Assembly (NCBI RefSeq): GCF_001194135.2
Contig: NC_068981.1
Span: 159,293,077 to 159,357,076 of the forward strand
Direction of reading: 5' to 3'
From: Octopus bimaculoides
Lineage: Eukaryota
DNA: 64,000 nt
The notes below the pieces were generated by a model, which saw only the letters and a program-made list of their open reading frames with translations, did not search any database and was not told the DNA's origin. The number at the start of each line of letters is the position of its first letter. Positions within the stretch are counted from its first letter, which is position 1. Below are positions 1 to 64,000 of the stretch, piece by piece. Made by a program: the position numbers and the translations under genes.

Positions 1-1311
1 CACACACACACACGTACACAGAGGCAGAGTCATAAAAACTTCAAAGCTACTTTAACAAGCCAAAAAAAGAACCAGCAGATGTCAATAAAAATAAACATTG
101 GTTCGAACAGAGAATAAAAGACTAACTAGGGAGAGATATCGAAGAGTAATTAAACATATTGCTTCTTAGTCGATAGCTTTGTTTTTGTAGTTTAGCAGCT
201 AAAACAACAAGGGGTTATAGAGATCAAAGCGATAATGATTTTAGTGCGGACCATATAAGCGATAAGATCCAAATATATTCCGATGGATCATGTGAGTATT
301 TTTGTTTGTTTTGTTATGGTTTCATAAAATTGAAGTATCATAAAAAAAATAAGCCAAAAAATGAGGGATTTATTGATAATCCTATTAATTCCAGGATGTC
401 TTGGATAAAATGCACTGGCTTTTGGTATCTTTAGCTGCTTTCACTAGAACTTTTTATCTTTTATCTTTTACTGGTTTAAGGCATTGGATTGTGGTCATAC
501 TGGAGCACCGTAAGAAAAATTTTCGTTGAACAAATCTATTCCAGTACTAGAACAACCACATAGAGACTCCTCTCCTTGTCTTGACTGGTAAGCTTTATCA
601 AGAAATGGTGCACTTCATTGGGTCTCTAAGACTGTCTTGGCCGTGGAAACAGCAATTGTACATGTATATGGAGACAAACTACAAATCATTCATTTTGCAG
701 CAGCTCTTATTGACACCCTATTAATGATTCCTCGACAAGCGAAATTTATATATTTTGGAGAAGAGTCTTGTAGAGGGCTTTTTGCCTTTCTCTGTCGCTA
801 TTTGGCATCTGTATTAGTAAGGTTTACTTGAAATTGCAAATAAACCTTCATCATTCAAAATCCGTAAAGAAGTTAAAACCAAGCACCGCAAAAAGTTTTC
901 TAAATTATGCTGGAATAGTATAAATGATAGAACAGTATGAAGTAGATAAAATATTTAAACTAATATTATTCTACTGAATTGATTTTATCAAGCACTAGCC
1001 TGGATTGCCAGGCCGGGTCTTTTGCAAATATGCATAAAATTGTTACAGTATTATTATGTATTAAAACGCGGCGATCAACGAAATTTCTTCCGAGTTTTTG
1101 CGCTCTGAGTTCAAATTCCACTGAGGTCGACTTTGTCTCTCATCTCTTCGGAGTCGATAAGTGCCAGTCGGGCAGTGAGGTCGATGTACTTGACTAGCCG
1201 CTACCTCTCCCAAAATTTCAGGCTTTGTGTCTATAGTAGAAAAAATTATTAAGTATTACAGAGCTCACTGAATGCGGAAAACTGTTTTCATTTATATTAT
1301 ATGCATTAAAC

Positions 1312-1563
1312 CAGTGGTTCTCAATCGAGGTCTATATTACCCTTGGGTGTTCATATATTTCGTTGTTAAAATTTGTGCAATAAGTTGCTTATACTTCTAC
1401 AATACACGAAATATTTTAACAATTTTTTTTATACAATTGCTAATAATATTTCACTATAAAAATATAAGAGGATTTTTTAAAATACTGAATGACTGTGGGG
1501 GGTCCACCCGAGTAAAATAAGAACCAAAAGAGTCCACGGACAAAAAATGGGTGGGAACCACTA
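1312..1563. mobile_element. hAT (Charlie-like) MITE
   Basis: Termini CAGTGGTTCTC / GGGAACCACTA; 8-bp TSD cattaaac / cattagac (7 of 8 match). Confidence 0.75.
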
Positions 1564-1772
1564 CATTAGACAACTCACTGTCGCTTGCATACGCACACAC
1601 ATATATACACACACGCACGCACGCAAGCACGCACGCACACGCGTACATGACAATACCTACCACTTGTAATACAGAACCATGTCTTCTGTAATTCATTGTG
1701 AAAATATAAACAAAAAACTGACGAGCTACTTCATAAATAGCATGACTGACACTCTTTCTAACCTACAACTAT

Positions 1773-2160
1773 CTTTTCTCTCTTACTTGTTTCAGTCATT
1801 AGACTGCGGTCATGCTGGGGCACCACCTTGGGGAATTTTTAGTCGAATGAATCGACCCCAACACTTATTTTTTTAAAGCCTGGTACTTATTCTATCAGTC
1901 TCTTTTGCCGAACTCATAAGGTACGGGGACGTAAATAAAGCAACACCGGTTGCCAAGCAGTGGTGGGGAGATAAATGCACACACACACACACACACATAC
2001 AATGGGCTTCTTCCAACTTCCGTCTACCAAATTCACTCACAAGGTTTTGTTCGGCCTGAGGTTATAGTAGAAGACACTTGCTCAATGTGCTAAGCAGTGG
2101 GACTGAACCTGGAGCCATGTGGTCAGGAAGCATGATTCTTACCACACAATCACGCCTGCG
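1773..2160 (-). mobile_element. SINE family A (tRNA-like head, internal microsatellite, CR1-like tail)
   Basis: A/B-box-like head and central (CA)n; tail ggtggtgccccagcatgaccgcagtctaatgactgaaacaag. Confidence 0.78.
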
Positions 2161-2881
2161 CCTAAAATTAATTATTATTTCGGCACTGGCGCTACATGAC
2201 AATTCAGATGAAGTTGGTAAAATAACAGTACCAGGTTCACTCACCTGAAGATGATTGTAGAGAATACCAATCGAAATGCTAGCTAATAACATTCAATAAG
2301 AGGAAAATAGTCTGAAAAGTAGTCATTCTTTCAGAATGCTTTTCTGTTATAAGCATCTCCCCCCCCCCTTCTCTCTCTCTCTCTCATTCTTCATTATTTG
2401 AAGAATATGATTGACCAAAAAAATAATAGAAACATGATTTGCTCATATATTTTACTGAGTAATGAAAAAATAATTTTCGGCTCAAGGAGTAAACGGAATC
2501 AAGAGGAAGAGATCAGATGACTCAGATGATATCATAGCTCACATTGTATCAGAATGTCTACGTTTAGCTCAGAACGAAAAAAAAGTGTTGATATGGAGAT
2601 ATAACGGCAGGAATCCACTTGAATTTTATGCAATTTTATGAAATTTGGTTTTCGATGCACAGATTATTTTCTTAGGCAATAACATAAAGTACCAGTCAAG
2701 CTCCGTGGTCGATAATAGTCAGTACCCCCCCTCCTTTCAAAACTGCTGGTCTTATGCCTAAATCAAAGCTGGCAGAATCGTTAGCACGCCGAGTGAAATG
2801 CTTAATGGTATTTCGTCTGCCACTACGTTCTGAGTTCAAATTTCGCTGAGGTCGACTTTGCTTTTCATTTTTTCGGGGTCG

Positions 2882-3335
2882 TTGTTTTATTGTTTTCCTC
2901 AACCCTTTCGAGCTATCATGGCGATTGTCAGAGTGGGCTGCATAAATGTTCGCGGCCTGAGGTCACCCTGGAAGCAAGATCACTTGCTCAATGACCTCAG
3001 ATCACTAGGTTTGGATGTGATAGCAGCCAGTGAGACCAGGGTTTTCGACACTCGCAATCTTTTCGACGATTTTGAGAGCTTACGCATCTCTTAGTCGGCA
3101 CAGAATGAGAGGCGGGGTGGCAGTGTTGTTTAAGAAAGGTCTCTATCTTGAAATTCGGACGATCTTCCTGGACCCGGAGGGTAAGCTGGTGATCTTAGGT
3201 GTGAGCCCTGATCGACTTTTTCAAGTTCCACTTGAAAAGGAAAGTGAGGTTAGAGAGGGCCAATAAAACCTTCGTCCTGTCTGTCCTTACATGTTTTTAA
3301 TTTATATTAGCCCTTGTGGCCAATAAAACCAGAAT
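2882..3335 (+). mobile_element. Tx1/L1-type LINE fragment: APE endonuclease start joined to a 3'-end-like segment
   Basis: ATG at 2918, MAIVRVGCINVRGLRS...DVIAASETR; after a frameshift GGVAVLFKKG...DPEGKLVIL. Then two AATAAA signals and an (AATT)n(ATT)n tail. Confidence 0.75.
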
Positions 3336-3361
3336 TAATTAATTAATTAATTAATTAATTA

Positions 3362-3420
<59 letters not shown>
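3335..3420. repeat. (AATT)n(ATT)n microsatellite
   Basis: Direct reading. Confidence 0.95.
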
Positions 3421-3421
<1 letters not shown>

Positions 3422-3424
3422 AAG

Positions 3425-3855
3425 CTGCGACCTGGAAGAATAGTTAGCACGCCGGGCAAAATGCTGAGTGACATTTCGTCTGTCTACACGTTCTGGGGTC
3501 AAATTCCGCCGAGGTCGACTTTACCGTTCATCTTTTTGTGGTCGATAAAATAAATACCTGTTGAACCCTGGGGTCGATGTAATCGACTTACTCCTTCCCT
3601 GAACTTGCTGGCCTTGTGTCAAAATTTGAAATCATTATCATTATTAAGGCGGTGGTTCACAGAATCGCTAGCATGCCGGAAAAAAAAATGCTTTGCGACA
3701 TTTCGCTCGTCTTTACATTTTGAGTTCAAATTCTGCCAAACTTGACTTTGCCTTTCATCCTTTCGGGGTCGATAAAATAAATACCAGTTGAGCACGGGGA
3801 TCGGTGAAATCGACTTCCCCCACCCCTCAAAAACTGCTAGCCCCGTGCCAAAAGT
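3425..3855 (+). mobile_element. Two tandem SINE family B copies (further + copies at 1067-1250 and 2768-2881)
   Basis: ctggcagaatcgttagcacgccgg...gagttcaaattccgccgaggtcgacttt...ggggtcgataaaataaatacc...ccttgtg...aaatttgaaa plus (ATT)n. Confidence 0.78.
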
Positions 3856-4346
3856 ATATTATTGTTGTTGTTGTTGCTGGTTTAGTCACAAGGAAGTGAT
3901 AGTGTCACGACTCTCGAGATTGATACAGTATATATTCAACCGAAGCATGTATGAACCGGCGCCCACAGGAATAAGCATGAGACAAATTTTAGAAGGGTGG
4001 TTTTTCGGAAGAAAGGATTGGATAAAGTGGTTTTGTAGGATCTAGGCGGTGACGAGTAGTTAAAGACAGTGTGTCGAATAGGCTTGAGTGAAATTGGATT
4101 GAAATAAGTAGTTGTAATTCAATTGAATCAGAGAGACACAAGTTGCTATAGTATCAATGTATAGGCAAAGAACAGAGACAACATGTCTACGGGTTAGATG
4201 TTGGCAGTGGAAACCAGCAGTTTTAGTCTAAACAGAAATTTCTACAAATTGCTTAGAGATTTCAAAACAGATAATGAAAATCTTGTGCAAGTCATTACTC
4301 CTACTCCAAAGAAAAGATATTGGTTAGAATTGCTATTCTCTCTCAT

Positions 4347-4414
<68 letters not shown>

Positions 4415-5502
4415 GGATACACACACATACATACACACACATGCATATATACATATACATATANNNNNNNNNNNNNNNNNNNNNNNNNNNNNNNNNNNNN
4501 NNNNNNNNNNNNNNNNNNNNNNNNNNNNNNNNNNNNNNNNNNNNNNNNNNNNNNNNNNNNNNNNNNNNNNNNNNNNNNNNNNNNNNNNNNNNNNNNNNNN
4601 NNNNNNNNNNNNNNNNNNNNNNNNNNNNNNNNNNNNNNNNNNNNNNNNNNNNNNNNNNNNNNNNNNNNNNNNNNNNNNNNNNNNNNNNNNNNNNNNNNNN
4701 NNNNNNNNNNNNNNNNNNNNNNNNNNNNNNNNNNNNNNNNNNNNNNNNNNNNNNNNNNNNNNNNNNNNNNNNNNNNNNNNNNNNNNNNNNNNNNNNNNNN
4801 NNNNNNNNNNNNNNNNNNNNNNNNNNNNNNNNNNNNNNNNNNNNNNNNNNNNNNNNNNNNNNNNNNNNNNNNNNNNNNNNNNNNNNNNNNNNNNNNNNNN
4901 NNNNNNNNNNNNNNNNNNNNNNNNNNNNNNNNNNNNNNNNNNNNNNNNNNNNNNNNNNNNNNNNNNNNNNNNNNNNNNNNNNNNNNNNNNNNNNNNNNNN
5001 NNNNNNNNGAATGCGGTGTAGAGCATTAAGTTGACAAAACTTTTAGAATACGTTATAAGTTATTTATTAAAATTTGAAATGGTAACATTTGCTATATCAC
5101 AGCAGGTAAACAATAATAAATGAAAAAATGTTTACAAGAAACAAATTCAGTTGTGGTATTTGTGATGTAGGAATTGTTTTGTGTATCTATGTGTTTTCGC
5201 GTGTTTGAAAAGACAAAGCGTGTGTGTACAAAAGAACCTTACTTGTATAACAGTTATTGTAGCGATGAGTGCTCTCGGGTTAGTAGTTAGTCAGCAGTCG
5301 TGACGTCTCAATTAGACAGATGATCGTCCTTGCAAAGCGTGTGGGGTCATGCCAGCAACTAACTTTTCTTGGCCAAATATCTCTCTATTTATAACACTTG
5401 GTGGTCACAGCGCTGACAAATAAAGCTATGTCTGGCTAACATATATATGTAATATGTATATGCATATATGTATGTGTGTGTGTGGAGTGGAAAGAGAGGG
5501 AG

Positions 5503-5582
<80 letters not shown>

Positions 5583-6542
5583 TTTCGACTCAAAACTGAA
5601 CCCAAAATCTCTCAGCTCACAACTCGACCTCAGAGGNNNNNNNNNNNNNNNNNNNNNNNNNNNNNNNNNNNNNNNNNNNNNNNNNNNNNNNNNNNNNNNN
5701 NNNNNNNNNNNNNNNNNNNNNNNNNNNNNNNNNNNNNNNNNNNNNNNNNNNNNNNNNNNNNNNNNNNNNNNNNNNNNNNNNNNNNNNNNNNNNNNNNNNN
5801 NNNNNNNNNNNNNNNNNNNNNNNNNNNNNNNNNNNNNNNNNNNNNNNNNNNNNNNNNNNNNNNNNNNNNNNNNNNNNNNNNNNNNNNNNNNNNNNNNNNN
5901 NNNNNNNNNNNNNNNNNNNNNNNNNNNNNNNNNNNNNNNNNNNNNNNNNNNNNNNNNNNNNNNNNNNNNNNNNNNNNNNNNNNNNNNNNNNNNNNNNNNN
6001 NNNNNNNNNNNNNNNNNNNNNNNNNNNNNNNNNNNNNNNNNNNNNNNNNNNNNNNNNNNNNNNNNNNNNNNNNNNNNNNNNNNNNNNNNNNNNNNNNNNN
6101 NNNNNNNNNNNNNNNNNNNNNNNNNNNNNNNNNNNNNNNNNNNNNNNNNNNNNNNNNNNNNNNNNNNNNNNNNNNNNNNNNNNNNNNNNNNNNNNNNNNN
6201 NNNNNNNNNNNNNNNNNNNNNNNNNNNNNNNNNNNNNNNNNNNNNNNNNNNNNNNNNNNNNNNNNNNNNNNNNNNNNNNNNNNNNNNNNNNNNNNNNNNN
6301 NNNNNNNNNNNNNNNNNNNNNNNNNNNNNNNNNNNNNNNNNNNNNNNNNNNNNNNNNNNNNNNNNNNNNNNNNNNNNNNNNNNNNNNNNAACATTTTCCT
6401 TGTCACTCGTTATCTATCGTGAATCCCTTAGTTTTGAATGTGTGGTCTTTTGGTGGGAAAATATACTTTTGACCGTGGGAAACATTTTCCTCTGGGGTCG
6501 AGTTGTGAGCTGAGAGATTTTGGGTTCAGTTTTGAGTCGAAA

Positions 6543-6600
<58 letters not shown>

Positions 6601-8473
6601 CTCCCTCTCTTTCCACTCCACACACACACATACATATATGCATATACATATTACATATATATGTTTTTAAAATATATAGAGATATGTCTGTGTATGTATA
6701 TGTGTGTGTGTTTGTATGTATATGTATACACACACACACATACAAGAATTATCTGCGTTACAGAAATACAAATCCTTTTATGTGTACATAATACATACAT
6801 ACATACATACTTACATACATACAAGAATCCTCAGTGTTACAGAAGTAACGCGTTCGCGAAAACTTGTCGTAGCGTGAAATGCCGTAACATGAAATATTTT
6901 CCCCATTGATTTTCATATCATAAAGTGATGATACATCCTGACTGATTCTTTGCAGAAAAAATAAACGAAACAAAGAACAACGACAACAAACAAGTAGCAT
7001 GGCTTCTTTTATGTATGAAAATAGCTATTTCTAAGCATATACAGTACAATATGTGTACATAAAAACATTTGGAGTGAAATGCGTTAGGGAATAAATAAGA
7101 ATCATTATATCGTAATACAGCACGTTCTCATCACGAAAGATGTTGGTTACTGTGTGAGAGATGGTGGTGGTGGTGGTGGAATGAGAGCTACTGGGAGAAC
7201 TAGAAGGATGAGGGTCACTATCTCCTATCTTATAGTTCATCATCATCATCATCTTCAAAATCTATTTGAAGAGGCGAAGAACTTATCCAGAATTGCTCGA
7301 TATTTATCTTTGTGCAGTTCAATGTAGAAACTGAACTTTAATTTTTATGTTACGTCCACGATTAGCGTTGTTATCAGCAAAAACTTGCAGAACTTCCGCT
7401 ATAAGTTCTCTTTGAATGATATGGATTGAAGTTAGGTGTCACTCATACATAATCACCGAAATCGGAAAATTCGCAAGACCCGACATTTTCCCCACTCATA
7501 ACTTTCTGGAAAATAGGAATTTTTTAATGAAATTTTACACAAATACATTTCAAACGGTGCCGATTACGGTTACGAAGAAATTTGTTGGCAAAAGTTTTGG
7601 AAGGGGGCGGAGGGAGGAGTTTCTGGAAAACGGAATTTCGGATCAAACAGCGCACATAAGTTGAAATTTCTCCGTTTTGACGGAGATTTCTTCCAATGTT
7701 TTTCGCCAAAGTCTTCAGAATGATAGGAGGCATCTTTTCACTAAAAGAAAAAAAAAAAAAGAAAAAAATCTTGAAAAATTGTTTTTTTACTTCCACCACC
7801 CCAGTCCGAAATGATTTTGCTTTTTTTTTCTACGCACTTAAAACCCGTGAGAGAAACATTTTCGGTTTTAAAAAAATATTGTTAATAATTTCAGAGGAAA
7901 ATGTATGATTTAAGGGAGATCTGGCAGTTGTTTCTAGCACATCCCAAACCTCCCACCTTGTTTCTTTCTCACTCACACATCTATTGATATTTTTTCAATA
8001 TTTTTCTCCCTATTAACAAATTTTATGGAATGATAATGTCAACGTAACACACGTGTAGTCCCAGCCGAGCGAGGCCGTGTTATGCGTTTGTGTGTAAGAA
8101 AAAAAAAAACGCCTAAAAACATCTTTAGTGTTCATATTAATCTGTCAAATGTAATCGTTCACGTTATTGTGAATTATTCAGGTTCAAGAGGGGTATCTAG
8201 AATATTTGCTTGTAACTATGTATATTTTTTACCTACAGATTTGAAATTTTGTCAGTGGGCGCTTTATATACCACTGGTTTATAGTTATGTAATTTTAGCT
8301 GATCTTGCTGAGCAAATTTGACTTTTATAGGCGGGCAAATTTAATTAACATGTGTAAAAGCAATAACATTATAAACACTAAAATTCTTAATGCATCTTAC
8401 CTGTTTGATTTGTTACTAAAATTATCCCAGATGGAAACCGACAAAAATTTTGCCACTTTTCAAGATGAGGTAC

Positions 8474-8797
8474 TCTTTTACTTGTTTCAGTCATTTTGAC
8501 TGCGTCCATGCTGGAGCACCGCCTTTAGTCGAGCAAATCGACCCCAGGACTTATTGTTTGGAAGCCTAGTACTTATTCTATCGGTCTATTTTGTCGAACC
8601 GCTAAGTTACGGGACGTAAACACACCACTATCGGTTGTCAAGCGATGCTGGGGGAACAAACACAGACACACANNNNNNNNNNTTTGGTCGGTCCGAGGCT
8701 ATAGTAGAAGACACTTGCCCAAGGTGCCACGCAGTGGGAATGAACCCGGAACCATGTGGTTGGTAAGCAAGCTACTTATCACACAGCCACTCCTGCG
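8474..8797 (-). mobile_element. SINE family A, near full length
   Basis: gcaggagtggctgtgtgataagtagcttgcttaccaaccacatggttccgggttc...ccttgggcaagtgtcttctactatagc; tail ends gactgaaacaagtaaaag. Confidence 0.82.
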
Positions 8798-9480
8798 CGT
8801 ACATTAATTTGATTTGAATTAATTAAAATACAGATATAATCGGTACAAGATTTTATTCTTTCGGTAAATATTTCGTACATCGGTGTGGAATAAATTTTTC
8901 TGCAGTTTTTTTTTTCAGGTGCATTCAACGTATCTGACCTTCAACATTTTAACTGAGCAAGAAGAGGGAAGAACTTCATGCTGCCGCTATTATAGCAGAA
9001 TGGCTAAGAAAAACAGACTACAATTTCTTAGGATAGCATGGAGCATAGTGGGATCATAGGATTGTAATTCATTTCCAATTTATTTATCTCTTTATCATCT
9101 ACTAAAATCTGAGACTAGAAGATTTAGAGTAAAGAGAAAAAGTGAGTTGACAGCTTATGGCTAGCTAATGGTCATAAATATTGTCATAGGTATCCCTTTA
9201 CCCACAAGAGAAAAGAAATAAAACTTTAGAAAGAGTCAATTAGATAGAAATAACTGTCTTTAAAAAAAAAAATTTAAAGAGAAGCAGAATAGGAATTGAT
9301 TTTAATTCATGATGTTAATTACCAGTTAAAGGGGAAATACACTATGAAACTTTAGATGCTATAATGAGATACAGGGAAAATATTAGGGCTCAATAGGGGA
9401 ACATTCATAAGTAATATTATTATGTTGTATAAAAATGAAATAAATTTTTTAAAAATTCAAGAAAAGGACATCATAACCTT

Positions 9481-9692
9481 TTCTACTCTAGGCACAAGGC
9501 CAGAGATTTTGAGAGTGGGGGCCAGTTGATTAAATCGACGATTGTACGAAACTGGTACTTAATTTATCGAATCCTAAAGGATGAATGGCAAAGTCGACGT
9601 CGGCGGAATTTGAACTCAGAACATAAACACATACGAAATACCGCTAAGCATTTCGCCCGGTATGCTAACGTTTCTGCCACATCGCCGCCTTA
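9481..9692 (-). mobile_element. SINE family B, CpG-intact (another - copy at 13470-13648)
   Basis: Reverse-complement match to 3425-3640. Confidence 0.8.
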
Positions 9693-10039
9693 AATAATAT
9701 CATAACCCAAATAGCTAAAAAGTGTGTATGTATCAATTATAAACATTAAAAGGAAGATTACTATTATGTAGAATCAATTTAATACCTCTTCTTTACTTAC
9801 TAAATTAATTAATTATTCAGTGGTTTCTATGAGGTCTAATCAAGCCACTTACATATAGAATATCTAGAAAGGTATACAAACTATCTATAGTATATATATC
9901 TTTCCATATATTCCATATGTAAGTAGCTTGAGTAGTCTTTATAGAAGCCACCAAATAAGCCACTTACATATGGAATATATATATATAAATGAATGTTTAT
10001 GTGTGTGTCTGTGAGTATGCATGTATATATATAAATGAT

Positions 10040-10070
<31 letters not shown>

Positions 10071-10077
10071 ATAATAA

Positions 10078-10775
10078 AATGCAGACGGCTAGCTGGATGG
10101 ATCCTCCTAACTTTCAAAACTAGAGAAAAGGAGACATTGATGGTCCTTTGAAGGACATAGTCCTCAGCCACGTGAACTACAGCTCCCAACTATTTTCACC
10201 ACACAATATAAAATTCACGGCGGAACTCGAAGCAATCCAACAAAGCTACACTAAGAAAATCGTCTCGATGCAACGTATCAGCTACTGGGAAAGTCTGAAA
10301 GAATTAAAACTCTTCTCCCTAGAACGAAAGTGGGAAAGATATGCTGTGATATACATTTGGAAGATCCTGGAAGGTCTTGTACCAAACTTTGGCATTGAAA
10401 GTTACTCAAACTGCAGAACGGGGTGCCACTAGATAGTGCCAAAGATCCCAGCATCGTCATCAAAATACAGGACCAGATACTACAACAACTTGGGCTTCAA
10501 GAGTCCACAGTTCTTCAGCATCCTTCCAAAATGCCTGAGAGACTTGGATGGTGTGGATGTAAGTGTCTTTAAAACAAAACTGGATCTCTTCCTGTCAAGA
10601 GTTCCAGACAAGCCTACCACCTCACGACAGGAAAAACAGATAAGGGCAGCGGCGTCAAACTCTCTCACTGACAAAATGCCACATATCAGAGGAGGTTTCA
10701 AATAATGGTGTACCTCACTCAAGGGTGGTGCCTCAGCATGACCGCAGCTTTGAAGCTGAAACATTTTAAAGAATT
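10078..10775 (+). mobile_element. CR1-clade LINE 3' fragment
   Basis: LSHVNYSSQLFSPH...ELEAIQQSYTKKI...SYWESLKELKLFSLERKWERYAVIYIWKILEGLVPN; ...FKTKLDLFLSRVPD; short 3' UTR ending in a stem-loop before the gap. Confidence 0.85.
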
Positions 10776-11166
10776 NNNNNNNNNNNNNNNNNNNNNNNNN
10801 NNNNNNNNNNNNNNNNNNNNNNNNNNNNNNNNNNNNNNNNNNNNNNNNNNNNNNNNNNNNNNNNNNNNNNNNNNNNNNNNNNNNNNNNNNNNNNNNNNNN
10901 NNNNNNNNNNNNNNNNNNNNNNNNNNNNNNNNNNNNNNNNNNNNNNNNNNNNNNNNNNNNNNNNNNNNNNNNNNNNNNNNNNNNNNNNNNNNNNNNNNNN
11001 NNNNNNNNNNNNNNNNNNNNNNNNNNNNNNNNNNNNNNNNNNNNNNNNNNNNNNNNNNNNNNNNNNNNNNNNNNNNNNNNNNNNNNNNNNNNNNNNNNNN
11101 NNNNNNNNNNNNNNNNNNNNNNNNNNNNNNNNNNNNNNNNNNNNNNNNNNNNNNNNNNNNNNNNNN

Positions 11167-11212
<46 letters not shown>

Positions 11213-11786
11213 TACTCACACACATACACAGAAACTGACACAAAGAAAGAAAGAAAGAAAGAAAGAAAGGAAGAAAGAAAGAAAGAAAGAAAGATATATA
11301 AAATGAGAAACAAAGAAACGAGTGAGTTAGAAACAATAGATGAAATTCGTTGCCAATAAAGAAAAGTCGACTTCGGTTATATAACAAAAGGAACAGGTGT
11401 TGTGTGAATGATACGTCACTTATCTATATGTGTGCGTGTTTGTGTGTTTGTGTATGTGTGTGTGTGAATATGTGTCTATGTGCGTATGCATGTATGTATG
11501 TGTGTATGTATGTATATATGTATGCATGCATGCATGTATGTATGTATATATGTATGCATGTGTAAGTATATGTATACGTGCATAAACACATAATAATATA
11601 AACATAAAAACGCATACATGTATACATACATGTGTGTGCATGTGCATGCGTGCATGTGTGTGTGTGTGTGTGTATGTGTGTGCGTGAGTACTATATATCA
11701 CTGCTAGGTGTGGCATATCAGAATAAAAGGTGGGGTAATGAAGTAATAGATGGTTTTAAGGTCAGAGATTGTTGCAGTGACATCAA

Positions 11787-11887
11787 CTGCAGCAACAGCA
11801 GTAGCAGTTGCAGCAGCAACGGCAGTAGCGGTGGTGGTGGTGGTGGTGGTGGTGGTAGTAGTGGTAGTGATGGTGGTGGTGGTGTGT
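11787..11887. repeat. CAG/GGT-rich low-complexity tract
   Basis: Direct reading; no flanking splice or coding context. Confidence 0.85.
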
Positions 11888-12113
11888 GAAATAAAAAATA
11901 CAACAAATTTATAAAATGAATAGTGAATGTATAAATTAACAATCAGTAATCTAATAGTGTTCACACACATGCATATAAGCATGTATATACACACACATGC
12001 ATATACGCATGTACACATGTATGAAACACTGAAATAATTCATTTGAAAACATAAGGCATGAAAAAATAAACAAAGCGATCTGAAAAAAAATGTAATAAAA
12101 ATAGACAAGTAGG

Positions 12114-12272
12114 AGCAGGAGTGGCTGTATGGTTAAGAAGTTGGCTTCCAACCGTGTGGTCTTGGGTTCAGTCCTACTGCACGGCACCTTGGTCAAGTCT
12201 CTTCTACTATAGCCCCGGGCCGACCAATGCCTTATGAGTGGATTTGGTAGATGGAGACGGAAAAAGACCTGT
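12114..12272 (+). mobile_element. SINE family A head (other heads at 36846-36990 -, 42286-42437 +, 42965-43125 +, 59598-59757 -, 60093-60252 +)
   Basis: tggctgtatggt A-box-like, gggttcagtcc B-box-like, ccttggtcaagtctcttctactatagc core. Confidence 0.75.
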
Positions 12273-13250
12273 TGTGAAACTACCTATCGCCATTAGATAC
12301 AAAACTACTATCGCCATTCTTCTCATTTAAATATAAATAAACGCGAGCATAGCGGAGAACATCTCCTTGTCATCACGTGACTGATCATTATTCGAATCGG
12401 CAACTTCTTCGAACCGTTCCCGCCAGAACGCAAACTGACCAATCACGGCCCCTAATAAGGTCACGTGACAGTGTTTTTCTACTCCCGTCTGGGAGCCCCC
12501 TTAACGCCTTAAATAGAGCAACTCATACCCAGCAAATTTGTCTCGGTCCAGTTTCTCTTAGAGACTGTTCCGTGTACCACACGACAGCAGCAGCAACAAT
12601 CAGCCAGCGNNNNNNNNNNNNNNNNNNNNNNNNNNNNNNNNNNNNNNNNNNNNNNNNNNNNNNNNNNNNNNNNNNNNNNNNNNNNNNNNNNNNNNNNNNN
12701 NNNNNNNNNNNNNNNNNNNNNNNNNNNNNNNNNNNNNNNNNNNNNNNNNNNNNNNNNNNNNNNNNNNNNNNNNNNNNNNNNNNNNNNNNNNNNNNNNNNN
12801 NNCACCACGATATTAAATAGACAAGAGATTTCAGCCTGCGATAAACGTCTGTCCTCAAGGCCCTGGCATCGAAGCCAAAACACAACTAGTGATAAGCTCT
12901 GCCAAACGACGAACGACGAACATCTGTATAACAAGAATCACGGCCCGGCATGGATGCCACGACATCACAACTAGTGATCAGCTCTGCCACACTCAGCCTC
13001 AACTCCCTTTCACATACAGAACTTTTCCTATAGTGTACTATAAGAACTGGTATAATTGCTCACGTGTTATTGACTCTCTTTCCATCTGCTGTAATAACTC
13101 ACATACACATACATGTATCACTCACATACACACTTTTCTTTGTACCTAAGATCATAGAAACGAAAACCTCAGAAAACGACCTTCTCGTTTATTAAACTCC
13201 ATTCGAAATTCCGTACGTCTTCCAACTCTTTCCAATGTAAACTTAGAACA
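12270..13250 (+). promoter_or_regulatory. CpG-rich promoter-like or solo-LTR-like segment
   Basis: CCAAT box (~12439), GTCACGTGAC (~12460), two more CACGTG, a TATA-like ttaaata, a 24-bp direct repeat, TGTT...AACA ends; no TSD found. Confidence 0.4.
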
Positions 13251-15529
13251 GGCGTCCGTAGACTTAAATCTCCTGGCTGGACTTCATTATTTTAGATTTA
13301 TATAGAGACAGTAACAATACACATGTACCGCTATTTAGCAACAGCATCACATAGACTTACAAGAAGGCAACTCCTTTGATAATATGAGGCCAAAGATATA
13401 GCGTGGAATTTTTTTCGAAGACACAGGATTTTGCAACATTTCTCATGAACAAGCGCTGATCTGTTGCAGGGTTCAAGGCCAATAATTTTTAACAAGTCGA
13501 TTGCATTGATCTCAATATTTTATCGACCCTAAAGGAATGAAAGGTAAAGTTGACCTGGATGCGATTTAAACTCTGAACGTAAAGAATCAGAAGAAATACC
13601 TCTAAGCATTTTCTCCGACGTGCTAACGATTCTGCCAGCTCACCGCTTTATAAAATCGTAATTATTTCTTCAATATTTTATGCTTCTTCTGCGTTGGCGC
13701 ACAATTGAATGTATGGCTACATACATTCGATACTGACAAATTTTCTATTTGAATAAACATTATAGTTCTCAAACGCTGCACCATTTAGGTTTATATATAT
13801 NNNNNNNNNNNNNNNNNNNNNNNNNNNNNNNNNNNNNNNNNNNNNNNNNNNNNNNNNNNNNNNNNNNNNNNNNNNNNNNNNNNNNNNNNNNNNNNNNNNN
13901 NNNNNNNNNNNNNNNNNNNNNNNNNNNNNNNNNNNNNNNNNNNNNNNNNNNNNNNNNNNNNNNNNNNNNNNNNNNNNNNNNNNNNNNNNNNNNNNNNNNN
14001 NNNNNNNNNNNNNNNNNNNNNNNNNNNNNNNNNNNNNNNNNNNNNNNNNNNNNNNNNNNNNNNNNNNNNNNNNNNNNNNNNNNNNNNNNNNNNNNNNNNN
14101 NNNNNNNNNNNNNNNNNNNNNNNNNNNNNNNNNNNNNNNNNNNNNNNNNNNNNNNNNTGGCTCGAAAAATGTTAGTTATATTTTGTTATACACAAGAATG
14201 GTTGATAAAACAAAATAAACAAGTCTTTCTTCAAACATTTTTTTTTTCTTCTCAATTTTTAACTTCGAAATATAATTTGTCTTTCTTAAAATTTCCAAGC
14301 AAAGTACGCCAAACTAATTTTTTTTTTTTATGTGCACCAGTAATTTTTTTCTTTAATGTCTTTGCGCCACGAAGTAAAAGAGAGAAGAAAAAAGAAAAAG
14401 AGAGAGAATTATAGATCTAACATATCAAATTATAGAGAAAACATGCAAAGTAATTTGATAATACGATAACAATGAATAATTGAATAAAAATTACACCTTC
14501 ACACACTCCCCTTCCATACCGAGATCCGTGTACACGGTTACTTTCAACCTGACGTCATATTACCTTACTTCGTTCTTCATAAATCCACTTGACAGTCACT
14601 CCCATCTCCTAATTTTCAATAGTCCCATCAGAAAAATAAACCACACTTGCTGTATAGAATATTATAAACTAGCCTATAATATGTGTTTTACGAGAGTTGA
14701 ATAAATCAAGCATGAATAATTATAAATATAATGATAAAACAAGTAAATTTTTATTATCAGAAACTTGACAAAATATATCTAATAATACATGTCTCCTTTA
14801 AATGTCACTAACCATATTAAAAAACTCATACCGCATCCCCACTTTTGTTTCTGCACCTGTTGGGCTTTGAGACACATGGTTCAAGTCGTTATTAAAAAGA
14901 TTTACACAGCACATTATCACGTCATACAAGACAAAGGAAAATATATACTAATAGGGACACGAGTTTTAGCCTATGAGAAAAATAAACAGAAAAATACTGA
15001 TGTTCGCAAGCCTGAAAACTTTAAAATATTGTAAATAATATATTTGCATTTCAGATAATAACAGGTGTTGTTGTTGTCAACCAAAATCGAACAGACTTAT
15101 AAAGAAAAGAATCAGCGCTAACGTCATCCTCTCTTTCTCATTAGTGTAGCTACAGTTTGTTCCTCCCGGAGCAGCTTTTGAGTTTGCTGTCCCCAGCTTT
15201 GGACCACAAGCCTATACAGGCTTATACAGCAAGCCAAAAAATGTTGCCCCCTTAAAAGTATTGTCCGGGCCGGACTGCCCCTTTCGCCTCAACCTCTAGC
15301 TATGCGACTACTCTTTTTGTATATCTAGAACTACATTACCCAATGCCTCCCTTCTTTTCCAAAACAGTGATTAGAGGGAGATTTGACTGGGGGTTTTTTC
15401 TAGTAGGTGGAGCGATCACATAGAATTGAGTACAGATAGTATACATGATATAACGTTTCTTAGAGATGATTTCTCAAAATATGGGAGCTATTCCCACAAA
15501 AGCCTGGTCATATGGTTAAGATGTTCATT

Positions 15530-15930
15530 TCTTTTGACGACAAAGCATTTGTGGAGTAAATTTTAAGGCTTCGCATAAGCGATAATTTGAGTTTAGCACA
15601 CCAATTTGGACAGGATTACCATTTTTATAAAAATGGGATGGATCATATCTGAAAGCAGCTCCAGGTGTTGTGAAGAATGAATTTGTCTGGCGTGCTAAAT
15701 GTTGTTTAAATGATTCAGCATTAAGTGCTGCAGTTTGCCTTTGTTGATCCTGGGAAAGTCTCATCTCTCTTCTCTCTCGAGACTCCATCTGATGTGATGC
15801 AGCAAGCCTTTGCTGATCTTGAGAAAGTTTCATCTCCCTTCTGTCTTCGGACCCCATCAGACGTACTGCAACATGCCTTTGCTGATGTTGAGAAAGTCTC
15901 ATGTCCCTTATCTCTTGAGACTCTCATCTT
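15530..15930 (-). mobile_element. Helitron Rep-helicase N-terminal remnant
   Basis: Charged repeats (REMRLSQDQQR-like) followed by AAFRYDPS...VQIG....CEALKF, typical of the Helitron N-terminal region. Confidence 0.72.
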
Positions 15931-17364
15931 CGATTTTCTGCACTCCTCCTTGCTTTATAGGTGTTTCTGGAAAGATTACATTTTTTCTTTTGTGGCGTAT
16001 TTTTTCAATATTTTAACCGAAAATTATGAACATAGAAAAATATATACATTAATCTCCATTTTTGTTAGCAGTTGTATATATGTAGGGTATCCATATTTTT
16101 GTATACAATGTAAATTAACCAAATATAAGCAAAGTGTAAATACCTTGCAACTGCTGCGATACTTATGAACTGTTAATTGAATGGTAGATGTGTATTTTTA
16201 TATATCTTGGACCTTCCAGGTAATTTTTTAAGAGTTTCACCTCCAGCCATTCTCGTCACACATGTATATTTATGTGTAAATGTATGTGTGTATTTAATGT
16301 ATGTAATGGGCGCGCAAACACAAACACACCCACAGAAACATTCATATACAAAATGTGACGATACGCACACATACACTGTCACATACATGTAGTAAGATAA
16401 ACACAAAGAGACATACATTCACGCACCTCAGTCATGTGTATGTTTAATAACGTACCTAACGCGGAAACACAGACAGGAACATACACACTTATACACCCAC
16501 ACACGTACATTCAGACACATACACACTCATATATGTGGTGTCGGCGGCGTCGTGGTATAAAAAGTCCTTTACTATCTCGTACGTATCGAACGCGCAAACA
16601 CACACACAAAAGTGAAAGAATAACGTGAAACAATATTTTATATTATTATCACATTAGAATTAAAAGAATAAAAGTGAAACAATATTACATCATACAAGGA
16701 AGTCAATTTGTTGACAGAAATTACAAACTCCATTTCAGCGTATAAAGCTCTAGAAGAAAATAGTTTCAGCAACTTTAAGATATCTTTTTCTAACGCATGA
16801 ACGCTCAGTGGCGTGGTTGAATTCTCATTTATTAGTAATGAAGGCTTATTGGCTGTATCACAACGGTTTTCGATAGAGGGAGTAATGTAAATAGAGTATT
16901 TAAGAAGACAGAGTGCAAAAGATTTTAAATAAGTAAAGTAATGTTGTAGGGAGAACGTACAAATAGCGTGAAGACAAAGGTATTTACGCACGACAAAATT
17001 GAAATACACTGCAGTCAATTTTTAGAGAGAGAGAGAGACTTAAAGTGAGGAACTATTACAGAGGGTGAGAGAGAATATATGTAAGCAAGAGAAACAGAGG
17101 GTGAGAAAAAGAAAGAGAAGATAGAAATAAGCAGAGAGAGAATCGCTTGAAAACTACAGAAGTAAGAAGAGAGAGAATCGGTTGAAAACTGCAGTTTTTA
17201 GAGAAAAACCATGTGAAACACCTTTTTCCCGGTTGGTTTCTCGCATTATGGAACTTTGGGCAAAATGTTATAGTGCATGACCATCCTTGGCACATAAGTA
17301 ATGTGTATGTACAGTTTAATGAAAATCGGTTCAAAACATACTACACACACAGAAGCATCCTTTG

Positions 17365-17402
<38 letters not shown>

Positions 17403-20400
17403 TATTGTTGTGTTATGGTAAGATAAAAAAAAAGTACTCCATCTGGTGAGAAATAAATATTATTTAGCAGATACAATGTTTTTGTGTGCTACTATTAGTT
17501 TCATGTGCTGAGAACCCAGTGTTTTATAACACGTCTATTATCCCAACACAATTATCAGACACTGCCCACATGACATAACAAACTAGTTCGATATGCCATG
17601 ATAGTGCTGGGACACCAAACGTGTTATAAAACACTGTTTGGCTTGTTCCCAGCACATAAAAACATATTGCGCTTATTAAATATACATACACACAAATGTG
17701 TTTGTGTGTGTGTATGTGTGCATGCGTGCGTTTTCTCTGTGCCTGTGTTTCCGTTCCATTCATGCTTAATAACACAGTATTGGTTTGTTCATGTCCTCGT
17801 AATTTAGTGGATAGGCAATAGAGACTGGTGGAATATGTACCAGACTTAATAATATAAGTTCTGGGGTCGATTTGTTTGACTAAAACCTTCCAAGTATGGT
17901 TGCAGTCAAATGACTGAAACAAGTAAAATGTTAAAAAAAAAAAAAGGTGGATATTTCTTTCCATGTTGTTATAAAAAAAATTAAGACTTCTGGTAGTTGA
18001 TAAAAGCTCAAAATTTATGAGTCAGTGAATCTGTAATATAAATCTGAAACACAAACTGAAGCAAAATACAAGTTTTTTTTTTCAGTTTTTAACTTGTTTT
18101 CTCTTGATGGAACAAGTTGACTGAACCTACAATGTCCTACCTCTCCAAATGTCTTGATCCTGTCTTATCTCATCTTTGAACCCCACTTTTCTCACAGCTA
18201 TTTACAAACATCTCAACAGAAAGATACTTCCAATGTCTGTCTAAAGCGTACATCATTTACTGGCTTATATTTCACTGAGTATCATCCATAAAGCACAATA
18301 AATAGATATAAATGCATTCATCTTTTTTGTATATACTTCCCATGATTCTGATGCCAAGCCTCTTCCATGACTAATGAGACCAATGAACAGAACCTCTATA
18401 TGATCACTTGACCTGTTGGAAATAGCAACCAAATTTACATCAAATCACACTTGATCATCTTAAAAATGGAAGTATACATTGGATAATGAAGTCCTTGATA
18501 CACCGTGTCTGAATAAAAAAACAGGATGATTGCTACTAGAAAACCGTTTTTGATAACAGGTCTGCTGGATCAGGGTTAACATTAATAACAATGAACTTGT
18601 TTGTACAACCTCAAGTACTCAATGGGGTTTTTCTTCTTTAAATACAATGAACCAAATATGAAACAAAGCAAACAGAATCCCAGAACTTGTAGAGTCAAAA
18701 CCTCCCCCCACCAATGTATAAGGAAATAGGGGTCTAGAGAGGTAGTACCTATCTTTCAGTAAATGATGCAGTATATATACACATATAATCTCTCTCTATT
18801 CATTAATTTTCCCATTTCAAGAGGAAAAGTCATGTTGCAGTTAAAACGTCATTCTATATGACTAAGTACCTAGATCATCCCAGACTAAAATCTGCATAGA
18901 GAGCCTGTTATGCAGACCTGAATGGATTTCAAAACACAATTCTTAATACTGATGATACACTTTTACTGAACAGTGGTTTCCTTGATATCAGCAAATGAAT
19001 GCAATTAGTGCACAGATAATCTGTCAGGCAGATCCCAATAGACCAAATATGAGGTGGTCCACCACAGCAAAATACATTTCTTCCTGTTGCATTACATTTT
19101 GTGTGATGAGTCCAAAATACTTCAAGTAAAGACAGTGTGGATCTGATCATTACAATCAATCACAACCTAAAACAATTCACACAGAAGCTTTTCAAAAGTA
19201 CAAAACACTGTGAATTAATTATTTCTTTATTGCATTTATTTATTTATTCATTATGTTTTTTTCTTCTTTTCTCTTTTTTACAAACATTTTCAATAATTTT
19301 ATTCTTGGGCTGCTTTTGTTTTTTGTTTTTTTTTTATGTACAAAACTTAGTAGGAACAAACAAAATTATCTTCATTATAAAACACAACAAATGAATAACA
19401 TTGCATAAAACAGATAATTCCCCACATTTTGTGTGAAATGATCAACATGTTCATATATACATATGTATGCCACACACACACACATAGATGCATGCATACA
19501 CACAAACATACTTATCATATGTGCCTTATGCACACACACATACATGCTTGCACAACTGCACAAAAATGTTCACAAATAACCAAACAGGAAAAGGACATTT
19601 CTGTGTTGCATGTTATGCACATTAATGCACATTTTCATGCATACAAAAGTTAAATTTTATAAAATGTTTTCATTTTTTTATTTCCTTTTGGAAAAGAAAT
19701 TAATTCATAAATAAATCTTTTGCTTTGTTTTATTTTTTTGTTTTAAATTAAATGGCATTTAAAGAAAAAGACACATCTAGATCAATGATAAATAATTGCT
19801 ATGGAAACTTCCACATCATCACAGTCATATTTATTAACATCAGCAGCAGCAGCGACAAATGAGACATTATCAGCAATAAAATTCACTATTATCATTGTTT
19901 CTATTGTCCTGTAAACTTATCTTTCCTTCTCACATTGACATTGTTGCTTTCAGTGTCATCAAACCTTATTATATTTCATATCTTTGTCATCAACATTATA
20001 GCCATAAGGATCAAGATAAATGATATTCATAGTGAAGGAAAAGAGAAGTGTGACAAACAGTCATATATGAACCAACAAGACAGCCTCTATATGGTCTCTT
20101 GACTTGCTAGAAATAGCAGCAACCAAATCTCTTTATGAAAGTGCTATCTACTTACTGTCTTAAACAGAGTAAGGACATATAGAATAATGTAGACTTTATC
20201 CATAACACAAAAAGATGGTCATTGTTGGAATGTCTTTGATCATAAGTCTGTTCAGTCAGAGTTCACTTATGACTAAACAATGACCATAAATCATCACCAT
20301 TTATTTGTGACTAATTAATATTGTTAAAGGTAAAAATAAATCAAATCAAAGTAATCCATGGTAAATCTCTCAACAACCAATCTTTACCTGAATATAATTG

Positions 20401-20767
20401 AAGTCTTACATGATATTTAAACATTAATATCTTCCAGCCAGTGAGTGAGCTTGTATGTGGCCAGTTAACCTGTTAGAAATAACAGACAAATGTTTCTCAA
20501 ATCACACTGTTATCTTTAAAAAAGGAAGAACATTCTGGATAATGTAGTGGGAAATAAAATATGCCTAAATGCCTTTGATGAAGCATCAACTTGATCAGAG
20601 CTGACTTGGGGCTGATCAACAACAACAGTACCAACACTAAATTCCTTTAGAATCATATTTTACAAAATTTGAATTAAGAAGTAAAATTTAGCATGCCTAA
20701 TTTTTTCTCTAATAATTTCCAAAACAAAGTTAATCTGTTGACTGTCATAACTTTTCAGGAATGTAAT

Positions 20768-20821
<54 letters not shown>

Positions 20822-21510
20822 CAAGACAAAAATGATCATAAAGAAATAGCTGAATATAAACTAATGAGGGGACAAAATCTGATAAGTTTTAATTAAATGG
20901 TTTCTCCAGGAGAGATTACAAAGTTGGAACAGAAGACAATGTAGGCTGGACAAAGAGAAGTCAACATTATGCCATCAAGAGTCTGGTAGCAAAGTAAAGC
21001 AGGAATGATTTGACATTCTTGAGTTGACTAGGTAAATGAACTTTAATGACAATTGAGTAGAAAATAAATTATTGATTTGACAAAAGATGAGATCTTTATG
21101 GAACAGCTATTCTGTTGTTAGTTGAACAGAAAGAAAATAATAAAAAGCTATCATAAAATAACATTGGGAAGAAAGAAAGAGAAGTATCTTGGAATAAAGC
21201 AAAAATCTTCTTTATGGATGGAATACATGACAATAAAAAGCAAATCTAATTTGAACCAAGATAATAAGATAGGTGAAAACATGAAAGAAAAAAGAACAAC
21301 AAACTGGAAATGCGAAAGAGATGTGAAAAAAATATTTTTAAATTAGAATAAAGTAAATAGAAAATAAGATTGATTCTATAATCAGATTTTATCTCTAAAG
21401 CCTTTTCAGTTTGGAAGCAAGAAAATAAATTTATTAACACATTGATATGATAATGCAGATATAAATATTTACGTGTGAGTTTGTATGTGTATATGTGTAT
21501 GTATGCATAA

Positions 21511-21551
<41 letters not shown>

Positions 21552-21654
21552 CATACATACTATTGCACTGATGTTTATCACGCCATTGATTAATAAGATT
21601 AAATCATTATTAATACATTAAAATAAATAACTTAAAATATTTATTAATTTATAT

Positions 21655-21870
21655 TTAGTTGTTGTTTAGCCCCTGGTCAGTCCTGATCAAACAGAACTTA
21701 TAATCAAAGGCATTCCAGTCATGACCACCCTGTTCTTTTTTGTTTTTTTCTGTGCAGTGGGGTCAGGGATTCCAGGGTCATATCCACTATATCCTGTTCT
21801 AAGATGGCAGGGTTAGATCTGAAGGAGATTTGGCTGCTATTTCTAGCTGGTTGAACTACAAGTCAGAAGA
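21655..21870 (+). repeat. Dispersed repeat family E (other copies ~18385-18590 -, 20060-20290 -, 20440-20630 -, 23720-23910 +, 24010-24200 -, 25900-26100 -, 29620-29830 -)
   Basis: Shared motifs tgttgtttagcccc-ggtcag-cctgatc, caaaggcattccag and ggagatttggctgctatttctagc. Confidence 0.68.
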
Positions 21871-22322
21871 AGGGTTGAGACATCTCATTCCAACAAAAAC
21901 AAATCCTCAAAAAGACTAAACATTTGGTTTTATCTTAACACCCATCTACAATTAAACAAGATCTGGTAACTGAAGCTTCTCTCCAGACAATTCCAGAGAC
22001 TTAACCTTCGGTGTGACTTTTAATATTAGCATTTGTTCACAAATTTGTGGGGAGATGGTGAGGTCTATTTATCATGCTAAGTATTTGGCTGGTGTATGTT
22101 TTATCAATCTTCAAAAGATAAAAGACAATACTGACCTCAGCAAGGTTTGAACTCAGTACATAGCCAGAGATGTTACAAAGGGTTACTAAATACTTTAAGA
22201 CATTGTATCTAGCATTCTATTATTCATGCATTCACCATCTTCAGTGATAGTATTTACAATAATTTATACTTATAGCATAAAGTTCTAAGCTAGAAAGCCT
22301 ATAATAATAATAATAATAATAA

Positions 22323-22877
22323 ATGCCCTGAAGCAGTACATGGCAGTGGCTCTCATGGCTACTGATCTTAACTGATTGGAAGTATAATCATCTACATGTT
22401 TTGTCTTGGTATAAAAGATGGGCTACAATAAATATTCTGCTCAATACCACAGATTTGCTTGTCAGTTGTTTGACCTTAATTAGTTGAGCATGTCCCTTGG
22501 TGGCTGATGATATGTGCATCTCTGATCATAAGCAGGAATAGTGGGGAAGCATCACAGCCATGTGTTGAGAGGAATTCTTTGGGGTTTGAATAATTCACCT
22601 CAGGGAACATGAATGTTTCATTCATCATCATTAACAACCCTTCTTCAGGGACCTTTTGAATGGGATAGGCTACTCAACCTGAAGAAAATTCTAACAGGGC
22701 TTCACCTGCAAGGTCATGTGCTGTTTATCTTGATACAAGGTCACTATGTCGTACACACATGGTTGTGAGGCATGTGCCTGGTGTACTCTTATAAGACAGG
22801 TAGTCATGACAAGTATATTGGGCTTCATATATTTGTACCCCAGGGTCACTGATGGCATTGCATTGCTTTCTCACTCA
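22323..22877. mobile_element. Unclassified ~555-bp interspersed element (family D) embedded in (TAA)n
   Basis: Highly similar to 32419-32993; both copies are flanked by TAA repeats; no ORF, TIR or tRNA head recognised. Confidence 0.7.
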
Positions 22878-22889
22878 GTAATAATAACA

Positions 22890-23322
22890 ATTCTTTCTAA
22901 TTTTGGCACCTAGCAGTTGACTAGTACTTTTCTATTTTATTAATTACCAGAAGGATGAAGAGTAAAACTGACTTCAGTGAGATTTGAACCAACCATGTAA
23001 AGAGCTGGAAAAAATGCTGCTATGCACTTTGTCCAACATACTAACAATTCTGTCAGCTTGCCACCCTAATAATAATAATAATAGTCCTTTCTACTATAGG
23101 CACAAGGACTGAAATTTGTGGGGAGGGGACTAGTCAATTACATCAACCCCAGTGCTTCACTGATACTTAATTTATTGACCCTGAAAGGATGAAAGACAAA
23201 GTTGAACTCAGTGGAATTTGAACTGACAATGTAAAGAATTTGAACTCAGAACATAGCGATAGACGAAATACCGCTAAGCATTTCTTCCAGTGGGCTAACA
23301 ATTCTGCCAACTCACTACCTTC
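22890..23322 (-). mobile_element. Tandem SINE family B copies, CpG-decayed (another at 24195-24400)
   Basis: Collinear with family B; CpG positions converted to TpG/CpA; bounded by (TAA)n. Confidence 0.7.
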
Positions 23323-23323
23323 C

Positions 23324-23386
<63 letters not shown>

Positions 23387-23395
23387 CAACAGTAA
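23323..23395. repeat. (TAA)n microsatellite (others at 30413-30488, 32401-32418, 32994-33082)
   Basis: Direct reading. Confidence 0.95.
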
Positions 23396-26314
23396 TAATT
23401 TGTTTAAAATATCTACTTTTCAGTATGGTGGATATATCAGCTTCAATATTCACTAAGAATACTAAGAAAATAAAGAGTATGAATTTTCAAAGAGTAAATG
23501 GTTTTGAATGAACCCAATTCTCTCTCTCCCTTTCTTTCTCTCTCTCTCTCTCTCTCAATTACTGATATTTCATATATAAATATAAGCTAAACCAAACAAA
23601 TCATCCAGCATTGATCTCTAATGCAAAATAAATATATTGCAGATCATCCTAATGAAATTTTACGTCATACTTCTTGTTACTTTACTGGTGTTTGTAATAA
23701 GTAAGATAATGAAACATGTATTTGTTGTTGTTATTTAGCACTGATTCAGTCATATGATGGAAGGCATTTCAGCTGTGTTTATCTGAATTGTTGTATATTT
23801 TAATACTACACTGTCAAATGTAAATTTTCCTCTTTTACAAAGGAGATTAAACATGATTTGAGGGAATTTAGCTGCTATATGTAGCAGGTCAAGTATTCAT
23901 GTAGAGGCTCTGAGACCCTCTTATCACTTCATACAGCATATTAATTACTGCATTAAATGCAAATTGCCAAATCAACAACTCTTCACTCACCACATTTTAC
24001 CACAACCAGCAAAAGAGCTAACAATGTAGCTAGAAATAGCAGTTAAATCTTTCTCAAATCACACAACCATATAGTATGTTGGTAATGTACTTCCAGATAC
24101 TTTGTGCTTTGAAGTAAAACAATGGAATGGTTACAACAAAAAATCATTTTAGATCATAGGCCTGCTTGATCAGGGTAGACTTGAAGCTAAACTATTGCTT
24201 CAAATTTTGGCACAAGGCCAGCAATTTTGATGGGATTGGCAAGTCCTCAGTACTTGACTGGTATTTATTTTATTGACCCCGAAAGAGTGAAAAACAAAAT
24301 TGGCCTAGGTGGAATTTGAGCAAAGACCAGAAAAAGCCAGAACAAATACCAATAAGTATTTTGTCCAACATACTAATGATTCTACCAGCTCACCATCTTT
24401 AATAATAATGGTTTCACATTTTGGCACAAGGCCAGTAATTTTGATGGGAAGAGTAAGTCAATTACATCAACCCCAGAACTTGACAACAATAGTCACTAAT
24501 TATTTATCAAGTTGTATCTTCACTGCTGCAACTACTATATTGATCTCCATTCCTTTGGATACAATGACTGTATACTGTTTCCATCTGAACCCACTAAATG
24601 GATCTTTGGTCAACCTTCTAATTCCTTTCCTAACCACAACCAATTTACACTGGATCTTTTCTCTCCCCATTATTACCAGCAACACTTCTTTGGAAATAAT
24701 AACTACATGAATCTAACTCACTAACCCCTTTTAAAAGGGTTTAAAAAGCTAATGACATTGTCCCCACTCTTCTTACAAAATCATAGCAAGCATTCAATAT
24801 TCACTAGAAATATTCAGAAGAACTATTATAGGCAAACCACAGAAAGACAATTTGTCTCAATAACCACTTGAACAAAGCATTTTGACTGCCATAAAAACAA
24901 TCCTGTTTGTTCAAACGAATCAGGTTTAGCATTTAAACCTTTTTAATAGCTAGAAACTTAATTCTACTCACAATCCAATCACAAAAAGGAACACTTTTCT
25001 GAGCTCCATCTTCTCACCATTCTTATATGACTCCTACAATATATTCTGGCACCATTAGTATTATAGGTGCTAAAGGGCTACATCTAACATTTCTTCACAT
25101 TTATGAATGAACTTCCATTTATACATTCCAAATTTGTATGTGAGTGATATTTATTGTTTATAAGGCTTTCCAAACTCTTAAAGAAAAATCATTCTCCCTA
25201 CGAATCTTCACTTAATGTCCATGTTCCATGCTGATATGAGATGGATGATTTAACAGAATTTGATGAGTCCATTGACTGTATTGTGCTCCAGTGTCTGCAT
25301 TGGCATGGTTTCAATGATTTGATGATCCTCCAAATGCCAAGAACATCAGACAGCATATACTGGGTGCTTTTTCCATGCTACCAGCACCACTGATGTCTTG
25401 CAAGACTGAAAACCCCAAGGACAGCATGGTTGGTTTTATGCCAGAGAGGTTGAGTGGTTAAAGCATGGAAGAAGTGGGGATGAGGCAAAGCAATTTCTTC
25501 TAGAGGAGTTACATGGCTAACTAAAAGCAAATCAGCTTAACTCAATAATTTAAAATGAAAAAATGATACCCATCCTAGATTCTTTAGCCTACATATACAA
25601 TGGTGGAACCAGTCTTGTTTAATAAATGAATAGCCCCAAACCTGAAACATTAAACTCTCTCATCTGCTAAAACATGTGTTTTACCAATTGTGTTATGAAT
25701 GAAAGCTATTTTTTCCCCTTCTGTATTCTAATACACCTAAACAGAAATTTAACATTTAGCAAGTCAGAAATGCATGAACTAGTCATTCATTTTAACATTA
25801 ACTAAACAGTAAATAAACATTCAATTGACTTTAGAATAGTTTCAATGGCAGTTTCAATAACATTTTGACAGTAAAATAACGGTAATAAACATAAACATCA
25901 GCACCAACAAGAAGAAAAAGCAAGGCCAACAAGAGAGCTTGCTAAAGATAGCAACAAAATTCCTTCAAATCACACCCTATCATCTAAAACCACAAAGTGC
26001 ACATTGGACACAAAATGATGGGATGGTCAGATCTGGAATGCTTTTGACCACAGGCCTGCTGAATCTGTGTTAAACCTATAATTAAACAACAACAACATCA
26101 AGCATCAGCAAGTAGAAAGTTGTGCACATCTACCTTACAACAAAGGAAGTTTAGTTAAAGAGAAAGATATTCCTGATGATATTAGCAAGATACTGTAACA
26201 ATATTACTCTCAGTATATTTTACTGAATATTCATCTGAAATATATATGTTCATACATGGATTTTTGTGTGTTTTCTTAGTGTATATCAGAAAATGAGTGA
26301 GCAAGTGAGCAAAT

Positions 26315-26316
<2 letters not shown>

Positions 26317-26371
<55 letters not shown>

Positions 26372-26400
26372 AGAGAGAGACATAGTGTGTGTGTGAGTGA
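26317..26400. repeat. (GA)n/(GT)n microsatellite, representative of many dinucleotide tracts in the window
   Basis: Direct reading. Confidence 0.95.
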
Positions 26401-27208
26401 GTGCAAGTGTATGCCTCTATATATGTATCACATATTAAAATATACCTTGCTAAAAACAAAACAATACATATATGAAAACTTGTAACAGCAGTATGTTTGT
26501 GTGTACATATATGTGTGTGTGTAGAGAGAGAGAGGAAGAGACATATGTGAACATATACACACACACCCATGTGTACATACATATCATGTGTCTGTGTATA
26601 TACGCATTTGCATGGATGTATGCACACACACACACACGTACGTATGTATGTATGTATGAATTATGCTGAGAAATTCATGTTGTATCACTCAAATAAAATT
26701 ACACAAATATATACAAGTAAATATATTTACAAATAGTAAATCACTGAATTGGTTTCATATTAAATAAACACACACAACGCACATACTCAAATGCAAACGT
26801 ACATAACTCAACAAACACACACACATACACTCTCACTCACTAACTCACACATGGATGCTCACATTTTCAAACAGAAACACACAAAAAAAAAATGGACTGT
26901 TTAATATTTACACATGCAAAAAGCTGATTGAAAGGACAAATGTGTTGAGCAATAATCTACAATACATAGTAGCAGTATGATCACTCTCAAGGAAGGTCTA
27001 TGAAGAGACAGGAATGATATCAGAAAACATATAGGTTTGTGTGTCTTTATATGTTTATATATTTAAGTGACTGTATGTGAGACTATGTGTTATACTATTT
27101 GTACCCGAGTATGTTATGGTGTATTTGAGTGTGTTTGTTTCACTGTTATCATCATCATCGTCATCATCACTATCATTTTTCCATCAGTGCATGAGTTGCG
27201 TGTGCATG

Positions 27209-27240
<32 letters not shown>

Positions 27241-27424
27241 NNNNNNNNNNNNNNNNNNNNNNNNNNNNNNNNNNNNNNNNNNNNNNNNNNNNNNNNNNNN
27301 NNNNNNNNNNNNNNNNNNNNNNNNNNNNNNNNNNNNNNNNNNNNNNNNNNNNNNNNNNNNNNNNNNNNNNNNNNNNNNNNNNNNNNNNNNNNNTATATAT
27401 ATATGCATATGTATGTATTATATT

Positions 27425-27628
27425 CTTTTATTTTTTCAGTCATTTGACTGTGGCCATGCTAGAGCACCACCTTTAGTCAAGCAAATCGACCCCAGGACTT
27501 ATTCTTTGTAAGCTTAGTACTTATTCTCTCGGTCTCTTTTTGCCAAACTGCTAAGTGATGGGGACACAAACACACCAACATCGGTTGTCAAGCGATGGTG
27601 AGGTGACAAACACAGACACAAATAACAA

Positions 27629-27664
<36 letters not shown>

Positions 27665-27821
27665 GACAGGCTTCTTTCAGTTTCCGTCTACCAAATCCAC
27701 TCACAAGGCTTGGTCAGCCTGAGGTTATAGTAGAAGACACCTGCCCAAGGAGCCACGCAGTGGGACTGAGCCTGGAACCATGTGGTTGGGAAGCAAGTCT
27801 CTCACCACACAGCCACTCCTG
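27425..27821 (-). mobile_element. SINE family A, full length
   Basis: Collinear with 8474-8797; internal (TA)n. Confidence 0.8.
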
Positions 27822-27832
27822 TGGCTATAAAT

Positions 27833-28240
27833 ATGGTGTGGCTGCCTGGTAAGAAGTTTGCTTTCCAACAACATGGTTCTAGCTTCAGGCCCTTTGCATG
27901 TCACCTTGGGCAAGTGTTTCCTACTATAGCTTTGGGCCAACCAAAGCCTTGTGAATGTATTTGACAGATGGAAACTGAAAGAAGCTTGTCTTATGTGTAT
28001 GTGTGTGTGCGTGTTGTCGCCTTGACATAACACCAGGAGATAGCTGTAAGTGGCAGTTACTGTCATACAAGGAGTGTCATTTGAGTCCAGTCTTCCATGA
28101 AAAACGTGTCCAGCCAAGTAGAAATTTTACCTTACATGGAAACAAATGAAGGTTGGAAACAGGAAGGGCATCTGACTGAAAAAAAAAAATCTACCTCAAT
28201 GAAAGCAGGGAAAAGTAGACATTAAAATGATGACAATGAT
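27833..28240 (+). mobile_element. SINE with family A head but a different body and an RTE-like tail
   Basis: Family A head, (TG)n, ccttgacat...gtcatacaagg body, then caggaagggcatc...aaaatgatga tail. Confidence 0.65.
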
Positions 28241-28615
28241 ACTCCTTTCCCCTTACTGCAACATTGTCTACCATGCTTGCATAGATTGCACATGCGTGTG
28301 CATATATAAATATAAATATATGTGTGTGTGCATGTTTGTATTTGTGCGTGTGTATGTGTGTGTGTGCGCATGCATGTATGTATTCAGATAAAGGAGAAAG
28401 AATGAATGTAAACATGACCCCATTTCTAAGAATTGGTGCCAACTTATGAACCTCTACAAAGACATAACAGTCAATAATTCCAGTACTCAATTTGAGTGAA
28501 AATTTACACCTGTTAAAATGCCCCTTTTCCATAATCCTTGATCTATATTCATCATACTCTATTTTGTTGTTGTTGTTGTTACTATTATTATAATCATAAT
28601 CATTATTATTATTAC

Positions 28616-28650
<35 letters not shown>

Positions 28651-28782
28651 ATATTTGTTAAATTCACATTCCTTGTGGCATGAAGGAGTTAGTTAATTGT
28701 TAACAATTACATAAGTCAGTAACACACAACTTGACATGAAAAACATGTGGAATGGTCAGCAATGGTTTTTGGAGAATATTTA

Positions 28783-28989
28783 TCATGGGTTTGTTTCTGC
28801 TGTAGTAAAATCCATTGACATTGCAGTGGATGTGGTCTGAGAGTTGGGATTCGCTACTGAAGATGTCGATGTTGGAAAAATGGAAAGCGTCATTCCCTGG
28901 AGGTGACTGGTGGAGCTGTCTTCATAGGAATCGTCAATAGGTTCAGACTTAATGAACATCATTTGATCACTTTCAAATGTGTGTGGAAT
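28783..28989 (-). CDS. Terminal coding exon E (IKSEP motif, acidic and Ser/Thr-rich tail)
   Basis: Acceptor ctttattgcttttgcAG, phase 0; IPHTFESDQMMFIKSEPIDDSYEDSSTSH...TAETNP, then TGA TAA. IKSE fits the psi-K-x-E SUMO consensus. Confidence 0.82.
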   Translation of the reverse strand: MPHTFESDQMMFIKSEPIDDSYEDSSTSHLQGMTLSIFPTSTSSVANPNSQTTSTAMSMDFTTAETNP

Positions 28990-30410
28990 CTGCAAAAGCA
29001 ATAAAGTGAACAGGAAATTTAAAATTGGGTTAAAAAGACATAATTAATACTATTATATATATATAATATTATACACACATGCATACGCACACACATATGT
29101 ATGTATATAAATATGAGGGAACATTACTCAATGACATATAGTTTGTAACGTGAATGATTAACAGTTTATGTTGTTGCTATTGCATCAATACAGTTGCTTA
29201 CACCTTGATTCAAGATCAATAATAGTTGTAAAAAGGTGAAAATATAAGAGTTCATATGATGCACATACAAGGAAAGCCTCCCTGAATTGTGGTTGAGAAG
29301 TTGGTCTTTAGTAAAAAAAGAAATCAAAGATTTCAGTAAAACAGAGGCAACAAGATTGCCAATTCCATTTGTAGGCTTTGATTTAGCCAGGATACTCTAC
29401 AGGTGGCAAGAGTTTTAATTTTTAAGTTGTCAGATGTATTTTGATAATGAGATCATGTTATGTCTAACTGGACTTCTAAATGTATATGTGAATATCAGGT
29501 CTTAAAACAATTGGTAGTTTATCCATTATACGCTATGACAGAGTAGGAAAGACAGGCAATAATCTTTGGTTTGACCACTTTTTATTTCACCTTTAGAGCT
29601 ATCCCTAAAATATAGGGAACATCTGTAGTCTTTCAGCTTGTTAGAAATAGCTACCAAGTCTTATTTAGGTCACAACTTACCACCTTTATAAGAGAACACA
29701 TTGAACAATGTAGTCTTAGATATACGATATACTATAATTGGAAAATAGATGGGATGATCACAACTAGAATGCTGTTGATTATAGATCTGTTCAATCAGAG
29801 ATGGTCTGGGGTTAAACAAAAACAACACCATACATAAAATATATTTAAATGTTCTTATAATGAAGAATATATTTCATTACAATCATTTTTTAATGACAAA
29901 AATTGTAATTAAGCATATCTTGTTACTGATGTTTTTATGATTAAAGTTTAGATAGAAGATTATACAAAGAACTAATATTTGAAACTATATTGATTTTTTT
30001 AATGAATTCAATGTAGGCTTAAAAATGAAAAATGAAAAGAATACAATTATGAAAATCCAGTGCTGTATTTGAGACAAAATGAATTATAAAAAATAACAAG
30101 TAAATATCTTGCTTCAGTTTTGAACTATCACTCATAATCTCAAAAAAAAAAATTATTCTTTTAAAAATTAACTTAATGATTTATAAAGTCTTATGGTTAA
30201 AATTATGTCAGTGCAAAGTTACATGTAGAAAGATATTATTGAACTAGAAATGATGTCTCTTTTAAAAGGTCATTATATTATATATTTATTAGTCAAACTG
30301 AAAATATCTAACAGTTGAAGCTATTTATTTCAGCAACAAATTAAAGTCAGACTATAAAGGTCAGTAAAGCAAAATCTATTAAAAGAATAGGGCAACTAGG
30401 AAAGTAATGA

Positions 30411-30464
<54 letters not shown>

Positions 30465-30488
30465 TATTATTATTATTATTATCATTAT

Positions 30489-30731
30489 TGCCTTTGCACA
30501 GCTTCTAACGCTAGAGATGTACTACAGTGTCAGCTGTTCACTACCAGTGAACTAAGGTAACACCACTTATTTTTCAAGCATCTTCTGGCGGATTCGAGCG
30601 GTTCCAAGCAGTGCTGTTTTCTGCACGCATTCCATCCTTATTGCAGCCCCTATTTGTTCCACGTACTTCTCGAGAGTTTTGCTTATCTCTGTTGCTTTTT
30701 GTTCTCCACATGATAACCTTGACCTTGGTAC
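30489..30731 (-). mobile_element. 3' end of a second R4/Dong-clade element, opposite strand
   Basis: Translates KTLEKYVEQIGAAIRMECVQKTALLGTARIRQKMLEK*; 3' UTR ends in a (TAA)n tail that reads (att)n at 30463-30488. Confidence 0.78.
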
Positions 30732-32335
30732 TTAGTAAAATAAAGCTGGGGTACTGACTAAAGGGAAAATCTCAAACAATCAATCACCTCCTCTTCATGG
30801 ATGATTTGAAACTGTATGGCAAGGATGAGACACAAGTGAGTTTCTTGGTGAGCATGGTCTACTGTTTAGTGCTGATATTAGAATAGAATTTGGACTCAAG
30901 AAGTGTAGAATAATCAACCTAAAAAGAGGCAAGGTACAATCTTTAGCAGGGACAGAATTACCAAATAGAGACTTGATTAAACAAATTGAAACAGAAGGCT
31001 ACAAATACCTTGGTGTACTAGAGTTCAATGAAATAATGAGAAGGAAATGAAAGAGCAACTGAGGAAGGCTAAGCGATTTCCAAAGACTAAGGTTGGTGTG
31101 GTGCTCAAAATTGACTGGATGGAATAAAATCCAAGCAGTTAATACATGTGCGGTAACATCACTTTGGTATGGAGTCAAAGTTGTAAAATGGCAAAAGAGA
31201 AAAGTGGTGAAAATGGATATGAAGACCAGAAAAATGTTGATAGTACACAGAGCCTTCCATCCTAAGAGTGACACCAATGGGCTGTATTTGTCCAGAAGAA
31301 AGGGTGGGAGAGGTTTGATCAGTTGCCAGGAAAGCAGAGGAAAACAGCGTAGGGTGGTGTATAAAAAATGCTATAGAGCCATTGTCGAAAGATATGAAGA
31401 AGGCTGCCATCATCAAAACTGAAAATTGTGTAATGAAAGAAAAATTTAAAGAAGAAATGAACACACACAAAAAAAAGAAAATGCATGGAAGGAATAAAAA
31501 AAATGTATGGTGAGTTTGCAAGAGATGTGAATGTCAAGACAGATACAGAGGACCAGTGGCTATGGATGAGGAGAAATGACCTGAAGATAGAGACAGCAGC
31601 AGCTCAAGAACAAGTGTTAAGGACTAACTATGTGAAGTGCAGAATAGACAATGCTGCCAACAGTGACAAATGCAGAAAGTGTGGTGAGATAGATGAGATG
31701 GTAAGACACATCATTAGCAAATGCCTGAAATTGACACAACATGAATACAAAAGTCACCATGACAATATGGCAAGAATGATCCATTGGGAGCTACGTGGAA
31801 ATCATGGCTAACAAAGAGCAAAGATGTGGTATGAGAAGACCCCGGAAGGAGTCACTAAGAATGAGAATTGCAAAATCCTGTGGGATGCAATAATTCAGTG
31901 CAATCACCTGACCAGACATCAGAAGCCGGACATTGTTGTGGTGAATAAAAAAGAAAGAACATGCATGATAATCAACATAGTATGTCCTGGTGACAACAGG
32001 ATCAATGTGAGAGAAGAAGAAAAAATAAACAACTATGATGATTTGAAGTGGAAAATACACAGGTTGTGGTCAATGTGGAGATTAGATGTGATACCAATAG
32101 TAATTGGCACACTTGGAAGTATCAGCACTCAACTATCAACTTGACTGAAAAAATTTGTGCAAGTGTGAAGGTAGAACACCTACAAAAATCAGTATTGCTT
32201 GGAACTACAAGAATTCTTTGCAGGGTTCTCAAAACATGACCAGTAAACAAGTGTCCCCTCAGTCTGCTGGCTGTGGACAGCTGACACTTCCCAATATACC
32301 CAGTAAAATAAGCTGTGACTTTTCATTACATGATA
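30732..32335 (+). mobile_element. 5'-truncated R4/Dong-clade non-LTR retrotransposon (RT-CCHC-RLE), degenerate
   Basis: HLLFMDDLKLYGK (RT), AAQEQVLRTNY, CRKCGE...HIISKC (CCHC), KILWD...KPDIVVVNKKERTCMII (RLE), LQKSVLLGTTRIL; followed by a (GAT)n(AAT)n tail. Confidence 0.88.
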
Positions 32336-32336
32336 T

Positions 32337-32400
<64 letters not shown>

Positions 32401-32418
32401 AATAATAATAAATAAATA

Positions 32419-32992
32419 AATGCCCTGATGCAGTACCAGGCAGTGGCTCTCATGGTTTCTGATCTTAATTGATTGGAAGTGTTATCATGTACGTTGTTTT
32501 GTCTTGGTATAAAAGATGGGCTACAGCAAATATTCTGCTTAATACCACAAATTTGCTTGTCAGTTGTTTGACCTTAACCAGTTGAGCATGTCCCTTGGTG
32601 GCTGACGATATGTGCNNNNNNNNNNNNNNNNNNNNNNNNNNNNNNNNNNNNNNNNNNNNNNNNNNNNNNNNNNNNNNNNNNNNNNNNNNNNNNNNNNNNN
32701 NNNNNNNNNNNNNNNNNNNNNNNNNNNNNNNNNNNNNNNNNNNNNNNNNNNNNNNNNNNNNNNNNNNNNNNNNNNNNNNNNNNNNNNNNNNNNNNNNNNN
32801 NNNNNNNNNNNNNNNNNNNNNNNNNNNNNNNNNNNNNNNNNNNNNNNNNNNNNNNNNNNNNNNNNNNNNNNNNNNNNNNNNNNNNNNNNNNNNCTGGTGT
32901 ACCCTTATCAGACGGGTAGTCATGATGGGTATATTGGGCTTTGTATATTTTACCCCAGTGTCACTTTGATGACATGCACTGCTCTCTCACTC

Positions 32993-32993
<1 letters not shown>
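32419..32993. mobile_element. Family D copy 2 (central gap)
   Basis: atgccctgatgcagtaccaggcagtggctctcatgg...gcactgctctctcactcaataataat. Confidence 0.7.
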
Positions 32994-33048
<55 letters not shown>

Positions 33049-33079
33049 CAACAACAACAATAATAATAATAATAATAAT

Positions 33080-33297
33080 AATGGTTTCAAATTTTGCCAT
33101 GAGAACAGCCATTTTGGAAGAGGGGATGAGTCCATTACATTGACCCCAGTGTTCAACTGGTACTTACTTTATCAACCCCAAAAGGATGAAAGGCAAAGTT
33201 GACCTCGGCAGAATTTGAACTCAAAATGCTAAGACAGATGAAACGAGTTAAGCATTTTGTACAGCATGCTAACGATTCTGCCAGCTCACTGCCTTTA

Positions 33298-33358
<61 letters not shown>

Positions 33359-33570
33359 TCAAATTTTGGTACAGGGCCAGCAGTTTTTTGAGGGGAGGGG
33401 ACAAGTTGATTACATCAAACCCAGCACAGAACTAGTTCTTATTTCATCAACCTTGAAAAGATTAAGGGCAAAGGCAACCCCAAGGGAATTTGAATACAGA
33501 ATGTGAAGATGAATGAAATACCATATTAAGCTTTTTGTCCAATGCAATAATAATTGTCAGCTTGCCACCT
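33080..33570 (-). mobile_element. Tandem SINE family B copies (more at 34200-34350, 35705-35890, 35905-36125)
   Basis: Each begins on + with a variant of ttcaaattttggcacaagg after TAA-rich sequence. Confidence 0.72.
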
Positions 33571-33700
33571 TTCTAATAATGATGATAAATTCAAATTTAT
33601 AATAATATAAGAAAATATAATAAATTTTACTTTAATTTTGTAAGATAAATGACTGCATTAAAAGCTTAAGGCCAGTTCCAACCTTTGGCAGAGAAATCTG

Positions 33701-33734
<34 letters not shown>

Positions 33735-34424
33735 GTAATTCATGAACTAAATGTGAGATACAAGCCAAAGACAAAAAGTTACTAAATTTGTTGAAATAAT
33801 TTACTGTCTTCATGATAGGAAGAAGACAGTAGCTATATCACATGAATGGGTATGTTTTTCTTTTCTTTTTTAAGATTTAGGAATATACCAGCTTCTATAT
33901 ACATCTGAAAAAAGTAAAAAAAAAAAAAAAAAAAAAAAANNNNNNNNNNAAAAAAAAAAAAAAAAAGAAAAAATAACTGAATATCAGGAACTGGACTAAT
34001 TGACTATAATGCAGTAGATTGGTAGAAGGTCTATGTCAGCCATTCTGTGTCCTTAAACAAGTCTCATTATTCTACTTACTTTGCATTGTCAGAAATAAAC
34101 ATGTTTAATACCAATCTTAGGAGGATTGTCTAGTTTTGTAAAACTTTGTTGTAACATTGATTTGTAAATAATCAAAATCTACACAGCCAAAACATTTATA
34201 ATGGTTTCAAATTTTGGCACAAGGTAAACAATTTAGTAGATAAGTCTATTACACTGACTGCAGTAGCATTTGAACTCAGAATGTAAAGCTGGAAGAAATG
34301 CTGCTAAGTATGTTGTCTGGCATGCTAATGGTTCTGCCAGCTCACTGTCCAAACTATTAATATAGTATTTATAATAATAAGAAAAAAATTTTTTTAAACA
34401 CAAAGTAATCCTAAAATTCTTCAA

Positions 34425-34695
34425 GTGCCGATGGACTGGCTCCTGCGCGGGTGGCATGTAAAATACACCATTTCAAGCGTGGCCGTCGCCAGTACCACCT
34501 GACTGGCCCTCGTGCCAGTGGCACATAAAGCACCCACTACACTCTCGGAGTGGTTGGCGTTAGGAAGGGCATCCAGCTGTAGAAACTCTGCCAAATCAAA
34601 TTGGAGCCTGGTGTCGCCTCCTGGTCCACCAGTCCTCAGTCAAATTATCCAACCCATGCTAGCATGGAAAGTGGACGTTAAACGACGACGACGAA
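34425..34695 (+). mobile_element. Young RTE 3' tail copy (others at 48930-49080, 53475-53725, 61283-61445)
   Basis: CpG-intact ggagtggttggcgttaggaagggcatccagctgtagaaactctgccaaatc...ggacgttaaacgacga. Confidence 0.72.
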
Positions 34696-36172
34696 CTCCA
34701 TATGACAATAGTCTTGATCTTTGAGAAAATGTTAAAATCAGTCACTCTAGAAACAACTGTAAAGCTCCAAGACTCTGGTTTACAAATCTGCTGTCTTCTC
34801 ACTGAACTTCTTCTGCTGTTATTAAAGTAAACACAGATTCCTTGAGCTGGCTCATCTTGTGTCAGTTGTACTTAGGTCTCACTGATACATTCATCATTCC
34901 ACTTCTCATTTCTCATAAGGTTCACCTTATTCACTGGTTTCTACTCTACTCATTACCATTAACCATTAACCATTACCATTAACCATTTGCCCCCAACCCT
35001 TTCTCCTTAAAATGTTGGTCCTCTGATGCTCTCTCCTAGCTCAAGTTTTTCCTGCTGTTATTGGCTTACAATTTTTCAAGTAGGACATCAATTGAGTAGA
35101 TCTCACAGCTCTCAGGGAGCCACCAAAGGTCATCAGTACAACTCCTTATTCCAGACAAACTCATTAAAAAATAAATCTTAAAACTGAAATTAATTTATTC
35201 TTGTAAAAAAGAGATAGTTAAGTAATGGTTTAATGATGAAAGAGAATTCAACGTCAATGGAAATTAAAAGATTTCTTTAGATATTCAAATGGATCAATCA
35301 TTCATTTTAGTAACTAATCAACTTCTGGAATCTTTAATGTGAATTTATTTGGAATATCAATAATTTTTACTGAATTTTGTCAAGAGTATGTGTCTCTATA
35401 GAATTCATTCAAAGATATATCCAGTATATAAATTGATGTATGTTTTACAAATTAGATATGCAAATATCTCATAAACTGTTTTACATAAATATGTAAAATG
35501 ATATGTTTGCATATCACAGAAAAGTAAAATAAGAACTTGATTTGAATAAATCATGAACTTATGGTAAACACACCAATGCACATCAAATCAAAACTAATAC
35601 AAAGTAGAATTGAAAATCCAGCTGCAAAATAATTGTGAATTACCATGGAGATAAAGAAAATAAAAAAGGAAATTAATAGAAGACTAGATTTGGTTAAATT
35701 TAATAATGGTTTCAAATTTTGGCACAAGGTCAGCAACTTCAGGGGAGGGGGTTAAGTTGATTACGTTGACCCCAGTGCTCAATTAGTACTTATCAATCCC
35801 AGCAGCATTTGAACTCAGAATGTAAAAGCAGGTGAAATGCTGCTAAGCATTTTGCCCAGTGCGCTAACAATTCTGTCAGCTTGCTGCCATAAGTTAAATC
35901 CAATACTGACTTCTAACACTGACACAAGGACACAAATTTCTTGGGAAGACATAGTCAATTAAATCACATTTCAATACTGGGCTGGTACTTCATTTTATCA
36001 CCCACAGAAGGGTGAAAGATAAAGTTAATCATTGCAACATTTGAACTCAGAATATAAGGGTTGAAACTAAATACTGCAAAGCATTATGTTTAACACACTA
36101 CTGATTCAGTCAGTCCACTGCCCTTGTTAAATTCAACAAATATTAAAAAGAAGAAAGAAAAGAAATTCTTAC

Positions 36173-36215
36173 CTGTCTTGTGAAGTTTTTCATAAAATCT
36201 ACACCAAAATATACT
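36173..36215 (-). CDS. Coding exon D (43 nt); end of repeat 2
   Basis: 1 nt + 14 codons VYFGVDFMKNFTRQ; strong donor CAG|GTAAGA, phase 0, matching the terminal exon. Confidence 0.85.
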
Positions 36216-36609
36216 GTAGTGAAAAGGTTAAGGAATCCAATACAATTTATAAACGAACATTACAAGAACCATTAAAATAATGGAATGATTTCAATATATT
36301 AAATTGAAATAAAAACAAAATGTTGTCATCTTGTAAATATCAAATCACTTGTTCATTTGTTTTGCATCTGTTTTTCCCATGCTGGTATGGGCAGGATGAA
36401 TATACTATTCAGGCATTGTTTTATAGTCAGATACAGTTCTTCGTGCTAACCCTTTCTTGCTTTTCAAGTAAGGAATTTTTTACTGTACATAGCTTCAAAG
36501 GTACAAAGCATGTAGGTGATCTATAGACAGGAGAAATACCAACAGAATGTCACATAAATGGCCATGCATGCATGCGAGTGCCCATGTGCACACACACTCT
36601 ACGATAAGT

Positions 36610-36845
36610 TTCTTTCAGTTTCTTATTTCTTTACTGCCCGCAAGGGGCTACACACAGAGGGGACAAACAAATGGATTAAGTTGATTAGATCGACCCCAGT
36701 GCGTAACTGGTACTTAATTTATCGACCCCGAAAGGATGAACGGCAAAGTCGACCTCGGCGGAATTTGAACTCAGAACGTAGCAGCAAACGAAATACCGCA
36801 AAGCATTTCGCCCGGTGGGGTAACATTTCTGCTAGCTCGCCGCCT
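36610..36845 (-). mobile_element. SINE family B, young copy with variant tail, inside U12 intron 2
   Basis: CpG-intact body; tail tttgtcccctctgtgtgtagccccttgcgggcagtaaagaaataag. Confidence 0.8.
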
Positions 36846-37119
36846 TCAGTTTCTTTCAGTTTCTGTCTACCAAATCCACTCACAAGGCTTTGATTGATCT
36901 GAGATGCTTCAGTAGAAAACACTTGCCCAAGGTTTCACACAGTGAGACTGAACCCGAAACCATGTGGTTGAGAAGCCATCTTCTTAACCTTACAATCAGG
37001 CTTATACTCCTTGATAAGAAATGTTTTAATGCAATAAAGACCTAAAATTTAATGTTTCTCTCTGGTCCCAGTCAAACATAAAATCTGTTGTCAAAAATTC
37101 CCATCTATCTGGCTCAAAA

Positions 37120-37155
<36 letters not shown>

Positions 37156-37325
37156 TCTCTCTCAGAGATCTTTTATTTCCTCAACTATTCTCAACTCCTT
37201 TGTACATCTTTTAAACAAGACAAAAACTCTGTAATGCTGAATAAGTTAAAATTCTTTCTTCAGAAAAATGCAAACAAGAGACAAAACAGTTTTCTTCATT
37301 TAAATCATAATTTATGGAAAGTAGA

Positions 37326-37634
37326 TAATGGTTCCCAAAGTGGGCGGTATTGCCCCCTGGGGGCAGTGGAAAGTTCCAAGGGGGCATTGAAGAAAAGTGG
37401 GGTGATAATGGGGTAGTGATTCATGTAAAAAGTGGGACAATAATGGCGTAGTGATTCATGTAAAAACAACAAAATAATGGGTTCATTAGGTTAAGTTTCA
37501 TTTGTGAAATACAGTTGCTTTCAATTTGATTCAGAAAGAGGTCTATGTTTGTGATGGTTAGTTGGGGTGGGGGTGCTAGGAATGTGACCTGGGTGTCAAG
37601 GGGGCAGCAGCCTGAAAATGTTTAGGAACCACTG
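37326..37634. mobile_element. hAT (Charlie-like) MITE inside U12 intron 2
   Basis: Termini taatggttcccaaa / tttaggaaccactg; flanks aagtagat / atctagat resemble the NTCTAGAN target. Confidence 0.62.
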
Positions 37635-37909
37635 ATCTAGATTCACAGTTTTTCAGAGTCAATGATACACTTTTATTATATAAAAAATCTCCAGTATACC
37701 TGGACTATAACAGCACTATAGATACATCAGATGTAAACCTGTTAGCATATAACTGTCAATCAGTTTTACATAGTGGCACAATGCATTATATAAACAAAGT
37801 ATATTTGAGAGAAGACAGATAGGTAAATACAGAACCAGTATGAACATGGAAACTCTTCATATTATCAAATAAAATATAATTTCACAATAGCTAAATATAG
37901 AAAGGATAT

Positions 37910-38084
37910 GTCTTAAACTTCCCTTTTCTCTTCATATGAATACTAGGGAACAAAAACCGCATTGCTCGATTGCACTGCACACCCCAATATTGTACACCAG
38001 GTTCCTCAATTTTCTGTCCTAATAATTGAAGGACCTCATCACGTGAGATGCCCATGTCAAAGTCACCAGTCCAGAAAACAAGTT
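37910..38084 (-). CDS. Coding exon C; winged-helix-like repeat 2
   Basis: Acceptor tttattttatAG; 175 nt (2 nt + 57 codons + 2 nt): LVFWTGDFDMGISRDEVLQLLGQKIEEPGVQYWGVQCNRAMRFLFPSIHMKRKGKFK. Ends AC|ATATCCTTT. Confidence 0.9.
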
Positions 38085-38438
38085 CTATAAAATAAATCAC
38101 AATATATTAGAAAACAATTTTAAATATGTACTCAGTGTGTGTACATGCATAGGTATGAAGAGGTATTTACATATCTGTAGTCAGTCCAACTTTATATATG
38201 AAAATAACAGTGAAACATTTTCTAAAATGCATAATAGAATGTAAAGCTATTACCAGAATATATCATACTGAAGACATCTTTTGAGGGTAATTTAACCTGG
38301 CATAATGCATCCACATTACAGGTTACTGAATACGGATAGAAATGGCAGCTTTGATTTGAAATGAAATAACTCAACCAGGGATCAAACCTACTCACATATT
38401 CAGCAAGCAAAGAGCTTATATTTATGCCAAAACACTTA

Positions 38439-38472
<34 letters not shown>

Positions 38473-38596
38473 TGTGTGCATACATGCGTACATGTGTGTG
38501 CAGCCCCTCAGCTTACCAGCCCTGGTCAAACCAGCCAACCCATGCCAGCATGGACAATGAATGTTAAATGATGATGATATATCTAATCTGATCTAA

Positions 38597-40253
38597 TCTA
38601 ATAATATATAAAACAGATGTGTGCATATTCACTTTTCACGCGAAAATGGCTTCACCAATTGCTTCATATTTGTGATGCATGAATAATTTGACCTCAGACA
38701 AATAATAGGCTGTTCATTTGATTTTTTTTATAAAAAATTATTAAAAATAAAAAAATATTGCTTTTTTATATTACATTCACGTCTTTGAAAGTTTTTAAAA
38801 TATTTACTTTCAGTTTTCTAGCGTCAGTGACATTACATATCTCTTTATGTGTATCTCTCTATCCATCTCTATCTCTTGTAACATATCTCTCTATCTATAT
38901 CTCTTGTTTTCACTTTCATTTTTCAAACATTCTTTTCACTTTCAGTTTTCATACGCCACTGTTTAACTTCCATGTTATTGTTTTCACTGTAAGTCTAAGT
39001 TTCCAATCGCTATTTACAAACAAACAACGACAAATTACTGACAGAAAGAAGTTCACAATTACTGATGTAAGTAATTTCATAATTTACTGACAGAAGTATC
39101 TTCATAAATTTCATTTCAATCCCTATGGTTTTGTGTTTTTCTGTTGTTGACAGTTTCTTTCTGGTTCCTTCGATACTGGCTCTTAGGTTCACTGAGTGAC
39201 AAATTTCACTTCAACCCGTACAATACTTTATTTTCCATTAAAATTTCTTATTTTCTTTCTGCTCGTCATATTGAGAAACATAATTTCTATTACCAAGTTA
39301 TTTTCATTGTTTACTATCTTCTGCACTTATGTATTTCTGTATACATGTATAACCATACCTAGAAGGAAAGTGTCAATTTTGTCGGCATAATTACAGATTT
39401 CTGCCAACCCCCATTTTTGGATGATCATAACTTTCAGAAAAATGGAAGATGATGCAAACTGGGATGCCACTCTTACAGAGGCACAAATGTGCAAGTCTCC
39501 TATGCAACTGAGAAATCTCTTCTTCATCATGCAGCTTGATGGGTGAGAATGTCTTTATTCCAAGGATACATCTCATCTCAAATGATCTCTCCTTTCAGTT
39601 CAAGAGACTGCAGTTTCCTGTTAAACTTAGCTTTGTAATGTCTATCAACAAAGCACAAGGTCAATCTCTAAAGGTGGTAGGACTTAACCTCCTTCAACCT
39701 TGTCTCTCACATGGTCAGCTGTATGTTGGATGTTCTAGAGTTGGAGATGAAAAGAACCTCTACATTCTCAGTGATAAACATGGCAAGACAGAAAACAGTG
39801 TATGAAGAAGCACTTACATGAATAGTAGGTCCATATTATATACAGAAGTGTAAAACCATTGAGTGTTAAAGTATTACTATTACACTTTCCCTTTTCGACT
39901 GTCATGCATGAATGTATATCTGTGTGTATAAAAGTGAAACAATAATGTGATATATTCGCTGTCTGTTTGTGTGTGTGTACTCTATGCACAGCCTTTCATT
40001 GGTTATAATCTGTACCTGTTTTTTGGTTACAAAATAATTTAGACAAATGTGTATTTACTTTATATACATATGTGAGTTGAAAACTTTCTTTTCCCATTTC
40101 ACTTAATGTCTATGTTCCATGTTGGGATGGGTTGTAGAGTCACATAAAAAGTTGGTATCTCAGCTACTAGCAGTTGAGACCTGCATAAACTAGACGGCAT
40201 TTTAAAATTTCATTATTTTCTTTAACCTGGGCAACGCCGAGTATTTCTGCTAG
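38597..40253 (+). mobile_element. Internally deleted Helitron with both termini
   Basis: 5' a|TCTAATAATATATAAAA. 3' degenerate hairpin cctgggcaacgccgag followed by tatttctgCTAG|t (40250-40253). Coding remnants EDDANWDATLTEAQ...QLRNLF (~39440-39530) and PIF1-type helicase C-terminus FKRLQFPVKLSFVMSINKAQGQSL...SHGQLYVGCSRV (39536-39805). Confidence 0.85.
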
Positions 40254-41507
40254 TATACATATACATATACATATATATATATATATATATATATTCCATC
40301 AAAAACTATGTATTTACTTCAGAATAATTCTATAGTTTATGGAAGCATGAATACATTAATTATATATAAGAAAGAAAGAAGGGTATATTTTAAGGGATAA
40401 AAGATTTATAAGGACCTATGATGATTAATGGGTGATGATGACAGTGATTTATCTCTAGACATATTTTTATGAAAATCAACAGGGAAAATATAGTTTCATT
40501 AAAAAATCTTATTGGTTGAATTAGCTTTTCATTTTTCAAGGTTCAATGATAAATGTCTAAAGAAGAGAGAGAGTTAAAGCCAATTAGCACAATTTTAACT
40601 CTAGTCATAAGTACTGAGTTGTGTCTGAAAGCAAAACTTTGTTATTCTTCATATTTCAATTAAACTGCACCAATTAAATAGAGTTTGATTACATTCAATC
40701 TACCCTACCATCCTAACCAAATCATTTTCAGAATTACTGAAGCCATTGTTATTGTTTCCCCCTCTTTAAACTAACTACAAAACTAACACAGGCAACAAAA
40801 TACCTCTTTCCTTAATTAAGGTGATTAAGGAAGAATTATTGGCACCCTCGATTTAGTATATTCATTCTATGTTATGCACACTAGTATTTTAAGCTAATGC
40901 TGTTTCAACTGTGTACATCAATTTAATTCTAGCCTGGTTGGCTTCCGCACAAATCAACAAATGTTTTTTTTTACCACTTTCTATATTGAAGCAAGCATTT
41001 TGTGCTTGACTCAGAGTGTCCAGAGTATTCATCACTGAGGAGACCAACCCAGGTTGAAACACTGTGTCTGATGATCCACTGGCATCATGAGCAAAGCTCC
41101 ATGTTTTTTTTAACAAACAAATCACTTTGAAAAATTTCTCTGAGACAAATTATTACAATTATTGTCATTTCCATCTGTGTGTACATATAAGCATATATAT
41201 CACTGTATCACTTTATCGACCTGATTATTGGATGTTGTTATAAACAAACGTTTCTTCATATTGTTAGATATCATGATATCTATACAGATAGATGTATATA
41301 TTCATGTAAATGTATGCACATGCACACTCCAATATTTTAATTTACTGTGGCTTCAAGTGTGTATATTTGATACAGCATGGTATTAGTGCTAGGAAACAAA
41401 TCAGTAAGTTTTTTAATTCGTAAGTCTGATGTGGCTTTTATTTTGTCGAAATTTTTTTTCTAACAAAGGAGAAAATGAAAATAGAAATTTAAGAAAATAA
41501 GAATATA

Positions 41508-41546
<39 letters not shown>

Positions 41547-41550
41547 GTAC

Positions 41551-41684
41551 CTGGAAGAAATTGCAGAATCTTCTCCAGATCTTGAGAAAGATCTCTCAGT
41601 GGCTGATAAGTCACATTCTCAGAATCGCTTAGTTCTTCTTGTTCTTGCAATTGCTCTATAAGAGCCACACCAAAATAGTACGTT
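41551..41684 (-). CDS. Coding exon B; end of repeat 1 plus acidic linker
   Basis: 134 nt (1 nt + 44 codons + 1 nt): TYYFGVALIEQLQEQEELSDSENVTYQPLRDLSQDLEKILQFLP. Donor CCAG|GTACTA (phase 1) matches the phase of exon C. Confidence 0.88.
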
Positions 41685-42453
41685 GTCAGCACGTTAAGGA
41701 GAATTAGATCAATAATCATTGGGAAAAAAATAGTGGAATCAAGAAAGAAGGTTTTGATATAAAAGATTCAAACATCAATAATGTCCCTGATCCCACGGTG
41801 TTTTTCTTTTTTAGCTCTTGTAACTTATCTCTTCCTGCAATGCTTCTTTAGATAATAGCACTTAACAAAATCAATCATCTACATGTAAAACTATGATCAT
41901 GTTTTGAATATAAATTAGTCCAAAGAACGTACTACAAACAGAAATTTCTGGAACACTGAGCCTGAACCATAAACTTCATTATGGCAATGCAGCAGTAGTG
42001 GTAGTGGTGGTGAGGATCATTTAGAAAATTAGGTCAACTGACCAAGTTGTAGCTGTGACCATTATTGTAGGAAACTATGGTATTTATACATCATTTATGC
42101 ATCAGCAATGTTAAAGATAACATCAAGGGACAGTTAATAAGTGTCAAATTAAATACCAAGCTTAAAAATTTAATTCGTGGAATCATTAGAGGAATAAATG
42201 ACACAAAAATATATAGACAAATACATCCATTTTCTTTGCAACTATCACAGAAGCATACATGTAATTCAGTCAGTATAGGTCCAAGTATGGCAGCATGGTA
42301 AGAAGTTTGCTTCCCAACCACATGGTTCTGGGTTGAGTCCCACTGCATGGTACCTTGGGTAAGTGTCTTCTACTATAGCTTTGAGCCAACCAAAGCCTTG
42401 TGAATGGATTTGGTAGACGGAAACTGAAAGAAGCCCTTCATATATAATATATG

Positions 42454-42507
<54 letters not shown>

Positions 42508-43129
42508 ATAATGTAAGTGTATATTTTTGATAGAATGCTGGTGCATTAAAAGAGAATTTAGGCATAGGAAGAATTAGATGCAAAGTGCAAGAGAGAAGAC
42601 TATGGTGATTTGGTCATGTGATGCGGATGGATGCTGACAGGTTCATAAAAAAAAGTGTCAGTCTCTCAAAGTGTCTGAAACATGTGGAAGAGGGAAACCC
42701 AGGAAGACAGGGGACAAAGTACTGAAGGACAACCTCGGGATGCTGAACCTTTCATAGACAGATAGATATATATGTGTGTCTATATGTCTGTTTTTGCTCA
42801 CCTACCACTGCTTGACAACTGGTGTTGGTGTTTATTTCCCTGTAACTTAGCAGTTTGGCAAAAGAGAAAGAAAGAATAAATACCAAGCTAAAAAAAAAAG
42901 TATTGGAATCAATTCATTCAGCAAAAAATTTTACAAAGCAGCACCTCAGCACATATGCACACACACACACATGGCTGTGTTGCAAAAAGTTTGCTTCCGA
43001 GCCATATGGTTCCTGGTTCAGTCCTCCATGACACCTGAAGCAAATGTCTTCTACTACAGCCCTGGGCCAACCAAAGTGTTCTGAGTGAATTTAGTAGACA
43101 GAAACTGAAAGAAACCCGAGTGTAAGTGT

Positions 43130-43918
43130 CCTGAGAGAAATGTTGGACATAAGAAGCATCAGATGTGGTGTGCAAGAGAGATGACTGTGCTGGTACGGCC
43201 ATGTATTGTGTATGGATGAGGAGATCTGTATGAAGAAGTGTCACTCCCTAAGAGTGGAAGGAACCCGTGGAAGAAGGAGACCTAAGAAGACATGGGACGA
43301 GGTGGTGAAGCATGACCCTTGAACGTTGGGCCTCACAGAGGCAATGACGAAAGACCGAGACCTCTGAAGATATGTTGACCTTTGGATTGTCGGGCAACAT
43401 GCCATGCTTGAGGAGACCTATTGAGTCAAGTAAATCAAAATCAAAATCTAAATCAAAACCAAGTCACAATCAAATGGAAATTGTAGTTGTGACTGATGCC
43501 AGTGCCACCTGACTGGCTCCCATGCTGGTGGCACGCAATAAGCACCATTCATGTGTGGGTCATTGCCAGTGCTGCCTGACTGGCTCCCCATGCCAGTGGC
43601 ACATATAAACACCGTCTGAACCTGGTCGATGCCAGCCCCCTCACCCCGACTGGCTCCTGTGGTGGTGGCACATAAAAAGCACATTCTGAGCATGGTAGAT
43701 GCCAGTGCCACCTGACTGCTTCCCATGCAGGTGCCACATAAAAAGCACCCACTACACTCTCGGAGTGTTTGGCGTTAGAAAAGGCATCCAGCTGTAGAAA
43801 CATTACCAGATCAGATTGGGGCCTGGTGAGACCTCCTGGCTTGCCAGTCTCCAGTCAAACCGCCCAGTCCATGCCAGCATGGGAAATGGACGTTAAATGA
43901 TGATGATGATGATGATGA
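43130..43918 (+). mobile_element. RTE-clade LINE 3' end (ORF2 C-terminus, tandem-repeat 3' UTR, (ATG)n tail)
   Basis: Degenerate WYGHV...VEGTRGRRRPKKTWDEVVKHD; repeated gccagtgcc-ctgactggctcc-gtggcac units; ttggcgttagaaaaggcatccagctgtagaaa tail motif. Confidence 0.8.
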
Positions 43919-45433
43919 ATGTCATGATAAAAATATAAACTAATTCTTCTGTTTTGTTCAGCCTGTGTGTGTGTGCGTGCGTGTCTTTATACTTTCTGGT
44001 AATTGCTCAGCTACAGATAGTGTTACTGCTGTCATTTTGCCTGTCAGCAAATAATGCACTGTCCTTGTGCCTTCAAAGATATGAAATAAGACATCCTCTA
44101 CTTGATAATTAGGGAAGGGTTAATGACAGGAAGTAGGACATCTGGCTGTAAAACAATACTTCAACTATCTATCTGGAAAATCGATTTAAAAGCAAACTAA
44201 TGAATACACACACACACATGCCCTGCTGCATGGGTAATGTCAGTGTGCATGCACAACATGTGAATGACTTAAGAAGAAAACTGGGTGTAAGAGGCATCAG
44301 ATGCTGTGTGCAAAAGAGAAGACTGCACTGGTTTGGTCATGTGATACAAAAATTAATAAGGTAACTAGCAATTTCAACAACCTGTAGCTACTATATACAA
44401 AACATGTTTGTGCAGACACAGAGTGAATAGGATGGACTGACATTAGACACGCCCAAAACCCTGTCAAAGCTATGATATATGGGAGCCTATTCCTGTTCAT
44501 AGATCACATTGAAGTAATAAAGTTTCAACCTACAAGTGTACATATGAAATGCAATACAGTGCAAAGTATCAAAAACAAAAGTAGAATCCCTGAACAACAG
44601 GTGGTAATATACACACCTGAAGTGGACACAATGCAAACAGCTTTCTGATACCATGAAACAATCAACAGATTTCAGCAATAGAGTAACAAAAGAATTTCTT
44701 AAACTGCATTTAGGTGGTGGAACAGGTGCCCTAGATACAACAGACACAAAGCCACGTACTTCAGCGCACAAGGTTACTTCAACTGTTGAACTCAGGATAT
44801 TGACTCCATACACAACATCCTAATATTAAATGAACTATACTTTTAAATATCTGAGGGTTTTTTCCATGACTAACTAGAGTAAATGAGCTCCTGTCTCTAC
44901 CTGAAAGATCTTGTCACATGCAAGGAGGTGATATGCAGAGAACATACAGAAACAGATCAGCTAACAAACACATCAGATGTAGAACTATACATATTAAAAT
45001 ATGTCTGCTTTTGTTTTGATAAGAAAGTAAGAAACTACATGGAGCTGCTATGTATTTGCATGAAGATATAATATCAAAAGCAGTGTTGCCACACTCAAAC
45101 ACTGTTTGTGACACAAAGAAAAATTTAACATGGTTATGCAAAAAACATAACACACAACACATTGCCCACAAGATATCTTAAACAATAGCACAAAATTTGA
45201 GGAAAGTTTTAGACAGGAGCAGCAATAACTAGTTTGAATCAACATGCCAATGAATTCATATTGAGTGGCTTTAATATTTCAAACCTCAAGTAGACAAAAG
45301 GTTATATTCTCTTGAGAAAACAACAGCATGACTGTAGGTCAGCTGTTTCTGCTTAACCTCATGGGCATGATGTCCAAATATGTTACTATATAAGAGATCC
45401 CTGATGTTCAATTAATGCAAAAATGATCCACAA

Positions 45434-45862
45434 TATTTTGTTGTATCTTGGGAGGGTCATTATACCAACAATAAATACATGCACTGGTTCTATTTCACTT
45501 CTGTATTATATGTCAATTGGTTAATTATCTTACCATTTAACTAGCTGATATTTTTGATTAATCATTTAGTTCACTGATCAATCAGTTAGGTTTGTCAAAG
45601 TCCTTTTGCTACCATTCACAATCTCATCAATGACATTCCCTCTTTACTCCATGTCTGCTTCACCTGCTGAGGTTGCAAATGGTAACAAAGAGACTTTGAC
45701 AAACTTAACTGATTTACTGATTAGCTGAATGATCATAAAACAACTGATTAGTAAATTGGTTAAATAGTTAACCAATTGTCAAATAAAAAACAAAGAAGTG
45801 AAATATAACTAGTGCATGTATTTCCTATTGACATAATGACCCTCCCAAGATACAGCAAAATA
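45434..45862. repeat. Long inverted repeat (~190-bp arms, 48-bp spacer)
   Basis: 45434-45623 aligns along its length with the reverse complement of 45672-45862; a related single arm lies at ~53728-53860. Confidence 0.82.
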
Positions 45863-46350
45863 GGTCTCAACCCACAATTTCACAACAAGATTCTTGCAAA
45901 CCAAACACAAAAATGAAAATGATCCTCAATATGTCTTGCATAATATTTATTCTCTGACTATATTGTAGTAAAATTGATAATGTTTGGTCCAAAGAAACTT
46001 TTGGCTCAGCACCTAACAAAAATGCGCTCAATCATGTCTAACAAATATCAACAAGGTTTAATGAAAACCAATTCAACAGAATCTTGATTCATGTATGTGA
46101 CTGTAAATTCTATACACTTAAGAATGTTTCAAATATCTTTATAATTTGTGTTAGAGAATAAAAAAATGACACTAAGATGCATTTAAAATTACAATAATAC
46201 AAATATGCACAAGAGCAACTGTACACACACATACATGCATGTGCACATATTAATAAGATTATTCATAAACTAATAAACAATAGGTATTAATATCAATCTT
46301 AAATTTTTTTATTATTTTTTTTTTTATTCAATGTGGAAGAAAAAGGATAT

Positions 46351-46519
46351 TTCTTGAACTTCCCTTTCCTCTGAGCCATACTGCTAGGAAACTCTTCTCT
46401 CACAGCCTTGTTACATGCTGGCCCCCAATGAACCATTTCTGGAATGTTCAGCAGCATACTAATTTTCTGAAGAAGTAGGTCACGTGATACATAACCTTTA
46501 GCACAGCCAACTAATAACT
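46351..46519 (-). CDS. Coding exon A (most upstream confidently placed) of a spliced gene; winged-helix-like repeat 1
   Basis: Acceptor ttattattttcAG; 169 nt (2 nt + 55 codons + 2 nt): LLVGCAKGYVSRDLLLQKISMLLNIPEMVHWGPACNKAVREEFPSSMAQRKGKFK. Ends AA|ATATCCTTTTT (U12 donor). Homologous to exon C. Confidence 0.88.
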
Positions 46520-48137
46520 CTGAAAATAATAAAGTGAAATTAATTTAAAAAAAAAAAAAACTTGATAAATAGCAAAATAAATAATTATGCTCTTTTCTGA
46601 TTGAAATTTTTTATATTTTAATCAATAAATTAGTGCTAACATGCTATCTTAAAAAGAGAGGGTTGGCAATAATAAAGCATTCCTTCTCCCTAAGCATGTA
46701 AACTAGCTTTGAAAGGTCAATTCATCATTTCTTGGAATTATCTTCCTTTACTTTGTATGTTGCTTATAATAGCTGCCAGGATTTTTTCTTTCTCTCAAAG
46801 GGGAATTTCAATTATTTAGGAATTTTTTTGTATACAATATTTAGTACATCACCATTTAACTTTCTATTCTCAGAGATTATTTAAACCTATATCTGATGGG
46901 TTAAATAGTGAAATAACCACATGAGGGTACAAGAGGGTGAATTACAGAGAAGGTGCTGAGAATCATTGAAAGAAAGGATTCCTAATCATTTACAGTTGTT
47001 TTGTAACCCCAGGCCAGCTGTGATTCAGTAAGGTTATTATAAAAGTATTCCAGCCATGACGATCTAAAATGTCAAGCAGTGGAGAGGGGATAGACACAAA
47101 GAGACACACATATAACCACAAATACACATGCAAACAAGGGGTGGAGGCACATGGCTTAGAAGTTAGGATGTTGGACTCATGATCGTAAGATTGTGGTTTC
47201 AGTTCTTGGAGTGGGCAATGCATTGTATTCTTGAGTAAAACACTTCATTTCACATTGCTCCTGTCCACTCAGCTGGTAAAAATGAATAATCCTGTGATGG
47301 ACTAGCATCTAATACAAGGAGGAACATATATATATATGTGAGAGAATTAAATATATTATCTCACAAGGTATTGGTTGACCTGAAGATATTCTTCCTCAAG
47401 GTACCATGCAATGGAACTGAACCCGAAATCACATGGTTGCAAAGCGGAATTCTTAACCACACTGCCTACAAACAATTCCTGTTTTAAAGCTTCCTTCTAC
47501 ACAAAATGTTTTGTTGTTCTTTCTTCCTGTGATATGAATTTACATTTTCGAACATTATTAGGATACTCAATCAGAAAAGAAAATATGAGTTGATCATGTT
47601 ACAATATTCAATTTGGCAAATAAAATATGATTTATTTAAAAACTATTATTAATACAAATTTAGTCAGAAACTGTTTTTGTATTAGAGTAAACGTAAACAC
47701 ACACATTCATGGGCAGTGGGCCATGGTTATCCGGAATGTGGTGCTGGTGCCACCAACAGCCAGCAGTAACCAGAAATATGTAAGACAGCAAAACAATGTA
47801 AGATGGTATACATATGTATGTGTATGTAAGTATGTGTGCATATAGTTGTGTGTGTTTGCATGTAAGAGTATGTCCTTGTGTGTATATATGTGTGTGTGTT
47901 ATCATATGACAACACACCTACCACTTTAGCCAAAGTAGCAGAGGAATTTGAGTATGTTTTTAACTTCATAGTTGAGTGCGCAATTGTAGGAGTACATCCA
48001 AAGATGCCCCACTGAGTAAATTATATACCCCAGTTCATATGTTAATGTCAACATTTACACAAGTTTCCACCAATTAACAATCATATATGTTCTATGTAAT
48101 AAGAATAAATAAACATCAGATTGAGTGCATACATATC

Positions 48138-48201
<64 letters not shown>

Positions 48202-48255
48202 CGTATTTACTGAGACCATAAATACTAGGTTGGTATCTAGCACAAGATAACTCAC

Positions 48256-48299
48256 CTCATGGGTAGAGAGTCACTATTTTGTTCTGACTGGCAAATTAT
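48256..48299 (-). CDS. Candidate upstream exon of the same gene (44 nt)
   Basis: Acceptor ttccatctcctAG and strong donor GAG|GTGAGT; open only as IICQSEQNSDSLPM (phase 0 to 2). Does not join exon A directly in frame. Confidence 0.35.
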
Positions 48300-48505
48300 C
48301 TAGGAGATGGAACATTCTTACAAGAACACAACTATATATNNNNNNNNNNNNNNNNNNNNNNNNNNNNNNNNNNNNNNNNNNNNNNNNNNNNNNNNNNNNN
48401 NNNNNNNNNNNNNNNNNNNNNNNNNNNNNNNNNNNNNNNNNNNNNNNNNNNNNNNNNNNNNNNNNNNNNNNNNNNNNNNNNNNNNNNNNNNNNNNNNNNN
48501 NNNNN

Positions 48506-48547
<42 letters not shown>

Positions 48548-49334
48548 TATATATTTATATGTGTATACATATATATGCATGCACACATACACATACGCAC
48601 ACATATACTGTTACTAGCTATATGGTTTATTTCATGGCAGACATGAAGTTTGATTCCGATACATAACACTACAATATCTATATATAATAGCTATTAATAA
48701 TACTATCCATACATTGGTTAGTGTGGATTGAGTTCCTCATTGAAGGCCACTGCAATGAGAACTCCTTGCTTGTTAGACTAAGGATTTGAATTTAGGTGGC
48801 AAAATTCTAGGAGTTACTTTGGTGCAGTTATCAGAATTTATGGCAGAGATTCAATTCTTGTAGTTGATCATATAAATCTTTTCCATCTGATATATATACA
48901 CACACACACACACATGTTGTTGACATGTTCTCAGAGTGGTTGGCGTTAGGAAGGGCATCCAGCTGTAGAAACTCTGCCAAATCAGATTGGAGCCTAATGT
49001 CGCCTCCTGGTCCACCAGTCCTCAGTCAAATCGTCCAACCCATGCTAGCATGGAAAGCGGACGTTAAACGACGACGATGTTGATGATAATGATATATACA
49101 TAAATATATATACATACATATATATATATATATACATACATATATATATATATATACATACATAGGGAGAGAGAGCAAGGAGAAAGAGAGAAAGAGAGTG
49201 CAACTTTTGTGTACAAGTAGGTGTAGTGTATGACTGCCATAGTTATGTTTAGAGCTCCACATAGATTATCATCATTCAGTCTGCTTCTACCATAGCAGTT
49301 AAGCAACTGCTATACTTAATAGTATTATTAGAGA

Positions 49335-50262
49335 GCCAAGCGGCGTCCTGTTTGACCGATGTACAGAGAAGGATAGAAAGAGAAGGAGATGCAGTAAATG
49401 GCGTTCCTATAAGTGCATGTAAAGGAGTCAGTGATATGACAGGGATGATGATGTGTGCTTGTGAGGATGGTGGTGTTGGAGAGGTAGGAGCAAGTGCGGA
49501 AGCATAGGCGGGAGCAGGGGAACAAGCCAGGTTGGGAGCTGGGGTCAGGGAAGAAACTGTTGACTAGGTCATGTAGATTGTGAGCTCATTTGAAGGAGAG
49601 GAGGGGGTAGGCTGAAGAAGATGTGCGAAGTTGAGGGGTTGGATTGGAATTGCCAGAAGGCTTAGAGAATGGTGCGTTGGAGGAGCAGAGTGGAGGGGTG
49701 TTGGTGAGGGGAAACAGGAGACGAGTAACAGGAGGGCTGGTGTGGAGAGAGAGAGAGCAGAGGCACAGCCCACGGAATGTGCTCATGCAAGGGCAGTGTG
49801 GATAGTGGTGAGGGGATATCCACAAAGGATGAAGTGGCAAGCCATGAGTTGAGAGACTGAGTCTCAAAGTCATGGTTGTCACTGCAGAGCATGCGCAGAC
49901 GAAGGAATTGGGAATAGGGGATGGAGAGCTTGATGTAGGTAGGGTGGGAGGAAGAGAAGTTGAGGTATGAGTGTGAGTCAGTGTGTTTGTAGTGGATGGA
50001 GATAGTGAAAGTGGAGTTGCATATATTGACCAAAATATCAAGAAAGGCGACGCAAGTGTTGGAAATGGTGCTGGAGAATTCAAGAGCAGGATGGAAGGAT
50101 TGGACAAAAGAGAGGAAGGAATCATTGTTTGGGGGAGAGCGAGGTCACACCGATACAATCATCAATATAACGACCATATAGTTCGGGAGTGGGACCAGTG
50201 AATCTTGAAAATATTTGGGCCTCAACATAGCCAACGAACAGGTTCGCATAGTTGGAGTCCCT
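49335..50262 (-). mobile_element. Penelope-like element fragment (RT plus GIY-YIG), frameshifted
   Basis: YANLFVGYVE...YGRYIDDCIG (RT), TDSHSYLNFSSSHP and SIPYSQFLRLR (thumb), FTCTYRNAIYCI...LYIGQTGRRL (GIY-YIG); abuts (TA)n at 50266. Confidence 0.88.
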
Positions 50263-51249
50263 TCTTATATATATATATATATAACATACATACACACACA
50301 CATATATATATATATCTAAATGAATACACCCAAGACAAAGAAAGAAAGAAAGCATGGTGAGAAACAGAACACATGAGAGAGGGAGGAGGAAGTAAGAGAT
50401 TATTAAAAAAAGAAGTGTTTCAAGCGGTCAATCTGTTAACTCATCCACTGAAACCAATAGAAATTGGAAAATGAATATAAACAAATATACATGAATAAAG
50501 GAGTATGAAAAGGTCATGAGCTTAAGTGTTCAACGGTCAATTTGTATATTTGAAAAAGGACAAAATCTAAACATATATTTTTAAGTTAAAGAAGTGATTT
50601 TAAATTCTCAATCGTAGGATAATGCTAATAATATAGCCTGAACAGGATAAACTACCCCTATTTTGCAGAAAAAAGTGTAGGCAGTTACACATTTCTAAGT
50701 TACAACTTTCTAAGACATCTCAATGCTTCTAAAACCAAACTTCGTTTGTTTATTTACGTTTATCGTAATTTGAATTTAACATATATTTTTAAGTATAAAA
50801 CTACAGATTCATACAAACACACACCCATACAATATATATAAACATACATTCATACACATATGTATATATATTAGGAACATAGGCTAGCCAGCGAGCTTGT
50901 TAAAATATGTAAATTAGCAACAGAGACAACATTAATACTGAGAGGTAATATTTATCCTCACTTGAACGTGGATGTACTGTTGGAACAAACTATACTGCGG
51001 TAGATACCATGAGAGAAACTTTCATATTGGCTTTTTGGGTGCAAAATTCACACTTGTTTATATTACTAGTAGAGATAAAACCCAGTCACCCTCAGTGCTG
51101 AGACCACCAGGTCACGTGATTTCAATCTTCTTTAGTTTTGTCAATGATGGATGCTCAACCACTTGAGATAGCAGTGATTTGTCTCCCTACACTAATATAC
51201 GTATATGTCAATGTGTGAATGTGTGTGTGCATGTATGGCAGTGTGTGTC

Positions 51250-51885
51250 ATGAGACAAAAATTGGGCAAAAAAGGCATCAGATATGGTGTGCAGGAGAGA
51301 TGACTGTGCTGGTATGGTCATGTGATGCATATGGAAGAGCTCAGCTGCAATAAAGAAGTACTGATCTCTAGCTGTAGAGGGAACCTGTGGAAGAGGTAGA
51401 CCCAGGAAGACATGAGACGAGGTGGTGAAGCATGGTCTTCAAATGTTGGGTCTCATGGAGGCATTGACAAGTGATAGAGACAATTGGCGATTTGTGGTGA
51501 TTGAGAAGACTCATCAAGCCATTTAAAATCATAGTTGTGGCTTGTGCCAGTGACATGTAAAAGGTACCCATGCCAATGTAAAAGCACCTGTGCCAGAGAC
51601 ACATAAAAGGTGCCCTTGCTGGTGATGCATAAAAAGCAGCCATGTCGGTGAGACATAAATGTGCACCCATGTCAGTGACATGTAAATGGCACCCATGCCG
51701 GTGATATATAAAAAGCACCAACTACACTCTTGGAGTGGTTGGCATTAGGAAGGGCATCCAGCCAAAGAAACCACACCAAAACAGACTGGAAACTGGTACA
51801 GCCCTCTGGCTTACCAATTCCAGTCAAACCTTCTAACTTATGCCAACATGAACAATGGATGCTAAATGATGATGATGATGATGAT
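51250..51885 (+). mobile_element. RTE-clade LINE 3' end with ~25-bp tandem array
   Basis: Same ORF2 C-terminal remnant; gcacccatgccggtgacatgtaaaa-like units; same tail and (GAT)n end. Confidence 0.75.
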
Positions 51886-52433
51886 GTACATGTATGTATG
51901 TAGGAACACGATATAAAGTCATGTTTACTATGCATCAATACCAACATCATTTGAGGAGATATATTGCTCGAGTGAGTATCCTGTAAAGTGGTTGTTGTTC
52001 CAAAGGGTATCCAGTCATAGAAACCAAACCAAATAAGAACTACTGTGCTACCATCATCATCAGTGTTGTCCAATCATTATTATATTCCATAAATCAACAT
52101 AAATCGGAAGACTTTAGATATTCCATCAAATCAATACACTTCCATACAAGACAAATGTGAATATAAATGGCATCTGACATTATTTTAAGACTTTGAAGTT
52201 AAAAACAAAGAATTTCAGGCAAGAGGGGTAACGCAATATAAATAGAAAAGATAAATAGTTAAAAAAATAAGGTAATAAGACAAAGCTGGGGTATATTGAA
52301 AAAAATACCTTTGGTATTAGGTGTGAAAAGTTACATCGTGTAAATTACAAATAAAAAACGTGTAATTAAAAGAAATCTCTTAAAATGTCAGACCCTTTGT
52401 GACTTTTGGGCTACCCTGTATGAGTTGCATGTT

Positions 52434-52465
<32 letters not shown>

Positions 52466-52468
<3 letters not shown>

Positions 52469-52607
52469 GAAGTTTATAGAAAAACAAAAGACAAAGACAG
52501 GTGTATGAACAACAAACAGGTGTATTAGTTTGACACACATAAAAATGAAGAAGTCTTTTACATTTCAAGCCTACGCTCTTCAACAGAAAAGAATAAGAGA
52601 AAATAAG
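52466..52607 (-). mobile_element. Second, older copy of the Penelope-like terminal repeat
   Basis: Reverse complement reads tcttttCTGTTGAagagcgtaggcttGAAAtgtaaaaga...aaacttccact followed by (AT)n. Confidence 0.5.
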
Positions 52608-53460
52608 CATCATCATCATCACCGTTTAGCATCCGCTTTCTATGATGGCATGGGTTGGACGGTTTGGCTGAGGACTGGTGAGTCAGAAGGCTACAACAGG
52701 CTCCAATCTGATCTGGCAAAGTTTCTACAGCTGGATGCCCTTCCTAACGCCAACCACTCCGAGAGTATAGTGGTTGCTTTTTTGTGCCACCAGTACGAGG
52801 GCCAGTCAGGGGGTTCTGGCAATGACCACGCTCAGAATGTGTTTTTTATGTGCTACCTGCATGGGAGCCAGTCCGGTGGCACTGGCAATGACCTCGCTCG
52901 AATATTTCCCTTGATGTGCCAGTTACGTGACACTGACAACAATCATGCTCGAATGGTGCTTTTTATGTGCCACCAGCACAGGAGCCAATCAGCAGCCCTA
53001 GCAACGATCATGCTCGGATGGTGCTTTTAACGTTCCACTGGCACGAGTGCCAATCAAGCAGTACTGTCATCGGCCACGTCAGCGATTTTGATTTTGATTT
53101 CACTTGCCTCAACAGGTCTTCACAAGCAAAGTTTATTGTCCAATTAATGAGAGGTACTCATAAGTGGGCTGGTCACACCCACTGGCATAGGCCAAAGATT
53201 ATGGTCTCACTTGGCTTATCAGGTCTTCTCAAGCACAGCATATCTCCAAAGGTCTCAGTCACTAGTCATTGCCTCAGTAAGGCCTAATGTTCGAAGGTCG
53301 TGCTTCATCACCTCATCCCAGGTCTTCTTGTTGGGCCTCACAGAGAAGATGACAGGGGACAGAAACTCCTGGCAGTTTGTTGTGCTTGAGAACACACATC
53401 AAGCTAAGCAAAAGTATGATTGTCCTTGCATGCAGGCATACTCTGCATATCTCTCAAACT
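52608..53460 (-). mobile_element. RTE-clade LINE 3' end
   Basis: Reverse-complement match to 43130-43918, including the ORF2 remnant (53270-53460) and a (CAT)n tail. Confidence 0.78.
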
Positions 53461-56400
53461 GAGCGTTTCTAATCTTGCAGGCTCGTGGGTGCTGGTGCCA
53501 TGTAAAAAGCACCCATACTGGTGCCACATACACACAACCATGCTGATGCCATGTATAAAGCACCCAGTACACTCTGTAGAGTGATTGGTGTTAGGAAGAG
53601 CATCCAGCTGTAGAAAACATGCCAAAACAGTCATGGCGCCTGGACAGCTCTTCGGCTAGCCAGCTCCTGTCAAACTGTCCAACCCGTTTCAGCATGGAAA
53701 ACTGAGGTTAAATGATGATAATGATGACTGGATCAGTTTCACTTCTTTGCAATTATTCGTTAATTGGTAAACTATTTAACCAACTAACTAATCAGTTGTT
53801 TGATTAATCATTCAGTTAACCAATCAATCAGGTATGTTTGTCAAAGTCCTTTTGGCACCATTATCAAGAATCTTGCAAACCAAATACAGAAAATTAAATA
53901 TTATTTTACAATTTTAGTTCTTATGCATTATATGTGTACAAGTGTATAAAGAAATGTATACATATATATAACTAATTCACACACATGGAAATGAGTATAT
54001 TTTTATCATACAATCTTGTCTTAGAATGCAGGAGAAATTCCAATTCTAATCTAGCAATTTTGAATCATGGACTATAAGCCTTTAATTGCTAGAAAACTTT
54101 CCATTTACGTCACTCCTCTTTTTTCCTTAATCCATTTCCTCCAAGACCACTGATTATTTAGTAAATAAGTGGATTGTAGTTTGCAGAAGATGTGGAGATA
54201 ATTATTTAAGTTCTACTAAAAGTATGCACAAATCATTATACATATCTCAAGGGAGGCATATAATGAAGGAAAATTCCACAGTATATTTAGAGAACTTAGT
54301 AGTATGTAGGAAGAAACAGACTTTTACTTAAGGGCTATGAATAAACACAAATTGTGTATTCAAATGTGAGAGAATATCAAGAATAGCAAATAGATATAAT
54401 TTAGGAAAAGATAGTTTGATGAAAGTTGCATACAGCTTGCTTTAAGTAGACCTACATGAACAGAACATATAAACTTAACAGAGCAAAGATTTCTCAGAGT
54501 AATAGATTTTTGGTCATATCTGTCAGGCTTTATGCAATAACAGTAACTGAGAAAGGCGTAAACCTCTATTACTGACTCTTATAGCAACAGACTTTATTTA
54601 CTTTGGTCATGAATATATTCAAACACCGAAGTGGTAGCTTGACTTTTTAATACAGATGATTGGTAGAATCTCTGAAGTGATTTCTGTTTTCAGAGAAGGT
54701 TTTACCACAGTTGAATAATTCTAGATCAGATGATTGATCATGCATAATATGTCATCCATGGAGGTCAGTCATGTTGATGTTAAAAATATGTAATTTTAAA
54801 AATAATAATTATTAAATGATTGTTGTTGCAAACATTTTGATTCTGTTTAGAGAAGGTTTCTGTCAATATTGAAATAACTAAGAAAACTATTTGTAAAATA
54901 ATTAAAATCTCATTTTAACAAACAGAAATGCATGCTTTTCAAAGAGAAAGTCAATGGGAAGCAAACACTATTGAGAAATATGTTGAATGATGTAGTTTGA
55001 AACTTGATAGTTAGGATGAATTTTATTGCATACACATAGTGGAGCAAGTTGTCAATGTAAATGCTTGTAAAGAGTGTACTTGTTTACTTTCAGTGAGATA
55101 TAATGTTATTACAAAAATAATGAAAATAAACACAGCTTTGCAGCGTACAATAATTAAGACTTTAACAGCAAAGGTAACGTAGTCTAGCAGTTTGGGTATT
55201 GGACTTACATCATAAAACCATGGAGTCAAATTCTTGGACCAGGCAGTGCATTGTTTTCTTGAGCAAGGTACTTCATTTCACACTGCTCCAGTCTTCTTAT
55301 CTGAAGTGAGTGTCAGCTAAGTGCTGGTGGGTTTAGCCTGCTATCTCTCCAGCAGTCATACCCTGGATGATTTGTTAGGCCAATTTTGGAAATTACAATC
55401 CCCACTTCCTTTATTTTCAAACAGAAAATGAAACGCAATTTAAAAACAACAGCAAATATTTTTTAATGTTTTCATTCACCCCCACCCTCACCATAAACCT
55501 GTAAAATATCAGCTTTTTTTTTAAATTCTTTTAATCATAGATTTAAAATATGGATAGTCTGAATCTGCAATTTGTTTCTAATTTCAAAATAATTTTCAGA
55601 TGAGAAGGTGATTTAAGGGAGATTTAGTTGTTATTTCTAGCACATTGCATGACTACCTGGTACCTTGCTCGTTTCTTTGTCACTCTGACATGTACTGATG
55701 TTTTTCAATATTTCCTCCACACCTACCCCCATAAACATATTTTATGGAGTGATGACACGGTGGTTTGTTGCTGGGATGCAAGCAACAACACAAAAATTTC
55801 ATTATTTAAATTTTTAACCCCACACCGGCATTAAGTGAGCCCATGTGTATGTGCATGTGTGTAAGNNNNNNNNNNNNNNNNNNNNNNNNNNNNNNNNNNN
55901 NNNNNNNNNNNNNNNNNNNNNNNNNNNNNNNNNNNNNNNNNNNNNNNNNNNNNNNNNNNNNNNNNNNNNNNNNNNNNNNNNNNNNNNNNNNNNNNNNNNN
56001 NNNNNNNNNNNNNNNNNNNNNNNNNNNNNNNNNNNNNNNNNNNNNNNNNNNNNNNNNNNNNNNNNNNNNNNNNNNNNNNNNNNNNNNNNNNNNNNNNNNN
56101 NNNNNNNNNNNNNNNNNNNNNNNNNNNNNNNNNNNNNNNNNNNNNNNNNNNNNNNNNNNNNNNNNNNNNNNNNNNNNNNNNNNNNNNNNNNNNNNNNNNN
56201 NNNNNNNNNNNNNNNNNNNNNNNNNNNNNNNNNNNNNNNNNNNNNNNNNNNNNNNNNNNNNNNNNNNNNNNNNNNNNNNNNNNNNNNNNNNNNNNNNNNN
56301 NNNNNGAGAGAGAGATTGAGAGAGAGAGAGATTGAGAGAGAGATTCTGTTGCTATCACCAAATTTTGAAATTTCAAAATTAAGTGCAAATGTTCAGATTT

Positions 56401-56893
56401 GGTATATTGATGTATTTTTTCACAATGAATCCAATTTTGCAAGTTCTTTTTATTCAAAAATAATTTTAAAGAAAAATGTTACAGAGGTTTAAAGTTTGAT
56501 CATTTTTATCCAAGTAGAAAACAGGATTTGGAAGCTAAGCATTTTGCATGTGATAAGCTGTGTATCATAAAATGAAAGTAAATATTAGATGACAAGGTTT
56601 TAAACAAAATGAAATCTATGTATGAGAGTACATATACAGAGTGAGTGTCAAAAAGCATGGTAAGTATATATATATAGAGAGAGATATTGATGGCAATAGG
56701 AAGTGGGAGATTTGTGGATCTAAAAGTTGAGTTATTTCTAGTAGCAAATTATATTTTATAACTATTTATGAATGACATTGTCTGTGGGACACAGGTTTCA
56801 AAAATCAAATTTAATTTCCTTGAGGATGCACTATTTCAGAGCTTTTTGGGGCTAAACACACATACATAAACATATACACTTGCATTTATATTC

Positions 56894-57244
56894 GAGAGTG
56901 GCTGTGTGGTAAGTAGCTTGCTTACCAACCACATGGTTCCGGGTTCAGTCCCACTGCATGACACCTTGGGCAAAATGTCTTCTACTATAGCCTTGGGCTG
57001 ACCAAAGTCTTGTGAGTAGATTTGGTAGACAGAAACTGAAAGAAGCCCATCGTATATATGTATATGTATGTATATGTGTGTGTATGTGTTTGTCTGTGTT
57101 TGTCCCCCCAACATCGCTTGACAACTGATGCTGGTGTGTTTACGTCCCCGTAACTTAGCGGTTTGGCAAATGTGACCGATAGAATAAGTACTAGGCTTAG
57201 AAAGAATAAGTCCTGGAGTCGATTTGCTCGACTAAAGGCAGTGC
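56894..57244 (+). mobile_element. SINE family A, young copy truncated by a gap
   Basis: Close match to 8474-8797 through tcgatttgctcgactaaaggcagtgc. Confidence 0.82.
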
Positions 57245-57340
57245 NNNNNNNNNNNNNNNNNNNNNNNNNNNNNNNNNNNNNNNNNNNNNNNNNNNNNNNN
57301 NNNNNNNNNNNNNNNNNNNNNNNNNNNNNNNNNNNNNNNN

Positions 57341-57372
<32 letters not shown>

Positions 57373-57401
57373 TGTGTGTGTGTGTGTGTGTTGTATGATA
57401 T

Positions 57402-57665
57402 GTGAAGGTGCATGGCCTAGTGATTAGGCTGTTGCACTCACGATTGCTAGATCATAGGTTCAATTCCCTGACTGGGCAGAACGTTGTGTTCTTGAGCAAA
57501 ACACTTAATTTTACATTGCTCCATTCTCCCTTTGATCAGGGGGTATTGTTGGCCTGCTCACCTAGCCAGCGGGGTGACATCATTTGAAGGCTAAAACAAT
57601 GGAAAAAGCGCATTGTGACCAGCGATATGTAACAACATCTGATACTGTGGTCAGTCACATGATCA
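57402..57665 (+). mobile_element. SINE family G (tRNA-like head; others at 47140-47325 +, 55195-55330 +, 62015-62240 -)
   Basis: tggcctagtgatt A-box, ggttcaattccc B-box, ttcttgagcaaaacactt core shared among the copies. Confidence 0.7.
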
Positions 57666-57719
57666 CATGATGTGTGTGTGTGAATGCGTGTATATAGATC
57701 GCTGACCACAACATTCAAT

Positions 57720-57859
57720 TTTTTTTCTCCTTATTCTTTCTGTTGAAGAGCGTAGCTCGAAACGTTAAAGACTTTCTCTATTCCCGAGCGTTAAACTAAT
57801 ACATCCTTTTGTTGTTTACACCACCTGTCCTCGTCTGTTGTTTTTTTTCGTAAATTCTC

Positions 57860-57871
<12 letters not shown>
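57720..57871 (+). mobile_element. Penelope-like terminal repeat fragment with a hammerhead-like motif
   Basis: tctttCTGTTGAagagcgtagctcGAAAcgttaaaga; ends in (AT)n; homologous to 52466-52607. Confidence 0.55.
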
Positions 57872-57892
<21 letters not shown>

Positions 57893-58249
57893 NNNNNNNN
57901 NNNNNNNNNNNNNNNNNNNNNNNNNNNNNNNNNNNNNNNNNNNNNNNNNNNNNNNNNNNNNNNNNNNNNNNNNNNNNNNNNNNNNNNNNNNNNNNNNNNN
58001 NNNNNNNNNNNNNNNNNNNNNNNNNNNNNNNNNNNNNNNNNNNNNNNNNNNNNNNNNNNNNNNNNNNNNNNNNNNNNNNNNNNNNNNNNNNNNNNNNNNN
58101 NNNNNNNNNNNNNNNNNNNNNNNNNNNNNNNNNNNNNNNNNNNNNNNNNNNNNNNNNNNNNNNNNNNNNNNNNNNNNNNNNNNNNNNNNNNNNTCCAACC
58201 CATGCTAGCATGGAAAGCGGACGTTAAACGATGATGATGATGATGATGA

Positions 58250-58303
<54 letters not shown>

Positions 58304-59129
58304 ATAACCTATGCCAGTATGAAAAATGAACATATGATGATGATGATGATATATGTAATATATGTACAATGTAAAATCAAAAAATATTTTTAACAATGTG
58401 AAAATCAGACTATTTGAATTTGATTAATGATGCACTCAAACACACACACACACACATGCATACATGCACACATACATTGGGGATAATAAGTTTATGAAAA
58501 TTGATGTTCAATCACAACTTATGTTCATAAATATTTTCTTTATTTTCTTATATAAATCACATTTTTATACTTGCTATATAATGTTGTATTTTAATGTATT
58601 TCATTAAAACGAAGCCAATTTTTTACAGATTTAGTTGATATTTAAAATAATAAGTAAACAAAGATATTTAAATTATCATCATCATCATCATCATCTAACG
58701 TCTGCTTTCCATGCTGGCATGGGTTGGGAAACTTGGATCTTGCAATTGCTCTTACCACCACCACCATCATTATCATCATCATCTTCACCACCACAACAAC
58801 CACTATCACCATCACCATTACCATTACAATCATCATCATCATCATCATCATCATTTTAATGTCCACTTTTTCATGCTCACTTGAGTCAGATGGAATCAGT
58901 TGAAGTATGTTTTCTATGGCCTGATGCCCTTCCTGTCATCAACTGTCACCTGTTTCTGAGTCAAATAATATTTCCTCATGACCAGACATCATTTTTCAGA
59001 AGGCTGAAAGCAAAGAACATCGCTAGCATTACGGTGACACTCGTTTTCATCTTTTGCACAATGTCAAGGCAAGGAGTCAGCAATATCTATACATGTGTAT
59101 ACGCACATACATACACACACATATATATT

Positions 59130-59558
59130 CAAATGTGGTCGATGCCAGTGCCTCCTGACTGGCTCCCATGCCAGTGACACATAAAAAGCACCACTCAAAT
59201 GTAATCGATGCCAGGTCTGCCTGACTGGCTCCAGTGCCAGTGGCATGTAAAAAGTACTATATGAACATGATTGAAGCCAGTGCCCCCTGACTGGCTCCAG
59301 TGCCAGTGACACATAGAAAGCACCATCCAAACGTGATTGATGCCAGGGCTGCCTTACTGGCTCCTGTGCCAGTGGCACGTAAAAAGCACCCACTATCCTC
59401 TCGGAGTGGTTGGCATTAGGAAGGGCATCCAACTGTAGAAACATTGCAAGATTAAATTGGAACCTGGTGCAGCCTGCTGGCTTTCCAGACCTCAGTCAAA
59501 CCATCCAACCTATGCCAGCATGGAAAACGGACGTTAAACGATGATGATGGTGATGATC
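59130..59558 (+). mobile_element. RTE 3' UTR/tail copy with four ~60-bp units
   Basis: gccagtgcc...ctgactggctcc...gtggca...aaaagcacc repeated four times, then the shared tail and (GAT)n. Confidence 0.75.
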
Positions 59559-60258
59559 ACACACGCACACACACACGCACACACACACACACACACATTT
59601 GACTGGCTTCTTTCAGTTTCTGTCTACCAAATCTACTCACATGGCTTTGATTGGCCTGGGGTTATTGTAGATAACATTATCCAGGATGCCATGCAGTGGG
59701 ACTGAACCCGAAACCATGTGCTCAGGAAGCAAACTTCTTACCACCACACAACCATGTCAGTGCCTTATGTACAAATGTTCTAATTTTTCCTTCATTTTAT
59801 GTGTTCATTGATACATGTCTATATTTTCTTGTGTAAAAGTTTAGCCATTCTTAGCTATTCACAAAATATTTACTTTTTTTTTAGGGTTGTATAAACTAAT
59901 TCTTATTTTATGAGATGTGTTTGAAGAAAATGAAGCTTACAATGTAAGCTATTTACTCTAATATTATCAACTTGAGTGCCACTATAAATATTGTTTGTAT
60001 AGTGTTTGAATGTTTGAATAAGAACTATATTTTATTGTTGATAACAGGCTTTTTTCCTATACACATATATATTGTTTTTGCCTTTTTGACCACACTGGTA
60101 TGGCTGTGTTATAAGAAGTTTGTTTCCCAACCACATGGTTCTGGGATCAGTCCCACTGTGTGAAACCTTAGGCAAGTGTCTTCTACTACAGCCCTGGGCT
60201 GACCAAAGCCTTGTGAGTGGATTTGATTGGTGAAAACTGAAAGAAGCCCGTCACACAT

Positions 60259-60299
<41 letters not shown>

Positions 60300-61265
60300 N
60301 NNNNNNNNNNNNNNNNNNNNNNNNNNNNNNNNNNNNNNNNNNNNNNNNNNNNNNNNNNNNNNNNNNNNNNNNNNNNNNNNNNNNNNNNNNNNNNNNNNNN
60401 NNNNNNNNNNNNNNNNNNNNNNNNNNNNNNNNNNNNNNNNNNNNNNNNNNNNNNNNNNNNNNNNNNNNNNNNNNNNNNNNNNNNNNNNNNNNNNNNNNNN
60501 NNNNNNNNNNNNNNNNNNNNNNNNNNNNNNNNNNNNNNNNNNNNNNNNNNNNNNNNNNNNNNNNNNNNNNNNNNNNNNNNNNNNNNNNNNNNNNNNNNNN
60601 NNNNNNNNNNNNNNNNNNNNNNNNNNNNNNNNNNNNNNNNNNNNNNNNNNNNNNNNNNNNNNNNNNNNNNNNNNNNNNNNNNNNNNNNNNNNNNNNNNNN
60701 NNNNNNNNNNNNNNNNNNNNNNNNNNNNNNNNNNNNNNNNNNNNNNNNNNNNNNNNNNNNNNNNNNNNNNNNNNNNNNNNNNNNNNNNNNNNNNNNNNNN
60801 NNNNNNNNNNNNNNNNNNNNNNNNNNNNNNNNNNNNNNNNNNNNNNNNNNNNNNNNNNNNNNNNNNNNNNNNNNNNNNNNNNNNNNNNNNNNNNNNNNNN
60901 NNNNNNNNNNNNNNNNNNNNNNNNNNNNNNNNNNNNNNNNNNNNNNNNNNNNNNNNNNNNNNNNNNNNNNNNNNNNNNNNNNNNNNNNNNNNNNNNNNNN
61001 NNNNNNNNNNNNNNNNNNNNNNNNNNNNNNNNNNNNNNNNNNNNNNNNNNNNNNNNNNNNNNNNNNNNNNNNNNNNNNNNNNNNNNNNNNNNNNNNNNNN
61101 NNNNNNNNNNNNNNNNNNNNNNNNNNNNNNNNNNNNNNNNNNNNNNNNNNNNNNNNNNNNNNNNNNNNNNNNNNNNNNNNNNNNNNNNNNNNNNNNNNNN
61201 NNNNNNNNNNNNNNNNNNNNNNNNNNNNNNNNNNNNNNNNNNNNNNNNNNNNNNNNNNNNNNNNN
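60300..61265. other. Largest assembly gap (one of many N runs, most bordered by microsatellites)
   Basis: N run between (TA)n tracts. Confidence 0.99.
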
Positions 61266-61409
61266 TATATATATATATATAAGCTGGTTAGGAAGGGCAT
61301 CGAGCTGTAGAAACTGCCAAATCAGATTGGAGCCTGGTGTAGCCATCTGGTTCACCAGTCCTCAGTCAAATTGCCCAACCCATGCTAGCATGGAAAGTGG
61401 ACGTTAAAC

Positions 61410-61446
<37 letters not shown>

Positions 61447-62280
61447 TGGGTGTGTGTGTGTGTGCGCACGTTTGTCTGTGTTTGTCACCCACCACTGCTT
61501 GACAACTGGACTTGATTTGTTTGACCAAATCCTTCAATGTCATGTCCTAGGATAGCTGCAGTCTAATCATGGAAAAAAGTAAAGTCAGTATGGCCAACTT
61601 TTACTGGAGAAGTATATGAATAATTGCACTGAACTCAGTATATTACTGGTACATAAGTAATGGAGACAAGAAACCAAAAGCCAGCTTTGACTTGTATTCA
61701 AACTGCCTCCTCTCTGACACTCTTGGTCATTTACTCTCCTTCAAGTTACACTCTGGGTCAAGAACAGAGACTTTGTTGAGAGAACTCTTTAGACGTGATG
61801 AACAAGTTAACCTCTCCAGTGTTGGCACCACAATACTACACATTGAATATACACTGTGTAAAGTGGTTCATGTTATGACAGACATGAGAACCTGTGCAAC
61901 CCATGCCAGTAAGAAAAACACATAAATTATGATAATACACCACACCATAGTTGTTACACACAAGTGAATATGAGTCAGTAACACCACATACAATGGTTAG
62001 TGCACAGTACTCCGCAAGGAGCATTGGGCCGGTTTCCTGGTTTCTCTGACATACATTTTCCTCCCTAGTTGGGATGTCAGTCTGTCACAGGATTACTCAT
62101 TTTCACCAGCTGAGTGGACTGGAGCAATGTAAAATGAAGTGTTTTGCTCAAGAACACAATGTGTCACCCAGTCCAGGAATTGAAACCACAATTTTACAAT
62201 CATGAGTTCGACACCCTAACTACTAAGTCATGCTCTTCCATGTACTATGGCTTTTTCTGATAGCTTTACGTGCCTATGTA

Positions 62281-63558
62281 CTGTGTCATCCCATAAATAA
62301 TGTGGTTTTCAATTGCATGAACTAAAAGTCAGAGGGGGATGGGATAAACTACCTGCATCAACTTGCTATAAAAGCAGGTAGTAATTTTACCTTGTCCTTA
62401 TTCTTAGTGCAAGTTCTGAAGAGTGCAGTTCGATTTTAAGTTATTTTTTTCAAAGCAATAATGGAAGTGACAAAGGAGCATATTTGGCATATTTTGCTTT
62501 ATGAGTTCAATAAAGGCAACAATGCAATGGAAAATACAAGGAATATTAATGCAGTATATGGGGATCAGACGATAAGTGTAAGCCAGTGTCAACGGTGGTT
62601 CCAGAAATCCCATGCCAGAAGCTACAGCACAAAAGATGAGCTTTATTTTGGAAGATCTGTAGAGCTTGACAAGGACATCCTGGAAACTTTGGTGGAACAA
62701 AATCCCATCATAACTGTTGAGGAACTAGCAGAGAAGCTTAGATTTGATCATTCAACCATTCATCAACACCTGCTTACCATCGGAAAAGTTAGCAAATTGG
62801 GTCAGTAGGTTCTTCGCAAACTTTTCGAGTCTAATCGTGAGCAGAGAGTGAAGGTGTGCTCTTCTTTGCTGTCATGTCTCATGAACAAACCTTTTCTGGA
62901 CTGAATAGTGGCTTGTGACGAGAAATGGGTTCTCTATGAAAATGTCAAGCACTGCAAACAGTGGGTAGGGAAAGGAGAAACATGGGCACTCCAGGCTAAA
63001 GAAGGTCTTGACCCACATAAGGTGTTGTTATCTGTTTGGTGGGATATGAAAGGTTTAGTCCACTTTGAACTTTTAAACCCAAACCAAACGATAACAAAGG
63101 AGATCTACTGTGAGCAGCTTGAATGGCTTAAGTCTGTGCAAGAAGCAAAATAACCATATTTGGTTTCAAGATGAAAGGTGTTCTTCCATTAGGATAATGC
63201 TCAGCCACATACAGCAAGGATGACATTCCAAAGGCTGGAGCAGTTTGAATGGGAAATGATGCCCCACCCACCATATTCACCGGACATTGCCCCATCTGAT
63301 TATCATTCATTCTGCAGTCTTCAAAACCATTTGGACGAAAAAAATATGAATTCTGTAGACAAGGCCAGAACAGTAGTGGAAAAGTATTTTTCATCATGGA
63401 CAAATGAATTTTTGAAGAGGAGTCTTGCAAGTCTACCGGATAAATGGTGTTGAAGAAAATGAAGGAGAGTATATTTTACATTAAAAAAGAACTTTGTTTA
63501 TCTTAATTCTGAAAAATAAAAGTAGATTAAAAACTGCAATATTTAGGGGATGATGCAA
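62281..63558 (+). mobile_element. Full-length inactive mariner (DD34D) transposon
   Basis: Imperfect TIRs (ctgtgtcatcccataaat / atttaggggatgatgcaa) flanked by TA at 62279-80 and 63559-60; 1278 bp. Confidence 0.93.
62461..63484 (+). pseudogene. mariner transposase pseudogene
   Basis: HTH region (SVSQCQRWFQK), ACDEKWVLYEN, KVLLSVWWD, H*DNAQPH, HPPYSPDIAPSDY with D34D spacing; several in-frame stops. Confidence 0.92.
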
Positions 63559-64000
63559 TATATATGTATAGATAGTTAGATAAATTCCCATGCACACAGA
63601 AATACACACACTCTGTGTGTGTGTGTGTGCGTGGCTGAATGGATGGCTGTTGTTGCATAATTATGAAATTCTTTGGATGGTGTTCAGGTATGAAGAAATG
63701 GCCTGATTTACTCCTACAATTAACGTGTAGCAGTAAATTGGACCATTTTCTCATACCTAAATACCACCTGAGGCTGACGTGTGTGTGAGTTCAATACGTA
63801 TATACACACATACATACATATATACATACATACATTCACATATACACACGCACACACACAGTATAAAGAAAAAAAGTGTAAATTTTGCAAATACTTCAAA
63901 ATCTAATTATATTGTTTCATTAGCTTGATTAATTCCATAATTATGTAATTGAGATACATAATCTATTTTGATTAATTTAAAGCAATGTTTATCCCAGATC

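What the first reader, a model, noticed from the sequence alone, without database searches (positions are those of the whole stretch)
28783..46519. Probable transcription factor with tandem RFX-like winged-helix domains, invisible to the ORF track
Seen: five exons (728 nt) join in one open frame: repeat 1, acidic linker (EQLQEQEELSDSE), repeat 2, then FIKSEPIDD and a Ser/Thr tail. The repeats share SRD..L, W-G-x-x-C-N-[KR]-A-[VM]-R-x-x-F-P-S and RKGKFK..YFGV. Established: RFX DNA-binding domains end in a helix, an F(P) turn and a basic beta-wing with an aromatic-x-Y-x-G strand (consensus FGKLIR..F....RRLG.RG.SKYHYYGI), and canonical RFX proteins have one such domain. Inference: this is a divergent two-domain RFX-like DNA-binding protein with a SUMO site. 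I cannot assign a gene name.
Basis: partly seen in the sequence, partly recalled or inferred. Interest (0 to 1): 0.8.

Follow-up and report, generated by a model that had tools for sequence, protein, structure and literature searches.

The report
Octopus gene with two RFX-like domains
The region holds the last five coding exons of a real, already catalogued but uncharacterised octopus zinc-finger gene whose tail carries two copies of a divergent RFX-type winged-helix domain. Each copy is split by a rare minor-spliceosome (AT-AC) intron at exactly the place where vertebrate RFX7 has one.

Summary
On the minus strand five exons (46519-46351, 41684-41551, 38084-37910, 36218-36173, 28989-28783) join into 728 coding nt plus a stop. 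The 243-aa product is 100% identical to residues 849-1091 of RefSeq XP_052828171.1 (Octopus bimaculoides, "uncharacterized protein").

Both assembly gaps lie inside the last intron and do not touch the reading frame.

The two repeats are 44% identical (E 1e-18). Each folds with high confidence (pLDDT about 90) as a winged helix, and the best solved-structure match is the RFX5 DNA-binding domain. A profile-profile comparison with RFX domains gives 75% probability (E 2.5e-5).

Each repeat is interrupted in its wing by an AT-AC U12-type intron. The intron has the same phase, and sits in the same alignment column, as the AT-AC intron I found in vertebrate RFX7.

The family has no Pfam model. An exhaustive search found only 59 relatives. 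Every named one is a mollusc or the brachiopod Lingula, and none is characterised.

Best reading: a lophotrochozoan multi-zinc-finger DNA-binding protein with a tandem, RFX-derived winged-helix pair. It is a new variant of a known kind. DNA binding itself is inferred, not shown.

The parts
46351..46519 (-). Exon E1 (169 nt, enters in phase 1). It encodes repeat 1 from ELLVGCAKGYVSRD through WGPACNKAVREEFP to QRKGKFK and ends in the split Lys codon AA|.
   Evidence: 100% identical to XP_052828171.1 residues 849-905.
41685..46350 (-). Intron 1, a U12-type AT-AC intron in phase 2. The 5' splice site ATATCCTTT is at 46350-46342. The branch site TCCTTAAC is at 41700-41693, 8 nt before the terminal AC.
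   Evidence: The junction is confirmed by the protein reading GKFKKTYYFGV.
41551..41684 (-). Exon E2 (134 nt). It encodes the last strand of repeat 1 (TYYFGVAL), the acidic linker EQLQEQEELSDSENVTY (41656-41606) and the first helix of repeat 2 (QPLRDLSQDLEKILQFLP, 41605-41552).
   Evidence: The linker is disordered in the AlphaFold2 tandem model.
38085..41550 (-). Intron 2, an ordinary GT-AG intron in phase 1. Its position (LP|EL) is equivalent to that of the intron that precedes E1.
37910..38084 (-). Exon E3 (175 nt). It encodes repeat 2 from ELVFWTGDFDMGISRDE through WGVQCNRAMRFLFP to KRKGKFK and ends in the split Thr codon AC|.
36219..37909 (-). Intron 3, a U12-type AT-AC intron in phase 2, at the position equivalent to intron 1. 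The 5' splice site ATATCCTTT is at 37909-37901. The branch site TCCTTAAC is at 36234-36227, 8 nt before the terminal AC.
   Evidence: The junction is confirmed by GKFKTTVYFGV.
36173..36218 (-). Exon E4 (46 nt). It encodes the last strand of repeat 2 (TVYFGVDFMKNFTRQ).
28990..36172 (-). Intron 4 (GT-AG). It contains both assembly gaps (32616-32893 and 33940-33949) and retroelement-like ORFs.
28783..28989 (-). Exon E5, coding part. It encodes IPHTFESDQMM, the SUMO-consensus-like FIKSEPIDD (28956-28930), the Ser/Thr-rich tail, and the stop TGA at 28785-28783.
   Evidence: 100% identical to XP_052828171.1 residues 1023-1091.

Best explanation
Window 28783-46519 (minus strand) is the 3' end of a genuine Octopus bimaculoides gene. 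The gene encodes a 1091-aa multi-C2H2-zinc-finger protein (RefSeq XP_052828171.1) that is probably nuclear.

Its C-terminus carries two tandem winged-helix domains, distant relatives of the RFX DNA-binding domain. They probably arose when an RFX5/7-like winged-helix unit, already carrying an AT-AC U12 intron in its wing, was recruited and then duplicated in tandem, introns included. The family is found in molluscs and a brachiopod.

Shown:
- the exon structure and the identity to the RefSeq protein;
- the internal repeat;
- the U12 splice signals;
- the winged-helix prediction with RFX5 as nearest solved structure;
- the shared intron position with RFX7;
- the narrow taxonomic range.

Inferred: each winged helix binds DNA chiefly through its invariant basic wing (R-K-G-K-[FY]-K) and the Arg/Lys residues of helix 3, as RFX1 and RFX5 do. 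The two domains, joined by a flexible acidic linker of about 20 residues, would read two half-sites from one polypeptide. That would replace the dimerisation canonical RFX proteins need. The adjacent C2H2 finger would add contacts, as would the AT-hook present in other molluscs.

Specificity probably differs from the X-box, because two base-contacting RFX positions (R62, Y67) are not kept. Because both minor introns cut the wing, retaining either one would truncate the protein, which would make output depend on minor-spliceosome activity.
For: Gene and exons:
- 100% identity of the spliced product to XP_052828171.1 residues 849-1091.
- Intron-free orthologous contigs exist: P0001 and P0009, 946 aa on a 3.2-kb contig.

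Repeat: 44% identity, E 1e-18. Both introns of the unit (LP|EL in phase 1 and the wing intron in phase 2) are duplicated.

Fold:
- AlphaFold2 gives pLDDT 89.5 and pTM 0.81 with topology H1-S1-H2-H3-S2-W1-S3.
- In the tandem model both domains are confident, the linkers are disordered and pTM is 0.41, so the domains behave as independent units.
- Foldseek against the PDB ranks RFX5 (8zjr_M) first for the single domain (E 1e-3, probability 1.0, rmsd 3.1 A). For the tandem model RFX5 ranks second by E-value but is the only probability-1.00 hit.
- The viral library returns D5-type primase winged helices. Bona fide RFX domains also hit that Pfam family, Pox_D5.

Sequence:
- hhalign gives 75% probability and E 2.5e-5 over 57 columns.
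- RFX_DNA_binding is the most recurrent sub-threshold Pfam hit. In the divergent relative P0056 the match covers profile positions 14-76 of 79.

Gene structure:
- RFX7 exon fragments from many vertebrates stop at, or read through...RRLG[TM]RGKSK|YP.
- The DNA shows AA|ATATCCTTT...CCTTAAT(N12)AC|.
- The split codon lies 5 residues before the conserved Gly of strand S3 in RFX7 (K^YCYSG) and in both octopus repeats (K^TYYFG, T^TVYFG). It is phase 2 in all three and falls in the same hhalign column.

U12 signals:
- They are the only RTATCCTTT and TCCTTAAC-N5-10-AC matches in the 64-kb window.
- They are conserved in orthologues, with one GT-AG U12 subtype switch.

DNA-contact residues: the RFX1 contacts are listed in PMC12311785. 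In this family R19, R48, R58 and G60 are invariant, and K45 is K or R. R57 is K (repeat 2) or Q (repeat 1). K66 is K (repeat 1) or T (repeat 2).

Context:
- An AT-hook (RGRPRK) follows domain 2 in Haliotis and Mizuhopecten, and a similar RGRGRPK in Lingula.
- C2H2 fingers lie upstream.
Against: - No Pfam family reaches threshold. The octopus repeats themselves give no RFX hit even at E <= 10.
- An HMM search of PDB sequences finds no RFX entry.
- hhalign probability is only 75%. The RFX profile was built from six sequences recalled from memory, though each was verified against PF02257.
- Foldseek E-values are modest (1e-3) and sequence identity to RFX5 is 13%.
- The wing is two residues shorter than in RFX, and RFX1 contacts R62 and Y67 are not conserved.
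- Some RFX5/7-like fragments of unknown, probably invertebrate, origin (P0128-P0130) lack the wing intron, so its antiquity within RFX is unproven.
- There are no binding, expression or localisation data for any family member.
- Winged helices can also bind RNA or proteins.
Confidence: 0.75

Rival explanations
1. The domains are RFX-derived winged helices that no longer bind DNA specifically. They would serve instead as protein-protein or RNA-binding modules, and the zinc fingers would do the targeting.
For: - Many lower-ranked Foldseek hits are non-DNA winged helices such as the cullin WHB, ESCRT-II, kleisin and ROQ domains.
- Two RFX1 base contacts (R62, Y67) are lost.
- The linker between the domains is strongly acidic.
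Against: - The basic wing R-K-G-K-x-K and the Arg residues equivalent to RFX1 R19, R48 and R58 are invariant across molluscs and Lingula in both repeats. Purifying selection is therefore acting on exactly the RFX DNA-contact surface.
- An AT-hook directly follows domain 2 in most orthologues.
- The non-DNA winged-helix hits have poor TM-scores (0.3-0.5) or an rmsd above 6 A.
Confidence: 0.15
2. The resemblance to RFX is convergent, or reflects only the generic winged-helix fold. On this view the family is an independent winged-helix lineage, for example one derived from a viral or mobile-element D5-type primase winged helix, and the coincidence of intron position is chance.
For: - All sequence matches to RFX are sub-threshold.
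- The viral library gives many D5-primase and phage winged-helix hits, with E from 3e-4 to 1e-2.
- One member also gives a weak Linker_histone hit.
Against: - An intron of the rare AT-AC U12 class sits in the same phase and the same alignment column as in RFX7, in both repeats. U12 introns are a small fraction of a percent of introns and are rarely gained (established knowledge).
- No primase, helicase or transposase domain is present, the gene is not multi-copy, and only 59 relatives were found among 1.84 billion representatives.
- RFX domains themselves hit Pox_D5, so the D5 hits are expected for an RFX-type fold.
Confidence: 0.08
3. The exons are a decaying pseudogene, or a chance open frame assembled by eye.
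For: None found. The only point in its favour is that the original 2015 annotation split the locus into fragments (A0A0L8I311 of 185 aa, A0A0L8I3H3 of 132 aa and A0A0L8I321 of 852 aa).
Against: - The frame is intact over 243 codons.
- The product is identical to the RefSeq model and 81-90% identical to other octopods.
- The family is conserved to bivalves, gastropods and Lingula, with 47 invariant columns in the tandem-region alignment.
- Spliced contigs exist.
- The fragmentation is explained by gene predictors failing at AT-AC introns.
Confidence: 0.02

Closest known systems
RFX5 / RFX7 (regulatory factor X family, RFX-type winged-helix DNA-binding domain, Pfam PF02257)
   Same: - The winged-helix topology is the same, and RFX5 is the best solved-structure match.
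- The ...R..FP....[RK]R.G...K.x.Y.G signature of helix 3, the turn and the wing is shared.
- Residues equivalent to RFX1 R19, K45, R48, R58 and G60 are kept.
- An AT-AC U12 intron in phase 2 sits at the same wing position as in vertebrate RFX7.
- Like RFX5 and RFX7, there is no match to the RFX1-3 type dimerisation region.
   Different: - It is below the Pfam threshold.
- It has two domains in tandem instead of one.
- The wing is 2 residues shorter and there is a 4-residue insertion before helix 3.
- RFX1 contacts R62 and Y67 are not conserved.
- The domains are embedded at the C-terminus of a protein with C2H2 and U1-like fingers.
- The other intron of the domain is at a different place: LP|EL here, DEYK|SYC in RFX7.
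- It is restricted to molluscs and a brachiopod.
ARID2 RFX-like domain (a lone RFX-type winged helix inside a non-RFX protein; from my own knowledge of UniProt/PROSITE PS51526)
   Same: It is a precedent for an RFX-type winged helix recruited into a different multidomain chromatin or DNA-binding protein that also has C2H2 fingers.
   Different: ARID2 has one copy, an ARID domain and a broad animal distribution. No sequence comparison with ARID2 was made here.
D5-type primase-helicase winged helix (Pfam Pox_D5, PF03288) of large DNA viruses and phages
   Same: It has the same winged-helix subtype by fold. Genuine RFX domains also match Pox_D5.
   Different: No primase or helicase domains are present. 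This is a cellular, intron-bearing, single-copy gene. None of the 27 family members gave a listed Pox_D5 sequence hit.
Other tandem winged-helix proteins (Stn1, ESCRT-II, cullins, the kleisin-interacting MukE/JetB/Nse1-3)
   Same: They have two winged helices in one chain and appear as weak Foldseek hits to the tandem model.
   Different: The alignments have an rmsd of 14-25 A and low probability. In those proteins the two domains pack together, whereas here pTM 0.41 and a disordered linker indicate independent domains.

Membership tests
RFX transcription factor family (PF02257 / PROSITE PS51526) | Sequence match to the RFX_DNA_binding profile at or above the curated threshold (27 bits) | tested here: not met
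   The window peptide gives no Pfam hit at E <= 10. Among 27 family domains, 3 give sub-threshold hits, the best 17.6 bits at E 0.006.
RFX transcription factor family (PF02257 / PROSITE PS51526) | RFX-type winged-helix fold (H1-S1-H2-H3-S2-wing-S3) | tested here: met
   The AlphaFold2 model has pLDDT 89.5 with that topology. RFX5 (8zjr_M) is the top PDB match, with probability 1.00 and TM 0.63/0.71. It is again the only probability-1.00 hit for the tandem model.
RFX transcription factor family (PF02257 / PROSITE PS51526) | Profile-profile homology to RFX DNA-binding domains | tested here: inconclusive
   hhalign gives 75% probability, E 2.5e-5 and 57 aligned columns. This is supportive, but below the 90-95% usually taken as proof, and the RFX profile had only 6 sequences.
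RFX transcription factor family (PF02257 / PROSITE PS51526) | Conservation of the RFX1 DNA-contact residues R19, K45, R48, R57, R58, G60, R62, K66, Y67 | tested here: inconclusive
   The contact list comes from PMC12311785. Mapped through the hhalign alignment onto alignment A3, the results are:
- R19, R48, R58 and G60 are invariant;
- K45 is K or R;
- R57 is K (repeat 2) or Q (repeat 1);
- K66 is K (repeat 1) or T (repeat 2);
- R62 falls in a 2-residue deletion;
- Y67 is replaced by T.
RFX transcription factor family (PF02257 / PROSITE PS51526) | One DNA-binding domain per chain, with family-specific flanking regions (dimerisation and B/C domains in RFX1-4, 6 and 8) | tested here: not met
   There are two domains in tandem. 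Pfam scans of six full-length orthologues find no RFX accessory domain.
RFX transcription factor family (PF02257 / PROSITE PS51526) | Shared gene structure with an RFX member | tested here: met
   An AT-AC U12 intron in phase 2 lies 5 codons before the conserved S3 glycine in vertebrate RFX7 (L001, L002) and in both octopus repeats.
RFX transcription factor family (PF02257 / PROSITE PS51526) | Binding to X-box DNA | not testable with these tools
   This needs EMSA, SELEX or DAP-seq.
U12-type (minor spliceosome) AT-AC introns | 5' splice site /ATATCCTT immediately after the exon | tested here: met
   ATATCCTTT is found at 46350-46342 and 37909-37901. These are the only two RTATCCTTT matches on either strand of the window.
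U12-type (minor spliceosome) AT-AC introns | Branch site TCCTTAAC close to (about 8-15 nt from) a 3' terminal AC, with no long polypyrimidine tract | tested here: met
   TCCTTAAC at 41700-41693 and at 36234-36227 is each followed by 8 nt ending in AC. These two places account for all four window matches to TCCTTAAC-N5-10-AC (each matches twice). None of 100 shuffles reached that count.
U12-type (minor spliceosome) AT-AC introns | Junction actually used in the mature message | tested here: met
   The RefSeq protein and intron-free octopod contigs read GKFKKTYYFGV and GKFKTTVYFGV, which only the AT-AC junctions produce. Direct RNA evidence for this species was not inspected.
U12-type (minor spliceosome) AT-AC introns | Conservation of the U12 signals in orthologues | tested here: met
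   L004 and L005 have AC|ATATCCTTTC in repeat 2. L005 repeat 1 has AA|GTATCCTTTC...TCTCCTTAAT(N9)AG, the GT-AG U12 subtype. Read-through 'K[KT]YP[FL]' tails appear in predicted proteins of Pecten, Nucella, Littorina, Lottia, Sinanodonta and Pinctada.
SUMO consensus site (psi-K-x-E) | Hydrophobic-K-x-E motif, optionally followed by acidic residues | tested here: met
   IKSE followed by PIDDSYED lies at 28953-28918. It is kept in another octopod as IKSEPLDD but is absent at this place in Haliotis, Mizuhopecten and Lingula. Whether it is modified is not testable here.

The most novel reading that the evidence does not exclude
This would be an unrecognised RFX-derived transcription-factor family that arose in a lophotrochozoan ancestor. 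In it, tandem duplication of the winged helix replaced RFX dimerisation, so one chain reads a bipartite X-box-like site.

The twin AT-AC introns, inherited from an RFX5/7-like ancestor and kept in both wings, would act as a minor-spliceosome-dependent switch. Retaining either intron would yield truncated proteins lacking the rest of the wing.
Probability: 0.2. Interest if true: 0.75.

Novelty: new variant of a known kind. Interest (0 to 1): 0.55.

Why it matters
- It gives a structural and evolutionary identity to a conserved gene family of molluscs and a brachiopod that databases label only "uncharacterized", or misname "serine/threonine-protein kinase DDB_G0282963".
- It extends the RFX-type winged helix to a tandem, zinc-finger-linked architecture.
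- It offers a rare example of a U12 intron position serving as a marker of deep homology where sequence similarity has almost vanished.
- It exposes a systematic annotation failure. Gene predictors split or truncate this gene at its AT-AC introns in Octopus (2015 models), Mytilus, Pecten, Nucella, Littorina, Lottia, Sinanodonta and Pinctada, deleting or corrupting the DNA-binding wings.
- For cephalopod and mollusc developmental biology it nominates a lineage-restricted candidate transcription factor for functional work.

Tried and rejected
- **Pfam scan of the assembled peptide:** no hit at E <= 10.
- **PDB sequence searches:** phmmer and HMM searches returned only chance hits, namely histidyl-tRNA ligase and CCT gamma.
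- **My first splice guess:** acceptors 3 nt downstream gave KKYYFGV and KTVYFGV. I rejected it because orthologous spliced products read KKTYYFGV and KTTVYFGV. The acceptors at 41684 and 36218 still end the intron in AC.
- **Upstream exons:** I searched the window for the finger exon and the first helix of repeat 1 using P0001 and the full RefSeq protein. They are absent, so they lie beyond position 64000 or in a gap.
- **P0051:** this 1404-aa protein with ten EF-hand-like 'GEVSRDELL' repeats, hit in the exhaustive search, was dismissed as a spurious low-information match.
- **Transposable-element or viral origin:** considered because of the D5-primase fold hits, and rejected for lack of any enzymatic domain, low copy number and the shared RFX7 intron.
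- **Tandem-winged-helix families** (cullin, Stn1, ESCRT-II, KITE proteins): rejected because of the 14-25 A rmsd.
- **Literature:** searches found no description of this family.
- **Third large protein search:** I ran no further search on RFX5 or RFX1-3 exon boundaries. It would refine the conclusion, not change it.

Full report
**1. What is in the sequence**

The feature is on the minus strand.

| Exon | Window coordinates | Length |
|---|---|---|
| E1 | 46519-46351 | 169 nt |
| E2 | 41684-41551 | 134 nt |
| E3 | 38084-37910 | 175 nt |
| E4 | 36218-36173 | 46 nt |
| E5 | 28989-28783 | 207 nt, stop included |

The product is 243 aa:

(E)LLVGCAKGYVSRDLLLQKISMLLNIPEMVHWGPACNKAVREEFPSSMAQRKGKFKKTYYFGVALIEQLQEQEELSDSENVTYQPLRDLSQDLEKILQFLPELVFWTGDFDMGISRDEVLQLLGQKIEEPGVQYWGVQCNRAMRFLFPSIHMKRKGKFKTTVYFGVDFMKNFTRQIPHTFESDQMMFIKSEPIDD...TAETNP*

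The two repeats are 44% identical over 62 residues (E 1e-18).

**2. The gaps**

The window has 14 runs of N. The two flagged ones, 32616-32893 and 33940-33949, both lie inside intron 4 (36172-28990). They are 2.2-5.0 kb from the nearest exon edge.

The E4/E5 junction (FTRQ|IPHTF) is the junction present in the RefSeq protein and in the Octopus sinensis orthologue. The gaps therefore do not affect the frame. A cassette exon hidden in a gap cannot be formally excluded, but none of the four isoforms seen has one.

**3. It is a real, already modelled gene**

A search of 5.8 billion proteins and an exact cluster look-up identify the organism as Octopus bimaculoides. The 243-aa product is 100% identical to residues 849-1091 of XP_052828171.1, 'uncharacterized protein DDB_G0283357', 1091 aa. 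The Octopus sinensis orthologue (P0008) is misnamed 'probable serine/threonine-protein kinase DDB_G0282963'.

An intron-free contig from another octopod gives a partial product (P0001, 345 aa on 1280 nt). A further one from an unnamed species gives P0009 (946 aa on about 3.2 kb). These show that spliced messages exist.

The upstream 848 residues carry several C2H2 and U1-like fingers and low-complexity Q/S/N-rich stretches. The last C2H2 finger (YRCSFCDFVCYDIRDYEEHFIREH) and the first helix of repeat 1 are also upstream. None of this is encoded in the window.

The original 2015 annotation split the locus into three models: A0A0L8I321 (852 aa), A0A0L8I311 (185 aa) and A0A0L8I3H3 (132 aa). A0A0L8I311 skips both wings.

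**4. Two AT-AC minor introns at equivalent positions**

E1 ends ...GGG AAG TTC AAG AA| and is followed by ATATCCTTT. Upstream of E2 the sequence reads TTCTCCTTAACgtgctgAC|.

E3 ends ...AAG TTT AAG AC| and is followed by ATATCCTTT. Upstream of E4 the sequence reads ATTCCTTAACcttttcAC|.

These are textbook U12-type AT-AC signals, with the branch site ending 8 nt before the terminal AC. Both introns are phase 2. Both split the codon that follows G-K-F-K.

They are the only RTATCCTTT matches in the window. The two acceptor sites account for all four window matches to TCCTTAAC-N5-10-AC, and 0 of 100 shuffles reach that count.

My first acceptor guess was 3 nt off. The orthologous spliced products (GKFKKTYYFGV, GKFKTTVYFGV) fix the junctions.

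The GT-AG intron before each repeat (LP|EL, phase 1) is also at equivalent positions. The duplicated unit therefore included both introns.

Orthologue DNA confirms conservation:
- L004 and L005 have AC|ATATCCTTTC in repeat 2.
- L005 repeat 1 has AA|GTATCCTTTC ... TCTCCTTAATttctaatAG, a switch to the GT-AG U12 subtype.
- L003 (GCA_022702835.1) has lost the repeat-2 intron.

Many predicted proteins in other molluscs end in, or read into, '...K[KT]YP[FL]', which is the translated 5' splice site. These include models from Pecten, Nucella, Littorina, Lottia, Sinanodonta and Pinctada, and the Mytilus model deletes both wings. Gene predictors therefore fail systematically at these introns.

**5. Family and distribution**

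I built a profile of the repeat (A1) and ran it exhaustively against 1.84 billion representative proteins. It found only 59 proteins at E <= 1e-3.

Twelve are full-length proteins of 724-1480 aa, each with two repeats near the C-terminus. All named members are uncharacterised or hypothetical proteins from these taxa:
- cephalopods: Octopus;
- gastropods: Haliotis, Pomacea, Gigantopelta, Nucella, Littorina, Lottia;
- bivalves: Mizuhopecten, Pecten, Mytilus, Pinctada, Sinanodonta, Mya;
- the brachiopod Lingula.

No vertebrate, arthropod or other phylum appears among named hits. One hit (P0051, EF-hand repeats) is spurious.

A divergent single-domain relative comes from metagenomes (P0056/P0092, 962 aa). 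It has a more RFX-like wing, RRGRNKAYYYHGI.

No Pfam family covers the domain.

**6. Fold**

AlphaFold2 on repeat 2, with a 27-sequence alignment, gives pLDDT 89.5 and pTM 0.81. The order is H1(6-20)-S1-H2(33-44)-H3(53-63)-S2(68-72)-wing-S3(77-81), a canonical winged helix.

The model of finger plus both repeats shows four elements: a beta-beta-alpha finger, winged helix 1, a disordered acidic linker, and winged helix 2. Its pTM of 0.41 indicates independently folded units.

Foldseek against the PDB puts the RFX5 DNA-binding domain first (8zjr_M, nucleosome complex). The values are E 1e-3, probability 1.00, TM 0.63/0.71 and rmsd 3.1 A over 87 columns. The next hit has E 0.075, and all later hits are generic winged helices with TM 0.3-0.5.

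With the tandem model RFX5 is again the only probability-1.00 hit.

Against viral models the hits are D5-type primase-helicase winged helices. That is the same subtype, because genuine RFX domains also match Pfam Pox_D5.

**7. Sequence-level link to RFX**

I scanned all 27 family domains against all of Pfam at a permissive threshold. RFX_DNA_binding is the family hit by most members, 3 of 27, with best E 0.006. In P0056 the match spans profile positions 14-76 of 79.

I wrote six RFX domains (RFX1, 2, 4, 5, 6 and 7) from memory. Each was verified as bona fide, with E from 5e-29 to 5e-36 against PF02257.

hhalign of the family alignment against these six gives 75% probability, E 2.5e-5 and 57 columns.

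PMC12311785 restates the RFX1-DNA contacts as R19, K45, R48, R57, R58, G60, R62, K66 and Y67. Mapped through that alignment onto A3:

| RFX1 contact | In this family |
|---|---|
| R19 | the invariant Arg of the SRD motif |
| K45 | K or R |
| R48 | invariant R |
| R57 | K (repeat 2) or Q (repeat 1) |
| R58 | invariant R |
| G60 | invariant G |
| R62 | falls in a 2-residue deletion |
| K66 | K (repeat 1) or T (repeat 2) |
| Y67 | T |

The phosphate and groove-contact scaffold is thus retained. Two base-reading positions differ, which argues for DNA binding with a specificity other than the X-box.

**8.

A 2026 preprint reports RFX7 as a minor-intron gene (10.64898/2026.08.20.745718).

Searching with the RFX7 domain returned many vertebrate exon-level fragments. 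All stop at, or read through...ARRLG[TM]RGKSK|YP[FLS]. Examples are Pan 'RFX7 isoform 3', which ends at GKSK, and Cirrhinus, which continues KYPFVW.

The DNA of two such loci shows the following:
- L001: AAA TCT AA|ATATCCTTTA ... CCACCTTAATttttaaaatcAC|A TAT TGC TAT AGT GGA.
- L002: the same AT-AC arrangement.

RFX7 therefore has an AT-AC U12 intron in phase 2, in the Lys codon five residues before the conserved glycine of strand S3 (K^YCYSG). The octopus repeats have theirs at K^TYYFG and T^TVYFG.

The offset, the phase, the rare intron subclass and the hhalign column are all the same. hhalign computed that column without knowledge of introns.

U12 introns are well under 1% of introns and are rarely gained (established knowledge). 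I take this as the strongest single argument for common descent with an RFX5/7-like domain.

There is a caveat. Some RFX5/7-like fragments of unknown, probably invertebrate, origin (P0128-P0130) run through this position without an intron. The age of the intron within RFX is therefore not established.

**9. How it most likely works**

Shown: this is a conserved multi-finger protein ending in finger, winged helix, acidic linker and winged helix. In most orthologues an AT-hook follows the second domain:
- Haliotis: KRGRPRK
- Mizuhopecten: KRGRPRK
- P0009: RRGRPRK
- Lingula: RGRGRPK

In octopods that place is taken by a tail with a SUMO-consensus-like IKSEP motif.

Inferred: each winged helix contacts DNA mainly through its basic wing and helix 3, as in RFX1 and RFX5. 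Two independent domains on a flexible tether would read two half-sites from one chain. That would substitute for the dimerisation that canonical RFX proteins use on palindromic X-boxes. The adjacent finger and AT-hook would add affinity.

Retaining either minor intron would truncate the protein within a wing. Output could therefore depend on minor-spliceosome activity.

Rivals are listed with their weights in the Rival explanations section:
- a winged-helix pair that does not bind DNA;
- convergence, or a viral D5-type origin;
- a pseudogene.

**10. Comparison with known systems, and novelty**

The domain works like, and very probably descends from, the RFX-type winged helix. It fails the family's sequence threshold and its one-domain architecture, so I do not file it as a canonical RFX member.

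It is a new variant of a known kind: a tandem, zinc-finger-linked, lophotrochozoan-restricted RFX-like module. The gene is in RefSeq, but neither databases nor the searchable literature describe the domain.

Interest is moderate, for three reasons:
- It offers a tidy case of intron-position homology.
- It points to a candidate lineage-specific transcription factor.
- It gives a concrete warning about annotation at AT-AC introns.

Noticed in passing
window 41029-41074 (+), inside intron 2 of the minus-strand gene: Type I hammerhead ribozyme motif (Rfam RF00163). It scores 36.8 bits against a gathering score of 34, and the CUGA.GA...GAAA core is intact. It is a single copy within 39800-42300, and is possibly part of a Penelope-like or retrozyme repeat.
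   Followed up: partly
window 39536-39805 (+), intron 2: An 89-aa ORF (…[34 protein letters not shown]…) resembles the C-terminal motif of PIF1/Helitron-type SF1 helicases. There is only a weak Pfam Herpes_Helicase hit (E 0.0026). It is probably a Helitron remnant.
   Followed up: partly
window 31093-32144 (+), intron 4, next to the 32616-32893 gap: Three consecutive ORFs of 106-109 aa look like the tail of a non-LTR retrotransposon ORF2, including a CRKCG...H...C motif. They have no Pfam hit at E <= 0.01.
   Followed up: partly
Orthologue models: P0003 (Mytilus edulis), P0014 (Pecten maximus XP_033760957.1), P0015 (Nucella), P0019 (Littorina XP_070176158.1), P0022 (Lottia), P0026 (Sinanodonta), P0034 and P0042 (Pinctada), P0002/P0068/P0070 (Octopus bimaculoides 2015 models): Published gene models are truncated, split, or read through ('K[KT]YP[FL]...') at the two U12 introns, so the winged-helix wings are deleted or corrupted. 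This is a systematic annotation error at AT-AC introns.
   Followed up: yes
L005 315-627 (Logan SRR14864933 contig); L003 945-1000 (GCA_022702835.1): In one orthologue the repeat-1 minor intron is the GT-AG U12 subtype (GTATCCTTTC ... TCTCCTTAAT-N9-AG), while repeat 2 keeps ATATCC. In another genome the repeat-2 intron is absent (AAG ACC ACA TGT TAC TAT GGG). Subtype switching and intron loss both occur within the family.
   Followed up: partly
Orthologues P0010 (Haliotis), P0011 (Mizuhopecten), P0009, P0018 (Lingula), just after winged helix 2: An AT-hook-like motif (KRGRPRK or RGRGRPK) follows the second domain in most orthologues. It is missing in octopods, where the SUMO-like FIKSEP[IL]DD tail takes its place.
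   Followed up: partly
P0056 / P0092 (962 aa; ENA and JGI metagenome contigs): A divergent relative from an unidentified organism has a single winged helix and a more RFX-like wing (RRGRNKAYYYHGI), C2H2-like fingers and an IKTEPIE motif. It is the best 'bridge' sequence to PF02257 (E 0.006 over profile positions 14-76 of 79).
   Followed up: partly
L001 1549-1684 and L002 6166-6300 or so (vertebrate RFX7 loci): The RFX7 minor intron lies inside the DNA-binding wing (GKSK^YCYSG) and is of the AT-AC subtype. In L001 it is only about 135 nt long and open in frame, so a retained-intron product was predicted there (P0133).
   Followed up: yes
window, whole: There are fourteen assembly gaps. The window also has abundant microsatellites and low-complexity runs, and recurrent SINE-like segments (for example ORFs with ...LWLAQ.YSRKHLPKV... 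near 27725-28117, 36890-37045 and 42918-43244). No other conserved coding exons were recognised between 46520 and 64000 with the queries used.
   Followed up: no

What the first reader, a model, noticed from the sequence alone, without database searches (positions are those of the whole stretch)
36173..46519. Two AT-AC minor-spliceosome introns at the same codon position of a duplicated domain in one gene
Seen: both introns begin ATATCCTTT (46350, 37909), carry a TCCTTAAC branch site (41693-41700, 36227-36235) within about a dozen nt of a terminal AC, and are phase 2. Removing them gives homologous in-frame junctions RKGKFKK^TYYFGV and RKGKFKT^VYFGV. Each domain-bearing exon also starts in phase 1 after a normal AG. 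Established: U12 introns are rare, the AT-AC subtype is a minority of them, and GT-AG gene finders miss them. Inference: an exon pair plus its U12 intron was duplicated inside the gene and both minor introns were kept while the protein repeats diverged, so the product depends twice on the minor spliceosome.
Basis: partly seen in the sequence, partly recalled or inferred. Interest (0 to 1): 0.92.

Follow-up and report, generated by a model that had tools for sequence, protein, structure and literature searches.

The report
Twin AT-AC minor introns, octopus gene
An octopus gene for a probable DNA-binding protein carries two rare minor-spliceosome (AT-AC) introns at the same spot in its two copies of a winged-helix domain; this is a real, old, conserved feature, but it is already captured in RefSeq gene models and is an ordinary example of known intron evolution.

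Summary
On the minus strand, two introns start with ATATCCTTT (46350, 37909). Each has TCCTTAAC eight bases before a terminal AC, and each is in phase 2 at the same alignment column of two homologous domain units (44% identity). The spliced window sequence reproduces exactly the C-terminal 243 residues of Octopus bimaculoides RefSeq protein XP_052828171.1.

One correction: intron B ends at AC 36220-36219 (…KFKT|TVYFGV), not 36217-36216. At intron A the equivalent downstream AC is used in RefSeq isoform X2.

Orthologous loci from other molluscs keep a U12-type intron at both sites. At site A it is AT-AC in some loci and GT-AG U12-type in others. One unidentified lineage has a U2-type intron at A and none at B, and one Mya-like bivalve locus also lacks B. 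Both domain copies are also present in the brachiopod Lingula.

The domain is a winged helix closest to the RFX type. The rest of the protein carries C2H2/matrin-like zinc fingers.

An ancient intragenic duplication of a two-exon unit together with its U12 intron is well supported. Verdict: a new member of a known kind, of moderate interest.

The parts
46351..46519 (-). Exon A1 (169 nt): first part of winged-helix unit A. It starts in phase 1 after ttattttcAG and ends ...AAG AA|.
   Evidence: tblastn of XP_029643444.1 (P0013) residues 843-899 is 100% identical.
41685..46350 (-). U12-type AT-AC intron A (4666 nt, phase 2). The 5' splice site ATATCCTTT is at 46350-46342, the branch site TCCTTAAC at 41700-41693, and the terminal AC at 41686-41685. 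An alternative in-frame AC at 41683-41682 corresponds to RefSeq isoform X2.
   Evidence: The orthologous introns are seen.
41551..41684 (-). Exon A2 (134 nt): the second wing strand of unit A plus an acidic linker (TYYFGVALIEQLQEQEE...ILQFLP). It ends in phase 1 before GTACTA.
38085..41550 (-). Ordinary GT-AG intron between the two units (phase 1). It contains transposon debris and a hammerhead type I motif on the opposite strand.
37910..38084 (-). Exon B1 (175 nt): first part of winged-helix unit B. It starts in phase 1 after ttttatAG and ends ...AAG AC|.
36219..37909 (-). U12-type AT-AC intron B (1691 nt, phase 2). The 5' splice site ATATCCTTT is at 37909-37901, the branch site TTCCTTAAC at 36235-36227, and the terminal AC at 36220-36219.
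36173..36218 (-). Exon B2 (46 nt): TVYFGVDFMKNFTRQ. It ends in phase 0 before GTAAGA.
28990..36172 (-). Ordinary GT-AG intron (7183 nt, phase 0) containing two N gaps.
28783..28989 (-). Terminal coding exon (IPHTFESD...TTAETNP, stop TGA at 28785-28783). Its sequence marks the window as O. bimaculoides-like, because O. sinensis has TTSETNP.

Best explanation
The window holds the 3' part of a single-copy Octopus bimaculoides gene (RefSeq XP_052828171.1, an uninformative 'DDB_G0283357' name). The protein has N-terminal C2H2/matrin-like zinc fingers and two tandem RFX-like winged-helix domains at the C-terminus.

Each winged-helix unit is split at the start of its second wing strand by a phase-2 AT-AC intron with perfect U12-type signals. 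These are the 5' splice site ATATCCTTT, which is recognised by U11/U6atac, and the branch site TCCTTAAC, which is recognised by U12, lying 8 nt before the terminal AC. Both introns are therefore removed by the minor spliceosome, and the neighbouring introns by the major one.

The pair arose when a genomic block (exon 1, U12 intron, exon 2, bounded by phase-1 introns) was tandemly duplicated inside the gene before molluscs and brachiopods diverged. Since then the two introns have followed the known fates of U12 introns in different lineages: they were kept as AT-AC, switched to GT-AG U12-type, converted to U2-type, or lost.

What is shown: the signals, phases, homology, conservation, and agreement with annotated and transcript-derived proteins. 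What is inferred: actual U12 dependence, the direction of the changes, and DNA binding by the domains.
For: - Signals and phases were read from the sequence.
- The spliced window CDS equals the last 243 aa of P0064 = XP_052828171.1.
- Orthologous genomic loci keep the U12 signals at both sites while the rest of each intron differs:
  - L001/L008: A is ATATCCTTG...TTCCTTGAC+8...AC, and B starts ATATCCTTT.
  - L025: both introns are AT-AC, with ATATCCTTT and TCCTTGAC / TCCTTAAT.
  - L007 (Pomacea-like): A is GTATCCTTC...CCTTAAC...CAG, and B is ATATCCTTT...TCCTTAAC...CAC.
  - L020: A is GTATCCTTT...TCCTTAAT...AG, and B starts ATATCCTTT.
  - L009, L010 and L023 have AT-AC signals at A, L018 has an AT-AC intron at B, and L021/22/24 start GTATCC at A.
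- About 30 independent genomic ORF fragments read through the junction as K[KTAS]YP (= [AG]TATCC) at both sites.
- Full-length proteins on roughly 3-5 kb Logan contigs, which I take to be assembled transcripts, show the spliced junctions KKTYFF / KTTVYQ and similar (P0018, P0022, P0023).
- Duplication: the units are 44% identical, share the intron column and phase, and share a phase-1 Glu boundary. Unit A is 303 nt. A-A identity is 58% against 36% for A-B, and Lingula has both units.
- Fold: the AF2 model has pLDDT 80 with two helix-helix-helix-hairpin units. The best PDB match is the RFX5 DNA-binding domain (probability 1.00, TM 0.74 normalised to the target, rmsd 2.9), followed by other winged helices. 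hhalign against RFX1+RFX5 gives P 1.3e-4.
- The literature documents subtype switching, U12-to-U2 conversion and loss of U12 introns (PMC2831892), and enrichment of minor introns in molluscs and Lingula (PMC10639083).
Against: - No RNA-seq from this species could be examined here, so the junctions rest on annotation and on comparison with other species.
- No formal intronIC or PWM score was computed.
- The distance from the branch adenosine to the 3' end of the intron is 9-10 nt. From memory this is at the short end of the range I recall for U12 introns, and the downstream AC (12-13 nt) may compete with it.
- Pfam RFX_DNA_binding is far below threshold (13 bits against 27), and profile searches of the PDB by sequence found nothing. 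'RFX-like' is therefore a statement about fold and profile similarity, not established family membership.
- Genomic DNA of Lingula was not available, so the intron type at the time of the duplication is inferred.
Confidence: 0.88

Rival explanations
1. The domain was duplicated without an intron, or with a U2 intron, and the two U12 introns arose later and independently at the same site in each copy.
For: One lineage (L011-L015, L019) has a U2-type intron at site A and no intron at site B. If that lineage were basal, it could be read as the ancestral state.
Against: U12 intron gain is regarded as extremely rare and conversion as essentially U12-to-U2 (PMC2831892, PMC6865273). Two independent gains at the identical column and phase, with the same subtype and the same branch-to-3' spacing, would be needed. 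The shared phase-1 Glu-Leu boundary upstream of both units points to duplication at the level of genomic DNA.
Confidence: 0.04
2. The AT-AC signals are coincidental and the transcripts are spliced by the major spliceosome at cryptic GT-AG sites. An example is the UniProt model A0A0L8I311, which joins GT 37943 to AG 36214. Alternatively, the exons are not joined at all.
For: Such models exist in older annotations (P0085, P0069, P0065). An AG lies at 36215-36214.
Against: The cryptic model deletes 14 conserved residues (SIHMKRKGKFKTTV) that are present in every orthologue. The O. vulgaris model frameshifts. There is no AG in the last ~40 nt before exon A2. RefSeq and the transcript-derived proteins give the AT-AC junctions, and the U12 signals are conserved across distant molluscs.
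Confidence: 0.03
3. Intron B mainly uses the reader's acceptor (AC 36217-36216, giving KFKT|VYFGV) rather than AC 36220-36219.
For: That AC is in frame and lies 12 nt from the branch adenosine, a typical U12 spacing (from memory). The analogous downstream AC of intron A is annotated as isoform X2 in two octopus species.
Against: No annotated isoform or orthologue lacks the second Thr. All read [TS]T[VM]. The upstream AC gives an ungapped A/B alignment and identical spacing in both introns.
Confidence: 0.1

Closest known systems
U12-type (minor-spliceosome) introns, AT-AC subtype
   Same: The 5' splice site ATATCCTTT and the branch site TCCTTAAC, close to a terminal AC, are a perfect match. The introns are not in phase 0. 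They lie among ordinary GT-AG introns. They are conserved over hundreds of millions of years. Orthologues show subtype switching, U12-to-U2 conversion and loss, as described by Burge 1998 and Lin 2010 (PMC2831892).
   Different: Nothing differs mechanistically. The host gene is a lophotrochozoan-restricted, unnamed gene rather than one of the ancient families that contain minor introns.
Voltage-gated Na+ and Ca2+ channel alpha-subunit genes (SCN, CACNA1)
   Same: These genes have internally repeated domains, and most of them carry two U12-type introns (PMC2831892, PMC6865273, citing Wu and Krainer 1999).
   Different: Here the two introns sit at exactly the same column and phase of two adjacent small repeats, so the duplication origin is directly readable. 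I could not check whether the channel introns occupy homologous repeat positions, because Wu and Krainer 1999 is not held.
RFX-type winged-helix DNA-binding domain (RFX1-8; Pfam PF02257)
   Same: The best structural match of the model is the RFX5 DNA-binding domain. The two share the pattern ...[FC][GN]K.[IV]R..FP...R[RK]G......Y[YF][YF]G[VL] (hhalign P 1.3e-4).
   Different: The match to the Pfam model is below threshold. The domain is present as a tandem pair after C2H2/matrin-like fingers. There are no RFX dimerisation or B/C domains. Binding to an X-box is untested.
Tandem exon or domain duplication as a source of new introns
   Same: A symmetric-phase exon block was duplicated in tandem, which copied its internal intron.
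   Different: The copied intron is of the U12 type. That makes this a simple, readable route by which the number of U12 introns in a gene can rise.

Membership tests
U12-type intron (AT-AC subtype) | 5' splice site matching /[AG]TATCCTT | tested here: met
   ATATCCTTT is at 46350-46342 and at 37909-37901.
U12-type intron (AT-AC subtype) | Branch site TCCTTAAC-like, close to the 3' splice site, with no need for a polypyrimidine tract | tested here: met
   TCCTTAAC is at 41700-41693 and 36234-36227. In each case it is followed by 8 nt that end in AC.
U12-type intron (AT-AC subtype) | AT...AC termini giving an in-frame, conserved protein junction | tested here: met
   The spliced CDS equals the XP_052828171.1 C-terminus. 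The acceptor of intron B was corrected to 36220-36219.
U12-type intron (AT-AC subtype) | Signals conserved at the orthologous site in other species | tested here: met
   [AG]TATCCT is present at both sites in more than 10 independent loci, and the branch sites are conserved.
U12-type intron (AT-AC subtype) | High probability from a trained classifier (intronIC or a PWM) | not tested
U12-type intron (AT-AC subtype) | Excision depends on U11/U12/U4atac/U6atac | not testable with these tools
   This needs a knock-down or an in-vitro splicing assay.
Intragenic tandem duplication of an exon block | Homologous adjacent units with the same internal intron position and phase and symmetric outer phases | tested here: met
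   The units are 44% identical. Both internal introns are in phase 2 at the same column. Both units start in phase 1 inside a Glu codon. Unit A is 303 nt.
Intragenic tandem duplication of an exon block | Units orthologous across species (A with A, B with B) | tested here: met
   A-A identity is 58%, B-B 53% and A-B 36%. Lingula has both units.
RFX DNA-binding domain (PF02257) | Match to the Pfam model above the gathering score | tested here: not met
   The octopus protein gives no hit. Two orthologues give 13 bits against a cutoff of 27.
RFX DNA-binding domain (PF02257) | Winged-helix fold closest to RFX structures | tested here: met
   Foldseek top hit is 8zjr_M (RFX5) with probability 1.00, TM 0.74 (normalised to the target) and rmsd 2.9. 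The model has pLDDT 80.
RFX DNA-binding domain (PF02257) | Profile-level sequence homology | tested here: inconclusive
   hhalign gives probability 54% and P 1.3e-4 over 52 columns. A profile search of PDB sequences found nothing.

The most novel reading that the evidence does not exclude
This gene would be a clean, datable example of U12-intron gain by intragenic duplication in a lineage-restricted (lophotrochozoan) transcription-factor family. Both DNA-binding wings would be gated by the minor spliceosome. The AC-N-AC tandem acceptors created by the adjacent Thr codon would give regulated wing isoforms with or without that Thr. It would therefore be a natural system for studying how young genes acquire and multiply minor introns.
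Probability: 0.25. Interest if true: 0.5.

Novelty: new member of a known kind. Interest (0 to 1): 0.36.

Why it matters
Minor introns are rare, and their gain is considered exceptional with an unclear mechanism (PMC6865273, PMC2831892). This locus shows directly how a gene can go from one U12 intron to two, by duplicating an exon block. Within a single gene family its orthologues then display all the classical fates: retention, the AT-AC to GT-AG switch, conversion to U2-type, and loss.

There is also a practical side. Several published mollusc annotations are truncated, split or frameshifted exactly at these introns, so the locus is a useful test case for gene finders.

Finally, it defines an uncharacterised protein family (zinc fingers plus a tandem RFX-like winged helix) whose current RefSeq names ('serine/threonine-protein kinase DDB_G...') are misleading.

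Tried and rejected
- **Domain identification by sequence.** A Pfam scan of the two spliced units gave no hit. PDB sequence searches with a single sequence and with a profile gave nothing useful.
- **Upstream exon.** I looked for the upstream zinc-finger exon in the window by tblastn with orthologous ORFs and with the full protein. It is absent, so the intron upstream of A1 exceeds 17 kb or the exon lies outside the window or in an N gap.
- **Further domain copies.** A search for more copies of the domain in the window found only two.
- **Motif enrichment.** Enrichment alone is not significant. The extra GTATCCTT at 39569-39562 and the extra TCCTTAAC at 31623-31616 are not attached to any exon and are treated as chance.
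- **More distant homologues.** A profile search for relatives such as vertebrate or arthropod proteins found none beyond molluscs, a brachiopod and unnamed contigs.
- **Taxon of the divergent lineage.** The taxon of the lineage with the U2-converted and lost introns (JAAUX*/JAAUY* contigs, P0053/59/61) could not be identified.
- **Literature.** Wu and Krainer 1999 is not held in the library.
- **Kinase reading.** I considered and rejected the idea that the gene is a kinase, as its RefSeq name says. There is no kinase domain, and the name reflects low-complexity similarity.
Full report
**What is in the sequence.** The gene lies on the minus strand.

- Exon A1 (46519..46351) follows a normal acceptor (ttattttcAG), starts in phase 1 and ends ...AAG AA|.
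- The next bases are ATATCCTTT (46350-46342).
- 4.6 kb downstream, TCCTTAAC (41700-41693) is followed by gtgctgAC. Exon A2 starts at 41684 and gives ...RKGKFKK|TYYFGVALIEQ....
- Exon A2 ends in phase 1 at 41551.
- Exon B1 (38084..37910) follows ttttatAG, also starts in phase 1, and ends ...AAG AC| before ATATCCTTT (37909-37901).
- TTCCTTAAC lies at 36235-36227.
- The two units are 44% identical over 62 residues (E 2e-16).
- No further copy exists in the window.

**Is it more than chance?** The bare motif counts are not. ATATCCTTT occurs twice against 1.1 expected, and TCCTTAAC three times against 1.9. The placement is what counts. The only two ATATCCTTT in both strands of 64 kb sit at the same codon position of two homologous exons. 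Two of the three TCCTTAAC sit immediately before the two homologous continuation exons. The third TCCTTAAC (31623-31616) and a lone GTATCCTT (39569-39562) are not attached to any exon.

**Which gene.** A full HMMER scan with the spliced 173-residue region found a 1085-aa Octopus sinensis protein that is 100% identical over the query. Cluster look-ups name it XP_029643444.1, and name the O. bimaculoides orthologue XP_052828171.1 / XP_014791294.1.

Joining 46519-46351, 41684-41551, 38084-37910, 36218-36173 and 28989-28783 reproduces the last 243 residues of the O. bimaculoides protein exactly. This includes the species-specific ...TTAETNP end. The upstream zinc-finger exon is not in the window.

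**Correction of junction B.** RefSeq, the UniProt fragment A0A0L8I3H3 and every orthologue read KFKT-T-VYFGV. Intron B therefore ends at AC 36220-36219, not at 36217-36216.

With the corrected junction the two repeats align without a gap, and both introns have TCCTTAAC followed by exactly 8 nt. At intron A the analogous downstream AC (41683-41682, inside Thr ACG) is used in RefSeq isoform X2 of both octopus species (KFKKYYFGV).

**Comparative evidence.** Genomic contigs from other animals were fetched through ORF fragments and a pattern scan.

| Locus | Site A | Site B |
|---|---|---|
| L001/L008 | AT-AC | starts ATATCCTTT |
| L025 (Pinctada-like) | AT-AC | AT-AC |
| L007 (Pomacea-like) | GTATCCTTC...CCTTAAC...CAG (GT-AG U12-type) | AT-AC |
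| L020 | GT-AG U12-type | starts ATATCCTTT |
| L009, L010 | AT-AC | not covered |
| L023 | starts ATATCCTTT | not covered |
| L021/22, L024 | starts GTATCC | not covered |
| L018 | not covered | AT-AC |

- About thirty unrelated ORF fragments read through the junction as K[KTAS]-Y-P, which is the translation of [AG]TATCC.
- Full-length proteins on roughly 3-5 kb Logan contigs, which I take to be assembled transcripts, show the spliced junctions.
- One unidentified lineage (L011-L015, L019) has a U2-type intron at site A. In L012 it is GTGAGT...T10CAG, 138 nt long, at the same position and phase. That lineage has no intron at site B.
- A Mya-like bivalve locus (L017) also lacks intron B.
- These are the known fates of U12 introns: subtype switch, conversion to U2-type, and loss (PMC2831892).

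**Origin.** Both units start inside a Glu codon in phase 1, followed by Leu. Both carry the U12 intron in the same column and phase. Unit A is 303 nt, so it is phase-symmetric.

Across ten species A units are 58% identical to one another but only 36% identical to B units. The brachiopod Lingula has both units. A single tandem duplication of the block 'exon, U12 intron, exon' before the mollusc-brachiopod split is the simplest account. Independent gain of two U12 introns at the same site is very unlikely, given how rare U12 gain is held to be (PMC2831892, PMC6865273).

**What the domain is.**
- Pfam finds nothing significant. Two orthologues give sub-threshold RFX_DNA_binding hits.
- An AlphaFold model built on ten orthologues (pLDDT 80) shows two helix-helix-helix-hairpin units joined by a disordered acidic linker.
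- Its best PDB match is the RFX5 DNA-binding domain (probability 1.00, TM 0.74 on the target, rmsd 2.9). Other winged helices follow.
- hhalign of the twenty units against RFX1+RFX5 gives P 1.3e-4.
- The U12 intron falls at the start of the second wing strand.
- The N-terminal part has C2H2/matrin-like fingers.
- The protein is therefore most likely a DNA-binding factor. This is inferred, not shown.
- The RefSeq 'kinase' names are artefacts of low-complexity sequence.

**Consequence.** Retention of intron A adds 20 codons and then a stop. Retention of intron B adds 6 codons and then a stop. A full-length product with both wings therefore needs two minor-spliceosome events.

**Annotation.** RefSeq has the junctions right, and O. 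sinensis was part of a pan-eukaryotic intronIC survey (PMC10639083). The introns are therefore implicitly catalogued, though I found no description of them. Other annotations break at exactly these introns:
- O. vulgaris CAI9716326 frameshifts into exon A2.
- UniProt A0A0L8I321 stops before exon A1.
- UniProt A0A0L8I311 starts inside intron A and uses a cryptic GT-AG that deletes 14 conserved residues at site B.
- Models from Lottia, Sinanodonta and Pinctada end or start at intron A.

**Verdict.** It is a new member of a known kind. It is a tidy, ancient example of U12 introns multiplied by intragenic duplication, but not a new mechanism. Interest is moderate.

Noticed in passing
window 41029-41074 (+): Rfam Hammerhead type I ribozyme match (36.8 bits against a gathering score of 34, E 1.3e-5). 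It lies inside the ordinary intron between exons A2 and B1, antisense to the gene. It is probably part of a retrozyme or Penelope-like repeat.
   Followed up: no
window 62461-63453 (+): Decayed mariner/Mos1-type transposase split over three frames (HTH_48 E 1.5e-17, Transposase_1 E 1.1e-20), upstream of exon A1.
   Followed up: partly
window 39536-39805 (+): ORF fragment resembling the C-terminus of a PIF1/Helitron-type helicase (weak Pfam helicase hit, E 0.003), inside the A2-B1 intron. The lone GTATCCTT at 39569-39562 (-) lies within it and is a chance match.
   Followed up: partly
window 2696-2902 (-), 3619-3795 (-), 9526-9693 (+), 36558-36893 (+) and others: Many short ORFs share the peptide NWYLIYRPRKDERQSRPRRNLNSE. 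This indicates a dispersed repeat family (SINE- or TE-like) scattered through the window, including inside U12 intron B.
   Followed up: no
window 41550-41545 (-): The ordinary intron between the two units has a weak donor (G|GTACTA), although it is the junction used in RefSeq.
   Followed up: no
window 41683-41682 and 36217-36216 (-): In both introns, the Thr codon (ACN) that follows the junction creates a second in-frame AC 3 nt downstream. At intron A this AC is annotated as isoform X2 in two octopus species (lacking the Thr). The arrangement recurs in orthologues (L001, L007, L025).
   Followed up: partly
L012 3850-4830: In the lineage with a U2-type intron at site A and none at site B, domain B carries a different intron inside its first helix (ARDTVLQ|GTGAGG...CCAG|VLGRR). 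The taxon is unknown (contigs JAAUX*/JAAUY*).
   Followed up: partly
RefSeq XP_029643444.1 / XP_052828171.1 (P0013, P0064): The product names 'probable serine/threonine-protein kinase DDB_G0282963' and 'uncharacterized protein DDB_G0283357' are misleading. Pfam finds no kinase domain, only zinc-finger-like hits and low-complexity Q/N/S tracts.
   Followed up: yes
window, 14 N runs (e.g. 4464-5008, 60300-61265, 32616-32893): The assembly has 4659 N bases. Two of the gaps lie in the last intron of the gene, and none touches an exon or a U12 signal.
   Followed up: yes
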